This document shows, piece by piece, positions 1 through 64,000 of a stretch of 64,000 nucleotides of DNA (positions within the stretch are counted from its first letter, which is position 1; each line of letters opens with the position of its first letter). The notes under the pieces were generated by a model. It did not search any database and was not told where the DNA came from. It saw nothing but the letters and a program-made list of their open reading frames with translations. The stretch lies in the NCBI GenBank assembly GCA_950097015.1, contig CATNEN010000029.1:6386001-6450000 (forward strand), written 5' to 3'. The position numbers were made by a program, and so were the translations under genes. The DNA comes from Macrostomum hystrix. Its lineage: Eukaryota > Animalia > Platyhelminthes.

Positions 1-299
1 TGCTTATTGATTGACAAACTAAATTTAGATAACTGCAGGCTTGTGATTCCGTGTGTTTATTTGTTTATTTTTCTAGTGTTTCGCTAAATTTTACGTCTTT
101 GCCGTTTCGTCGATGATCCGACAAACTCACCCGGCCCCGTCTCTGAAACTGAGCTCGCCTGCGAAAACAATAAATGAACAAGTTAGAAGTACGAATGCAA
201 ATATAATCATGACAATTATTGCACTTCTGGCAGGAAACCTCCGCAAATGTGACTGCTGTTAGACTTTTTGCTCTAATTTTTTTGTTACCTGCCTCCATC

Positions 300-1240
300 A
301 GTCTCTCCACCTGTCTCCATCCATATCTCCACCTGTCTCTATCCATATCTCTACCTGTCTCTATCCATATCTCTGCCTGTCTCTATGCATATCTCCACCT
401 GTCTCTATCCATATCTCTACCTGTCTCTATCCATATCTCTGCCTGTCTCTATGCATATCTCTACCTGTCTCTATGCATATCTCCACCTGTCTCTATCCAT
501 ATCTCTACCTGTCTCTATCCATATCTCTACCTGTCTCTATCCATATCTCTACCTGTCTCTATCCATATCTCTACCTGTCTCTATCCATATCTCTACCTGT
601 CTCTATCCATATCTCTACCTGTCTCTATCCATATCTCTACCTGTCTCTATTCATATCTCTACCTGTCTCTATGCATATCTCTACCTGTCTCTGTCCATAT
701 CTCTACCTGTCTCCATACATATCTCTACCTGTCTCCATCCATATCTCTACCTGTCTCCATACATATCTCTACCTGTCTCCATTCATATCTCTACCTGTCT
801 CCATCCATATCTCTACCTGTCTCCATCCATATCTCCACCTGTCTCCATCCATATCTCTACCTGTCTCCATCCATATCTCTACCTGTCTCCATCCATATCT
901 CTACCTGTCTCTATCCATATCTCTACCTGTCTCTATGCATATCTCTACCTGTCTCCATCCATATCTCTACCTGTCTCCATCCATATCTCTACCTGTCTCC
1001 ATCCATATCTCTACCTGTCTCCATCCATATCTCTACCTGTCTCTATGCATATCTCTACCTGTCTCCATCCATATCTCTACCTGTCTCCATCCATATCTCT
1101 ACCTGTCTCCATACATATCTCTACCTGTCTCCATACATATCTCTACCTGTCTCTATGCATATCTCTACCTGTCTCTATCCATATCTCTACCTGTCTCTAT
1201 GCATATCTCTACCTTCTCTATCCATATCTCTACCTGTCTT
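300..1240. repeat. Minisatellite, 22-bp unit (ctctacctgtctctatccatat), about 42 degenerate copies
   Basis: Tandem unit is directly visible. The overlapping SISLPV/STCLYP ORFs are by-products of the repeat. Confidence 0.95.
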
Positions 1241-1489
1241 CATCCATAACTAATTCTTCAATATTATTTTCAAAGGAAAATGAGATTTCTGTACTTTAAG
1301 GCTAGATGTATATTATTTGTTTAGAATTATAATCAATCATGATTGAACTTAGGACAACATTAAAAGAGGAACATGACAAAAAGATTTTATTTTGGGACAC
1401 GAGTTCTAGAAAGGCTTTGATTAAAGTGCTTAAGTGTAAAAAAAGTTGTTAAAGAACTCATAAAATTTCACAAATCCTAAGATCCCACC

Positions 1490-2390
1490 TCTAATAGCCC
1501 TACAATCCCATAGCTAATATACCTACAATCCCATAGCTAATAGCCCTACAATCCAATAGCTAATAGCCCTACAATCCCATAGCTAATGTACCTACAATCC
1601 CATAGCTAATATACCTACAATCCCATAGCTAATATACCTACAATCCCATAGCTAATATACCTACAATCCCATAGCTAATATACCTACAATCCCATAGCTA
1701 ATATACCTACAATCCCATAGCTAATATACCTACAATCCCATAGCTAATCGCCTACAATCCCATAGCTAATATCCCTACAATCCCATAGCTAATACACCTA
1801 CAATCCCATAGCTAATCGCCTACAATCCCATAGCTAATATACCTACAATCCCATAGCTAATATACCTACAATCCCATAGCTAATATCCCTACAATCCCAT
1901 AGCTAATATACCTACAATCCCATAGCTAATCGCCTACAATCCCATAACTAATATACCTACAATCCCATAGCTAATACACCTACAATCCCATAGCTAATCG
2001 CCTACAATCCCATAGCTAATATACCTACAATCCCATAGCTAATATACCTACAATCCCATAGCTAATATCCCTACAATCCCATAGCTAATTGGCCTACAAT
2101 CCCATAGCTAATATACCTACAATCCCAAAGCTAATTGGCCTACAATCCCATAGCTAATATACCTACAATCCCATAGCTAATATACCTACAATCCCATAGC
2201 TAATCGCCTACAATCCCATAGCTAATATCCCTACAATCCCATAGCTAATATACCTACAATCCCATAGCTAATATCCCTACAATCCCATAGCTAATATACC
2301 TACAATCCCATAGCTAATATACCTACAATCCCATAGCTAATATACCTACAATCCCATAGCTAATTGGCCTACAATCCCATCTCTAACAGA
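1490..2390. repeat. Minisatellite, 23-bp unit (tacctacaatcccatagctaata), about 39 copies
   Basis: Tandem unit is directly visible, with a 22-bp variant (ctaatcgcctac). Confidence 0.95.
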
Positions 2391-2766
2391 TTTAAGCATA
2401 TTTACGAGCGCAGAATCTCAACTAAAAGTTTAAACAAAGAGAATCCATCAGATCTTACTTGACAACGGATATAAAAAAGTGTTATGTGGAGATAAAAATA
2501 AGTCAAAATAGTGCGAGAGGAATGAGCATAGCAAACTTTAAGATGGTTTGAAGCAAATAAGTTAACAAATTGTTAGCCTGCAATTTCGTTTTAAAGTTTG
2601 AGTAAACTCAAGAAGAAACTGAAGAGGAAAATGAAAAGTTTTCGAGGAGAAAAACACCGATAATATTTGCTAATAAAAAACTGACTGACATCTGTCTTAA
2701 AAAACTGTCTTTTAATAGTTAAGATACAATTCAACTGCCATGTGCAATTGCTTAGCATATTTCACG

Positions 2767-3127
2767 TAGCCTCGTCGGACACCTTGGCCGTGCCTATTTC
2801 CTCGTCGCTGTCGATACCGTTCTTGCCGGTTTCATTGTCTGCTGTATTCTCAAGAATTTGGTGATCTTTCGACTGAAAATGATGCAGATTTATTAATCTT
2901 CTGCGCTACTTATAGTAGAAGATGGAGGTTGCGATTGTAGATGATTCGCCCATTTCACTCTCACAGCGGCTTTTTTGAAACTACTGGAGCAAAAGTTTTT
3001 TCATTAAATGTCATTAAATTAAATTCTTTTGGAAAAATTTAAATTGGCTACTCTCGAGTGCGGTTAAATAATTTCTTAATTTCTTAATTTCTTTCTTAAA
3101 TAAGAATTTTTACCTACCTCCTCCACT

Positions 3128-3158
<31 letters not shown>

Positions 3159-3424
3159 GTTTCGGCTTGGTGATTCGCTTTCTCTCCTGCGATTCCGTCG
3201 AATCTGGAGCATAATTAAATTGAGCAGAAATTAAATATTCACTCACTATAAGCTTTCTTTTTCTCAGTCTCGCGGGAAATTATTAGAGAAGCAGTAAAAT
3301 ATTGGGCTATCTCACCATTCGCTGAGTCCAACTGCTTGGTGACATCGGCAGCAGTCTTTGCTCCGTGCATGCCAATGGCTCGACGATCTGGCGGTAGCGA
3401 CGGTGGAAGAATCGAAATTAAACT
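2767..3424 (-). CDS. Probable downstream exons of the doublecortin-domain gene (about 3316-3424, 3117-3204, possibly 2767-2873)
   Basis: AG/GT-bounded GC-richer segments. 3316-3424 (..ILPPSLPPDRRAIGMHGAKTAADVTKQLDSAN) joins in phase to 3117-3204 (DSTESQERKRITKPKPKQ9VEE). Phase continuity with the 4072 exon was not resolved. Confidence 0.45.
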
Positions 3425-3572
3425 CTAAATAAAGAGCCTGAGAATGATGTAACCCAGGCAGCTCTCGCAGATTCTGAGATTCAATTAAATAGTCTCAGCT
3501 TCATAGATTGATTTACTTTTGTTAAAAGTAGCTTATACAACTCCTAATGACGTGTTTGTATTTTATTTCATC

Positions 3573-3895
3573 GGGGGTGAGTGGCAGAGCGGTTAACGCG
3601 TTTGCCTTTCGCACCAAGGTCCCTGAGCTCGATTCCGCAGCGAGGCCACATTCATTTGGGGCTTATCGTGATATCTACGCCCTTGATGGCCAACCTCCAA
3701 GGCACAGTGAGAGTGTACACCTGCCTTACGATGAGACAGTCAGGTCAGATGCTTTTATTATTTGCGTACGGTATCTGTGTACGTTTGTGCTCAGGAGTCA
3801 GCGGAATGGGCAGAGTTGTCTACCGATGGCTGCAGGTCTAGTGTCACCAAATAATGCGGCAGTGCCACAGCCCTCCTACAGATATTACTATTCAT
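3573..3895 (+). mobile_element. tRNA-derived SINE, family A (about 320 bp)
   Basis: Head GGGGGTGAGTGGCAGAGCGG (A box) ... GAGCTCGATTCC (B-box-like). The body is shared with copies at about 12105, 18541, 26730, 30745, 32110 and 51139. Confidence 0.8.
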
Positions 3896-4071
3896 ATTAA
3901 AGACGAAACAATCAGGCCATACCCTCGCGAGAAACATTGTTGTTTTGTTGTTGGCCACTTTTGGTTCTACTTTTTTAAGTTAAGACCATAGACATAGACA
4001 TATATTTTCACATGGCTAAAATCAAAGCTATGTACAAATAAATGAAACTTGGCTCTATTTCTTATACTCAC

Positions 4072-5799
4072 CATTCTCATCCAGTACAAAGTCGCCATTG
4101 ATAACCTTCTCAGTTCCGTACGCGATAAAAACCCCGCAGTCGCCGAGTAGATCATCCAGACAAGTGACCTGCCGGTCATTCAGTTTGGTGGGTGTTTAGA
4201 CAAGCTTGAGCCAACACTGACTGGTGTGTTTTGTCAGCTGTCAGTCCGTTAAGCGGAGATGAAAATTAATGAAAAATACTCTAATTTGCGAAATCTGCCC
4301 AGCTGAGACGACAGAACCAATGAGTAGATTGAAAGAGCTAAACATTTTGGAGCACGAATTCCGCTTTTCCATTCTTAAGCGGATGCTTGAGACCCTCTGA
4401 GTTATCAGGGATTAGTAATTATCTTGGAGCTTGTTAGCGAGTACATTATTGAGACAAAATCTCTTAACAGTAGAAAGAACCACAGGGTCCACATTTTTTC
4501 CGTATCTCTTCAAATAGTCAACCAGTCGACATGAAAATCCCAGACCACGCGCTTAGATTGTCCACTCTATCCGATTAAACAGCTTGCTTCACACAAAACA
4601 CAAAACATCCGCATCGTCGTGATATTCAACGATTCTCGTTGGGGTGTCTGGTGGCAAAAAACACCAATACTCGTATAGGCATTTTTTGCTCACAAAATTT
4701 CATCGTGTAACCATGTAAATAGTTACTTTTTTTGAACCAATTAGAGAATTCGCCATAGAGGTTGGTACAGAGCATTGTTACTTGTCCTTGTCACCAGGAT
4801 CTTCGACAAAAATCGCTGAATATTTCGACGATGCTGGCGTCGGACGGCTTTGAAAGTTAGTTCATTCCCCCGGGTCTTTCTACTGTTGATACTCCAACAA
4901 TTCACAACTTTTTTTCCGAATGCTTCTTACAAAATCGCAGAAATATTTGGTGATTTATGGCCTTTTCCCATTGCTTTGTTCTATTCTGGGATCAGCTGAA
5001 TTGGGAAGAATCCTCGCAGGCTTCGCCTCGACCATTGCCAAATGCTGCCACAGCCCCGCGAATATTATTATGATGATTTGGGAAACACTGGAAAGATAAG
5101 TGTTCCTTCATCTCGCCTATCAATTAGTCCCACCTGGCGTCCCTCCGTGTTGAACAGGCGCCTCACTGGCCCAGTTGGCAGCCGGACAGCTTCGCTGATG
5201 TCGCCGAGCACACGATCGAAGGAGCGGGCCGTGCGGCTGTTGAGCAAGACGCGAGCAGCTCGACGAGGCCTCGAGCCGCCGCCGGGCAGCACGGCGATGA
5301 TACGCGGCCGAACGGAGCCCGAGGCCGCCCTGGCCGCGTCGGCTGCCGATGACGGCGGAGCCGATCTCGGCCTCCGCTGATGCCAGTCGGGCGTCGGCGG
5401 CGGCGCCGGAGTCTGGTGCAGCGGCTTGGAAGCTTTCAGCGCCGGGCACCAGCTGCCGCCGCCGCTGCCCCCTCCGCAGACACCACCGCCACCGCCACCG
5501 CCGTCACCACCGGCCGTCTCGTAGTCGACGCGCTTCAACTGGTCGAAAGAGGCGCAGACGTAGCTGCCACCGTCGGCCAGATCGTCCAGGTTTCGAACCC
5601 GCTGACCATTGAGGGAGAACAGGAAGCGCACACCCTGCGGCAGGATGTTCCGGTCGCACACGGGGCTGCTGGTGAGGTCGCCCAGAAGGGCCTCAAAGGT
5701 GCGATGCCGGTCGCCGGAAATAGCGAATTGGTAGCCGCGAAAGTAGCGATCGCCGTTGCGGAAGAAGCGGACCTTCTTGGCGCGCCTGGTGAGCAGCAT
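4072..5799 (-). CDS. DCX: Doublecortin-domain protein (DCX/DCLK family, two DCX domains); exons 5134-5799 (frame open up to 5925) and 4072-4168
   Basis: RAKKVRFFRNGDRYFRG..LPQGVR..SYVCAS matches DCX domain 1. RPRIIAV..RVLLNSRTARSFDRVL..VRRLFNTEGRQ|VTCLDDLLGDCGVFIAYGTEK matches DCX domain 2 across a canonical GT-AG intron. The symbol is family-level only. Confidence 0.93.
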
Positions 5800-6930
5800 G
5801 GCAACGGAACAGGTGAGCCTGGAATTGGACTTCGAACTGCGAAAGAGCGAACCGGAACGGCAGCCGATTCGAAAGGGCTGTTCTTGTCTGCCTTTTATCT
5901 GCCGAGCAGCAGCGCAACCTTTCACTCACAACCAACCATTGGTGGGCCAAGTCTTCCGATTCCTTCTCAACTTGGCCCCTCTCGCTCTCGCATCCAACCA
6001 GATGCATGGAACTGTTGCCTGGCGTCCCTTAGCTGAAATCCGTGACGAGCTCATCCACTGCCCCCATGCGAATATTGTTTGGATGTTGAATCAAATTTCT
6101 AGAAAAATTTTGTGTGGTCACTTCCTGTCCATTCTATATCAAAGAAAGTGACAGAGAAAAAAATCACTTCAAAGATGATCAGCTAGTGATTATTAAACGT
6201 ATTTAGCTGGCAAAATGACACTACTCAAATAACTCATAGATAATTAGGCAGATGACATGAACAGTGACAATAGACTTCTATCTATAATTGTATTAGTATA
6301 GGCAATAAAACAGAAAGCTTTGGTTTTTGTCAACATTGCGAAATGATTCGAGTCCATCAAACAGTCCCATTGGAATTCGGGAGAAAAACAGCGTTGTTGT
6401 GGGATAATATTCATAATCATAGAACTCTGACAGTGCCACATAGTGCCAATGCTTTAGTAAGAGTATTGTTCAGAGGAAAAACTATAATAAAGTGAAAGAA
6501 TATTTAAGCTGAAATTCTTAAGATAGAAATAACACCTAGCCCAGTTAGGCCAGGTGTACACAGCCGCAGCGTACAGCTGTTCAGTCCATGGACCAGTGGC
6601 CGCCATACACATACAAAAAGAAAAATGGAGACAGCTGAAATATTTTTTTGTTTCTAGAAATCTACTGGTTCTTGATGGCATTTGTTTTAGCGAGTATTTA
6701 CACACACACTCACACAAACAGATCTTCATCTCAGCAATGGCAAGGCAGTACATGAAATAGCTGGATCTGTATAGATACCACAACTGAAAATCAGACAAGC
6801 ACTGGATCTGGGAAGGAAAAAAAGTCCATTTAACCCTTTGAAAGTTGAGAATAGCGAAAAAGAACACACATTGGTCTAAAGTTGGCTAGTATATTGCCTC
6901 CAATTTTGCGGAGTTCCGAACAATGATCCG

Positions 6931-9900
6931 CTACACGGCTCGGCGAAGAACTCTTCGACGAAGCTCGCTGCTTAGTAGGCGCTTCTCTTTTTGCACTTTT
7001 TCTAATAGGCCGCGGTTCTCGCAGGCTCGCCGGCCGAGGTAGGGCAAGACCTCGGCCACGGGACCGTACGGGACGTATTTGTACACCGAGTAGCCAGCCT
7101 GGCCTATGGCGATGCGGGTTGCAGCGGCGGCTTTTTATCCGATGTACTTTAGCATACTGTCGACCTTGAATTCCTACATTGTGTCTGCTCATCTATTAGC
7201 ACATAGCCAAGGTCAAATTGGTTTTAGATGTACTTAGAGAGCTACAACCGTAGCCAGGTCGAGAGCCACAACCGTTGCGAGGTCGTGAGCCGCATCGAGA
7301 GCCAGGTCAAGAGCCCCATAGGGAGCCAGGTCAAGGGCCACATCGGGAGCCAGTTCAAGAGCCACATCGGGAGCCAGGTCAAGAGCCCCATAGGGAGCCA
7401 GTTCAAGAGCCACATCGGGAGCCAGGTCAAGAGCCCCATAGGGAGCCAGGTCGAGAGCCACATCGGGAGCCAGTTCAAGAGCCACATAGGGAGTCAGGTC
7501 AAGAGCCCCATAGGGAGCCAGGTCGAGAGCCACATAGGGAGCCAGGTCGAGAGCCACATTGGGAGCCAGGTCGAGAGCCCCATACGTAGCCAGGTCAAGG
7601 GCCACATCGGGAGCCAGTTCAAGAGCCACATAGGGAGTCAGGTCAAGAGCCCCATAGGGAGCCAGGTCGAGAGCCACATAGGGAGCCAGGTCGAGAGCCA
7701 CATCGGGAGCCAGGTCGAGATGTACTTCGAGAGCCACATCGGGTGCCAGGTCGAGAGCCATATCGGGAGCCAGGGCAAGAGTCCCATAGGGAGCCAGGTC
7801 GAGAGCCACATTGGGAGCCAGGTCGAGAGCCACATCGGGAGCCAGGTCGAGATGTACTTCGAGAGCCACATCGGGTGCCAGGTCGAGAGCCATATCGGGA
7901 GCCAGGGCAAGAGTCCCATAGGGAGCCAGGTCAAGGGCCACATCGGGAGCCAGGTCAAGAGCCACATCGGAAGTCCCATAGGGAGCCAGGTCGAGAGCCA
8001 CATTGGGAGCCACGACGGGAGCTACGACGTAAGACGACGCAATCCAACTTGACCTTGACTGTGTGCCCATTTGCTCATGGTGTCAAACCGCGACCCAAGT
8101 TTACCTTTACTGTCTGCACATTAGCTCCCAATGTACAGCGCAAGCCCCAACTTACCAAGCGGAAAGCTCATGTGATCGCACATGCCAAGCAGCTGGCCAA
8201 AGCAAATCAATTTGTCCGATGGATACACATTGTACTCCTTCATTCTGAAATTTTTATAAAAAATCATATTTTTGCGAAATTTCCATACCTTCACACATTA
8301 AGTCTTAAAGATTCTTCATCTCACTCTCTATCAGACCTATTCATCCCGTTAATTAGAACTCGCTTCGCTCTACCATATCATCACACTCTTGTCACTCCAC
8401 TTACAACGCTCCTCACAATCACCTCGCCTTCTTTTCGCCCTCACAATCGGCCTCGCCAACCTCGGCATCGCCCTTGCTTACTTTTTGACGGTGAGTCGCA
8501 CGGTGTCCTCATTGTGCGTAGCCACCATCACCGCAATCTTGCCCTTCTCGCGCCTACCAATGGCCTGGAAAACCTCGTCAAGAACATTGTGATACATTTC
8601 ATTAGTGGCCTCGTAGTTCGGGTTGATTGGGTCTTCATACTTGAGGCTTCTCGCCCGCTCCCTCTCTTGGTCCATGTAGGCGCCGCGGACCAGCTTGGCG
8701 CCAAAGTAGAAGTCTTCCTTCTCGGCCAGGTTGAGGTCGGTGCGGGCCATGTCGAGGGCGGACTGCGCGGGCGGATGAGCCGGTCAAGTATGAGCTTAGA
8801 AAATAACTATAGTTTGATTTCATTTTATACTTTTAAGAAAGGTTCTGAAGAAAGCGAGCCTTCTGAAATCGGGAACTTAAAAATGTTCTCTAGAAAAAAA
8901 CTGACAGTTTTTAGACCTATGGAGATAATTAACTTCAGAAACCAAAAATCAAAACAACAGCCTCCAAAGCTTTAAGATTTGGATACTATAACACAGCAGA
9001 AAGGATACAAGCACGATACTTCACTCAAATACTGTATGTACATTTATCGATGCCTCAGCTCCATAAATGTACAAACTCGATGCCTCACTCCAGAAACTGT
9101 AAACACACGATGCCTCACTCCAGAAACTGTCAACACACGATGCCTCACTCCAGAAACTGTAAACACACGATGCCTCACTCCAGAAACCAGGAAAACGCGA
9201 TGCCTCGCTCCAGAAACTGTAAACACACGATGTCTTACTCCAGAAACGGAAAACACGATGCCTCACTCCAGAAACGGAAAACACGATGCCTCACTCCAGA
9301 AACGGAAAACACGATGCCTCACTCCAGAAACGGAAAACACGATGCCTCACTCCAGAAACGGAAAACACGATGCCTCACTCCAGAAACGGAAAACACACGA
9401 TGCCTCACTCCAGAAACGGAAAACACGATGCCTCACTCCAGAAACGGAAAACACGATGCCTCACTCCAGAAACGGAAAACACGATGCCTCACTCCAGAAA
9501 CGGAAAACACGATGCCTCACTCCAGAAACGGAAAACACGATGCCTCACTCCAGAAACGGAAAACACGATGCCTCACTCCAGAAACGGAAAACACGATGCC
9601 TCACTCCAGAAACGGAAAACACGATGCCTCACTCCAGAAACGGAAAACACACGATGCCTCACTCCAGAAACGGAAAACACACGATGCCTTACTCCAGAAA
9701 CGGAAAACACGATGCCTCACTCCAGAAACGGAAAACACGATGCCTCACTCCAGAAACGGAAAACACACGATGCCTCACTCCAGAAACGGAAAACACGATG
9801 CCTCACTCCAGAAACGGAAAACACGATGCCTCACTCCAGAAACGGAAAACACGATGCCTCACTCCAGAAACGGAAAACACACGATGCCTCACTCCAGAAA

Positions 9901-12900
9901 CGGAAAACACGATGCCTCACTCCTGAAACGGAAAACACGATGTCTCACTCCTGAAACGGAAAACACGATGCCTCACTCCAGAAACCACTAACAAACGAGG
10001 CCTCACTCCAGAAACCACTAACAAACGATGCCTCACTCCAGAAACCACTAACAAACGATGCCTCACTCCAGAAACCACTAACAAACGATGCCTCACTCCA
10101 GAAACTGGAAAAACACGATGCCTCATTTCGAAATTTCGAAATAACTAAGATGAAAAACTTTTACCGGACGTATTTTACCTTGAGGTAGCACTGGTAGGTG
10201 TTAAACACAACGTTTCTCTCCTTGTTGTACTTGCGCATCAGTTCCATAGTGATGCGTCGAATGGCCGGCTGGAAGTAGCTCTGCTCGGCGTCAATCATCA
10301 CTCGCACCCCGGTATCGATCGCATGCTGAAGAGAACAAGAATTCGAATAGAGAATCATACTCATATTCTCAGGCTATAGACGAGTAATAACTTGAATATT
10401 GCACCAGAAGTAGAACCCTACATACCTTCACAATGATGTCAGTGCGATTTAGCATTTTCCTTAGTTCGTCCTGGCCTTCCTCGGACAGAATGGGCACAAT
10501 CTGCTCCAGGTTGCCTGTCTGTAAGCGGTTGCGTTAATCCGTAATGATATTAGACATATATCTGTGCATTGAGTGCGTTCATAATCACGGTTAACATAAA
10601 GAACACACACACGGTAAGTGCGCCTGTTTATCGCAGCGCTGTGAGAAGCATTACACTAATAATAACAACTATAGAAAGAAAATAGAACATTAAATAAATA
10701 AAGGATAAAGAAATAGCACATGTCGCTAAAATGTGCTATTGTCTCTTATTCGATTTGTCAGCCAATCCTATTCAATGTGCGCCCCCTTCCTTCCCTAGCG
10801 CCCGTCTCGTCAATTATCGATATAAAAAATTGATAAGGGTTCACCCCTTCGCGCAAACCCCTCTAGACGGGCTTAGCCCTCTTTCCCCCTTTAGTTATCG
10901 ATCGCTGTTAAAGCCTTCGCTTTCGTCTCCCCCTGGGGTTTTCACACCCGGCCTTTCTCTTCGCTCTGTCGATTTACTAGGCTCCTCCAGTATGGGTTAA
11001 GCTAGTTTTTTTCTGTTTTAGCCATTTTATCCTTATTCAATTGACGAAAGCCAGCCAAAGAGAGTATCGACACAAACTTCCAACTACGAAAACTGCTCGT
11101 CGTTAATATCCTTAACAAAGTATTAATCCAAGCTTGAAGTAAAAATGGAATTAACTTTCTTATATTATCGTTGCTAGTGCAGAAGCTCATTGAGTTATGA
11201 GGAGCAGCAGTAAAACGCATGAATAGCACAAGCTAGGACACAGTTTATTGGTATAGCCGCCAGAGTAGACAGTGAATTGAAACTTCGATTTAGGCGCTTG
11301 TCTGCAGCGATTGTGACGAGCTTGAGAAAGTGGTGCATTTCTAAGCACTAGCATGTCAAGTCTATCTAAAACATGAATTCGATATTTATGTCGTGCTCAA
11401 AGTAGCCACACAGTTGGTGAGTTTGCGGGGCCTAGTGCAGATGAAGGTAATTAATCTAACACACGACTCACGGAGTCCTTCTGAAATTATCAGTAAATAA
11501 TTTACGCTGCTATAGTTCAATTTTAAGCGTATTCGATGAGAATACCTATTGTGCTATATAATCGATATAGGAACCAAAAACTTAAGCATGCAGACGAGAC
11601 AGTTTCTATAGAACGATTAGCACAAACCTGACTGTCACAACGATTATTCAAGGTTCACGCACATTAAAAACCGTAAGTTCCCTATGTACTTATATCTATG
11701 AGTATGGAAGGGGCAATCTCCGTCCCGCTACTTCGTCTCCTCTTTCTCGTGTCTCATCTCTCCCGTGTCTCATCTCTCCCGTGTCTCATCTCTCCCGTGT
11801 CTCATCTCTCCCGTGTCTCATCTCTCCCGTGTCTCATCTCTCCCGTGTCTCATCTCTCCCGTGTCTCATCTCTCCCGTGTCTCATCTCTCCCGTGTCTCA
11901 TCTCTCCAGTGTCTCATCTCTCCCGTGTCTCATCTCTCCCGTGTCTCATCTCTCCCGTGTCTCATCTCTCGTGCCTTTGATTTATCTTTGTGAATTCAAA
12001 ATTCAGACCCTATGGTTCATAACCGCTCTCAGACACAAGGCCACACGCCACCTAAAAAGATATATTTTACATTGCTTAGAGAAGTATATATATATATATA
12101 TATAGGGGGTCGGTGGCAGAGAGGTTAATGTGTTTGCCTCTCGCACCAATGTTCCAAAGCTCTATTCCACTGCGAGGCCACATTCATTTGGGGCGATTTG
12201 GGGCGCAGCCGCGGAGAGAAGGCTTGGGGGCTTGTCGTGCAATTTAAACCGTTGAGGGCCAACCTCCAAGGCACAGTGAGACTGTGAGTATGATTATGAT
12301 CTGACTATGAGAAAGTCAGGGCAATTGTACACACCTGTGTGAGCGTGTGCCTGCCTACAGTATGAGTGCGTGCGTCAGGAGTCAGCTAAATGGTCAGAAT
12401 TGCCTCCTCGCTGACTGCGGGTCTGTGTCACCAAATCATGTGTCATTGCCTAAATTTTCACTTCGAGGCGATGGCCTTCAGGCACTCGTCAGCCATTGCA
12501 TAGAATTGATTGCCCCGTGGAAATGGGGTTGTTGGAAATGTTAACCAATGATGCTCATTAGAAGTCAGAGTTTAAGGCAATGGCCTTTGACACCAGCGGC
12601 GGTAGCCATTTAAGTCCATTGAATTAAACTCTGACTTCCGATGAACCCGCCATTGCCCACAGCCCTCCTGGAAATATTATATTCATATATACTAAGTTCA
12701 GTTTATATATATAAATTGAATTAAACTATTCAGCAACTATGTTACAACGAGCATAAGAAGCAAGCTAATATTGTTGACAAAAAACACAAAACTATTGGAA
12801 AATAAAAACAAATAAATATTATTGTAGTGATGTACAGCCAGTATTACAATTTTGATAACAAACAGGTCCCGAAATTCTGAATTATATTCAGATTTTCAAA

Positions 12901-15737
12901 TCCATCCAATTGATATCTCCAACTCTAAAAAACGAAAGCGATTTGACACACGCCACACATTACTTTAAGTATCGAGCGGTATGAGAATATTAAAAATCAC
13001 TTTTTCTAGTCACAAAACGTGCGAAAGAAAGCTTTATAACTTACCACGAGGCTTTTCACTTTGAAAATCTTGGCCAGGTCCTGCTTTGCCTCAATCAGGT
13101 TCTCCCACGCGAGGAGGTCAGCCGATCTGCAATGTTATAAAGGTAAATAAGAAATCATAAAAATGACAATAATAAGTAAGATTTTTTTCTTCATACTCGT
13201 AATTGATTAAAACTTCTCCAAACGGGCCAGATGTGCAGCTAACAGCACAGCCGCAGCATTTTGCGTACGACTGTTCGGTCCATGGACTGGGGGGACGCCA
13301 CACAACACCCTCCATTACCCCAGTTAATGCTGGTACCCATTTAACAACTGGGTGAACTGAAGCTATGCAAAGTTAAGTTTCTTGCAAAAGGACACAAATT
13401 GTTTCAGTGGAGTCGGGAATCGAACCACTGACCTTCTAGTCGTGAGTCCGACGCTCTAACCACATGGCTAGAACCCTTTCAGTGTGCAAAATGAACGATT
13501 ATTTCATTTTCATCATGAAGCAATTAAGAAAACGTTACCACATAGAGTTTTCATTTAACCAAGTTATATGAGCATGACTTCCTAGACTCGAGGACCCAAC
13601 AAACATTTTGCAGCTCATGTTTTGCCACATCGGCTCAAAACTTACCCCTCCTCTTTCTTTTGGAGAATACTGAGCCATTGCACTTCGTCATCGTAGGCAA
13701 AGTCCACACCGAGATCTTTCAGCCGTTGGCGGAAGAATTCCTTGTCAACCTTGCCGGCTAGAGAGGGCACCTCGCTTGGATTGTTCAGAAAATGAAAGAA
13801 GCGCTGCGCCTGCGCCAGAATGCCTGAGATTTGCAGCTGCAAGTGTTGGGCCATTGATTTCAGCTGATTCTGTCCCTCACCGCAATCCCTCACCGCCACC
13901 TCTCACCGCTACCCCTCACCGCCACCCCTCACCGCCACCTCTCACCGCTACCCCTAACCACCACTTCTCACCGCTACCCCTAACCACCACTTCTCACCGC
14001 TACCCCTCACCGCCACCTCTCACCGCAATCCCTCACCGCCACCCCTCACCGCCACCTCTCACCGCTACCCCTAACCGCCACCTCTTACAGCTACCCCTCA
14101 CCACCACTTCTCACCGCTACCCCTCACCACCACTTCTCACCGCTACCCCTCACCGCCACTTCTCACCGCTACCCCTCACCACCACTTCTCACCGCTACTC
14201 CTCACCACCACTTCTCACCGCTACCCCTCACCGCCACCTCTCACCGCTACCCCTCACCACCACTTCTCACCGCTACCCCTCACCGCCACCTCTCACCGCT
14301 ACCCCTCACCACCACTTCTAACCGCTACCCCTCACCTCCACCTCTCACCGCTACCCCTCACCGCCACCTCTCACCGCTACCCCTCACCGACAACCCTCAC
14401 AGACATTCTTTTCACACCAATCAAAACTCACCAAAAGTTGTGGCCTGCCAAGAGCAGTCAGTTTGATGGCCGCCATGCCCTCCTTTCGCGTGCTATCAGA
14501 CACCGAATCGATGCACTTTAGAAAGATGTTCATGTGATTGTCGCACTGCCGCTCGCTCTCATAATAATAAGTTTTGGCCGAGATGACATTGCTGGCTCGA
14601 TTGGCGAACTCCAAGTGAGGCTGAAACTTTGGAACAGCCGCCGCCGCCAGCTTGCCATCGCGAGTTGTCACATTCTCGGCGAACACAACCTCGCTCTCCC
14701 TGTCGGAGGATGTGGGGAGTGGGGAGACAAGATGTTGTAGAGGCGTGAAACTGCCTCAATAGGCAGTGATTAAGGGAAGGCTGCAACTCACTCGACCTTC
14801 TCCTTGGCCTGCTCCTCAGACAGGTCCTGCTCAGCTGAGTAGTCCAGAATTGCCTTGACTCCGAAGGTGCGGTTGCGAAAAATCAACGGCTTGATGGCCT
14901 CGTGGTCCTCGCCGCCGACGAAATGACCGTAGAAGGTAAGCTTCATCAGCTTCTCAAACAGACGCTTACCGAGAAGCCGCTGAGAGAGCTGCATCACCTG
15001 GCGGACGGTGGTTCGAACGAGTTTTGTTGATAAGGCTGCGCAAGCTATTCATTAACTTCGCTGGTATTTTCTTGTTCGGGAAATCAATGATTGGAAAAAT
15101 AGAGTAAGCTACCTGAGGCCTTGTCATGATGGACTCAAACTCTTAACCTGCCCCCTTCGTGTGCTCAGATGTCCTTGCACAAGCTCGAAATTTCACAACG
15201 TCGAAAAGTCAATTATTTCACAAGGTCGGCCTTGGCCTTGACCTTGGAAATTTCGACCGTGTGAAAAAAGGTGCTTTGAAGAAAGTTTGTGAAACCCCCG
15301 TGTTTAGGGATCAGCCGGGATTGCATCCTCGCTGGCTTTTGGATCCACTGTCACCAAATGATGCGACAGTATGTACAGGCCTTTCCGATTGCTATTATAA
15401 ATATCATAACCTACGGAATTCCAAGTCCAACAGTTAGCCTCACCTGCTTGTTTCGGTTGACCAGAGCCTCGATGGAGCACAGGTTCAGCACCAGCAGAGC
15501 TCGCATCAGCTGGCCGGTGGTCTTGCTTCGAAAGGCCTCCTTGTAGTCGGAGAAGGTCAAGTCTAGCTTCGGATGGCTGTTCAACGGTGGCGTTGGCACC
15601 TGCGCCGGAGTTGAGCTGGCGGCCACAACGGTGGCGCTCTTCTCCGCGGCGGCCGATGTTGACACGGGCGATAATAGCAGCCGGTGACAGCGGGGCTGGG
15701 CCAGTAGCTTGGCCACGGCTTGCAAGTGAGGAGTCAT
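6931..15737 (-). CDS. PRODH: Mitochondrial proline dehydrogenase, 10 exons: 15444-15737, 14792-14997, 14432-14699, 13646-13836, 13045-13126, 10426-10518, 10179-10325, 8482-8762, 8156-8244, 6931-7103 (1824 nt, 607 aa)
   Basis: Hallmark motifs [95 protein letters not shown]. All introns are GT-AG with consistent phases. The N-terminus resembles a mitochondrial presequence. Confidence 0.96.
7250..8010. repeat. Minisatellite, 24-bp unit (gggagccaggtcgagagccacatc), in the last PRODH intron
   Basis: Tandem unit is visible. The length is a multiple of 3, so frames are open on both strands. Confidence 0.92.
9040..10130. repeat. Minisatellite, 28/30-bp unit (acgatgcctcactccagaaacggaaaac), in a PRODH intron
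   Basis: Tandem unit is visible, with distinct 30-bp variants clustered at each end. Confidence 0.95.
11745..11970. repeat. Minisatellite, 16-bp unit (gtgtctcatctctccc), about 14 copies
   Basis: Directly visible. Confidence 0.95.
12105..12685 (+). mobile_element. SINE family A copy, next to (TA)n, interrupted by an insert of about 200 bp
   Basis: Head GGGGGTCGGTGGCAGAGAGG and family body. The family tail (cagccctcctg) resumes at about 12660. Confidence 0.8.
12451..12657 (+). repeat. Dispersed repeat of unknown class, homologous in reverse to about 58400-58670
   Basis: ccattgcatagaattg..ccccgtgg..aaccaatgatgctcatt.gaagtcagagttt..ggcaatggcctttgacac aligns to the reverse complement of 58490-58660. 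Confidence 0.7.
13235..13478 (-). mobile_element. tRNA-derived CORE-type SINE, family B
   Basis: The reverse strand has a tRNA-like head (TAGCCATGTGG..GGTTCGATTCCC), then TGTGTCCTTTTGCAAGAAACTTAAC..GCTTCAGTTCACCCAGTTGTTAAATGGG, which resembles the MIR CORE domain. Confidence 0.75.
13875..14400. repeat. C-rich minisatellite built from ccctcaccg/ccacctctcaccgcta modules, in a PRODH intron
   Basis: Directly visible. Confidence 0.9.
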
Positions 15738-18540
15738 ACTACTGTGGACTGGGAAGCAGATGATGCGGTCAGGTAGTTTAGCACTGAATTAAAACACACA
15801 TTTATGTTAGCATCAGCCGAGTTAAACAGATGAAACCTGTGCATTCGTAACATCCGTATTAGAGTTTTTTGTTACTAGAGTGCAAAGTTGCCAAAATAAG
15901 CGAGTTTTACTTAGAACAAGAAGGAGTTTGATCAAATGAATTGCCAGTACACCCTGCAGCGGATATGTACGAGTAAAATACAGTTCAAGATGTTGTGAGC
16001 CATGATGTATCGATTCACTTACCAGATACACAGATACACGGCAGATAGGCTACTAGTTGATCGTCTTCAACGCAATGAAAACCCAAGAGGCCCAAGAGGA
16101 AATGAAGCAGGAGGCTACTAAATAAGAGAGCACGGATCAGTAAAAACTGACAGCGTGTCACTTTACGTACAGACAGCTAAGAGAAATAAGAAACGGGGTA
16201 TAATGACAGACGAATCGTAACGAAGCACCGAAACAGACGCACAGACTAAATGTACGACAGTACGAGTATTGCAAAAGCAGGAGAGCGAATGAAAAGCAAG
16301 CCCAACCCCCTTCCTACAACATGCTATGCGTAGGATCTGAGAGCTAATTCAAAACTTGAGTAGACATTTGCATGTGCCAAGTATGCATAGCAGTTCCATG
16401 GCCTGTCTTGAACGGTCTTTCCCCATGCAGACAGTCAGCCCGCAAGTCCATTTTTCCCAGTGGTTGAAACTCCCACGCAATCATTTGTGCCCGAGTTCTT
16501 CTTGCTGTGTTTGAGGGGCTGCTCTGGCCTTCTTTACAATCAATTCGAATGCAGTGTGCACCAAACCAGAGCCGTCATAAAAATGGTGAGCTTAGCAACA
16601 TGCCAGCTTGCCAGCCAGTGACTGGCCTCTTTAAAATAATTAATTAAGCTGACTTTATCTACTAATTACTTACCAGATGAATTTGAAAACTAAGTGCTTT
16701 GTGTCCGAAGTTTCGATGTAACAAAAACGTTTATAGACAAACGGCATGTTAAACTGATCTTACTAATTTCCTAGAAAATAGCAACGTAAGGAATAGAATA
16801 GAAGGAATAACAGGAAGTGCTTACTCTCACTGAGTTTTCAGTGTTTCACTCGTCCTCGACGTAAAAATTTCATCCGGCCCCGCCCTTCCATTTCATTGGC
16901 TGTTGGTTGCCATAGACAACGTTTTGCTATCGTCTCGACCCTTTCAAAAGGGAGAGTCCCGATCCAAGGCCGCATAAGAAATTAACTTAAACTAGAGACT
17001 TCTAAACTTAGCATCTGATCAGTTTTCTACAATCTGTCCGAGGAAATACAGAAGGAAAAGTGTCTATGGCATTCAACAGCCAATAAAATGGAACGGCGGA
17101 TATATAATATATTTTCCTTTATGTATGATTAGTATATACTTACTCGTATTTTTATTGCCTAGTTTTTCATCATATACAGCTAATTGGTGCCAACATTAGC
17201 TGCTCCCCAGTCCACGGACTGGACAGTGGTACACAGTTTTTTGAAGCGCAATAGCCGAGGCTGTGCCACTGGCTGTACATCAGGCCCAACTAGACAAGAT
17301 GAAACTTATATCCATCTATCTAGAAATATCAGAAAAACTACAATCGAAATGTTTGCCCATGCGTGGCAGATTGCACTATTGAATTTAGTGCGTATTCGCT
17401 ATCAGTATTATGACTGTCAGGCAGGCAGTTTTGGTTTAGTGACTGGGGGGGAGTGGCTTGGTGGGTGTGTGCACACCACACACAGCAGGCAGAATTCTCA
17501 TGCTAAACAGATAATCAAATGCATGGCATTTAACTTACATTTGTGTCTTTGGTCTGCAGCTTTCTGCCTGGTGTTAACGACTGTTTTTCGACAATTTTTC
17601 AACGCTTGTGAGGCCTGCTGCAGCGCTGAAACGCAGGGGTGTGCAGAGCTGCCAGTACAGTGCAGTTCCTCGGTCCTTCTATATATATAATGCTTTCACC
17701 CTGGGCGCTCCCTCTATCCCGCCGTCTACCGCTCCATCCACCCCAGACTTTGGGGCCAGGCTGAGGTGTGTCGCTGGGTAGAGATGAAGTTTTGCCCCGC
17801 TCCAGTCTCCCCTCATCTCGACATCAATTTGCAGCGTTGCATAGCGTGTGCAATAGAGCGCGTACCCCAGTGTACGCGACCAGTTTCCGAGTGCCTTAGC
17901 TCTCTCCAGTAAGAAGAACGGCCCAAGTTTCTCTACCTCAGTGTTGTGTCCTTCAAATACCTCTCTTTCCCTTTGATGAAAGAAATGGAGCCACCTCGGC
18001 CGCATGCTGATGTACACTGGGGGTGGGGCTAGCAATGGGCTCTGAGTTTCGTTGTACGCATGTGTGTCCTTTTAGACACACCCTCTTGACGCACCAAATA
18101 ATTTCTTGATCAAAATGGCTCATGAGGGAATAAAATTTTGCCAGGAAATCTTCTTTCCTGTACTTATTAAAAAGGCTCGGATTAGAAAGAATAAAAATGC
18201 GTTGTTGCAACTTAACATAGAAAACTTGGAAGAGCAACACAGTTTTCAACGAATCTACACTTGTGCATCTGAAGTACAGCACGTCGAACAGCACAGCTCA
18301 TTTGTCTTACTTTAAAATCTTGGCTTAAATAATCAGTTAAACCTTAATCAGGAATCCAGACACACGAACATTTTATTCAAACTGAGAGGGATGCAATGTT
18401 CTAACGAATGAAAAATGGCAAAGTTTCGGAAGTTTACACTCGCAAGTTTAAATGATAACTAAACAGTAGGACTGCCAGCATTGCTTGGGGCCCGTTTTTA
18501 ATACCAAGAGAGGCATAAGCTTGGCATTTTGAGCACCCAT

Positions 18541-18860
18541 GGGAGGTCAGTGGGAGAACAGTTAACGTGTTTGCCTCTCGCACCAGAGTCCCTGAGCTCG
18601 ATTCCGCGGCGAGGCCCATTCATTTTGGGCGCAGCCGCACGGAGAAGGCTTGTGGGCTTGTCGTGCAGAGTACACTGCCTGACGATGAGAAAGTCAGGGC
18701 AGATGTACGCATCTGTGAGAGTGTGGGCCTGAGTACAGGATGTGTGCGTGTGTGCTCAGGAGTAAGCAGATTGGGCAGAATTGCCTCCTCGATGGCTGCG
18801 GGTCTGGTGTCACCAAAGGATGTGCCACTGCCCGCAGCCCTCCTGCAATTATATAATTCC
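18541..18860 (+). mobile_element. SINE family A copy, followed by fragments of family B and an inverted family A head (to about 18995)
   Basis: Family A head and body. gtgggtgtggcgtccatggactgaacagctgt matches family B. Confidence 0.75.
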
Positions 18861-19502
18861 CCTGCTGTAAATTTGGTACCAGATTTTGCTGGGGTAGAGA
18901 ATTATGTGGGTGTGGCGTCCATGGACTGAACAGCTGTGAAAGTCACATTGCCTCGCAGAGGATTCGAGCTCAGGGATCTTGATGCGAGAAAAGGAGGCTA
19001 GCAAATCCGCCACAGTTTGAATAATTTACATTTTGAATAAAAATATTATTTACGCGAATACTATAGATTGGTACATTCTACCAAAAAATGTCCATTGGTT
19101 TTTATTTATTGCAGAGTGGAAAAGCTGGTCCATAGGATCTTTTCTTTCTTCAGCTAAAAATACATGCAAGCGCAATAATACCTACTTTTAGTAAGCAGAT
19201 TGTGCTTGCATTACCTGAAGAAAAAAGATTTAATATCCTGTACAATAGAGCTCTTTGTAAATTTTCTCTCACACACTTTCCCATTCATTTAAGCCTCGAA
19301 AATGGAAAGTCAAGTTGACATTCAGATTATTTGCCGTTGTTAGCAAAATAACATTGGTAATCGACATTTTTATTGTAATGCTACGAAAAATCTACCAAAG
19401 TAACCAAATGTATTCACTCGTACATTGTATTATTCAATAATTTCAACAGGCTTTGCTGCAAGCGTCTATCATCTTTGCAGTGTGTTTCTGTCAGGTAGTA
19501 TC

Positions 19503-20143
19503 TGTAGTGCCTGTGTTTCTCAGGTCGACTGCTCGCCAAGGCCGCTGTGTTTGAGGCCGGTTTGTTTGGCTCGGCCTTGGCCTCGCCCTTTCTCTCCCTC
19601 CTTCCCCGGCCCTGCTCAGGGTGTCCTGTGCCGCCATCTGATTGGCTGGGCGCGGGCATTGTCTGTCAACCCTTACCCCAGCCCTGCGTGGCTTTGCCCC
19701 CCCGCCAATCAGCTCTGCGTAGCTTTGCCCGTCCACCCGGCCAGCGTGTACAACCCCACCCCTCCCTGCGCGCTGGTGGCTTGACTCTGTGCACCCCCTC
19801 CCCTGTCTGACCCCCTTGCTGTCAATATCTGCCCGTGCCGGGGCGACCGCGCTCGCCCGGCGAACTTTAAGATTCCATCGGTGAAGACGGTCTCTTACTG
19901 CGAAGTCTTAAGTTATTTAATAATCGTACAAATAAACGAAATCGCAGTCTACTGCGTTCCTGTCTACTGTTATCCTGCGTTCCGACCGGTTAGCGCTGCA
20001 TTCGTGTCTTTCCTTTCGGAGTGCCAAGCCTGTACGGAGTACTGTATCTTACTTAGTACTGTACTGTGTGATTATAGTGATTATTCGTATTATACTTAAT
20101 AGTACTGTAGGCCGGGGATCCCAAACCGACCACTGTCACTACA
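19503..20143 (+). mobile_element. Solo LTR (641 bp), Ty3/gypsy-like
   Basis: Termini TGTAGTG...CACTACA form a 7-bp inverted repeat with TG..CA. A 4-bp TATC duplication flanks it (19499-19502, 20144-20147). There is an internal AATAAA near 19931. Confidence 0.8.
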
Positions 20144-20579
20144 TATCATTAGTTGCTTTTCGTACTTTTCGTACTCGCTTCAAGGAAACAAACAACTAAC
20201 CTTAATAGCGCAGATGATGGAGTTAATAATGCTCTTTGATTTCGAAAATTCCGCCTAGAAAACAGCGGCTTATATACAGACAACATTAGCTCGACTGCTC
20301 TTAAAACTCGCTATGCACTTAATGCTGATTACGAGTTTAAAGGCTTCATCATAACCTCATGCATGTGCAACCCGGAATCCTCAGAATCAGACAAAGTAAT
20401 CCATCAGCTAGGATTAGAGGAATCGAGAGATTAGGAGGATTAAGACTATAAAGGGCTTGTGATGGATTTGCAAAAAATTAAATGAGAAATTAGACGCATT
20501 TTTAATCCTCATCGACAGCTGCAAGATTAATGAATAAATCAATCAAATAATCAAAGGCTGCCGAATTCCATTAAGCGAA

Positions 20580-20692
20580 TCAGTTAGCAATGTCGCCAGT
20601 CCTGCCCCCGACTGTCGGCAAAGTGAAGGTGCTCATAGCGGTGACAATGTCGTCCCCCCGAGCTGGGCCCATTGCGGCACCAGCTGTTTCAT
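20580..20692 (-). pseudogene. Possible degenerate relic of the terminal exon of the GABA-B-like receptor family
   Basis: Reads ..GPARGDDIVTAMSTFTLPTVGGRTGDIAN*, compared with exon 13 ..GPAKVDDITNVMNTFTMPG... The 5' part is frameshifted and the acceptor is tgcaa instead of tgcag. Confidence 0.55.
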
Positions 20693-21351
20693 TTGCACCA
20701 ATGAATTTCCAATGGAGCTGTTTAGTGCATGACTTTCACTTATCAGACTCATCGTCAGCGATCCAGTGTAACAAGACCAATGAATAGATTGTGATTCGCG
20801 GCTCTCAGAAGCAGATCATGGTCGGAGCATATGAAGCCTTTAACCGAGCGTTCTTTAACTGACAAGACAAAAAATACGCTGTCGCTTTGGACTCCGATTG
20901 CAAATTTGTTAGAAGGAACGCGAGGCTAATGATGCGGAACGGTAATAATGATGAGCTGACGTAATGAGATCTACCTGCATGCATGCCATGCACAGTTAAC
21001 CTGATCGATCTTCGCATGATTTTTTTGTCTTTGACGTGAGAACTAAAGAGTCAGCGTTGAAGCAATTTTTAGGGCACTGTGACGGAGACCTAATTTCTGT
21101 GGAATTTTCATTCCAGATCAAATATCTTAATTCGAACAAGTATAGACTTTCATCTGATGTCATGCGATCAACTGTTGTCTCTTGTCAACTGTGTGGATAT
21201 GCCAAGTTTAACTTCAACTGAATACGGAGTCAAATTCCCTCAGAAAATAAGCCCTTCTAAACTTAAAATATTTGGTCAATCAGTTTGATGGAGAAATCAA
21301 TCAGTTTGCGACTCTAGAATCTACGAATCGACATTTAGATATGTCTGTACC

Positions 21352-21675
21352 ATTATGGATTTGGGGGCGCCATTATGGATTTGGGGGCGCCATTATGGAT
21401 TTGGGGGCGCCATTATGGATTTGGGGGCGCCATTATGGATTAGGGGGCGCCATTATGGATTTGGGGGCGCCATTATGGATTTGGGGGCGCCATTATGGAT
21501 TTGGGGGCGCCATTATGGATTTGGGGGCGCCATTATGGATTTGGGGGCGCCATTATGGATTTGGGGGCGCCATTATGGATTTGGGGGCGCCATTATGGGT
21601 TTTGGGGCGCCATTATGGATTTGAGGGGCGCCATTATGGATTTGGGGGCACCATTATGGATTTGGGGGCACCATT
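21352..21675. repeat. Minisatellite, 21-bp unit (ggcgccattatggatttgggg), about 15 copies
   Basis: Directly visible. Confidence 0.95.
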
Positions 21676-22043
21676 ATCAATTAGAGCAGAAAAATGAAGA
21701 AAAGTGGTTAAATGATTAAATTTATCGACTAATAAAGCTAGGCAATCTAGAAAGCCAGGATAGTGTAAATTTTCACTGTCTATTTGCGTGTTATAAATTT
21801 TGTGATAATAACAAAGTTACGGCGGAACTCTAGCAGAGGCGAAAATAAACGAGTGCTAGTGCAAAAATCGAGAAAACTTTTACTGTCACTTACTTTTAAT
21901 GTTGCTTTGCAAAAGTTAGTCTTTTTTAGATCACCACCTGGATCACACCATCTGTCTGTAATATACAGAGTCCTAAACTACTGCATCATAAAAATCTAAA
22001 GTTCGTGCAGTTCAATAGTCTCTGCACTATTAGAGTAAAACCC

Positions 22044-25000
22044 TTAGCCACTGGTCTGCTCAACATTAGCCGTGGCTCCCGGCATTGTGAAGGTGTTCAT
22101 GACATTCGTGATATCATCAACCTTGGCGGGTCCGTGCTGAGCCAACAGAATCATCTGCAATTTAATCGTATCAAAAATTGGTGTTATTGGTAGTTAAACA
22201 AAAAACTATCGTAAATGCCGTGCATTTTTATTAATAAAGAAAGTTTCTTTCGACGGGCTGTCTCGCACTGGATTATAATTTCGAAGAAAAGTCGACTAGC
22301 GAGCCAACGAGGACGCATTCTACTTAATCTGAATGTCGGAATGTCTGTCTCTAAATTATATTTACCCGATTAATGGACTGCTGCAGTGTTATTTTTTGTG
22401 CTTCTATTGCGCGTGCAACCTCAAGCACCCACCCCACCGTTGCTGTCTTTGTTTATTCCGACCGGTTGTTCTGTTGTTGTTGTTTATTCCGGCCGGTTGT
22501 TCTGCTTGTTGTCGTTTATTCCGGCCGGCTGTTCTGCTTGTTGTCGTTTATTCCGGCCGGCTGTTCTGCTTGTTGTCGTTTATTCTGGCCGGTTGTTCTG
22601 CTTGTTGTCGTTTATTCCGGCCGGCTGTTCTGCTTGTTGTCGTTTATTCCGGCCGGCTGTTCTGCTTGTTGTCGTTTATTCTGGCCGGTTGTTCTGCTTG
22701 TTGTTGTTTATTCCGGCCGGTTGTTCTGTTGTTGGTGTTTATTCCGGCCGGTTGTTCTGCTTGTTGTTGTTTATTCCGGCCGGTTGTTCTGCTTGTTGTT
22801 GTTTATTCCGGCCGGTTGTTCTGTTGTTGTCGTTTATTCCGGCCGGTTGTTCTGCTTGTTGTTGTTTATTCCGGCCGGTTGTTCTACAGTTGTTGTTTAT
22901 TCCGGCCGGTTGTTCTGCTTGTTGTTGTTTATTCCGGCCGGTTGTTCTGCTTGTTGTTGTTTATTCCGGCCGGTTGTTCTGCCGTTCTTGTTCATTCCCA
23001 CCCCCACTGTCGGACAGGGGGTCGACTATCTTTCTCTCTCCCTTGATAACCATGAACGATTGTGAAGGCATAAGCTAACCATGTGTGCACCCGTGCTGAA
23101 GAGCAGCTGACAAGAATATGTAAATGTGAGCTAACAGGTTCACGCTTTACAAGTTCTAACTACTACTCGTCTAAGTCTCATGAACCTATCATTCACACCA
23201 AATATTCCGGTCATATAAACACGAACTGCTCCACGCGTCTCTCCGTGAGGGGTCACAAATGAATGAACTCAGTGACGTTGGTTTACGATTTGCTTTCGCT
23301 CGGCAACTCATAACACCAATGTGTGAGATTGTAATTAATAGATCTAGCCGAGGTACAATATGAATGGTTACTATTTAATACCTAAAAATCGCTTCGATTG
23401 GTAGTGTTGGGTGTTGGAAGAGCTAGCTAGTAAAATGTGTCAGCAAATGTATCACTGAATAAGAAGAGCGCGATACCTTGCTGCCGAACACGAGCAGCAG
23501 GGTGGTGGTGGAGCAGACGACGATGCAGACGACCACCAGCACGAAGCGCAGCGTGACCTGGCTGTTGGGCAGCACGAAACTGAGCGAGACTCCGATCGCG
23601 GCCATGATGAGCGTGTTGTACACACAGATGCCAATCTGCTTGCTGTCGTTCAGCGCCTCCAGCTGGACCTTGCGCGTCTCCCAGGCGAAGAAGATCCCGA
23701 AGATTAGAATAAAGCCTGTGTCGTGAGGAGCGGAATAGAATGTTCTAACAGACATGTCCTTGTCAGTGAAAACTTGGTCAATATGCGTTATTGGGGCACC
23801 TAGTGTAAGTGCTGAACAGGAAAACTATATTGCTTTCTGTGCTTTGTGATGGCCGTTCGCTGATAGTCGTGAAAGAAACGACTTATTGTTTTTTAAAAAA
23901 ATGTTATAAATTTCGGTCGGCGAAGACACTCCGGAAAATGTTCACAAAACGCCAGAACGTTTCTCTGAATAAAAAAATACTACAGATTATTGTGTTCATT
24001 TTTCTGATGGTTCCAAAGCACTTGAATATCAAAGAATGTTTCAGGTAAACCTTTGATTCCCAGCAAGATTCCGTTCCACATGGCTGACATGGTCGATTGA
24101 CAGATCTCAAGACGCGGCTTGCTGATGGTGCCAAGCATTGGGTTCTCCTAAAATAATGCGTGGTTCAGTGCTATAAAGTTAAGGCAAGCTACTCGCTGAG
24201 ATTAAACTGGGCTAGGATAGAATAGAGCTGGTATGTTACCGCACCTCAATGGGAAACATGATGAGCTGAAGCTGTATAGGATCTAAGACGGACCACAGGA
24301 TCAGAACCAAAGCGTCCAGTAGCAACAGCAGGCCTACCACAGTCAGCAGATGCCAGTCTTTGATGGCCTGCAATAGGGGGGCGAGTGGGTCAGCGGCTAG
24401 CGTTGCTGCCTCGCACTCCAATGGACGCTAGTTCGATTCTCCCTTCAAGTCACGATTAATTTCGGGACTTGTTGGAGGTTTTGGACAGTAGCGACCGGCG
24501 GAGGTGCACTTCGTGCAATCAAAGCTTGAAATAAAAGCTTCGCTCCTACCTTTCTGTGTGCCTGTTCTGCGTTGTGTGAGTTGTGTGCGTTGGCGCTGGG
24601 GCGTGAGGCCTTGCGGGGTGGTGGCTGGGGGGGGTGTACATCGCCGCGCGCTTTCTGGACTTTCGTCAGCGCGATTGGATGGTGACACTCATCACCCGGC
24701 CCCTCCCCTGAGGACTTATTTCATACCCCGGCTTGGTCTGCTCTGTGCGTGTGGGGCTGGGGTGGGGGCACTGCTGCCTATTCTGGGTGCCTCCTGCCCT
24801 CCCCGGCTGGTCTGTGCTGCTGTGTGTGGTGCCTGCTCAGGGGAGGCGGCGCGATGGGCGCAAAGCGCCTAGGTTCGCAGGTCTGGGGGCGTGCCGCTCC
24901 GTCGCTTGTGCGACAAGTGCCCCGGGCCCCCCTGCAAAAAGATAGATGGCCTGCAATGATTTTCGATTTCTAAAGGGGTAATAGAGTTTGATACGCTAAA

Positions 25001-28000
25001 ATATTTCAGATTACAAATCTGCCATAAAACAATAGGGGTTGCTGAACCCTTGCGAATAGTTAAAGAACCAGAAAAAAGGTTTGTTTTTAACTTGACCCTA
25101 GCCGACAAACGCGTCATAATACGAGCTACTATCTGAATCGCAAAACTATCCAAACCATACTTGAAACTTATGTGATGCACTCGCATACGGCACTTAATTT
25201 ATTACGCATTTTCTTACTTCAATCTACAAAAACTTATTGACTCAGCTCACCACCCGCTTGAGCCGCTTGTTGGTGAAGATGACGTGAACCCGCCAGGTCT
25301 TCGCGAACATGGCCCCGAATGCGCACGAGTATCCAGCAGCGAGGCAGCAGGTCTGCGTCCAGCACAGAGACACTCCAGTGTAGGTGCCTCCGTTCAGAGC
25401 CATCGCGATGCAGCTGCAGTATCCGAGCACGCAGCCGAGAGCGATCACGAGGTTCACGTTCGGAGAGCTCAGTTTGATCAGCTTCAGGTTTCGGTACTTC
25501 AGGTTGACGCACACCGACACGACGGCGAGTCCGATTCCCACGCCAGACAGGACGAGACAGACGGTGATGGCCGGCTGGCTGACTGTGACTCGCTCATTCA
25601 GCACCACCGGAGAGTCGATTGGAGGCTTCTCACCTGCGAACTGCAGAGACCGCTGCCACACCGTGATGTTTGTGGCAGGGTCGAAGTTCGCCACTGGGAC
25701 GACGAGGTTATCTGTCGATAAGCGAGTTAGGTCAGAAATTGCCACTTTGGCTGCTCAAAGCAACAGCAGGAGGACAGCTCAAAGGCTGCACGTGCTCTTA
25801 CCTCGCATTTGAAATACAACGACCTGCCCGATTCGGTCTCCGTTGTTGTCAAACTGGACCGGGCCCTGGAGTAGTTTGAAAGTTGACAGCCACGCGTCAT
25901 ACTTTGATGTAAGCTTATACATCTTAAGAGCTTAGATGTATTGTCAAGCCATCAACATTCATGGGTAAGGTTGAAGCTTTTTGTCGACCGAATAAACAAA
26001 TGCTCAGAAGGCGGCTATAACCGAAAGGCAGCTAAGTCTCGTGTCTCGAATAAGCAAACTTAATTTTACTCAGGTTAATATTTTGAAGAAGTTTCTCGAA
26101 TTCTTTAAAAGCCATGCTTACGCCTCGTGTCAAATTTTATTGCCTGAAGCGGGCACCATTGAGCAGGGGCACTCAACGCATTATCAGCTTAGCTTGACTA
26201 CCGAAGGCATAGTTAAATTGCCATGACAATCCCTTTTTAATCGGTTGCTGCCCATCAGACTCGAATTTGAAGGCTTATTCCAATTTTAAGCTCAAGCAGC
26301 GTGTAAAAGCATTCTGGCTAAAATCATGGATTTAGAGCTATACAAGTCGTTTATCACCTCAAGGCCGTTGAAATTCTGATTGCGAATATTCTGCAGTAGA
26401 CTCGTCTTGAAGGAGCTGTTGCCGAGATCCATGCTGGAATTGTACGGGTAAAGCTTAAGCGTGTCATTGATGGCCAGGGCAACCGTTGTGAGTGTGTCAA
26501 ACATCCGTGCAGCCGAGTTGTTGGTGCTCGAGCCCCAGTCTCCGTAGACAGCCCTGTACGCTCTGTGTAAGTCGTCCATAGTCTGAAAAGGCGACATCAA
26601 TATCCCATGGATTTATATCCATTAATTATATAAATATACGAGTATAATATATATACAGGAGGGTTGTGGCACTGGAACATCATTTTGTGGCACTAAAATG
26701 GTAAATGGCAATTTGTCGTAAATGGCACGACAAGCCCCCGACCTTCCCTGCGAGGCTGCGCCTTAAATAAATGTGGCCTCGCCACGGAATCGAGCTTAGG
26801 GATCTAGGCAAACGCGTTAACCGCTCTGCCACTGACCCTCCATGACCAAACTGAGTTAGGTGGAATTTCTATATTCCTTCGTTTCTTTCTAGCCTGTTTA
26901 AGTGTTGTACGCTCTCACTGTGCTCTCACCAATCCAGTCTTGCTTGGTGGAGGTTTGTAGTTGGGATCTGCCATGGCTGAATCGAACAGGATGGCATTCT
27001 GCACGGCGGTCTTCCTCATCTCCACCGAGCAGTCTCTGATGGGCGCTGCGGCTGGTAGGCCGTGCCATCCGCTGAAGATCCATTGGTACTTCGGTCCGTA
27101 TAATCCGTATTCGTAAATCTGGGGCGATAGTCAAAAAGATTTTTTTTCAGGAATATGAAAACTCTAAGCTGTCAGCGATTCCGCACAACTGTCGCAGGTT
27201 CTCACCAAGCATTCCAAAGGTTCAGCCTCCAATGACGAGTAGCGAAAGGCCACAACAATCCTCACGTCGTCTGCCTGGATGAAAGAACGCAGTCATAGTG
27301 TATTCTCAGTTACGTTTACTGCTATTTAAGTAGTGTTGCGGGCTGGTCTGCAGGATAAAGCTCTGGTCTTTCAGAATAGAGCTTTTAGACAAGCAAATTT
27401 AATTTAGTGGCTATCTGAGCTAAATATCCTTTCAGGGTGCATTTAATGCAAGAAAGGTTATGATGGCTCGTTAAGACTTCCAAAAAAAACGAGGTACATT
27501 ATTTTGTGACCATAAATTACGTATAAGATAAAGCTTTATAATGCGCATTCTATGGTCAGAATGTCATAGAAATTAAATTTAGGTTAATTAAGGCTTACTG
27601 CGGCCAGTAAAGCCACATGTACAGCTTTTGCGTTGTAATTTATTCTGTCCGTGGACTAGGGAGGTCGCCACACCCACCAGGATTTCCACCCAGCTGATGA
27701 TAGTACTTATTTAACCACTGGGTGAACTGAATAATAGCAGAATTAAAATACGTATCTTGTGGACACAACTTTCTTTCCCTTGGGCTTAGATTCGAACTCA
27801 GGACCTATCGGTCAGAAGTCGGGAGCACTGGGCTTGAAGCTCCCCTTTCAGTTAGTTGTAAGTTAATATCAAACATCCAAGCTAACCTTTAAGCGCTGGA
27901 TAATGTCACGGGTGCCACTCGTAAAGAGAGCCTTGTAGATAACTGTTATATTCCTTGTGGCAATTAGGGCTTCAAACTTGACGCCCACCTGAAGTTAAAA

Positions 28001-28840
28001 GTATTTTTTTATGAAAGAAGAAGCTTTTCTATAGAGTTTCGATAAAGATTATGCAGAAATGACGAACCGGATAAATCTGGTCGGCTTCCGTGATCAGCAG
28101 ACCAATCTTGCGCCAGTTGTGCTTCAACAGAATCTGCACAATCTCCTCGTTGTAGAGCGCGTGTGTCATCAGCAGCCGGCTGTAGGTTGTGTACTGGGTC
28201 TTGTCGGACAGCAGAGGAGAAGCGTTTGCATAGGACAGCTGAGAAAAATATAATAATTTTATTCTCTACCAATTTATCTTTAGGCTAGCGAATAAGCTCA
28301 ACTCAAGTCAATCAAAGACATTTTGTTCTTTTGGATTCTCTCCTTCGGATTCTGTTTGAAAGTTTGTTCACGACTCACCATGGGCACGTAGTACAGCTTG
28401 CAAACGTCGGCCACCACCTGAGATTGCTGTGAGAATGTGATGCCGAGAATAACTGCTTTATTGGGCTCCTTGAAGTAGCCATCGATGAATGCCTTAGTGG
28501 CCGTCCCTGTGTCTTCCTGAAAGGTTATGGAAATAGTTGGCAATGGCCTCGATAAAATAGTAACAATTTAGCATCAAATGTCGGCGTCAACGAATGCCCT
28601 TACATCCAGAGCGCATTGGTAGTAAATGCTGAGCTTGAATCCTGGAAACATGCCAGTCAGGTTGTTGATGACCGGCAGGAAGGCTCTCAACGAGAGCTCC
28701 TGAAATCTTCGAGCGCCGGTGGCGGGTACAACAGTGCAGATGTTGAGCAGAGCAATTTCGGTTCGATTGTCCTGAGCGCTGCACAGAGCAGGTAGGCAAG
28801 CCACTGCACAGCAGATGAGCAGCCAACGCCAAGAATGCAT
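22044..28840 (-). CDS. GABA-B-receptor-like class C GPCR, copy 1; 13 exons: 28604-28840, 28379-28516, 28068-28238, 27887-27988, 27206-27274, 26930-27118, 26358-26582, 25802-25865, 25251-25711, 24245-24367, 24051-24147, 23477-23715, 22044-22154 (2226 nt, 741 aa)
   Basis: Signal peptide; Venus-flytrap motifs (LSYANASPLLSDK, DVRIVV, YGPKYQWIFSGW, GPVQFD..GDR); 7TM motifs typical of GABA-B (LIKLSSPNVN, FGAMFAKTWRVH, IKDWHL, KGFILIFGIFFAWETRKV, LNDSKQIG). All introns are GT-AG and in phase. The C-tail is short. Confidence 0.92.
22450..22985. repeat. Minisatellite, 32/29-bp unit (gtttattccggccggttgttctgcttgttgtc), in the last intron of receptor copy 1
   Basis: Directly visible. Each unit holds the palindrome CCGGCCGG. 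Confidence 0.95.
24375..24944 (+). mobile_element. tRNA-derived SINE, family C (570 bp), with 13-bp TSD gatggcctgcaat
   Basis: A box TGGGTCAGCGG, B box AGTTCGATTCT, A-rich 3' end. Direct repeats at 24362-24374 and 24945-24957. Homologous to 29345-29883. Confidence 0.8.
26730..26841 (-). mobile_element. SINE family A, head fragment
   Basis: The reverse complement reads GGAGGGTCAGTGGCAGAGCGGTTAACGCGTTTGCC..GCTCGATTCCGTGGCGAGGCCACATT. Confidence 0.75.
27600..27840 (-). mobile_element. Degraded SINE family B (CORE-type) copy
   Basis: Retains gtccgtggactagg..gccacacccacc..ctgggtgaactgaa..ggacacaa..ttcgaac. Confidence 0.6.
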
Positions 28841-29344
28841 GGTGCTGGCAAAATGCTGACTCTGACTTTGATCGCAGCTTCAGGTGTATTTCAATAGAAA
28901 GGTGTTCAACGCCGATTGGTTTCTACCTGGCAGCCAGTAAATATTAGCACACAGCTTTCAAAATCACATTTGGCGTTTGAGGATGGCTGCTAAACAAGTA
29001 TTCTCAATTCCTCGTCGAGCAGCTTACGGATTGTAGCCACTGCTCTTATTCTCAGCACAATAAAGCCAAGTGATGCTTACAACTTGTGGTTAATAATGAT
29101 TAAAAAATTACGAAACACATCACATTTTTTAACTGGAAAACGGAACATTATTGCTTCTTTCGTGCTTTAGGTGCTTCGGTAGCGCAGCGGGCTCGCTACT
29201 TCACCTGGGCAATATCTCCTCCCCAAATGCAAACATCAGCTTGACTTCAGGCAGACCTTCGGGCAGTTTCAGACTCCTTCAAGATCTCATCGGGGCTGGC
29301 GGCCAGAGCTGGGCAGTCAGGTGTCGGGGTCCTTTCGCCACGGA

Positions 29345-29883
29345 ATTTACTTAATTACGAGTACTTATTTGCAGGGGGGCCTGGGGCACTTGACGCACAA
29401 ACACAGGAACGGCATGCCCCCAGGCCGGCGAACTAGGCGGGAGTCGCCCATCGCGCCATCTAGACCCCTGGACACAGGCACCTCACACACAGCAGCAAGC
29501 CAATCGGGGAAGGGAGCGGCAGCCGGAGTGCCTCTCACCCCAGGCCCGCACACGCACAGAGCAGATCAAACCAGGGGAGGACTTAGATGCCTGAAGGGTA
29601 GGGACGAGAGTAAACATTGGTGCACACCCGCCCCACCCCCATACAACGCCTCACACCCGACCCAACGCACAAACACCAACACAAACAAACAGGCATGCAG
29701 AAGGCAGGGGTTAAGCTATTTTAAATTAGCTTTGGTTGCGCAGAATAAGGTGCATCTCCGCAAGTCACTACTTCGCAAACCTCCAACTAAGCCCCGAAAT
29801 AATCGTGACTTGGAGGAAGGAACGAACCACCGACCATTGGAAAGTAAGGTAGCGAAATTAGCCGCTGACCCACTCACCCCGTC
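29345..29883 (-). mobile_element. SINE family C copy (539 bp) with 11-bp TSD ttcgccacgga
   Basis: Reverse head GGGGTGAGTGGGTCAGCGG..GGTTCGTTCC. Body is alignable to 24375-24944. Direct repeats at 29334-29344 and 29884-29894. Confidence 0.78.
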
Positions 29884-30744
29884 TTCGCCACGGACACGAA
29901 CGCCAGAGTACCGGTCGGACCAGTGTCGGCGTCGGCATTTTTCTGAGAGACTTGCTGGGGTAGGAGGGACAATGATGTTTGGCTGTGCCTTGTTGCAGCC
30001 GGGTAGTTTGCTTGGTCCAGTGGCAGGGGGATCCGTTTATGACCGGCAAAACACAGCAACAACAACACCGGTCGGTCTATAAGCCTGACCCAAGACTTTC
30101 GCTGTGGCTCGTATCCGGCACCGCCTCTAAGTCGCGCGGGGAGGAACGCACGGCTTCCACTGGGCGGCTAAGAGTGCCGGAGTTCTGTCATTGCTCCTCT
30201 CCAGGGGGCGGTGGTTGTAGCTCCTTCTGATAGCGGCCTCGCGAGGTTCATTCTCACATGGAGAGCCGACGGATTGGAGTTCAGTCCGCAGACAGCAACA
30301 ACAACAATATCAAAAACACCAAAAACAGCAGCAACAGCTGCAGCAGCAACGATTTTTATCGATTTTCAAACATCTGTGTATTAGGACAGATTTGAATGCT
30401 TGATTCGGAGAAATCCAAATGATTTGAATGATTCATATTACTTGTTCCAGTAGTGCGAAGCGCACAGGTTTCCAGAGATAATTGATAAAAAAATGGAGTA
30501 TTGGAGACGGGAAAATAGCTTGTTACGAGCGTATTTTCCGTCTAGCAAAAGAGATTTCTTGCTCTGTTTGTAATGCTTATTAGAGTCTAATTAGAGTGTT
30601 TAAAAGGATCCACAACACATCAGTTGCCCTTTGTTGCAACAACAACAAAGGTGCGTGAAAGTCAGAGAGCGCGTTTCTGTGACATCGACCTCAAAAGTCA
30701 CACCCCTGCTTTGTCCGTAGTGCCAGAATCGGTCAATAGCCAGG

Positions 30745-31015
30745 GATATCTCGATTCCGAGCCACATTCATTTGTTGTTTGGGTGCTTTTCGTGCAATTG
30801 ACGCCCTTGAGGGCCAACCTCCAAGGCACAGTGAGAGTGTACACTGCCCGACGATGAGAAAGTCAGGGCAGATGTACACACCTGTGTGAGCGTATGCCTG
30901 CGTACGGTGTCTGTGTGTATGTGTGCTCAGGAGTCAGCGAAATAGGCAGAATTGCCTCCTCGCTGGCTGCGGGTCTAGTGTCACCAAATGATGAGCCATT
31001 GCCTGTAGCCTTCTT
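30745..31015 (+). mobile_element. SINE family A copy, 5'-truncated
   Basis: ctcgattccga gccacattcattt..cccttgagggccaacctccaaggcacagtgagagtgtacac.. matches the family body. Confidence 0.75.
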
Positions 31016-31949
31016 GTAAAAATTAATTCTTTGTCGCAGTGAGATACTTTGACAGCGACTTTGTTCGCATCTGGCCTTTGCCCAATTTTTTATAAACTTG
31101 AACGATTTTTTCTAATTGTTTTTTGTTGTTACAAACAGAAACAGGTACTTAAGTGTAAAAATGGAAGGAACAATTATGCTAATGAGCTTTTGCTATTAGC
31201 TTCAAGACAAGATACAATCCGAATTTTTTTAATTGGTACTAATTAAGTACTCTTCTTAATAGCAAAAGTGAAGTTGAATTGGGGAATGCGTCATTTTTCA
31301 GCTCAATATTGCGAATTAAACGGAACTCACGAATAACAGCTTCTGTAGGTTTTTGTGCAGTGTACTGCCGCGAACTACTGCTGGAATCGCATGACAGCAT
31401 ACGAGTATATTGCAAACTTATAATAAAATTCAACGCCTTATATACGAGCGTACTATCGAAGCGATTAACTTTTAACAAAATGGAATTAACCGTTGTTGGA
31501 TGATGATTCAATTCAATTGTCATTTACGAGGACTCTAAACCTTGCGATGGAAAATACGAAACCATCAGTCTATAAAGTGCTACTAAAACTTTCAGACTCG
31601 AAGTTTCAGTACATTTTTCAGACGCAAAGTTTGAAAGTTTGTGACTGTGTTTCTGAACGCACGACAACAAATTACAGTTATTTCGCGAAATCCGTTTGGT
31701 TTCGGCTCGAGACACAAGTTCGACCCATGTTTTTAGAATGAGACCTGAAGATGAAAATTCAGGCACCGGTTTGCTCCGGGTGAACAGACGCACCGACCAT
31801 GTTCAATGTGCTCGTGGCGTTTTTAATGTTAGCTGGCCCGTGCTGAGCTAGTAGGATCATCTGCGAGTGGTGGTTACCGATGCATATTCGAATAGGCCAA
31901 TAACGTTATTAAAAAACTATAATAATAATTTACAAAAATTTATTACACC

Positions 31950-32605
31950 TGCCCTAATTGGGCCATTTGTGCAGCCGAAAGAACTGCCACAGTTATTGCA
32001 CGGCGTATCTGAAAGTGTATCTTAAATTTCTGCGTACGGCTTTTCAGTCTATGGACTGGGGAGACGCCACTCGCACCCTCAATTACCGTAGCTAATAATT
32101 TCATAATATTATTACATCATTTGGTGACAGCAGACCCGCAGCCAGCGAGGAGGCAATTCTTCCCATTTCGCTGACTCCTGAGCACACAAGCACACAGACA
32201 CCGTACACAGGCACACGCTCACACAGGTGTGTACATCTGCCCTGACTTTCTCATCATCAGGCAGTATACACTTCACTGTGCCTTGGAGGTTGGCCCTCAA
32301 GGGCGTAAATTGCACGACAAGATACTTGGATACTTGGAGAGAAGCCCACAAGCCTTCTCTCCGCGCCCCAAATAAATTTGCCCTCGCCGCGAAATCGAAC
32401 TTAGGGACCGTGGTGCGAGAAGCAAACGCGTTAACCTCTCTGCTACCGATCCCCATTTACCCATTTAACAGCAGGGTAAACTGAAGCGATTCAGAGTTAA
32501 GTCTCTTACTAAAGTACACAGATTATTTCCGTGGAGTCGGGAATCGAACCCCCGACCTTCAAGTCGTGAGTCGGATGCTTTAACCGCTAGGCTACAACCC
32601 CCTCA
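31950..32605 (-). mobile_element. SINE family B (CORE-type) interrupted by a family A copy (about 32110-32453, minus)
   Basis: The family B head and CORE lie at 32455-32605 and its 3' part at 31950-32095, with a full family A element between them. Confidence 0.75.
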
Positions 32606-33281
32606 ATTATAATGAAACTTCGAATCGCCATAAATACCTTGCTGCCGAACACGAGCAGCAGGGTGGTGGTGGAGCAGACGACGATGCAGACGACCACCAG
32701 CACGAAGCGCAGCGTGACCTGGCTGTTGGGCAGCACGAAGCTGAGCGAGACTCCGATCGCGGCCATGATGAGCGTGTTGTACACACAGATGCCAATCTGC
32801 TTGCTGTCGTTCAGCGCCTCCAGCTGGACCTTGCGCGTCTCCCAGGCGAAGAAGATACCGAAGATTAAAAGCAGGCCTTTTAAAAAATACCCGAAAGCAT
32901 TTCATTTTACAAAGCGAATTCGTCGAAGGGAATTCCTGCATTCTCACTCGTGATTTTGTAAGTAGCGCAATTTTTTTAGCTTGTTGGAACTAAATTTTCG
33001 TATCACCATTTATATTTACATCAGAAAATTGTCCGAGCTGCGCTTGTGACACCGGCCGTAATGTTGAGAGACATTTTATTGCTAGTTCTAAAGCCACCTC
33101 GTTTTTCATCATCGTGCCGATAAATATTCATTCCAACACACAAAACGTTTTAAATCGACAATTAGTCAATCTAATAAAATGTATCATATTTTTTTAATTA
33201 ACGAAATATGCTCGTCAGTCCAGCGAATTATTGTTTTAACTTTTCTCGTTTCGCTCTCTAAGCCTTTACATTTAGACGCAT

Positions 33282-35624
33282 TGATGTGGAGTGTACTTCG
33301 GAATCGAGTGGGGTTGTGAGCCAGCCTAATTTTTTCCAATTTTTAGCAAGTCAATAATCGCGACCCACATAGCAGCTGGCCGCAGAACACTATCATTAAT
33401 CTTAGGGCCAGACATTGGGCGGAGGTGAATTAAGTAGCCGCCGATTCCCTTTGTCTCGGATCTGTCTAGTCCCCTGTAGGAGTGACTGATCGCGGAAATA
33501 GCAATACTGTATGGACTAGTTTAGGTTATAATTCCCCTCCAAACCGCGATCAGATTGTCGGGATCACTCATGCGTTTAGAGTGAGCTTTAATTCTTCATG
33601 TCCCTTTTCTTTACTGTAACCCGAGCCGAAGCTCGATTATGACCTTTCCCCCTTTAGATACATGTAACGACACTATAGGCAGGTCGGCGCCTGCGCTTCC
33701 CATATCCCGGCGGGATCACAATCATTGGCCGACTGCCGGCAGACGCTCCTAGTGGGGCATCTGGCGATTCTCGCCGCCGCTTCAGTGGGCAATTGGGGTG
33801 GCATTATGCCGACCCGATTCCTCGCTGACAGGCCGGCGAGCATGTGGGTTATTTTGATGAATGCGAGGTTGGCGGAGCTGCAGGACTATTTAAGAGAGCG
33901 CGCTGCGCTGCCCCTAGGGGACCACCCTTCGGACCTACCTTCCCCCGAACCTACTTTTCCGCCCCTACAACCTTTTTCCCTTGTCCGGTCCCGGAACTCG
34001 GTCCGTGGACTCTCCCCCTTCTAGGCTAGCACCTAGTCCCTGAGCCTAAGGCTCCAGATCATAGCAGCAGGCAACTACCTGCTAGTGCCCTTAAGCGCAA
34101 GCCACCTCTTTAGGTGCGCTCCAAATTGAGCCTTGAGCTCCCTGCAGTCTGGCCCCTTGCCAACTGTACTTAGAAATTCCTCACCTTTTCTCCTGTTCAT
34201 TTGCATTCCCCCGCGAGATCGACGGCCTGCAGCCTGTCAACCAGCGTATTCAGATAAGTAACCCGCGCAGCGGACTGTTATTGCTATCCCTAAGGGATTT
34301 ACTACTTAGCTAGTGGGCAATAAGGGCGAGGGCAGGGATTTGTTTTTAGCCTAATAAACCATTTATTATTTGACTGCCACTTTTAATAACTTAGGCCAAT
34401 TTTATAACAACTAAACCTTTCCTTATCATGCTATTCTCTTCTGTTTATTTTATCGCTAGGCAGCCCTCGGTCATGAGTGGCTAACTCATTAGGGGGTGGG
34501 CTCTGGCGATGCCTAGCTGAAAGCTGCGGCAGGAGGACAACTGTGAGCGCGCATGAGAGTAATATGGAGCTAGGGATTTGCGAGCTAAATGCGGGATGTA
34601 GCGTGTGCACTTCTGCCTACGAGGTGGGGGATTCCTTGGCCGGCTTTCCTCACTCTCTCGGCGGGTTCCAGTGTATGCGTCAAGTTCCTTTGCCAATTTG
34701 AATTCTCCCTCTTTTCCCCGCCTTTCGCAACCGCGGCCATGGAAGCGAGAGGCGTGATCTAATAATTTCCTGCTTGCATAATCACTCAGCCAGTGTTCAG
34801 CTTAATCTCTCCTGCCTCTGTTCTCCTCAACTCACACAGAATCGGCTTGCTAGTTATCTAATGAATAGGCTGCAGTCTAATGTACGGAATGTGTCTAATG
34901 TCTCATGAGTAGGATTCTGGCTATGGATTTCTCATTCGGGTTCGGAGTACCACCTTTCTAGACCACTGTAGCGCAGTTTCAGGAATCCCCTTGTGAGGCG
35001 TGACTCGATCCATTCTGGGGTTCTCACCCTAGTCTAAAACGGAAGTTACAGAATGCTCTATTTTTCGGCTTGTCTAAGATCTGTGTGACAAACTGGGAGC
35101 TGCGAGCTCCGGGGACCCAAGTTCCCAAATGTCTGCGGTGGCCACGTAGGCGCATTGGGTGGTGGCGCTACCTTCGATCATTATCCGCTTTGCCGATAGC
35201 CTTTCCGCATTTCTAAGACAAGAGCCTAGGCCGAGTCGACCACTGCTACCAAAGTTAGGAGTCAGTTACGAACATGCTACTGATGACAGTAGGCTATCTA
35301 GCCCTGTCCTATTCGCTTGCGGGTAGTCCGACATCTATTTAGACTTTTAGCCGGTTTCGAGCACTGCTTGGGGTGGGCACGGCAGTCATGCCTGTGGCCC
35401 ATGGGTTGGGTGGGACTGGCCAGCCTGAGGCCAATAGGACCACTCACTTGCATCCTTTGTACCGCCTCATCTCTCCCTTCATCTCTCCCTTCATCCCTCC
35501 CTTCGTCATCCCTCTCTGCGACAACTCGCGGCAGCAGCGATCGACCTCCGACTCTATCGTCGTTTTCCACACTCCTATCTTTCATGAGGGCGGTCATCGG
35601 CTAGCAAAGACCCGCACTATTTCA
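33282..35624 (+). repeat. 5' LTR (2343 bp)
   Basis: Identical to the 3' LTR wherever spot-checked. The ORF track gives identical peptides at +7855. Confidence 0.95.
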
Positions 35625-35625
35625 A

Positions 35626-35645
35626 TGGTGGCATCGAGGTGGGAT
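35626..35645 (+). promoter_or_regulatory. Primer-binding site, tRNA-Leu-like
   Basis: TGGTGGCATCGAGGTGGGAT lies 1 nt after the LTR. It is close to the complement of a eukaryotic tRNA-Leu 3' end (..ATCCCACCGCTGCCACCA), but not a perfect match. Confidence 0.75.
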
Positions 35646-36929
35646 CTAGAAAGGGCGCGAAACGAACTTGATTTTCAATTATTAGTTTAGCGCCGCAGAT
35701 TTCTGTGGTAGCTTGCCGAAAGGGCTCCTTCTGGATTTCATTTTCCGTATGCCGAAATCTTATCTCAGTTCTAGTGACTGTCAATTAATTTCCGAACAGT
35801 TGCAATTTGGTTTCAATTTAATTTAGGCTTTTGTTAGAGTTTCCAAAATTCTGATTAGTGACTTTCTACTATGAGTAGGCTGTGTGAGCGGACTTCATGC
35901 TAGAGTGTCTTCGGGTTAGTGGCTGCTGCAGGAGTCGGGGACTGTCTGTGGGGTTTTCCCGCGTGATTGATCTGGGAGGGGCCATTCTTAACGAGGGACC
36001 GGGCAACGCCGTTCGGCCTTCTAACCGAGCGAGGGGAGCCCCCGGCAATGCAGCCGGGAATCGATGACTCGCCGAGCACCGGGGATTGGTTCTCTTGGGC
36101 AGCTTGCGGGCCTGCTTACGTGTACCTGATTTTGAAAGTGTCACATAACTTTGACCAAGTCTGACTTTGGTGGGGAACAGTTAGGGAGGTGGGACTTCTG
36201 AGGGAGGTCTAGCGACCCCCGTGCCCGCCTCTCGAAACTGCCTACTTCAAGTATGGGCTAGAATTCGGTCGGCACGTTTTTCTAAGAGATTCTTTGAGGG
36301 GTTTTCTAAATGGGGTTGCCAGGCTTTAGCCATGGACTCCTATCCGAGCGAGATCCCAGGTATATCCCCCCTGGGCTTCCCAGTCTCGTTAATCGCGAGG
36401 GGGGCCCCCGGCAATGCAGCCGGGAACCGATGACTCCCCGAACGAGTCGGGGATTATCCCTTCTCTGAGTATCTTATTGAGGCGTGTACTTTCCAAGGTA
36501 GGGTGATAGGCTGTTGCAGGCGCAAGCTTGCAGTAGTACTGACCCCGCCGTACCTATAGTGCAACAGTCCGCTATAGGGTTGCAGAACGAGTGCTAAGTT
36601 AAAACCTAGACTTCTATGTCCCAAACTTAAGTGCGCGCAAACAGTTGTCAGTAGCCAAGGCTGGAAGCAAAGCTAGCCAGGGCCCTGGGCCCTTTTCTCT
36701 CTCACTGATCTTTGATCATTTTTGCAGCAGGGTTGCTCTCTAGGAGTAGGGAACTCGCCGCATCATTAACCAGGGCTGGATTTGACAGCTCAGGCTCGTT
36801 TCTTTTCCCCCCTGCACGATCTCCAGTCGTGATCTGTGTTTTCCTTTTCCTCCCCTCCCCCATTGTTGCATTAGCGACAGACCCCCCTCTTTTTCATTCG
36901 CAAAATCCTCATTCCTCTTTTGGCCGAAA

Positions 36930-37988
36930 ATGTCCGACCAGGAGGGTGAGGTGGTGGAAGTGGTTGGAGTCAACCGCCCACCCAGAGGCCGCGCCGCAGC
37001 TGCGGCGCGCGCCGAACCCCCAGCGGCTGCTGCAGCACAGCAAGCCGACCCCGTGGAGCGCCTGGCGCTGCTTTTAGAGCGGCTAGAGGTGCGACGACCC
37101 CGGAACCACCGGGTCAAAGTTGCTATTGAACCCCTCGAATCCCGAAAGGGTTCCTTCCCCCTCTGGCTTCGCCGATTTAACCTGAAGCTGGAGGCGGAGG
37201 GTGTCGAATCCGAGGAGGAGAAAATCCTCACCCTCCTCGCTCACCTGAGTGGCGAGCCCCTCACCGAAGCGCTAGGGTTGCCCCGCCGGGTGACCTACCT
37301 TAGATTCGTGCAGGATCTGACCGAGGCCCTTAGTGGCGCCTGCACCCCCTACGCCCGGCTGCTGAGCGGGCGTAATTTGAAGCAAGGACGGGACGAGACG
37401 TACCCCGCCTTCGCCGATAGACTCAGAACAGCGGCCCTGCAGGCCACCCCCAACGGCCACGGTGTGCACTTCGAGCGCGCCTTGCTGGCCTCATTTATGG
37501 AGGGGATAGTGGCCCCACCCGAGGTGTTGGCACCCATCATGCGGATGGAATTTGCCACGGCTGAGGCCGCCGCCGCCGAGCTGCGTGCTGCCACGCAGGC
37601 GCATGAAATGGCGGTGGAGCGGGACCCTCGCCGGCGAGTGCGCCAAATCAGGACAGGTTTGGATGACGAACCGGACCAGCCAGAGCCGCAGCACGGGCTG
37701 CTGGCAGAATTAACCAAGGTGACCCAGCAGCTAGCCGAGATTTCTCAGCAGCTGCGGGAAGCCAAGCCCAACTCCATCCCCCCTCTCTGCCCACACCCAA
37801 ATGTGCATCAGTGGCACCCGAAGCGTGTAGAACACGGGGCTGCTGGCGGAGCGAATCGTGAGGTGGCGAAGGGAAATGGGAACGGGGCCGCCAATTGGAG
37901 GCAGTCCCACGGCCCCGAGACCCAGCCCGCAGCTCGACAGTCGGAGCGGCGGCAGCCGCCGCCTCCGACCTCCGAGAAGTCCGAGTGA
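36930..37988 (+). CDS. gag: Gag (capsid-like) protein, 352 aa
   Basis: Pattern FPLWLRRF..EEKILTLLAHLSGE..LKQGRDETYPAFADRLRTAA..FMEGI is typical of invertebrate Ty3/gypsy Gag. Position is downstream of the PBS. No CCHC knuckle. Confidence 0.82.
   Translation: MSDQEGEVVEVVGVNRPPRGRAAAAARAEPPAAAAAQQADPVERLALLLERLEVRRPRNHRVKVAIEPLESRKGSFPLWLRRFNLKLEAEGVESEEEKILTLLAHLSGEPLTEALGLPRRVTYLRFVQDLTEALSGACTPYARLLSGRNLKQGRDETYPAFADRLRTAALQATPNGHGVHFERALLASFMEGIVAPPEVLAPIMRMEFATAEAAAAELRAATQAHEMAVERDPRRRVRQIRTGLDDEPDQPEPQHGLLAELTKVTQQLAEISQQLREAKPNSIPPLCPHPNVHQWHPKRVEHGAAGGANREVAKGNGNGAANWRQSHGPETQPAARQSERRQPPPPTSEKSE
37871..37917 (+). promoter_or_regulatory. Candidate -1 programmed ribosomal frameshift signal
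   Basis: In-phase slippery heptamer G_GGA_AAT (37871-37877), a 5-nt spacer, and an 8-bp stem CGGGGCCG/CGGCCCCG (37883-37890/37910-37917). Confidence 0.75.
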
Positions 37989-38419
37989 ATGCACTCGGCC
38001 GAGTCCCCACCCGAGTGCGAACCCGCCCAAATCGCTCTGAGCAGCTTAGTGAGGTGTGGGTCGCCTTGGAAGTGGGAGGGACACCCCTAGACCTCCTCAT
38101 CGACACAGGGTCTATGGTAAATGTGCTCCCGGACTCGTTGTCATCAATCTTTCAACACTACCCATTCGAACCCCCGCAATTTTCTCTTTTTGCTTATAAT
38201 GGAACACCCATTGTTGCACAGGCGCAGGTCAGGGTCAAATTACAGGTTGGCACCGAAGCGCTGGACACCGTGTTCTTAGTGGTTGAGGGCGACTGCTCTC
38301 CCCTGCTCGGTGCCTCCTGGTTGGCTCATCATCATGCCATCGTTGACTTTGACTCGCGCCACTTAATCATATATCGTCAATTTCTCCCCTTTTCACTCAG
38401 GCGGAAGGCTAAATTTTAA
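37877..38419 (+). CDS. Retroviral-type aspartic protease, in the -1 frame relative to gag
   Basis: LDLLIDTGSMVNVLP (catalytic DTG) and the C-terminal PLLGASWL motif (LLG.DWL-like). The ORF stops at 38419. Confidence 0.88.
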   Translation, partial: WERGRQLEAVPRPRDPARSSTVGAAAAAASDLREVRVNALGRVPTRVRTRPNRSEQLSEVWVALEVGGTPLDLLIDTGSMVNVLPDSLSSIFQHYPFEPPQFSLFAYNGTPIVAQAQVRVKLQVGTEALDTVFLVVEGDCSPLLGASWLAHHHAIVDFDSRHLIIYRQFLPFSLRRKAKF

Positions 38420-41136
38420 ATGAGGGGCACCGTGACCTAGGGTCAATCACCATTTTCTTTCCTCGCCCACCCCACCCCCTCCTCTGGTCGTCGACTTATT
38501 TAAGTAAGGGCTGGGAAAGCCAAGAGGATCCCAGGACAGGAAGAGTTGGAGCACCAGCTGGTCATGCGCCGGATCGGGATGCCAGAGATCACCCTGCGGT
38601 CAGCGGCAGACCCGGATTGGCGTGAGTGGCTCCACGGACATCGCATCGTCGAAGAGCCACCGCCCGGGGACAGCACGCTCGGCCGCATGGTGAGAGAGAT
38701 GGAAGGCGAAGAAGCTAGCGAGGGACCGGTGGAAAGTACGCCCATCAAGGAGGCGGCCGAAGAATAGGAAAGCGCAAGGTAGGGTCAACAGAGGTAGTGA
38801 CCGTAGAATAGTAGGAACAGGACCACCATCTGTTAGGCCCCTGTCCCCTGTTCCCCCTTTGTCCCCTTCCTTTTTCCTCTCCCCTTTAATAATAATGCGC
38901 ACTCTGCACTTTTCGCTCCTTTTCTCCTATTGTGCATGTTTTCCCTTTTCATCTAAAGCCGCCTTGGCACAAAAATCTCACACAAAAAAAATTCTTATAA
39001 TTTTAGCCAAAACCACAAAAATACACATAGTGGGGTGAAATTCCCCTGATACTTTTTTTACATAAGATGCTTATCTAATCGTAGCAAACTAGGGTATGCA
39101 CCTTCTTTTCTTAAAGAGCATTTTACTTTAATCGCACCACATCATGCATGGCACCTCTGCCTTATCTTGTTCATGTTGGTGGGTCTGTGGGAGTTCAATT
39201 TAGGACAACTTCTAATTTAGGAGGGACACCAACCCGCTAAAGTGAGCGGGGTGGTATGCTTTGGGAAATTCTATGCTTTCTTTAAGGGTGGGAAGGCGGT
39301 TCAAATCAAAAAAGGCCATCTCGGCGCCAAAACCTCTTAAAAACTTATATAAACTAATCAAAATCCAAAAACATATTTAGTGGGGTGAAATTCCCCTTCG
39401 TAAGAATTTTCGCATGAAACATTGTTGTATTAACTGCCGCAAACTAGGGTTCGCACCTACTTTTCGCAAACTTGCTTATCTTACATGTTCTCTATGCTTG
39501 GTTTCGGGAGTTTAGCTATACCGGCTTCTATTTAGGGGGTATACCAACCCGCTAAAGTGAGCGGGGTGGTATGTTTCGGGAATTTTCTTCTTAATGTTTG
39601 TTTAAAGAGTGGGCGGTCGTAAATCAAGAGGCCGGTAGGATCAGGTATTCAAACTCTGGGAGGGAAAACAATCTGGCTGTTTCAATGAACGACAGATTTT
39701 AAAAATGATAACTTTTCCTTTGTTAGGATTAGAGGGGTCAGAAAAAAAAACATTATTTGGGAGCCAGAAGTTAGCAGCTGGGCATTCAAATCTAGGTACC
39801 TGGAGGGGTAGAATAGTAATAAATCGCATGAATTAAGGTTCCAGACGTTTCAAAACTCATTGACAGTCTATCAGTTAGTTTTTTTGGTTACTAGGCGGTT
39901 GTAAAACTTGAGCAGTAATGTTCATCTAGGAATAGAGCGGGTAATTGCATTTCAAATAACTCACAATGTAATCTATCTATATTTGGGGGAGGGTTTGTCA
40001 CAGTTCGGGTCGGGGTCAATTCCAAATCAGTGGGACATTTCAGAGTGCCGTGGGTAAAAAGGGAATTCGATTTATCCTAACTATTATGACATAACCCTCG
40101 CAATTATCCTTAATAACCGGCCTTGGGGGGCCGAGTAGAAGCCAAATCACTCACCTCTCTCCTTCAGGCAGTTGCTCGGCCATGATCGCGGGTAGCAGTC
40201 GACAAAAATAATAATGGCAGGATAAATCCAGGAAGTTCGCTGGCAGAGATTAGCTTAGTTGATGTTTTAGATAATGTGTCGAAATAGGTTTAGAGATAAC
40301 AGGCTTGGAGTCAATGGGGCGTCAAGTGTTTGCTTTTATAGGGCTAATTTAGGGAGACGTGGCGGTCTAACCGCCAGCCAATGGGAGCAAAGTGGGAATT
40401 CCGGGCAGAACCAGTTTAGGGGGCTCATGGTAACAGTTTAGTTGTTGGGGCCCTGACCTTTTCGGTGAGGAGACACCTCGGCCGGCAACAGCATCACAAG
40501 CGGCCTGAGCAGCGGTTTCCCCAGCTGCGACCAGCTGCAGCGCCGATTGGGCCGCGCGCAACGGCTAGGCAACCGGCCCGACGAGAATTTTCGGGCCCGG
40601 CCAGCTGAAAACACCTGGGCGCGCGGCGAATCAGAGGCTACCACGGCCCGGCAACGGAATCGGGAAGGCGCGAACGGACCAACCAACCCGGAGCCACCTG
40701 GGGAAGAGCACGGCCGGACCCTCGGACTTAAGGAGAAAACGGCCGGAGCCTCCCGGGATTGCGCAACCGAGACCAAGCCGGGCAGGGAAAGACGGGGACA
40801 GCTGCAGCCACCTGGAGGAGAAGGCGAGCCGGGACACGGCACCCCTGGGCAACGAGAACAACCTTAACTCAGCCGGAATGCGCACCCACCTCCCCTCAGG
40901 ACTCTATCCCTTAGTCGCTAGGGGCGCCGACCTTTACACTCTCGCACACAATCTATTTATAGCAGTATTGTTACGTACGATGACCTAGGATTTCTTCTCT
41001 AGCGGTTTTTCTTCTTAGGATTCTTTACGGTATGCAGTAGGGTAATGTAAGTTTTTTTGCCCCCTCGATTCGCGGGACACCCCACTACTGACAGTAAGCA
41101 CGTAAGTGTCTTACGTGAAAGTGAGCGAAGGTGGAG

Positions 41137-43479
41137 TGATGTGGAGTGTACTTCGGAATCGAGTGGGGTTGTGAGCCAGCCTAATTTTTTCCAATTTTTA
41201 GCAAGTCAATAATCGCGACCCACATAGCAGCTGGCCGCAGAACACTATCATTAATCTTAGGGCCAGACATTGGGCGGAGGTGAATTAAGTAGCCGCCGAT
41301 TCCCTTTGTCTCGGATCTGTCTAGTCCCCTGTAGGAGTGACTGATCGCGGAAATAGCAATACTGTATGGACTAGTTTAGGTTATAATTCCCCTCCAAACC
41401 GCGATCAGATTGTCGGGATCACTCATGCGTTTAGAGTGAGCTTTAATTCTTCATGTCCCTTTTCTTTACTGTAACCCGAGCCGAAGCTCGATTATGACCT
41501 TTCCCCCTTTAGATACATGTAACGACACTATAGGCAGGTCGGCGCCTGCGCTTCCCATATCCCGGCGGGATCACAATCATTGGCCGACTGCCGGCAGACG
41601 CTCCTAGTGGGGCATCTGGCGATTCTCGCCGCCGCTTCAGTGGGCAATTGGGGTGGCATTATGCCGACCCGATTCCTCGCTGACAGGCCGGCGAGCATGT
41701 GGGTTATTTTGATGAATGCGAGGTTGGCGGAGCTGCAGGACTATTTAAGAGAGCGCGCTGCGCTGCCCCTAGGGGACCACCCTTCGGACCTACCTTCCCC
41801 CGAACCTACTTTTCCGCCCCTACAACCTTTTTCCCTTGTCCGGTCCCGGAACTCGGTCCGTGGACTCTCCCCCTTCTAGGCTAGCACCTAGTCCCTGAGC
41901 CTAAGGCTCCAGATCATAGCAGCAGGCAACTACCTGCTAGTGCCCTTAAGCGCAAGCCACCTCTTTAGGTGCGCTCCAAATTGAGCCTTGAGCTCCCTGC
42001 AGTCTGGCCCCTTGCCAACTGTACTTAGAAATTCCTCACCTTTTCTCCTGTTCATTTGCATTCCCCCGCGAGATCGACGGCCTGCAGCCTGTCAACCAGC
42101 GTATTCAGATAAGTAACCCGCGCAGCGGACTGTTATTGCTATCCCTAAGGGATTTACTACTTAGCTAGTGGGCAATAAGGGCGAGGGCAGGGATTTGTTT
42201 TTAGCCTAATAAACCATTTATTATTTGACTGCCACTTTTAATAACTTAGGCCAATTTTATAACAACTAAACCTTTCCTTATCATGCTATTCTCTTCTGTT
42301 TATTTTATCGCTAGGCAGCCCTCGGTCATGAGTGGCTAACTCATTAGGGGGTGGGCTCTGGCGATGCCTAGCTGAAAGCTGCGGCAGGAGGACAACTGTG
42401 AGCGCGCATGAGAGTAATATGGAGCTAGGGATTTGCGAGCTAAATGCGGGATGTAGCGTGTGCACTTCTGCCTACGAGGTGGGGGATTCCTTGGCCGGCT
42501 TTCCTCACTCTCTCGGCGGGTTCCAGTGTATGCGTCAAGTTCCTTTGCCAATTTGAATTCTCCCTCTTTTCCCCGCCTTTCGCAACCGCGGCCATGGAAG
42601 CGAGAGGCGTGATCTAATAATTTCCTGCTTGCATAATCACTCAGCCAGTGTTCAGCTTAATCTCTCCTGCCTCTGTTCTCCTCAACTCACACAGAATCGG
42701 CTTGCTAGTTATCTAATGAATAGGCTGCAGTCTAATGTACGGAATGTGTCTAATGTCTCATGAGTAGGATTCTGGCTATGGATTTCTCATTCGGGTTCGG
42801 AGTACCACCTTTCTAGACCACTGTAGCGCAGTTTCAGGAATCCCCTTGTGAGGCGTGACTCGATCCATTCTGGGGTTCTCACCCTAGTCTAAAACGGAAG
42901 TTACAGAATGCTCTATTTTTCGGCTTGTCTAAGATCTGTGTGACAAACTGGGAGCTGCGAGCTCCGGGGACCCAAGTTCCCAAATGTCTGCGGTGGCCAC
43001 GTAGGCGCATTGGGTGGTGGCGCTACCTTCGATCATTATCCGCTTTGCCGATAGCCTTTCCGCATTTCTAAGACAAGAGCCTAGGCCGAGTCGACCACTG
43101 CTACCAAAGTTAGGAGTCAGTTACGAACATGCTACTGATGACAGTAGGCTATCTAGCCCTGTCCTATTCGCTTGCGGGTAGTCCGACATCTATTTAGACT
43201 TTTAGCCGGTTTCGAGCACTGCTTGGGGTGGGCACGGCAGTCATGCCTGTGGCCCATGGGTTGGGTGGGACTGGCCAGCCTGAGGCCAATAGGACCACTC
43301 ACTTGCATCCTTTGTACCGCCTCATCTCTCCCTTCATCTCTCCCTTCATCCCTCCCTTCGTCATCCCTCTCTGCGACAACTCGCGGCAGCAGCGATCGAC
43401 CTCCGACTCTATCGTCGTTTTCCACACTCCTATCTTTCATGAGGGCGGTCATCGGCTAGCAAAGACCCGCACTATTTCA
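41137..43479 (+). repeat. 3' LTR (2343 bp), preceded by an imperfect polypurine tract (41117-41136)
   Basis: Direct repeat of 33282-35624. GAAAGTGAGCGAAGGTGGAG lies immediately upstream. Confidence 0.95.
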
Positions 43480-46400
43480 GCATGAATTTTATAACCCGTC
43501 GATGCGGCAGAACCTTTTAGGTGTTTCATTCTCTACCTAATCTGCCTCGTTTGCGTGTCTCCATGGTGGTATTGCAAGCGCTGTTCCAATGCTGCTTTGA
43601 TGCACTAACCTTTAATTCAAAGGAGAATTCCATTCCACATGGCTGCCATTGCGGACTGGCAAATCTCGAGACGAGGCATACTGATAGTTCCAGGTTTCGG
43701 ACTTTCCTGAAACATTTGTTGTAAGCAATTCATGTTACAGCTAAAGGTAATGCAACGATAGCACACTTCGGTAGGAAGTTGGCCTAGCTGCAGCTGCATT
43801 GGATCCAGGAAAAACCACAGCATGCGAATAAGTGCATCCAACAGCAGAAGAAGGCCAACTACAGACAGCAGGTGCCAGTCTTTAATTGCCTGAAAATCAT
43901 TTTTAGGCGTGCTCTTTGCATACGGGCGGATTAAAAAAACTATAACTCTAGAAGACAAAAAATATATTTACCTGAAAGGGTGTCGAAAACTCCGTACATT
44001 AAACCTTTATTTGAAAGTCTTTTAACACTCAACGCCAAGCCACCTGCAGTTAACAGTGTGATCCGTACTATGAGGCACAGACCGCATCTAGACACCTACC
44101 TTTTGTGTACTCTAAAGCAAGTTAAAATATCAATTAGTTACTCTACTAATTAAAAAGATCTAACTCGTATTTAATTTTTGCGCCATTCACTAAGCTGACT
44201 AAGCATGGGATTAAAACATCATTCAGAAATTTACATTTTCACCAAAATTTTCTCACCACCCGCTTGAGCCGCTTGTTGGTGAAGATGACGTGAACCCGCC
44301 AGGTCTTCACGAACATGGCCCCGAATGCGCACGAGTATCCAGCAGCGAGGCAGCAGGTCTGCGTCCAGCACAGAGACACTCCAGTGTAGGTGCCTCCGTT
44401 CAGAGCCATCGCGATGCAGCTGCAGTATCCGAGCACGCAGCCGAGAGCGATCACGAGGTTCACGTTCGGAGAGCTCAGTTTGATCAGCTTCAGGTTTCGG
44501 TACTTCAGGTTGACGCACACCGACACGACGGCGAGTCCGATTCCCACGGCAGACAGGACGAGACAGACGGTGATGGCCGGCTGGCTGACTGTGACTCGCT
44601 CGTTCAGCACCACCGGAGAGTCGATTGGAGGCTTCTCACCTGCGAACTGCAGAGTCCGCTGCCACACCGTGATGTTTGTGGCAGTGTCGAAGTTCGCCAC
44701 TGGGACGCCCACATTGTCTGTGCATGAGTGAAAGATTTGAGTGAAAACCCTCGGGACGCGAAATGAGCCGAATCATGGCAGAAAAAGTAATGGGCTCATT
44801 TAATTTCGGATGCTGCGTCTGCTTTCGAGTACGTTCATCGTTCGTCTTTTGAGGTTTTTTATCAACAGGAAAACCTTGAAGAATAGAAACCACGATAGAA
44901 ACGAGCATAAACACGAAAGATAAAAGCCAAGAGGTGAAAGGTGAGGGTTTCAGTTGTCCCCAAATTCGACCTTCTCGGTTTGTGAAACTGTACTAGCAAG
45001 CTGTTCTCACCTCAACGCCGTTGAAGGCCTGACTGCGGATATTTTTCATAAAGGAGGCTTGTCTTAAAGGAGCTGTTGCCAAGATCCGGGATCGAACTGT
45101 ACGGGTATCGCTTTAGAGTGTCTTTGATGGCCAAGGCTGCCGTCATCAAAGTATCGAAAACCCGAGCAGCGAACTTGCTGTTGGCCGTGGTCAGCACACC
45201 GTACAGTGCCTCATAGGCAGCCTTGATGTCGCCCATTGTCTGGATTGTGACAAGCGTATTTGCGCTGCATGAAGGAAACTGGAACTGCTGATAGGTATAA
45301 AAACCGCATGCAGTATCGATATCTTCCACATGTTCGTCAATGATTCTGCCAAACTTAGACAACCCAAAGCATGTCCTCAGAGCCTTCTACATCGTCTTCA
45401 AGAAGCTGAGCAGCTCGTGAAAATTTCCTACTTTCAATATGGACGCACTAGACCAGTGCTGCTTGGCGGTGGATGGTAATTGGGACTCGCCATTGGGACT
45501 GCAACATATGAGGTAGTTTAGCAACTATTTCTACTCACTTTCATCGTTGAATGATGTCCCTGGGCGAACTGGTGAACAGGCCTTTGTACAGTATTGAAAT
45601 ATATCTTACAGCAATGATGCTTTCGAAGGCTTCACCAACCTGAAGGTTTACTTTCGGCAAATGAGACAGGACAGTGCGAGATCTGCGAGCCAATACTCCT
45701 TGATTTCTTCTGCGCAGATCGCTTCCAATCTAATTCAGGATAAAATAAGTAGAGCTCTACGTACAGGATAGATCTGGTCGGCCTCCGTGATCAGCAGACC
45801 AATCTTGCGCCAGTTGTGCTTCAATAGAATCTGCACAATCTCCTCGTTGTAGAGTCCATGAGTCATCAGCCGCCGGCTGTAGGTTGTGTACTGGGTCTTA
45901 TCCGACAACAACGGCGAAGCATTTGAGTAGGCTGGAACCCCATCGGGCATAAGGATTTCATTGGTAAACTCTGTGTGGCTCCATTCTTATCAAAAAATTT
46001 TAATGAAGTCCATCTATGTGCTTTTTGTCTCTTGGCCATCTGCCGCAATGGTAACAACTCACCATGGGCACGTAGTACAACTTGCAAACTTCGGCCACCA
46101 CCTGAGACTGCTGAGAGAACGTTATGCCAAGAATCATCGCTTTATTCGATAAATAAAGCCATCGATAGCCATCGTAGCCATCGATAAACACATTAGAAGC
46201 AGTGCCCGTGTCTTGCTTAAAATTTTATAAATATTTCGACAAGTTGTTTCGTCAGAAACTTCTAATAGGAAACTTGATGACATAAAAAACCCAAAGACTT
46301 ACATCAATAGCGCAGTGGTGGTGAATGTGGAGCTTGAAGTCCGAGAACATGTCTGTCAGGTTGTTGATTAGCGGTAGTAAGGCTCGCATTGCGAGTTCAG

Positions 46401-46825
46401 GGAAATTTTGCCGTCCTGTGATTGGCGCCACGGTGCAGATGTGGAGCAATGTGACTTCAGTTCGGTTGTCAGTTGTCAGACGGGCAACAGGAGCAGCAGC
46501 CAGCTCCGAAAGATTCGCATGGCAAAAGTGAAATCGAACCGAAGAAAGTAACTGTGGTACTCTATTTAACAGTTTGTGCCAGGAGATAGATAAAGGCTAG
46601 CGCCTATTGGACTGGGTTTCCAAGCCAGTAATTTCACAAGACATTAAAAATGTGAAAAATGCATAAAAATTAAGTCCGGAGATGTTCCAACGCAACTTAT
46701 ATATTTTAAAAGCAATTGAGGCAGACCAAATACTTGCTTGCTCTATCTATGTCATCTCAATAACATACGAGCGTACGAGTGGTGGCCGAGTATATTGCAA
46801 GTGCTTTTGTAACATCCCTATTTCT

Positions 46826-48503
46826 GCAGTTTAGCAAGAATCTAGTGCAGTTCAGTAAGAATCTAATGCAGTTTAGCAAGAATCTAATGCAGTTTAGCAA
46901 GAATCTAGTGCAGTTTAGCAAGAATCTAATGCAGTTCAGTAAGAATCTAATGCAGTTTAGCAAGAATCTAGTGCAGTTTAGCAAGAATCTAGTGCAGTTC
47001 AGTAAGAATCTAATGCAGTTTAGCAAGAATCTAGTGCAGTTTAGCAAGAATCTAATGCAGCTTAGCAAGAATCTAGTGCAGTTTAGCAAGAATCTAGTGC
47101 AGTTCAGCAAGAATCTAATGCAGCTTAGCAAGAATCTAGTGCAGTTCAGCAAGAATCTAGTGCAGTTTAGCAAGAATCTAATGCAGCTTAGCAAGAATCT
47201 AGTGCAGTTCAGCAAGAATCTAATGCAGCTTAGCAAGAATCTAATGCAGTTCAGCAAGAATCTAATGCAGCTTAGCAAGAATCTAGTGCAGTTATGCAAG
47301 AATCTAATGCAGCTTAGCAAGAATCTAGTGCAGTTTAGCAAGAATCTAGTGCAGTTTAGCAAGAATCTAGTGCAGTTTAACAATAATCTAGTGCAGTTTA
47401 ACAAGAATCTAGTGCAGTTTAGCAAGAATCTAGTGCAGTTTAGCAAGAATCTAGTGCAGTTTAACAATAATCTAGTGCAGTTTAACAAGAATCTAGTGCA
47501 GTTTAGCAAGAATCTAATGCAGTTTAACAAGAATCTAATGCAGTTTATCAAGAATCTAGTGCAGTTCAGCAAGAATCTAGTGCAGTTTAGCAAGAATCTA
47601 GTGCAGTTTAGCAAGAATCTAGTGCAGTTTAGCAAGAATCTAGTGCAGTTTAGCAAGAATCTAGTGCAGTTCAGCAAGAATCTAATGCAGTTTAACAAGA
47701 ATCTAGTGCAGTTTAACAAGAATCTAGTGCAGTTCAGCAAGAATCTAGTGCAGTTTAGCAAGAATCTAATGCAGTTCAGCAAGAATCTAATGCAGTTTAG
47801 CAAGAATCTAGTGCAGTTTAGCAAGAATCTAGTGCAGTTTAGCAAGAATCTAGTGCAGTTTAGCAAGAATCTAGTGCATTTTAGCAAGAATCTAATGCAG
47901 TTTAGCAAGAATCTAGTGCAGTTTAGCAAGAATCTAGTGCAGTTTAGCAAGAATCTAATGCAGTTTAGCAAGAATCTAATGCAGTTTAGCAAGAATCTAA
48001 TGCAGTTCAGCAAGAATCTAATGCAGTTTAACAAGAATCTAATGCAGTTTAGCAAGAATCTAATGCAGTTTAGCAAGAATCTAATGCAGTTTAGCAAGAA
48101 TCTAATGCAGTTTAGCAAGAATCTAATGCAGTTTAGCAAGAATCTAATGCAGTTCAGCAAGAATCTAATGCAGTTTAGCAAGAATCTAATGCAGTTTAGC
48201 AAGAATCTAATGCAGTTTAGCAAGAATCTAATGCAGTTTAGCAAGAATCTAATGCAGTTTAGCAAGAATCTAGTGCAGTTTAGCAAGAATCTAATGCAGT
48301 TTAGCAAGAATCTAGTGCAGTTTAGCAAGAATCTAGTGCAGTTTAGCAAGAATCTAATGCAGTTTAGCAAGAATCTAGTGCAGTTTAGCAAGAATCTAAT
48401 GCAGTTTAGCAAGAATCTAGTGCAGTTTAGCAAGAATCTAGTGCAGTTTAGCAAGAATCTAATGCAGTTTAGCAAGAATCTAGTGCAGTTTAGCAAGAAT
48501 CTA
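46826..48503. repeat. Minisatellite, 21-bp unit (gcagtttagcaagaatctagt), about 80 copies
   Basis: Directly visible, with point variants (aat/agt, ttt/ttc/ctt). Confidence 0.97.
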
Positions 48504-49439
48504 ACGCGTGTGACACTTTTTTGGTCACTTTTAGCTTTTAGTTTTTGCATGTGGACAGAAAAGCTACTTTATTTTAATTTTGAATTAAGAGTTTCACCTT
48601 TTTGAAGACTTTCACAAAGGCATCCGTCCTTGGGGCCTCGTAAAATACGTCAAAGGGAGTAGAGTCGGATGTGATCCGGGCTGCATTGTGATAAAAGGGC
48701 GTTGCCTCTTCCGTGAGCTGTTTTTGGAAGCCAGGTAGACATTGTTTTTGTGTGTGCCGATCGGTCAATTAGCAGGTTTGAAATATCTAAGCCTTTTGCT
48801 TTATGTAATCATCGTGTAAGGCCTTTCGATCCAACAACCAGTAGAAACCACCACGCTTGAATATTGCACATTTGACTGGACTGAATAATTTCACAGCTTT
48901 TGGGAAGCAGCCGTGGTTGATAATTGGTTGTGGTCGCAAAATTATTAAGCGTCTCATTTTTTAAACCGTTACACTCATTTTTGCTACTCTGCAATTTTAA
49001 CATCAGCACAATTCACACCATAAGCTGCGTGCACCCAGTCAAGTCATTGAAAGTCAAGGAGCAGCAGATCCGGTGTACATAACCTCGTAACGATCAATGC
49101 AGTTGCATAAGTCTACACACTACAAACTATCTCACCAATAGTGGGCTTCAATCGAAGAGAGTATTACTACTGCGAGTACTATGGAATGCTAAATCAATAC
49201 AAAGTATGTCTGTTTATTAACAGTAGACTGGGGAAAAAACAACGGGGATATTTCAAATAGCCACTGCGCACTTCAGGATTTGCACAGGAAGTGTGATATA
49301 AGAGGTAACGATATAATTAACAATTATTTGTGATTCTGAAAGTTTTTTTATCATGGCGATTGGCCGAATATTTTGGGAGATACATAAAATAGAAATAATT
49401 GGGTATTTGAAATGCCCCAATTGGGTATTTGTAGCTATT

Positions 49440-49665
49440 GCGCGGCGCATCTTAAGGCTGTGTATGATCAGTCCATGGACAGGGGAGAGGCCCCATCCAC
49501 CCTCAATCACTCCAGCTAATCCTGACACCCATTTAACAGCTGGGTGAGCTGAAGCAATGTAGAGTAAGTGTCTTGCTAACGGATACAAATTTTTCAAGGT
49601 GAGTCGAGAAGCGAACCCCCGACCTTCAAGTCATGAGTCCGACGCTCCTAGCACTAGGCTACGAG
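49440..49665 (-). mobile_element. SINE family B (CORE-type) copy
   Basis: gtccatggac..cccatttaacagctgggtgagctgaagc..cttgcta..gcgaacccccgaccttcaagtcatgagtccgacgct matches the family. Confidence 0.75.
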
Positions 49666-50300
49666 AACAACCTAAGAGTATCTGAATTCGGTAAAATAAA
49701 ATAAGAATGTTATTGAGGCCAATATTTTAATGCTTCAGAAAAATATTCAATTTTTTTCTACGAGAAAAAAGTCGATATCTGCTGCGACAGTCTATTTGTG
49801 AAGTTGGTGACATAATCTAAGAAAATCTACTGGCTCGCTGGAGTGTTGTAAGTTCTTTAAACATCTAAAATCTAGTTTTTTTTGCCGGCAAACCTGCTTT
49901 TGCTAATAATAGGTTCACTAAGCAACTAATTTATAGCTAATTGTTTGTGCGAAAAACTAATCCGGGACCAGCAAACCGAGTTTAATCTATAGTGCACACG
50001 TGCGTACGAACGATTTTACCATCAGCCGAAGCGACCGATGGCCAATCAGCCAAATGTCACTTTGATCGGGGTTCTTGTTAAATAAATTCCAGTTAGGAAA
50101 CATTAACCAAAGGATTCTCTAAGTTGACAGTTTGCTGCATAGTCTCAAGTTAGTTCATCAAAACGGTGTACAGTGCGTGCTTGCGAGCCCAGGTGTTTCA
50201 TGGTTGCATCTTCCATGTCTGCTTGACGTCCATTCTTTGATAAAGGAGAGCCACTCATCCAGGACTGGCTCCTGGACCGGTCGATTCCAGACAGTCGGTC

Positions 50301-53300
50301 TCAACAATTGGACTGCTCGATGCTGGCAGACGTACCGGGCGTGGTGAATGTGTTCATAGCATTGGTGAAATCGTCAACCTTTCTTGGACCGTGCTGAACG
50401 AGCATGATCATCTAAAACAGATTAAAAGTTTGGTGTTTGAATAAAAATTAATTACACCTGCCACCAATTGGGTCAGATTTGCAGCCGACAGCACAGCCGC
50501 AGCTAATGCGTGGCGCATCTGAAGGCTGCGTACAGCTGTTCAGTCCATGGACTGGGGGATGCCACACCCACCTTCAATTATCCCAGCTGATGCTGGTACC
50601 CATTTAAAAGCTGGTTGAACTGAAGCCATGCAGAGTCAAGTGTCTTGCTAAAGGACACAAATTGTTTAAGTGGAGTCGGGAATCGAACCCCCGACCTTCA
50701 AGTCGTGAGTCCGACGCCCTAACTACTAGGCTACAACCTCTTGGTGTTATACAAATATTATATTGGTAAATACAATATGTGATAAAATTCCTACAATAGA
50801 CTTTATAAAATACACTAATTCACAATTGCGATAGAAAAACACCAGCTTCCAAAAACCTTGCTGCCGAACACGAGCAGCAGGGTGGTGGTGGAGCAGACGA
50901 CGATGCAGACGACCACCAGCACGAAGCGCAGCGTGACCTGGCTGTTGGGCAACACGAAGCTGAGCGAGACTCCGATCGCGGCCATGATGAGCGTGTTGTA
51001 CACACAGATGCCAATCTGCTTGCTGTCGTTCAGCGCCTCCAGCTGGACCTTGCGCGTCTCCCAGGCGAAGAAGATCCCGAAGATTAGAAGCAAGCCTGCG
51101 GCATGGGGAGTAAAAATGCATATTTTATTCCCAGAATGTCGGTGGCAGAGCGGTTAACGCGTTTGCCTCTCGCGACAATGTCCATAAGTTCGATTCCGCC
51201 GCGAGGCCACATTCATTTGGGACGCAGTCGCGGAGAGAAGGCTTGGGGGCTTGTAGTGCAATTTGCGCCCTTGAGGGCCAACCTCCACGACAAAGTGAAA
51301 GTGTACATTGCCTGACCTGTGTGAACGTGTACCTGCGTACGGTATCTGTGTGCGTGTGTGCTCAGGAGTCAGCGGAATGCCTCCTCGCTGGCTGCGGGTC
51401 TAGTTTCACCAAATGGTGTGCTATTTACCGCAGCCCTCCTGCAATTATTGTTATTAAATTTTTTATTCCAAATGTTTTGCACCAGAACCATTCCATAGCT
51501 AAGTGGTTTCCTTCTACATTTGTCTTCCAGGATAGACTAGGAATCCACAAAACTCGTACTAGCACGTAATTTGCCTTCAAGGCACGCAGCTAGCCAAACC
51601 TTATGTTCTGTTCCCATCTCGCCGATTTGGCTTTATTGGAAGTGTCTGCAAGCAGACTTACCTTTGATTCCTAAAAGAACTCCATTCCACACAGCGGCAA
51701 GTCCGGACTGACAGATCTCCAGGCGAGGCTTCTTAATCACCCCGAGAGCGGGATCCTCCTGAAACAGGAAGATTTGGACTTCTTCCAATAAAAATCTGTT
51801 CCATTTCAGTGTTTTAGCAGAATTGAAAGCCAGTAATGGCATGGCGCACCTCTATTGGAAAAAAGAAAACCACCAGACTCAAGGGATCCATGATGAACCA
51901 CAGGATAAAAACTACGGCATCCACGAGTAGGAGTAGACCAACGACCGAGAGCAGGTGCCAGTCCTTGATGGCCTGCAAAACGGAAATTGTAAGACAGTGT
52001 CTTCAGACAGCGAACTTCGAAACCAAAACCAAGTGAACGGAAAAACTCTTTCCCTAGTCGTAAAAATTAGATTTCAAGTAATTACAGATACTCAGCTCAC
52101 CACCCGCTTGAGCCGCTTGTTGGTGAAGATGACGTGAACCCGCCAGGTCTTCGCGAACATGGCCCCGAATGCGCACGAGTATCCAGCAGCGAGGCAGCAG
52201 GTCTGCGTCCAGCACAGAGACACTCCAGTGTAGGTGCCTCCGTTCAGAGCCATCGCGATGCAGCTGCAGTATCCGAGCACGCAGCCGAGAGCGATCACGA
52301 GGTTCACGTTCGGAGAGCTCAGTTTGATCAGCTTCAGGTTTCGGTACTTCAGGTTGACGCACACCGACACGACGGCGAGTCCGATTCCCACGGCAGACAG
52401 GACGAGACAGACGGTGATGGCCGGCTGGCTGACTGTGACTCGCTCGTTCAGCACCACCGGAGAGTCGATTGGAGGCTTCTCACCTGCGAACTGCAGAGTC
52501 CGCTGCCACACCGTGATGTTTGTGGCAGTGTCGAAGTTCGCCACTGGGACGCCCACATTGTCTGTGCATGAGTGAAAGATTTGATAAGAGTATAAAGCGA
52601 AGAAAAACTCGAATGCTGCATATCCTCTTACCTCGGATTTGAAAGACAACGACTTGCCCGATTCGGTCTCCGTTATTGTCGAACTCGACTGGGCCCTGAA
52701 ACCAATAGATCGAAACTTGAAAAAAACTTTAGTCAGTAGTTAATAGCACTTTACTCAATAAAGAAATCAAAATATTTTTAGAAACCATGTAAATAGGAGC
52801 ATCAGTTTTAATACTTTCGTCAGTAACTAGTTCGTTGGGGTGCAACATAGTTTTGTTAATCCTTTTGAGATTACTGTCTTCAACTTAGTTTCGAAGCTGG
52901 CCATCAAGTGTCTTATAACGAATTTTAGTCTGCCTAAAGATATTTAGAGAAGAATGTTTAAAGCGGTTAAATAAATGTAAACCATGCCCTTGCTAAATGC
53001 GCTTGAGGCCCGATCAACCATTTAGGCCCTCAGAGTATTAGCGGCTAAGCCTAAAAGCATTTGAATGACGCATTTGCCTAGCTGTCACTTTCTGTCACTT
53101 TGAGTTTTTAAGCCGAGCAGCATCTGTAAATTGAGTTGATTAGCTGAGAACGAAATTCTCCTTTTTAATTCCCGTGCTAATCAAGATTATTGCCTGAATT
53201 CCATTAAAACGCTGCATCCGAATGTTTTGCAGAAGACTTGTCTTGAAGGAAGTGTTGCCCAGCTCGATGTTGGTGCTGTACGGGTACAGTTTAAGCGTCT

Positions 53301-56300
53301 CGTTGATGGCCAGGGCGGCAGTGGTCAGGGTGTCAAATACGCGGGCAGCGTAGCCGCTGTTGCGAGCTGACCAGTCGCTGTAGATTGCCGAGTAAGCAGT
53401 TTGCAAGTCGTCCATTGTCTGTATGTCACAGATTAGCAAATGTATATTTGCTATTTTTAGTTTTTTTAGCGTACACGAATCACATGCGTAAATTGGAAGT
53501 GAGTATGGGGCCGGACCCCCTTATCGGGTAACCAACGCCCCAAATCCTTGAGGGCACTCCCCAAATCCTAGGTGGCACTCCCAAAATCCAAGGTGGCACT
53601 CCCCAAATCCTAGGTGGCACTCCCCAAATCATCGATGACACTCCCAAATCCTAGGTGGCACTCCCCAAATCCTAGGTGGCACTCCCCAAATCCTAGGTGG
53701 CACTCCACAAACCCTCGGTGGCACTCCACAAACCCTCAGTGGCACACCCCAAACACTAGGTGGCACTCCCCAAACCCTAGGTGGCACTCCCAAAATCCTC
53801 GGTGGCACTCCCCGAACCCTAGGTGGCACTTCCCAAATCCTCAGTAGTGGTACTGCCCAAATCCTCAGTAGTGGCACTCCCAAATTCTCAGTAGTGGCAC
53901 TCCCAAAATCCTCAGTAGTGGCACTCCCCAGATCCTAGGTGGCACTCCCAAAATCCTAGGTGGCACTCCCAAAATCCTAGGTGGCACTCCCCAAATCCTA
54001 GGTGGCACTCCCAAAATCCTAGGTGGCAATCCCCGAATCCTCGATGGCACTCCCCGAATCCTCGATGGCACTCCCTGAATCATCGATGGCACTCCCAAAT
54101 CCTAGGTGGCACTCCCAAAATCCCAGGTGGCACTCCCCGAATCCTAGGTGGCACTCCCCAAATCCTAGGTGGCACTCCCCAAATCCTAGAAGGCAACCCC
54201 AAACGCCCTCCCAAAAAATCGTGGCTTTGCTTCTAATATGAATATTTTCAACTGGCAAATACTCACCAATCCAGTCTTGCTTGGTGGAGGTTTGTAGTTT
54301 GGATCTGCCATGGCTGAATCGAACAGGATGGCATTCTGCACGGCGGTCTTTCTCATCTCCACCGAGCAGTCTCTGATGGGCGCTGTGGCTGGTAGGCCGT
54401 GCCATCCGCTGAAGATCCATTGGTACTTCGGTCCGTAAAGTCCATATTTATAGATCTGGTGATGAAATTTATCAATTGGCTTCGACAGTTCTGTACTTTT
54501 GAGTCAAAAGTTTTAGCGAGCTGTTTGGAGAAAAGAGAAATACAAAGTAGCCACCACAGTACGATTAAACTATTCGATTAAACAAAGTTGCTATTCTTTC
54601 ATTGTACAAATTTATTTTAAAACTAACAGTAGAACTACCAAGGGGGCTTTCCCCTTGACAATTTTTGTGCTGCACCCGAACAGAGCAACTCAAGCACACG
54701 AAACTCGAGAACACCGGTAGACTTTTTGATGCGCATCCTGAAACAATTGAATCAAGTTGCCAGGCCTTCAGACCGTCGAGATATTCAATGGTTCTGACTG
54801 AATGTCCGATTTTTCCCATAAGCTATTATTTTTCTTATTATTAATAAGTCTACACAGCTAATTAAATCTTCGGGACTAACTGCTTCATCTGTGCGATGCG
54901 GCTGGGTTCCCGAAGAAGAATGTGCGTTAAACACTTTGGTTAGGTTGTCCGCGATGTCAGCGATTGGGGCTTGAGATCTGTTAAGTCGCTTGCTGGGGAA
55001 CAGTAACTCTTCTACTCTTCTATGACCGGACCAGAATCCCTTTGAGGTTCCAGAAGCCGCCATTTTCTGAATGCAGTCATTTATGTCTATCTGCTTAAGT
55101 TTCTTAAGCTGTTGTTTGTATTTTTTGCTAGCCCTGATATTCTGATGCCAGCGCACTGTCAGTTGGTCTACGTCTTTTTTCCTGGCCACGAACTTCAATG
55201 ATTTGCTCAAGTTTCTTAGTGTCTCATCTCGATTTGTCCCGAACTTAGTCGGAATGATTGTCTTTGCGCAGCTTTCTGCCGCTGAGTCTCTAAGCAGGTT
55301 GGTCAAGCTCGAGAACAAATTTTCCAGGGATTCTCCATCGCGTGCGTCAACAGATAGCAACTTTCTATTTATTTCTTCGCTTTGTTTGTTATTCAATGCC
55401 TCAATGTAACTTCCCTGCTTCTCAGTGTCCCATCTTAGAGGCATTGGGAAGGATTCATGTTTTTCCTGGTTTGCGTGTTCTGGTTGGACATGATCAGGAA
55501 AAATCAGAGTGACTGTTAGCGGGCAATGTCTGGACAGAAAGCTTTGAGGATGAATAAAGAAGTATTTTATAATATCCATTTTATCCATGGATGCAATAGC
55601 GTAGTCTTCGGCTTAGTATGCTACTAAACGTGTAATTTCCCATAATGTCACCCTGAGTCATTCCGTTCAGAATCGTGCCCTTGGTCTCGGAGCACATTTC
55701 CATCAGTCTTAGTCCATGCTTGCTTTTCTCAGAGTCCTGATTCTGTCTGGGAAACTTATCCCTAGTGCTGGACTGTAATGTGCCAGTTCGTGCAATATTA
55801 TTTTTTATGAGGTAAACCATGCCGTTTGATAATCTACCTTTGTTGACTCCCCTTGCCTTGATTCAATCTGCCCCAAAGCAGGTGAAATCTATCAGCGTGT
55901 TTGAGTCTAGCTGCTCCTGTTTGGCGTGGGTCTCACAGAGGAAAACTGTCTCTATTCCTAAAATATTCGTGGAAACTTGGTGACTCCATTTTGCATTCTC
56001 CACTGAGCATCAGTCCATCTATGTTCCAACTGGTGATGATCGACTCTGACTTATTATAAGTAACCTTCTTTTCGCAGCTGCCCTGTGCTTCAGTGACTAT
56101 TCGAGAGTTAAAATTTAGCGTAGAAATTGACATAGAAAGTTCTCAGAGCCAGTCATGACGGGTTCAAAACCTGTTGCACGGAGTGGGATTCGACGGTATC
56201 AAAAATAGAAAGTTATTAGCTCGTAGGCAAAGGAGTTAGAGCACCCGAGCTGAGCAGCTAAAGCGCTAGTGAATTTCATACACCCCTATACACGAATTAG

Positions 56301-58133
56301 CACTGCGCCTGAGTGCGGCCTTGCCAGGCCTTCAAAACTTATCAGCATGTCACCTGAATGTGCCTGCATCATCTCCGTCTTTGGTGATCATCAACCTTTA
56401 ACTAGACGGACTGCTAGACCTTCAAGGGCTACAGCAGGTGGAACTATGGACACGCTGACGCGAATTTCTCTAATTTCACTGATAAAGTCTAAATATAAGG
56501 CGCAGATTAACTACAGGAAACCCTCGACTAGTCTGTCAACCAATCAGTCACCACCTAACGCTGTTAGTATTCAGGCGCCGCCAAAAAAATGGTATAAAAA
56601 CGGGCGGCAAAATGGCTTTGTATTCCTACTGTTAATCACCTAAAATTAGTATAATTAGATGGATGTTAATGCAGTGAGTTGCTTACCAAGCATTCCATCG
56701 GTTCGGCCTCTAGGGAGGAGTATCGAAAGGCGACTATTATTCGAACGTCGTCCGCCTGAAGTTGAAATATATTTTGATCACGCTTCTGAAGTAACATGGA
56801 TGAGAGCATATCAATTGGTATCATTAGGGTCAAAGTGCTACCTTTAAGCGCTGAAGAATGTCGCTCAAGTCACTTGTGAAAAGCGCCTTGTAAATAACTG
56901 AAATGTTCCTACTGGCAATCAGGCTTTCGAATTTGACTCCGACCTAAAGTAGTTTTTTTAGTTTGCTCGCGAATTAATGGGGTTATGAGAATCTAAAAAT
57001 TCTAAGTTTTTACGCGCAAGAGCTCATTAGTACTGTCGTTTAAATCAAGGGAGCATTTGCTTTTCAACTTTAAACTTCTATTCTGTTGTTCCCTTAAAAT
57101 TCGAGAGTTGATCGCAAATACGAGCGTAAAATTGCTCTGACAGGCTTTTATTGAGGCCATTTTATTATTTACTCACACATATTAAACAAAGAATGAATTA
57201 ATTTGGATGTCCTGGAATATCCAAGGAACTGAAATCAGTAAACTCACTGAGAGTGCTATATTAGCCAGCGGTATTTAATTGGTAATGGTAACTATAACCA
57301 AAATAAGTGTCAAATCTACAAAGGCCACACAAACCGGATAGATCTGGTCGGCTTCCGTGATCAGCAGACCAATCTTGCGCCAGTTTTGCTTCACCAGAAT
57401 CTGCACAATCGCCTCGTTGTAGAGTCCGTGTGTCATCAGCAGTCGGCTGTAGGTTGTGTACTGGGTCTTGTCGGACAGCAGAGGAGAAGCGTTTGCATAG
57501 GACAGCTGAAAAAGTGCACGCAATTGAGAATAATTTCTGCATGCTCTACGGTGAACGGAGATTGCTACATTTGTACTGGGGTCGTGTTTTAAGCATTCGG
57601 GTTGAACTGCGAGATTTTATTCTTGAATCAATAGTAAATGAAATGCTGACAACTCACCATTGGAACGTAGTATAATTTACAAACGTCGGCTACTACTTGA
57701 GACTGCTGTGAGAAGGACATGCCAATGATCATGGCCTTATTCGGCTCGCTGAAATACCCATCGATAAACGCTTTCGATGCGGTGCCAGTGTCTTGCTGAA
57801 AGTCATTGCGCGGCAGGTTAACTTCTGAATTAAAAGGGACTTTTTACACTGAATTTTACTATAGTTTAGGCCTTCTGGTGGCGTTTATGTACTCACATCA
57901 ATGGCGCACTGATGGTGGATGTTGATTTTGAATCCCGGGAACATGTCTGTCAGGTTGTTGACCAGCGGTAGGAAGGCTCTGACCATGAACTCTGGGTAAT
58001 TGTGCTGACCAGTGACGGGCCTGACTGTGCAAATGTGCAGCAGGGTGACCTCAGTTCGGTTGTCAGAAGCGTAGCACAGGCCCGCAAGGCTTGCGGCTGC
58101 ACTCAGGAGCAGCAGCGAGCTCCTAAAACCCAT
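50301..58133 (-). CDS. GABA-B-like class C GPCR, copy 3; 13 exons: 57897-58133, 57658-57795, 57335-57505, 56842-56943, 56687-56755, 54267-54455, 53194-53418, 52632-52695, 52101-52561, 51850-51972, 51662-51758, 50857-51095, 50301-50411 (741 aa)
   Basis: Exon lengths and phases are the same as copy 1, with no stops. The model needs a GC donor after exon 7 (CAG|GCAATA). Confidence 0.88.
50450..50740 (-). mobile_element. SINE family B (CORE-type), the most complete copy
   Basis: The reverse strand reads GGTTGTAGCCTAGTAGTTAGGGCGTCGGACTCACGACTTGAAGGTCGGGGGTTCGATTCCC, then TGTGTCCTTTAGCAAGACACTTGACTCTGCATGGCTTCAGTTCAACCAGCTTTTAAATGGG, then the 3' body. Confidence 0.82.
51139..51450 (+). mobile_element. 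SINE family A copy
   Basis: GTCGGTGGCAGAGCGGTTAACGCGTTTGCC..AAGTTCGATTCC head and family body. Confidence 0.8.
53530..54200. repeat. Minisatellite, 21-bp unit (ggcactccccaaatcctaggt), in intron 6 of receptor copy 3
   Basis: Directly visible, degenerate. Confidence 0.92.
54600..56110 (-). mobile_element. Decayed non-LTR retrotransposon (LINE) ORF2 fragment: APE endonuclease plus linker
   Basis: Broken ORFs with SWNIDGL, GLRLMEMC..ILNG..GDIMGNYTFSS and SRHCPL (SDH-like), followed by an EN-RT linker-like helical segment. Several stops and frameshifts. Confidence 0.7.
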
Positions 58134-58399
58134 TGCAATGAGAAGCAGGTGCGCTGCTTTCGGTGAAATCAGAAAATATGGAAAAGCAAGAGAAAACAGC
58201 AGGAAGCGGAGCAGCTCTTATACTGATTAGGTCCACGCATCGACTAGTTAAAAAGACTGCTTGAGAACTATTTGTCCGACCTTCTAATTGGCTTTGGCTT
58301 TTTCATCCATTAAATTCAACTCGAGAGAAACGAAAAACTATTCTATCTACTACTAGTACTCTTTTGCTGAGCTACGAGTACTATTCAAACCAAAACTCC

Positions 58400-58670
58400 G
58401 GTTCGTTTTCGCTTTTTAAAATCCACTGAGAGTCCATTCAACATTAAACTCTCATAAAAATGAGTCCGACCTAAACCCCACACAATGGAGCTATCGCCGC
58501 TCGTGTCAAAGGCCATTGTCTCAAACTCTGACTTCCAATGAGCATCATTGGTTAAAATTTCCAGCAACTTCATTGCCACGGGGGCAATTCTATGCAATGG
58601 CTGGACATTCCCGGAAGACCATCGCTACGAAGTAAAATTTCAGGCAACGAAATTTAAACGACATCGCTTA
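58400..58670 (-). repeat. Dispersed repeat homologous to 12451-12657
   Basis: Reverse-complement alignment by eye. Confidence 0.65.
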
Positions 58671-58675
58671 GATCT

Positions 58676-60470
58676 TAGATCTAGACAATATGATGCTATC
58701 ATTTCTTAGATCTAGACAATATGATGCTATCATTTCTTAGATCTAGACAATATGATGCTATCATTTCTTAGATCTAGACAATATGATGCTATCATTTCTT
58801 AGATCTAGACAATATGATGCTATCATTTCTTAGATCTAGACAATATGATGCTATCATTTCTTAGATCTAGACAATATGATGCTATCATTTCTTAGATCTA
58901 GACAATATGATGCTATCATTTCTTAGATCTAGACAGTATGATGCTATCATTTCTTAGATCTAGACAATATGATGCTATCATTTCTTAGATCTAGACAATA
59001 TGATGCTATCATTTCTTAGATCTAGACAATATGATGCTATGATTTCTTAGATCTAGACAATATGATGCTGTCATTTCTTAGATCTAGACAATATGATGCT
59101 ATCATTTCTTAGATCTAGACAATATGATGCTATCATTTCTTAGATCTAGACAATATGATGCTATGATTTCTTAGATCTAGACAATATGATGCTATCATTT
59201 CTTAGATCTAGACAATATGATGCTATCATTTCTTAGATCTAGACAATATGATGCTATCATTTCTTAGATCTAGACAATATGATGCTATCATTTCTTAGAT
59301 CTAGACAATATGATGCTAACATTTCTTAGATCTAGACAATATGATGCTATCATTTCTTAGATCTAGACAATATGATGCTATCATTTCTTAGATCTAGACA
59401 ATATGATGCTATCATTTCTTAGATCTAGACAATATGATGCTATCATTTCTTAGATCTAGACAATATGATGCTATCATTTCTTAGATCTAGACAATATGAT
59501 GCTGTCATTTCTTAGATCTAGACAATATGATGCTATCATTTCTTAGATCTAGACAATATGATGCTATCATTTCTTAGATCTAGACAATATGATGCTATCA
59601 TTTCTTAGATCTAGACAATATGATGCTATGATTTCTTAGATCTAGACAATATGATGCTGTCATTTCTTAGATCTAGACAATATGATGCTATCATTTCTTA
59701 GATCTAGACAATATGATGCTATCATTTCTTAGATCTAGACAATATGATGCTGTCATTTCTTAGATCTAGACAATATGATGCTATCATTTCTTAGATCTAG
59801 ACAATATGATGCTGTCATTTCTTAGATCTAGACAATATGATGCTATCATTTCTTAGATCTAGACAATATGATGCTATCATTTCTTAGATCTAGACAATAT
59901 GATGCTATCATTTCTTAGATCTAGACAATATGATGCTGTCATTTCTTAGATCTAGACAATATGATGCTATCATTTCTTAGATCTAGTCAATATGATGCTA
60001 TCATTTCTTAGATCTAGACAATATGATGCTATCATTTCTTAGATCTAGACAATATGATGCTGTCATTTCTTAGATCTAGACAATATGATGCTATCATTTC
60101 TTAGATCTAGACAATATGATGCTATCATTTCTTAGATCTAGACAATATGATGCTATGATTTCTTAGATCTAGACAATATGATGCTATCATTTCTTAGATC
60201 TAGACAATATGATGCTGTCATTTCTTAGATCTAGACAATATGATGCTATCATTTCTTAGATCTAGACAATATGATGCTGTCATTTCTTAGATCTAGACAA
60301 TATGATGCTATCATTTCTTAGATCTAGACAATATGATGCTATCATTTCTTAGATCTAGACAATATGATGCTATCATTTCTTAGATCTAGACAATATGATG
60401 CTATCATTTCTTAGATCTAGACAATATGATGCTATCATTTCTTAGATCTAGACAATATGATGCTATCTAG
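58676..60470. repeat. Minisatellite, 31-bp unit (tctagacaatatgatgctatcatttcttaga), about 58 near-identical copies
   Basis: Directly visible. Confidence 0.97.
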
Positions 60471-62240
60471 ACAATAAGGACAGGCGCAGTTACTAAGCGA
60501 AGACAAGTTTGTGCGAGTCTGGGTTTTCGGGGACTTGGCTGTGTGTTTGGTCTCTAGCTAGCTCAGCTGGCCCATTGTGCCCGCCATCCCGTTCTCTGTG
60601 TTAGGCTGGCCGCGGCAGAAAATGCATCCGCATCAAAATTATAAACAAAAAAATGCAGCCATTGTTTTTTCCTGACGCATTGCCTAGGCTTTGACTATAG
60701 CTGCTGTTATAGAGGCGGTTGTTGACAGAACAAAAGAATTAACAGGACTAGAGTTGTCAGTGTAATGCACGGATGAGTGGATCATTGTGATGTGGTGCTG
60801 TTTTAACAGTGTACGCTAAAGAGCTACAATCAATAAATGTACAGTGGTTTTGAAAAGCCGGTCCTGCGCGGAGGGTTCTTGCCCCCCCCCTGACAAGCTT
60901 TCTTAAAGGACCTCAAGAGCTAGACGTTAGTCACATTTGTGTTTTAATTTCGCTTCACTTCCGAAAGCTCTTTTGGGGGGTACGTAGGGTTTTGGCTTGG
61001 AAGTGCTTGTGCGTGTGTGGCAAGCAGGGGAAGGAGAGAGGTGACAGATAAGAGATAAGGCTGTACAATGCGAGACCCCGTCCTTCGACAACCACCCCGC
61101 TGTTTCCTACCTCAAACCAGCCCAAGCAAGCAGCAGTTTAGCAAGCCTTTCGAGCAGGACTGGCCTCTTGCTTTATGGCTTCGAAGCTATAATAACGATA
61201 TGAGAAATGGAGGCCAACTTTTGACGATCGGCTCAGCTTATCAGAGCAGTGAACCAACCGCCCCCCCTGCGGATGCAACTTGACCTACCTGAACTCGACT
61301 ATTTCTTGCGCAAACAATTGCGAAGGCTTCAAAGTTTCACTTTCACTTTTGACTGCGTTGCTCTGGTTTCGTTCGTCTTTGAAGAGATCAGCCGTCTGTT
61401 GAGTGTAAGGGTCCATTTTCTAATGACATTTTACTAGTAAATTATCTATTAGTTATTAAAATTCGAAAGCTAGCAATGCTTTGATGGGACCTGTTCAAGG
61501 CGAAACATAGATGTGTACTAAATTTTACCAACTAACAGTATGTACGCAGAATTCTCCCGATAGGCTATCAAGAGCCTTGTCGATAATGTACTAGCAACTA
61601 GCAAGTCGTACAGTTTCTATGCAGCTAAATTGAACTGTCTTTTAGTAAACAATTTTGGAAAAATTAGAAAAACTTTTGTACCCAAATTTTCGAACGTTTT
61701 TTATGACTATACCACCGTCCCTACACCTGCTTCAGATGACACTATTTCCTTTTAAAAGAGTGTTCAGTATTTCGTCATCTGAAAATCGCTCCTCTGTTAA
61801 GTTGCCTACTCCCTTGTCCATGCCTCAGAAGTCTATCTTACCAGCGGATTCCAAATTCAGCAATCTATCTAAGCTTGCGTACAATGTATTGCGAACACTC
61901 ATCAGTTCTGCTTGGCTAGTTTGCTATTCTTTGCATAGCACTTATGCGATGCTGACCAAACTACTAACTGCATGCATACAGAATGTATCGTGAGCTTTTT
62001 GACTACCACTTATGCGCCAATATCGATTTTAGATTGTTCCTCCCCATCTACAAGCATATATTAGTCGCTTTCGTGGGTTTTTCAATCATCCTGGCTAGTG
62101 AGCGTAGGAGCTAGATTTTTGTATTAAATTAAAAGGCAAAGGTCCCGTCTTGTCATTCAAATTTAAACATCTACGTTCTGCAGGTTGCAGGATAAGTCCT
62201 AACGAAAAAGTATTCAAATCCGATTGCCTGGATACTGTTG

Positions 62241-64000
62241 ATGGCGGCAGACTTTGCCGACGATGGCAGCGGGTTCTCCTTATCACCGTTTTTCGACGAT
62301 TCTATCAGCGAAGATATATTTGCCGAATTAAATGGATTCCAACTAAATGATCTGGAAAGCGGGCCCGAGCAACAACTGAACAAGCTGCAGCTTCACGAAC
62401 CCCACCAGGAGCATGAGCAACATCAGCAACTGCTGTATCAACCGCAGCAGCATCATCAACACCATCAGGAACCTCAGAATCTGCAGCAGCTTGAGCATCA
62501 GCAGCATCATCAACACCATCAGGAACCTCAGAATCTGCAGCGGCTTGAGCATCAGCAGCATCATCAACACCATCAGGAACCTCAGAATCTGCAGCAGCTT
62601 GAGCATCAGCAGCATCATCAACACCATCAGGAACCTCAGAATCTGCAGCAGCTTGAGCATCAGCAGCATCATCAACACCATCAGGAACCTCAGAATCTGC
62701 AGCAGCTTGAGCATCAGCAGCATCATCAACACCATCAGGAACCTCAGAATCTGCAGCAGCTTGAGCATCAGCAGCAGGAGCAGCTTCAGCGGTTGATAAT
62801 GCCACCGCCGCCTCCTCCACCTCCACTTGCACAGTCATCTCAAAGGCTACAAAAAATTAATCAGCCGCAACAACTGCAACAACGGCGCTTACAAATACAG
62901 CAGCAGCAACAGCCCCTGCAACACATGCAGCAGCAGCAAAAGCCCCTGCAGCACATTCAGCAGCAGCAACAGCCCCTGCAGCACATTCAGCAGCAGCAAC
63001 AGCCCCTGCAGCACATTCAGCAGCAGCAACAGCCCCTGCAACACATTCAGCAGCAGCAAAGCAAGATTCAACAGCAGCAGCTGATCCCGTCAATGCAACA
63101 ACAGCAGCAGCAACGGCCTGTGCAACAACAGCAGCATCAGCAGCATCAAGCACTTCAACCGCAGCAGCAGCAGCAGCAGCAACGTCCATTTCAAACGCAA
63201 CAGCAGCAGTGGCCACTTCAGCAACAGCAGCATCAGGAGCAACAAGCACTTCAACCGCAACAGCAGCAGCAGCAGCATCAGCAGCAACAAGCACGTCAAC
63301 CGCAGCAGCAGCAGTGGGCACTTCAACAACAGCAGCATCAGCAGCAACAAGCACTTCAACCGCAGCAGCAGCAGCAGCAACGTCCCCTTCAACCACAGCA
63401 GCAGCAGCTGCAGCGGGCACTTCAAACGCAGCTGCAGCAGCAGCAGCGGCCACTTCAACCGCAACAGCAGCAGCAGCAACGTCCGCTTCAACCGCAACAG
63501 CAGCAGCAGCAACGTCCGCTTCAACTGCATCAGCAGCAGCAGCAGCGGTTACTTCAACTGCATCAGCAGCAGCAGCAACTGCCATTTCAACCGCAACAGC
63601 AGCAGCAGCTATCAAACAGACAGGCCCATAGTTTCGAGCGAGCACTACGCACAGCCAGTGCAATTCAGCTCCCAGTGCATACAATGGCCTGTGAGTGAAC
63701 ATCATGGAACTTTGCCACTCATTTAAATTTATCAACCAAGAAGCAAAAGCTAGGACTTAGGGCACCAGATACTTCCTTCGCTTGTTTCTCCGGTTTTCTG
63801 TTTATTTTTTCAAAGGTACGAGCTTGTCATTTGATAATTACGAGAATTACAACTCACTGAGGTATTCATTTAACTTAATGCGATGCAGCCTGGAGCGATC
63901 AGCAGAAGCTGAGGTGGACGAAGACCATGCTGACACGGCACCTGCCGCAGCCAATTTCGCAGAGGCTGAAGGAGCAGCTGAAGCAGCTGAATCAGGAGTT
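62241..64000 (+). CDS. 5' part of a gene for a Gln/His-rich low-complexity protein of unknown function; exons 62241-63690 and 63889->64000
   Basis: The ORF has unique N- and C-terminal flanks. Donor T|GTGAGT at 63690 and acceptor ..gatgcag| at 63888 join in phase to an open frame (SWSDQQKLRWTKTMLTRHLPQPISQRLKEQLKQLNQE). Confidence 0.75.

Follow-up and report, generated by a model that had tools for sequence, protein, structure and literature searches.

The window, a 64,000-nt stretch of a Macrostomum hystrix contig, contains three tandem copies of a GABA-B receptor 2-like gene of the class C GPCR type, all on the minus strand; copies 1 and 3 are intact and copy 2 is a pseudogene (Table 1). 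In both intact copies the coding sequence is open throughout (2226 nt, i.e., 741 codons) and is divided into 13 exons of equal lengths (E1-E13: 237, 138, 171, 102, 69, 189, 225, 64, 461, 123, 97, 239, and 111 nt). All their splice borders are GT-AG, except for one GC donor in copy 3. The exon sizes and coordinates of the initial annotation agree with the gene models that we rebuilt, its two limits (23477 and 57505) being the 3' end of E12 in copy 1 and the 5' end of E3 in copy 3, respectively. We searched the whole assembly (220 Mb in 42 contigs) for relatives of these genes. Near-identical E9 and E12 are confined to the three copies in the 220-Mb genome, and the next paralogs are 73%-80% identical.

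Table 1. Coordinates of the receptor genes, of the homogenized exons and of the retrotransposon, numbered along the window
Feature	Position	Strand	Remarks
Copy 1 gene	22044..28840	-	13 exons, 2226-nt CDS, AG/GT borders, zero in-frame stops
Copy 1 E1-E5	E1 28840-28604, E2 28516-28379, E3 28238-28068, E4 27988-27887, E5 27274-27206	-	
Copy 1 E6-E9	E6 27118-26930, E7 26582-26358, E8 25865-25802, E9 25711-25251	-	
Copy 1 E10-E13	E10 24367-24245, E11 24147-24051, E12 23715-23477, E13 22154-22044	-	
Copy 2 pseudogene	31770..46503	-	Same gene; E9 44717-44257, E12 32876-32638
Copy 2 in-frame TGA	E4 45543-45541; E11 43619-43617	-	
Copy 3 gene	50301..58133	-	Intact, 13 exons, 2226-nt CDS
Copy 3 E1-E5	E1 58133-57897, E2 57795-57658, E3 57505-57335, E4 56943-56842, E5 56755-56687	-	
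Copy 3 E6-E9	E6 54455-54267, E7 53418-53194, E8 52695-52632, E9 52561-52101	-	GC donor at E7
Copy 3 E10-E13	E10 51972-51850, E11 51758-51662, E12 51095-50857, E13 50411-50301	-	
Homogenized E3	Copy 1 28068..28238; partner copy 3 57335-57505	-	dS 0.075
Homogenized E6	Copy 1 26930..27118; partner copy 3 54267-54455	-	dS 0.16
Homogenized E9	Copy 1 25251..25711; partners copy 2 44257-44717, copy 3 52101-52561	-	dS 0.026
Homogenized E12	Copy 1 23477..23715; partners copy 2 32638-32876, copy 3 50857-51095	-	dS 0.035
E8 and first ~25 nt of intron 8	Copy 1 25802..25865; copy 3 52632-52695	-	Intermediate divergence
LTR retrotransposon	33282..43479	+	10.2 kb, in intron 11 of copy 2
LTRs of this element	33282-35624 and 41137-43479		

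The genes are assigned by their predicted 7tm_3 domain to the class C GPCRs of the GABA-B receptor type. In an exon-by-exon search with copy 1, Pfam 7tm_3 was matched by E9 (E = 1.9e-20), E12 (4.2e-15), and E10 (1.6e-3), and the best PDB matches of E9 (1.3e-26) and E12 (2e-17) were to GABA-B R2. E9 corresponds to the linker and TM1-TM3 (aligned to GABA-B R2 residues 448-589), and E12 to TM6-TM7 (residues 667-741). As single-exon queries, E3 matched the extracellular domain of GABA-B R1/R2 with E about 1e-3 and E6 matched the GABA-B extracellular domain weakly, both probably corresponding to segments of the Venus flytrap; for ANF_receptor, single-exon queries gave sub-threshold matches only, in E2 and E7 (E 0.002-0.03). 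A long C-terminal coiled-coil tail seems to be absent from the receptor, because the CDS has just 741 codons, with 36 residues encoded by E13.

Comparing copies 1 and 3, we observed a sharp difference in synonymous divergence between exons. E3, E6, E9, and E12 are 97.3% identical, with a pooled dS of 0.056, versus 71.4% identity in the remaining nine exons, where 333 of 1166 nt differ, pS is 0.69 and synonymous sites are saturated. E3 differs at 7/171 nt and E12 at 4/239. The nine differences in the 189 nt of E6 (positions 3, 6, 7, 12, 16, 18, 70, 105, and 156) include six within the first 18 nt and three in the other 171, and the nine in the 461 nt of E9 (positions 2, 5, 6, 8, 10, 33, 63, 116, and 169) include five up to position 10, the last of the nine being at 169. 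Among the other exons, dS is above 1 or saturated in eight of nine, the exception being E8 (0.46). Identity is 64%-76% in E1, E2, E4, E7, E10, E11, and E13, and E5 differs at 16/69 nt, two of these differences being nonsynonymous (21 of 23 residues are identical). At four-fold degenerate sites the difference is 2/181 for E3, E6, E9, and E12 versus 75/120 for the others (Fisher's exact test, p = 3e-36), with 0/88 in E9 and 0/41 in E12. The identical runs reach 300, 130, and 100 nt, whereas none of 10,000 permutations gave a run longer than 94 nt. The patchwork of near-identity that the initial annotation had described for exons 3, 6, 9, and 12 is thereby confirmed: we reproduced its difference counts for E3, E5, E6, E8, E9, and E12, found the seven other exons diverged as it had reported, and obtained values of dS that are far from uniform across exons (0.03-0.16 versus mostly >1). 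E8 differs at 7/64 nt, and 16 of the first 20 nt of intron 8 are identical; a blastn block pairing 25240-25868 with 52090-52698 is 91% identical. The sequence of E8 together with the start of intron 8 is probably an older conversion tract.

The pseudogene takes part in the same pattern. In addition to the two in-frame TGA codons of Table 1, copy 2 has lost the acceptor of E3, lacks E5, E8, and the 5' three quarters of E6, and carries a 4-nt frameshifting insertion close to the end of E7. Its E10 and E11 share about 75% identity with those of the other copies, and its E9 and E12 differ from copy 3 at 1/461 and 4/239 nt. Selection is thus unnecessary for homogenization, given that the E9 of a pseudogene differs from copy 3 at a single position. 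The E3 homolog of copy 2 (45766-45931) is 89%-90% identical to the others, with differences mostly in its first 36 nt, which suggests an older tract.

In each of the four exons, the tracts of the trio end 0-25 nt from splice sites, in agreement with the initial annotation, and the two intronic stretches that it had listed around E9 were found exactly as described: copies 2 and 3 have 23 consecutive intronic nt in common upstream of E9, and copies 1 and 3 have 11 in common downstream. Beyond these 23 and 11 nt the identity of the flanking introns is random, and the introns of copies 1-3 are unalignable beyond such short flanks. The 5' ends of the tracts lie 6-20 nt inside the exons, off the junction (the E6 tract begins about 19 nt in), and the 3' ends hug the donor site of each of the four exons. 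These 3' ends are tighter than a random end-point model predicts, presumably because homology is lost abruptly. Since the shared stretches include intron sequence, the template was either DNA or unspliced.

Islands at E9 and E12 are seen again in three additional paralog pairs located elsewhere in the genome. In the tandem pair C38, the second part of E9 has a dS of 0.04, and the tract extends about 65 nt into the intron, which argues that copying was DNA-templated; the first part of E9, located behind an extra intron, is diverged. In the C10/C9 pair, dS is 0.27 for E9, 0.18 for E12, and 0.44 for E3, versus values above 1 for the other exons. In the C7 pair, whose members lie 525 kb from each other in inverted orientation, alignment is limited to E12 (96%) and the 3' end of E9 (86%). 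The regular spacing of the initial annotation, in which every third exon was affected, is a coincidence rather than a rule, with other pairs showing only E9 and E12, and sometimes E3. Conversion affected the exons that combine a length of at least 171 nt with an identity between clades of at least 0.61. This two-threshold rule was formulated post hoc, and it is the only description that separated the converted exons. Identity within pairs is weakly rank-correlated with exon length alone (rho 0.06-0.34); the product of length and conservation is a weak predictor too, and identity between clades gives rho of 0.65-0.97.

We consider it very likely, on the basis of sequence comparison, that the pattern results from homology-limited interlocus gene conversion, confined to the long conserved exons of old tandem paralogs. 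The initial annotation had proposed DNA-level conversion in roughly exon-sized tracts, and this reading is well supported by the dS contrast, by the co-conversion of intronic sequence, by the pseudogene and by the other pairs. We infer a repair mechanism, a homology threshold and escape dynamics that would operate as follows. An ancient duplication would have given rise to three tandem receptor copies in the same orientation. Later, non-reciprocal copying of DNA during break repair would have overwritten E3, E6, E9, and E12 repeatedly, with E9 and E12 as the latest. Strand invasion and heteroduplex extension would require near-identical sequence; with introns that are unrelated, each tract would therefore stay trapped within a single exon. 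Exon edges would be converted less often, which would account for the clustering of differences in the first 10-20 nt. Exons that are long (at least 171 nt) and kept similar by purifying selection would stay above the homology threshold and thus convertible, and short exons, as well as the fast-evolving long exons E1 and E7, would have escaped. The process would be mechanistic, and not a selected device, given the participation of the pseudogene. Unequal crossing-over was considered and rejected, since it gives one switch point and the pattern has eight alternations.

Several other processes could produce near-identical exons. E3, E6, E9, and E12 might never have diverged, owing to a very low mutation rate or to constraint at the nucleotide level (codon bias, splicing enhancers, RNA structure), and it fits this explanation that E9 and E12 have the highest GC3 and the most conserved protein sequence, and that identity within pairs correlates with identity between clades. 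However, between family clades these four exons differ at 33%-75% of four-fold sites and are saturated, so that their synonymous sites are free to change; set against the 0/88 and 0/41 of the trio, this excludes a rate 20- to 40-fold lower, and bears out the remark of the initial annotation that purifying selection is insufficient to preserve synonymous identity. Moreover, copy 2, free of selection at the protein level, is homogenized as much as the intact copies, and identity reaches into introns both in the trio and in the C38 pair. Constraint is accordingly an extremely improbable explanation. An artifact of assembly or polishing, in which reads from paralogs were mis-mapped and the consensus overwrote similar exons, would be facilitated by the shortness of the near-identical stretches (171-461 nt) and by a region rich in repeats, with many minisatellites. 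Yet polishing is unable to lift an identity of about 70% to 98%, cross-mapping needs copies that are already alike, and private differences persist inside the tracts (position 409 in E9 of copy 2; 33, 63, 116, and 169 in E9 of copy 1). The graded ages of the exons, with dS from 0.03 to 0.5 in the trio and the three other pairs, fit evolution and not polishing, and the assembly is highly contiguous. We regard an artifact as very unlikely.

The coincidence of tracts with exons might also be explained by conversion from an RNA template, either a cDNA or a transcript, and the location of tract ends so close to splice sites, in each of the four exons of the trio, is what such a template would lead one to expect. 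Against it, intron sequence is included in the converted stretches on either side, adjacent exons are not co-converted, all 12 introns are retained, and the 5' ends lie inside exons rather than at junctions. A spliced template predicts the opposite pattern, and nothing requires an unspliced pre-mRNA; we give RNA-templated conversion almost no credence. It is similarly hard to believe that selection for identity of TM1-3 and TM6-7, plus parts of the flytrap, among subunits that pair or share G proteins is what retained conversion, even if E9 and E12 are homogenized in four independent paralog groups and GABA-B-type receptors function as dimers. E10 and E11, which encode TM4-5, rank with the most diverged exons, E3 and E6 probably encode extracellular, ligand-binding sequence, the pseudogene was converted as well, and exon length and conservation account for the affected exons without any appeal to function. 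For the same reasons, the suggestion of the initial annotation that conversion keeps signaling modules uniform finds no support.

Gene conversion between paralogs is known from several systems. It has been reported mostly for exons, with diverged introns falling under the homology threshold (PMC3966223, section 4.2), and exon-restricted interlocus conversion between tandem paralogs has been reviewed for Caenorhabditis (PMC3966223). Conversion is documented for many vertebrate families, among them globins, RH, and CEACAM (PMC7042247) and class I ADH (PMC3409193). The receptor genes resemble known cases in that old duplicates carry islands of near-identity, synonymous sites included, with sharp ends, introns acting as barriers, escaped regions and exchange with a pseudogene. 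Such an exchange between pseudogene and gene takes place in the pair CYP21A1P/CYP21A2. The trio differs from known cases in that four separate exons were converted independently, each tract lying within one exon, and the family differs in that islands have formed repeatedly, in four paralog groups, at the same two exons. Noonan and colleagues reportedly described, in 2004, regional gene conversion in clustered protocadherin genes. There, too, conversion is limited to segments of a receptor while ligand or recognition parts are diverse, although the tracts of protocadherins are contained in single large variable exons and, in the trio, half of the converted exons (E3 and E6) probably encode ligand-binding domain. 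Converted segments of protocadherins have raised GC3. In the receptor family, GC3 is highest in E9 (0.80) and E12 (0.91-0.94), but for E12 it is 0.70-0.94 across all members, including those without a close partner; since it is equally raised in the latter, a signature of GC-biased conversion could not be demonstrated. No publication on conversion in GABA-B-like receptors of flatworms turned up in our literature search. The process that the locus so clearly exemplifies is well known, and no new mechanism is revealed.

Depending on the exon chosen, the same gene pair appears either young, with a dS of 0.03, or ancient, with a dS above 1, which can mislead both dating and orthology calls. Trees or tests of positive selection in this expanded receptor family should treat E3, E6, E9, and E12 separately. 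Sequence exchange between a pseudogene and its functional neighbors is a way in which defects can be imported or segments of the pseudogene itself preserved, and the trio, along with the repeats of the pattern within the family, could contribute to estimating, across the genome, the thresholds of homology and length for conversion. A bolder reading, which we consider rather unlikely, is that conversion is unusually pervasive and strictly homology-limited in this flatworm, so that individual exons of old paralogs would be bistable, either perpetually homogenized or permanently escaped, and E9 and E12 would have been caught again in separate events in four or more paralog groups (some of them pairs on different contigs, in inverted orientation or 525 kb from each other), or else that co-assembling subunits are selected for identity of TM1-3 and TM6-7 and thereby retain the tracts. 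If conversion were indeed this pervasive and exons bistable, the genome would offer a natural setting in which to measure how little homology and how short a length suffice for conversion in the germ line of an animal.

Repeats within the window were mapped by self-BLAST. The LTR retrotransposon in intron 11 of copy 2 is outside the conversion pattern: its two LTRs, 2343 nt each and 100% identical, have TG...CA ends and are accompanied by a 4-nt target-site duplication (GCAT), which rules out an assembly duplication as the origin of this repeat. The many minisatellites of the window include one with a 21-nt unit, and the contig is free of Alu elements and has a tRNA-derived SINE.

Self-comparison and six-frame mapping of the window resolve its minus strand into one gene present in three tandem copies (copies 1 to 3). 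Searched against Pfam exon by exon, the peptides match 7tm_3 (1.9e-20 for exon 9, E9; 4.2e-15 for E12) and, weakly, ANF_receptor; the closest solved structure is GABA-B receptor subunit 2 for both E9 (1.3e-26) and E12 (2e-17). These domain and structural matches place the genes in the GABA-B group of class C GPCRs. Three-way alignments around each conserved block were used to set the splice borders in copies 1 and 3, giving 13 exons each, of equal lengths (E1 to E13: 237, 138, 171, 102, 69, 189, 225, 64, 461, 123, 97, 239 and 111 nt), which agree exactly with the exon sizes used in the initial annotation. The coding sequence of 2226 nt has no in-frame stop in either copy. All acceptors are AG and all donors GT, except for one GC donor in intron 7 of copy 3 (window 53192-53193), which the reading frame requires and which is GT in copies 1 and 2. 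E3 and, weakly, E6 correspond to the predicted extracellular Venus-flytrap domain, E9 to the linker and transmembrane segments 1-3 (TM1-3), E10 and E11 to TM4-5, and E12 to TM6-7. A 21-aa match to the E13 peptide of copy 1 (57% identity, E 2e-5) lies on the minus strand at 20616-20678, 1.4 kb downstream of the real E13 of that copy; it could be what is left of another copy that has decayed, or else serve as an alternative 3' exon.

Between copies 1 and 3, E3, E6, E9 and E12 together differ at 29 of 1060 nt. E5 differs at 16/69 nt (2 of them non-synonymous) and E8 at 7/64, and the remaining exons are 64-76% identical. All difference counts of the initial annotation were reproduced, as were the intron stretches it had reported around E9: 23 consecutive nucleotides upstream are common to copies 2 and 3, and 11 downstream to copies 1 and 3, past which the introns match no better than random sequence (25-35% ungapped identity). 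The annotation had also proposed per-exon dS as a check, and this proved strongly uneven. Phases were taken from cumulative exon length and split codons left out, so that all codon statistics are per exon. Nei-Gojobori dS is 0.075 in E3, 0.16 in E6, 0.026 in E9 and 0.035 in E12 (pooled, 0.056), versus a saturated synonymous difference of 0.685 in the other nine exons pooled; E8 is intermediate (0.46). Four-fold degenerate sites differ at 2/181 positions in the four exons versus 75/120 elsewhere (Fisher p = 3e-36). Identical runs reach 300, 130 and 100 nt, compared with a maximum of 94 nt when the 362 differences were placed randomly over the 2226 sites in 10,000 trials, and the outcome is unchanged with third positions alone.

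Copy 2 is a pseudogene. It carries in-frame TGA codons in E4 (45543-45541) and E11 (43619-43617), no longer has an E3 acceptor, lacks E5 together with the 5' three quarters of E6, which leaves just 296 nt between E4 and E7, and is frameshifted by a 4-nt insertion at the end of E7; E8 is not recognisable in it. Its E9 differs from that of copy 3 at 1 of 461 sites and its E12 at 4 of 239, and E10 and E11 share ~75% identity with those of the other copies. The perfect repeat seen at 33282-35624 and 41137-43479 corresponds to the identical LTRs of a young retrotransposon in this copy, whose largest internal ORF is 352 aa (36930-37988).

Neither selection on the nucleotide sequence nor slow mutation can explain the pattern, because 33-75% of the four-fold sites in E3, E6, E9 and E12 differ between family clades, and because the pseudogene, free of protein-level selection, is homogenised as well. 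The four exons are thus under no intrinsic constraint, and the earlier view that purifying selection alone fails to account for the synonymous identity holds. Copying from a spliced-RNA template is likewise ruled out, since the tracts hold intron sequence and skip alternate exons, and no intron has been lost. The initial annotation had further read the pattern as keeping signalling modules uniform; this does not fit, as E3 and E6 match extracellular sequence, the exons for TM4-5 rank with the most diverged ones, and homogenisation extends to the non-functional copy. Nor is the regular 3-6-9-12 spacing found in other paralog pairs; it arises by coincidence from which exons happen to be long and conserved.

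The gene family was surveyed across the 220-Mb assembly in 42 contigs. Genome-wide, E9 and E12 are near-identical only at the three window loci, the next relatives being 73-80% identical; E12 homologs occur at at least 23 loci. Four further family members that we fetched have the 13-exon structure in common, with one additional intron within E9 in the C38 genes, a tandem pair on another contig. In that pair dS is 0.04 in the large part of E9, 0.54 in E12 and >1 in all other exons; the small E9 part beyond the extra intron is diverged, and the tract extends ~65 nt beyond the donor into the intron. The split exon is a natural test, with conversion confined to the larger part and the intron acting as a barrier. 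A pair on different contigs (C10/C9) has dS of 0.27 in E9, 0.18 in E12, 0.44 in E3 and >1 in the rest. Alignment of the C7 pair is confined to E12 (96%) and the E9 3' end (86%), which suggests that conversion may act across long distances and in inverted orientation. Because identity islands occupy the same exons in four independent paralog groups of graded ages, the data argue for a recurrent biological process rather than an assembly accident. The assembly is presumed accurate, and true concerted evolution of the locus is probable.

For old duplicates, homology-dependent interlocus gene conversion predicts just such a pattern. The dS contrast, the intron-including tracts, the pseudogene and the other pairs all agree with the earlier proposal of conversion in exon-sized tracts. 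With intron similarity wholly lost, strand invasion and heteroduplex extension would start and end solely within an exon, so that tracts would be exon-sized or smaller and would halt a few nucleotides at most from the point where homology abruptly ends. Exon edges would be converted more rarely than the interior, which may explain why differences cluster near exon 5' ends, within 10-20 nt of the start of E6, E9 and E12 and within 36 nt of the start of copy 2 E3. Along E9, differences of copy 1 from copies 2 and 3 become sparser 5' to 3' (positions 2-10, 33, 63, 116 and 169, then none in 292 nt), suggesting that several conversion events may have overlapped. The affected exons are both at least 171 nt long and at least 0.61 identical in nucleotides between clades; E1 and E7, long but fast-evolving (0.52-0.54), and E2, E5, E8 and E10, conserved but short, escaped. 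This two-threshold description is post hoc, and exon length, taken by itself, is a weak correlate of within-pair identity. A review (PMC3966223, section 4.2) gives the same principle: paralog conversion is mostly reported in exons, since introns that have diverged are no longer similar enough to satisfy the homology requirement.

Interlocus conversion that leaves a mosaic, some regions having escaped, is already well documented, as in CEACAM (PMC7042247), primate ADH (PMC3409193), copepod GOT1 (PMC3728101) and Caenorhabditis paralogs (PMC3966223). Our literature search found no paper on gene conversion in this GABA-B-like receptor family. The locus is a clean further example of a known process, to which it adds a pseudogene participant and four-fold replication within one family.

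Coordinates of repeats in the window and of paralog pairs elsewhere in the genome
Feature	Position	Strand	Description
LTR retrotransposon	33282-43479	+	10.2 kb, copy 2 intron 11; identical 2343-nt LTRs, TG...CA ends, GCAT 4-nt target-site duplication
Minisatellites	286-1251; 1476-2386; 9012-10125; 21350-21686; 22439-22998; 46678-48657; 53535-54204; 58673-60467; 62387-62776		
tRNA-derived SINE	3568-3880; 12102-12450; 18538-18850; 26717-26845; 30761-31029; 32114-32456; 51138-51455		~300 nt; 66-93% mutual identity
Second dispersed repeat	13201-13475; 32458-32600; 49433-49662; 50446-50738		
C38 tandem pair	C38:9806001-9846000		Two genes 22 kb apart; extra intron splits E9 after ~26 codons
C7 pair	C7:1666447-1669672; C7:1141044-1144269		Inverted, 525 kb apart

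GC3 was considered as a sign of GC-biased conversion: it is highest in E9 and E12 in 6/6 intact genes, but E12 reaches equally high values in family members that lack a close partner. Minisatellites, with units of ~20-54 nt, are unusually dense in the window: 21-nt units form arrays between copies 2 and 3 and within intron 6 of copy 3, a 32-nt unit occurs in intron 12 of copy 1, and a 31-nt array of 98-100% identity lies directly upstream of copy 3. The SINE interspersed in the window is tRNA-derived and is not Alu, and several of its copies sit in introns of the three receptor genes.

What the first reader, a model, noticed from the sequence alone, without database searches (positions are those of the whole stretch)
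33282..43479. Young 10.2-kb LTR element with giant identical LTRs that encodes only Gag and protease
All cis signals are intact (TG..CA 2343-bp LTRs, GCAT TSD, tRNA-Leu-like PBS, PPT-like tract), and gag and pro are uninterrupted and coupled by a frameshift signal. After the protease stop (38419) there are about 2.7 kb with no RT, RNase H or integrase remnants, filled instead by duplicated structured modules. This looks like a stable semi-autonomous design rather than a decayed copy: it would make and mature its own capsid and borrow RT and integrase in trans. It is conceptually similar to plant TR-GAG/LARD elements and to the gag-protease layout of domesticated PEG10. LTRs make up 46% of the element. 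Apparent LTR identity implies very recent transposition, so a helper should be active. Gag lacks a CCHC knuckle, so RNA selection may rely on another mechanism.
Basis: partly seen in the sequence, partly recalled or inferred. Interest (0 to 1): 0.85.

Follow-up and report, generated by a model that had tools for sequence, protein, structure and literature searches.

The report
Gag-protease-only LTR retrotransposon, flatworm-like genome
A freshly inserted 10.2-kb jumping gene makes its own capsid protein and protease but has no reverse transcriptase or integrase, so it must borrow them; this layout is known from wheat, and only one copy could be examined here.

Summary
The two 2343-bp LTRs (33282-35624, 41137-43479) are 100% identical, end in TG..CA and are flanked by a 4-bp GCAT duplication. 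A TGG-initiated PBS-like site follows the 5' LTR, and a purine tract precedes the 3' LTR. The gag ORF is intact (36930-37988), and a -1-frame retropepsin ORF runs to 38419. They are coupled by GGGAAAT plus a GC-rich stem, at the position where the closest relative has GGGAAAC. No RT, RNase H or integrase trace was found in the 2717 bp after the protease stop. Gag is a Ty3/gypsy-type capsid protein: its model matches PNMA2, Arc and Ty3 capsids. Its nearest kin are only 29% identical. They all keep a CCHC knuckle, and those whose contigs extend past gag carry a large pol ORF. This copy has lost the knuckle.

The host looks like a flatworm, not human. The element lies antisense in an intron of a class C GPCR gene.

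Best reading: a non-autonomous ("semi-autonomous") Ty3/gypsy derivative mobilised in trans. The same layout is described in wheat (RLG_Sabrina_SA, RLG_WHAM). Whether it is a stable lineage or a one-off deletion could not be tested, because no searchable collection holds this genome. Interest is moderate.

The parts
33278..33281 (+). 5' copy of the 4-bp target-site duplication (GCAT)
   Evidence: GCAT lies directly before the 5' LTR and directly after the 3' LTR
33282..35624 (+). 5' LTR, 2343 bp, TG..CA; one AATAAA at 34353; a 12-bp microsatellite at 35467-35504
   Evidence: 100% identical to the 3' LTR; no other copy in the window
35626..35646 (+). PBS-like site, starting with TGG one base after the LTR
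   Evidence: the priming tRNA was not identified
35625..36929 (+). 1.3-kb untranslated leader with a duplicated ~60-nt GC-rich module (36029-36087 and 36395-36455, 88% identical)
   Evidence: no Pfam hit on its ORFs
36930..37988 (+). gag ORF, 352 aa: capsid-type Gag without a zinc knuckle
   Evidence: weak Gag_p24_C hit; 8 relatives, best 29% identity; relatives carry Retrotrans_gag plus CCHC; model matches PNMA2, Arc, dArc1, Ty3 and MLV capsids
37871..37917 (+). -1 frameshift signal: slippery GGGAAAT (37871-37877), 5-nt spacer, 8-bp G:C-rich stem (37883-37890 paired with 37910-37917)
   Evidence: the relative L001 has GGGAAAC in the aligned KGN/QGN columns, followed by its own GC-rich stem
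37862..38419 (+). protease reading frame (-1 relative to gag); retropepsin domain about 38063-38326, active-site D-T-G at 38102-38110; stop codon at 38417-38419
   Evidence: gag-asp_proteas 23 bits, below the 28-bit cut-off; DDI1, ASPRV1; aligns to the PR part of L001 pol, E 5e-8
38420..41136 (+). 2717-bp non-coding 3' domain with no pol remnant. It contains an old tandem duplication (about 38990-39345 and 39340-39660, 78% column identity) with perfectly conserved islands, including a hairpin at 39221-39262 and 39536-39577
   Evidence: no domains; duplication; hairpin z -2.2 and -3.2; no Rfam family
41117..41136 (+). polypurine-like tract abutting the 3' LTR
41137..43479 (+). 3' LTR, 2343 bp
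43480..43483 (+). 3' copy of the target-site duplication (GCAT)
32628..44712 (-). host class C GPCR (7tm_3) gene whose intron holds the element in antisense orientation. Flanking exon blocks are 44242-44712, about 43801-43896, about 43604-43677 and 32628-32878
   Evidence: a tandem paralogue without the element lies at 50849-52649

Best explanation
This is one copy of a non-autonomous ('semi-autonomous') LTR retrotransposon descended from Ty3/gypsy-type elements, in a flatworm-like animal genome.

How it most likely works (inferred unless marked otherwise):
- Its genomic RNA would be translated into Gag.
- In a minority of translation events, a -1 ribosomal slip at GGGAAAT, stimulated by the downstream GC-rich stem, would give a Gag-protease fusion. 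The element can therefore build and mature its own capsid shell.
- It encodes no reverse transcriptase, RNase H or integrase (shown).
- Reverse transcription would be primed at the PBS-like site and at the purine tract. Integration, which left the 4-bp GCAT duplication, must have been carried out by enzymes from another, autonomous element of the same genome.
- The insertion is recent: there are no differences between the 2343-bp LTRs (shown).
- It lies antisense in an intron of a class C GPCR gene (shown).

The cis signals, the ORFs, their homology, the absence of pol and the conserved frameshift site are shown here. Trans-mobilisation, particle formation and any role of the conserved 3' hairpin modules (perhaps in packaging) are inferred. 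I lean about 60:40 towards a propagating Gag-protease-only lineage over a one-off deletion derivative, but I could not test this.
For: - LTR structure, target-site duplication, PBS-like site and purine tract.
- ORFs and frames.
- Gag homology: 8 relatives among 1.84 billion representative proteins. Seven of the eight (plus P0009, a cluster mate of the top hit) are gag-sized; the eighth is 2114 aa. All carry CCHC.
- Gag model: mean pLDDT 65, with the central blocks (about residues 80-230) mostly above 85. Its top PDB matches are all retroelement capsids: PNMA2, Arc, dArc1, Ty3, MLV.
- Protease: D-T-G-S motif, Pfam retropepsin families at E 9e-5, PDB hits to DDI1 and ASPRV1, and alignment to the PR segment of a relative's pol.
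- Relatives are canonical. L001 has gag followed by PR, RVT_1 and RT_RNaseH. A JGI contig has a 304-aa gag followed by a 1299-aa ORF.
- Frameshift: there is a single slippery heptamer in the overlap. It lies in the same alignment columns as GGGAAAC in L001 and L002, and each is followed by a stable GC-rich stem of different sequence.
- No pol remnant.
- Precedent for the layout: wheat RLG_Sabrina_SA and RLG_WHAM (PMC9744471).
Against: - Only one copy was seen, so propagation of this architecture is not demonstrated.
- Both the protease and Gag Pfam scores are below the curated cut-offs.
- The protease structure model failed (pLDDT 38).
- The tRNA that would prime at the PBS was not identified.
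- Gag has lost the CCHC knuckle and several arginines that its relatives conserve. Only 27 of 49 well-conserved columns are retained. This could mean relaxed constraint rather than a working protein.
- Identity of the LTRs could also come from gene conversion or from assembly.
Confidence: 0.8

Rival explanations
1. One-off deletion derivative. An autonomous element with a long 3' untranslated region lost its RT, RNase H and integrase segment in a single clean deletion or template switch, and that defective RNA was then mobilised once in trans. On this reading there is no pol-less lineage.
For: - All detectable relatives whose context is visible are canonical gag-pol elements.
- The protease ORF ends only about 15 residues after the domain, as expected if it runs into unrelated sequence.
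- Only one copy lies in the 64-kb window, with no solo LTR.
- The intact gag, protease and frameshift site fit a very recent loss.
Against: - Not a single pol-derived piece remains.
- Gag has diverged strongly and has lost its knuckle, which fits an element that has relied on a helper for some time.
- A random window is more likely to sample an abundant family than a unique accident (inference).
- None of these points is decisive.
Confidence: 0.35
2. Assembly artefact or LTR homogenisation. The perfect LTR identity reflects a collapsed or duplicated assembly, or gene conversion, so the element may be neither young nor arranged as shown.
For: Zero differences over 2343 bp is what an assembler could produce from one consensus. 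No reads are available.
Against: The LTR ends are exact. The duplication does not extend a single base beyond TG..CA. Matching 4-bp duplications flank the element. The PBS-like site and the purine tract sit exactly at the inner LTR edges. The flanks continue as exons of one host gene.
Confidence: 0.05
3. Pol is present but was missed, because it is extremely divergent, split by introns or encoded elsewhere in the element.
For: tblastn with the relative's pol did not even detect the protease, so that one test is insensitive.
Against: RVT_1, RNase H and rve are among the most easily detected Pfam families. In 38380-41160, 97% of bases are covered by some + strand piece of 25 aa or more, and all those pieces were scanned at E up to 1 without any such hit. 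The region has no ORF above 139 aa. In the relative, the RT scores 116 bits.
Confidence: 0.03
4. A domesticated host gene of the PEG10 type (gag-protease with a -1 frameshift) rather than a mobile element.
For: The coding layout is the same, and the slippery site is of the same type as the GGGAAAC that I recall for PEG10 (from memory, not tested).
Against: It has identical LTRs, a target-site duplication, and PBS-like and purine tracts. It lies antisense inside another gene's intron. A paralogous gene copy lacks it.
Confidence: 0.02

Closest known systems
Wheat RLG_Sabrina_SA and RLG_WHAM ('semi-autonomous' Gypsy elements; Wicker et al. 2021, PMC9744471)
   Same: They are LTR retrotransposons of Ty3/gypsy descent whose only intact coding capacity is GAG plus a protease domain. 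RT and integrase are absent, the elements are large (about 8 kb), and they are presumed to use an autonomous partner.
   Different: They are plant elements with thousands of copies and a proposed partner (RLG_Wilma). Here there is one copy in an animal genome, no partner was seen, gag and protease lie in two frames joined by a -1 frameshift, and Gag has no zinc knuckle. No sequence comparison with the wheat families was possible.
TR-GAG elements of plants (Chaparro et al. 2015, PMC4350172)
   Same: They are non-autonomous LTR elements that keep a gag ORF and lack RT and integrase.
   Different: TR-GAGs are under 4 kb and carry only gag. This element is 10.2 kb and also encodes a protease.
LARD elements (large retrotransposon derivatives); from general knowledge
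   Same: Both are large non-autonomous LTR elements with long LTRs and a long non-coding internal domain.
   Different: LARDs encode no protein. This element has intact gag and protease ORFs.
Canonical Ty3/gypsy elements related by Gag and protease (Logan contigs L001 and L002; JGI contig with P0004)
   Same: Gag is homologous (27-29% identity) and so is the protease (26%). The -1 frameshift site of type GGGAAAY sits at the same alignment position.
   Different: The relatives have a CCHC knuckle. L001 continues into RT and RNase H, and the JGI contig carries a 1299-aa ORF after gag. This element has none of these.
PEG10 (domesticated gag-protease gene of mammals); from general knowledge
   Same: Both encode Gag and an aspartic protease coupled by a -1 frameshift on a GGGAAAY-type heptamer.
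   Different: PEG10 is a single-copy host gene without LTRs. This is a mobile-element copy with LTRs and a target-site duplication.
Mouse non-autonomous ERV derivatives (IAP 1-delta-1, ETn, VL30, MaLR; PMC6466679)
   Same: They are animal LTR elements that spread using proteins supplied in trans, and they often out-number their helpers.
   Different: None is described there as encoding exactly Gag plus protease. ETn and VL30 encode nothing useful, and IAP 1-delta-1 makes a gag-pol fusion.

Membership tests
LTR retrotransposon (structural definition) | Two direct long terminal repeats ending in TG..CA | tested here: met
   2343 bp, 100% identical, TG..CA
LTR retrotransposon (structural definition) | Short target-site duplication flanking the element | tested here: met
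   GCAT on both sides (4 bp)
LTR retrotransposon (structural definition) | Primer-binding site complementary to a tRNA 3' end next to the 5' LTR | tested here: inconclusive
   a TGG-initiated 21-nt site lies one base after the LTR. No host tRNA set is available to match it. The two weak tRNA-like Rfam hits in the window; the one I read (32532-32601) is a SINE-like tRNA head unrelated to the PBS.
LTR retrotransposon (structural definition) | Polypurine tract next to the 3' LTR | tested here: met
   17 of 20 purines at 41117-41136
Ty3/gypsy (Metaviridae) | pol with the domain order PR-RT-RNase H-integrase | tested here: not met
   RT, RNase H and integrase are absent from the element. The order PR-RT-RH is seen only in the relative L001. 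The element is therefore a derivative by descent, not a complete member.
Ty3/gypsy (Metaviridae) | Gag with the retroelement capsid fold, homologous to Ty3/gypsy gag | tested here: met
   relatives hit Retrotrans_gag, PF03732; PNMA2, Arc, Ty3 capsid matches, probability about 1, E 4e-3 to 0.1
Ty3/gypsy (Metaviridae) | CCHC zinc knuckle in the nucleocapsid part of Gag (usual, not universal) | tested here: not met
   all three Cys columns are lost and only the His column is kept
Semi-autonomous GAG-Pro LTR elements (Sabrina_SA/WHAM type) | Intact gag and protease coding capacity | tested here: met
Semi-autonomous GAG-Pro LTR elements (Sabrina_SA/WHAM type) | RT and integrase absent | tested here: met
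Semi-autonomous GAG-Pro LTR elements (Sabrina_SA/WHAM type) | The whole population of copies shares the pol-less structure, and an autonomous partner co-exists | not testable with these tools
   The host genome is in none of the collections. Gag and protease searches found nothing closer than 29% identity.
TR-GAG | A single gag ORF only, and an element shorter than 4 kb | tested here: not met
   A protease ORF is present and the element is 10,198 bp
LARD | Internal domain without coding capacity | tested here: not met
   gag and protease ORFs are intact
PEG10-like domesticated gene | No LTRs; fixed single-copy host locus | tested here: not met
   LTRs and a target-site duplication are present. 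A paralogous gene copy lacks the insertion.

The most novel reading that the evidence does not exclude
This is a sample of a propagating animal (flatworm) lineage of Gag-protease-only LTR retrotransposons. On this reading the lineage has replaced pol by a structured non-coding domain, whose perfectly conserved duplicated hairpins would serve as packaging or dimerisation signals. Its knuckle-less Gag would co-assemble with a helper's Gag-Pol. That would be an independent, animal-side origin of the 'semi-autonomous' strategy so far described in cereals.
Probability: 0.3. Interest if true: 0.55.

Novelty: new member of a known kind. Interest (0 to 1): 0.38.

Why it matters
Non-autonomous LTR elements that still make their own capsid and protease show how retroelement communities can divide labour. 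Gag is needed in bulk, while RT and integrase are needed in small amounts and can be shared. So far this is documented mainly in cereal genomes. A young copy in an animal, with an intact and conserved frameshift signal, would offer a tractable case for three questions: whether such elements compete or cooperate with their helpers, how a Gag without a zinc knuckle selects RNA, and what RNA modules replace pol. As it stands, it is one well-formed copy, useful for annotating the genome and as a marker of recent retrotransposition activity in it.

Tried and rejected
- The look-up of encoding contigs with the exact Gag: nothing on record.
- The search for homologous proteins with Gag and with the protease ORF: both blank. 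That tool only sees proteins of 0.55-1.75 times the query length, so I relied on the full HMMER scan of representatives instead.
- The search for related loci with alignment A1: failed because no stretch was conserved enough.
- Gag as a single protein against metagenome, viral and prokaryotic genome contigs: blank.
- An exact scan for the conserved hairpin motif in metagenome contigs: blank.
- Rfam at gathering threshold and at E up to 1: nothing relevant in the element.
- tblastn with the relative's pol: no remnants, but it also missed the protease, so it counts as a weak test.
- AlphaFold model of the protease from a 3-row alignment: pLDDT 38, so it was unusable and not searched.
- The sigma-70 and terminator scan of the LTR is not meaningful for a eukaryote.
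- I looked for a paralogous 'empty site' at 50.8-52.6 kb. The exons align at 97-99.8%, but the intron holding the insertion does not align, so it gives no empty-site proof.
- I first read the degenerate knuckle as Cys-to-His substitutions. The alignment columns show this is off by one residue, so I dropped that reading.
- The argument that the old internal tandem duplication proves an old pol-less lineage was rejected. The duplication could have sat in the 3' untranslated region of an autonomous ancestor.
Full report
**Observation**

An exact comparison shows two direct repeats of 2343 bp, at 33282-35624 and 41137-43479. They have no mismatch, and the match extends not one base beyond either end. 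Each repeat begins with TG and ends with CA. GCAT lies immediately outside both ends, which is a 4-bp target-site duplication.

One base inside the 5' LTR, a 21-nt site beginning with TGG occupies 35626-35646 and looks like a primer-binding site. A tract with 17 of 20 purines (41117-41136) abuts the 3' LTR. The element is 10,198 bp and the LTRs make up 46% of it. Nothing else in the window matches the LTR, so there is no solo LTR or second copy nearby.

**Coding capacity**

The only long ORFs with homology are these two:
- gag, 36930-37988, 352 aa;
- a frame open from 37862 to the stop at 38417-38419, which is -1 relative to gag.

*Gag.* It hits Pfam only weakly (Gag_p24_C, E 0.002). A full HMMER scan of 1.84 billion representative proteins found eight relatives, the best at 29% identity. 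Seven of the eight, plus P0009 (a cluster mate of the top hit), are gag-sized proteins; the eighth (P0008) is a 2114-aa Macrostomum protein. All have a CCHC zinc knuckle, and most give weak Retrotrans_gag (PF03732) hits. Two come from the flatworm Macrostomum lignano.

An AlphaFold model built on the 8-row alignment has mean pLDDT 65, and the central blocks (about residues 80-230) are mostly above 85. Its best PDB matches are all retroelement capsids: PNMA2, Arc, dArc1, Ty3, MLV and HTLV CA. Foldseek probability is about 1, and E-values are modest at 4e-3 to 0.1. Gag is therefore a real Ty3/gypsy-type capsid protein.

*Protease.* The ORF has the D-T-G-S active-site motif (38102-38113). It matches the retropepsin families gag-asp_proteas and Asp_protease_2 below their cut-offs (23 bits against 28). 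It matches DDI1 and ASPRV1 among solved structures. It aligns over residues 66-170 to the protease part of a relative's pol (26% identity, pairwise E 5e-8). A structure model of the protease failed (pLDDT 38) and was not used.

**Frameshift signal**

Within the 127-nt overlap, the only heptamer of the form X XXY YYZ in the gag frame is GGGAAAT at 37871-37877. An 8-bp G:C-rich stem (37883-37890 paired with 37910-37917) starts 5 nt downstream. The region folds better than shuffled sequence (z -2.2 and -2.5).

The closest relative (Logan contigs L001 and L002) has GGGAAAC as the only such heptamer in its gag/pol overlap. It sits in the same alignment columns (KGN here, QGN there). It is followed by a GC-rich stem of different sequence. 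Heptamer and position are conserved while the stem sequence differs, which is good evidence for a functional -1 frameshift.

The two ORFs were searched separately.

**What is missing**

The 2717 bp from 38420 to 41136 contains no ORF longer than 139 aa. These searches were run:
- Pfam at E up to 1 on every + strand stop-to-stop piece of 25 aa or more; in 38380-41160, 97% of bases lie in some such piece.
- Pfam on the longer - strand pieces and on the longer leader ORFs upstream of gag.
- tblastn with the relative's pol (a weak test, because it also missed the protease).

No RT, RNase H or integrase match appeared. By contrast, the relative's pol scores 116-120 bits for RVT_1 and RT_RNaseH in the order PR-RT-RH. 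Another relative, on a JGI contig, has a 304-aa gag followed by a 1299-aa ORF. The ancestral state of this group is therefore a canonical gag-pol element, and this copy lacks everything after the protease. Its protease ORF stops about 15 residues after the domain.

**Gag without a knuckle**

No CCHC-type motif exists in any frame of the element. In the alignment, the three Cys columns that are invariant in the relatives are Q, P and a gap here. Only the His column is kept. Of 49 columns on which at least five of six relatives agree, this Gag keeps 27. These include the hydrophobic core positions, but several conserved arginines are lost. This fits either a distinct, diverged lineage or partly relaxed constraint.

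**Non-coding domains**

The 3' domain holds an old tandem duplication, about 38990-39345 and 39340-39660, with 78% column identity and several indels. Inside it three islands are perfectly or nearly conserved. They include a 20-nt and a 31-nt stretch that are identical in both units.

The 31-nt island forms the core of a hairpin, at 39221-39262 and 39536-39577. The hairpin is more stable than shuffled sequence (z -2.2 and -3.2). No compensatory changes are available to prove it. The small hairpin in the 20-nt island is not more stable than chance.

The 1.3-kb leader has its own duplicated GC-rich module (36029-36087 and 36395-36455). Rfam knows none of these modules. A role in packaging or dimerisation is conjecture. 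The duplication does not date the loss of pol, since it could have been part of an ancestor's 3' untranslated region.

**Context and host**

The window is eukaryotic and rich in repeats. A doublecortin-domain ORF at 5071-5799 (-) is closest to a Macrostomum lignano protein (47% identity), and two Gag relatives are from that species. The host is therefore probably a flatworm or a similar invertebrate. I do not take it for human.

The element lies on the + strand, between exon blocks of a - strand class C GPCR gene of the 7tm_3 family. Those blocks are 44242-44712, about 43801-43896, about 43604-43677, and 32628-32878. The element is thus intronic and antisense. A tandem paralogue at 50849-52649 has nearly identical outer exons and lacks the element. 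Its intron does not align, so it gives no empty-site proof.

**Interpretation**

The anatomy is that of a non-autonomous Ty3/gypsy derivative that can make and mature its own capsid but must obtain RT, RNase H and integrase in trans. Identical LTRs and an intact target-site duplication show a recent integration. With zero differences in 2343 bp, the upper age bound is roughly 3/(2 x 2343 x rate), and the rate is unknown. A helper was therefore active recently.

This layout is already described. [quoted passage not shown] TR-GAG elements (PMC4350172) and LARDs are less close. My literature searches turned up no animal element described with exactly this coding content. The library is not exhaustive.

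**What stays open**

I could not test whether this is a propagating lineage or a one-off. No collection available here holds this genome or a close relative. I lean towards a lineage for three reasons: there is no pol trace, Gag is diverged and knuckle-less, and a random window is more likely to sample an abundant family. I put that at only about 60%.

**Verdict**

The element is a new member of a known kind, and interest is moderate.

Noticed in passing
window 25245-25745(-), 44242-44712(-), 52095-52649(-); also 32628-32878 vs 50849-51097, and 44252-44740 vs 52096-52584: There are tandem paralogues of a class C GPCR (7tm_3) gene. The outer exon blocks of two copies are 97.6% and 99.8% identical. 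The middle exons are only about 77% identical and the introns do not align. This looks like patchy gene conversion or very uneven constraint.
   Followed up: partly
window 5071-5799 (-): A single long ORF has two doublecortin (DCX) domains. Its best database match is a Macrostomum lignano protein at 47% identity, which is the main clue to the host lineage.
   Followed up: partly
window 286-1248, 1491-2380, 7237-8022, 9048-10125, 11735-11970, 13876-14400, 21350-21677, 22449-22998, 46825-48503, 53538-54203, 58673-60467, 62445-62776, 62898-63609: The window has an unusually high density of minisatellite arrays, with periods of 12-99 bp and up to 80 copies. The roughly 600-aa ORFs on both strands at 46757-48605 are artefacts of the 21-bp array, so their many Pfam hits (Mce4_CUP1, Talin and others) are spurious.
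   Followed up: partly
window 13258-13478, 32458-32600, 49433-49662, 50501-50742: These are copies of a tRNA-derived SINE-like repeat. Two of them reach the Rfam tRNA gathering score (30 bits) at 32532-32601(-) and 50671-50740(-). ARAGORN calls no tRNA gene in the window.
   Followed up: partly
window 3568-3877, 12102-12451, 18538-18859, 30778-31029, 32114-32449, 51138-51448, 26725-26845: This is another interspersed repeat family of about 300 bp, 78-93% identical between copies. It is unclassified.
   Followed up: no
window 62238-63698 (+): A glutamine-rich, repeat-built ORF of 486 aa (CAG/CAA-rich units of 33-99 bp) has no Pfam match. It could be a coding low-complexity exon or just a repeat.
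   Followed up: no
window 38504-38764 (+): An 87-codon open frame (73 aa from its first start codon, at 38546) lies just downstream of the protease stop. Its translation is acidic and has no detectable family. It could be an accessory ORF of the element or chance in GC-rich sequence.
   Followed up: partly
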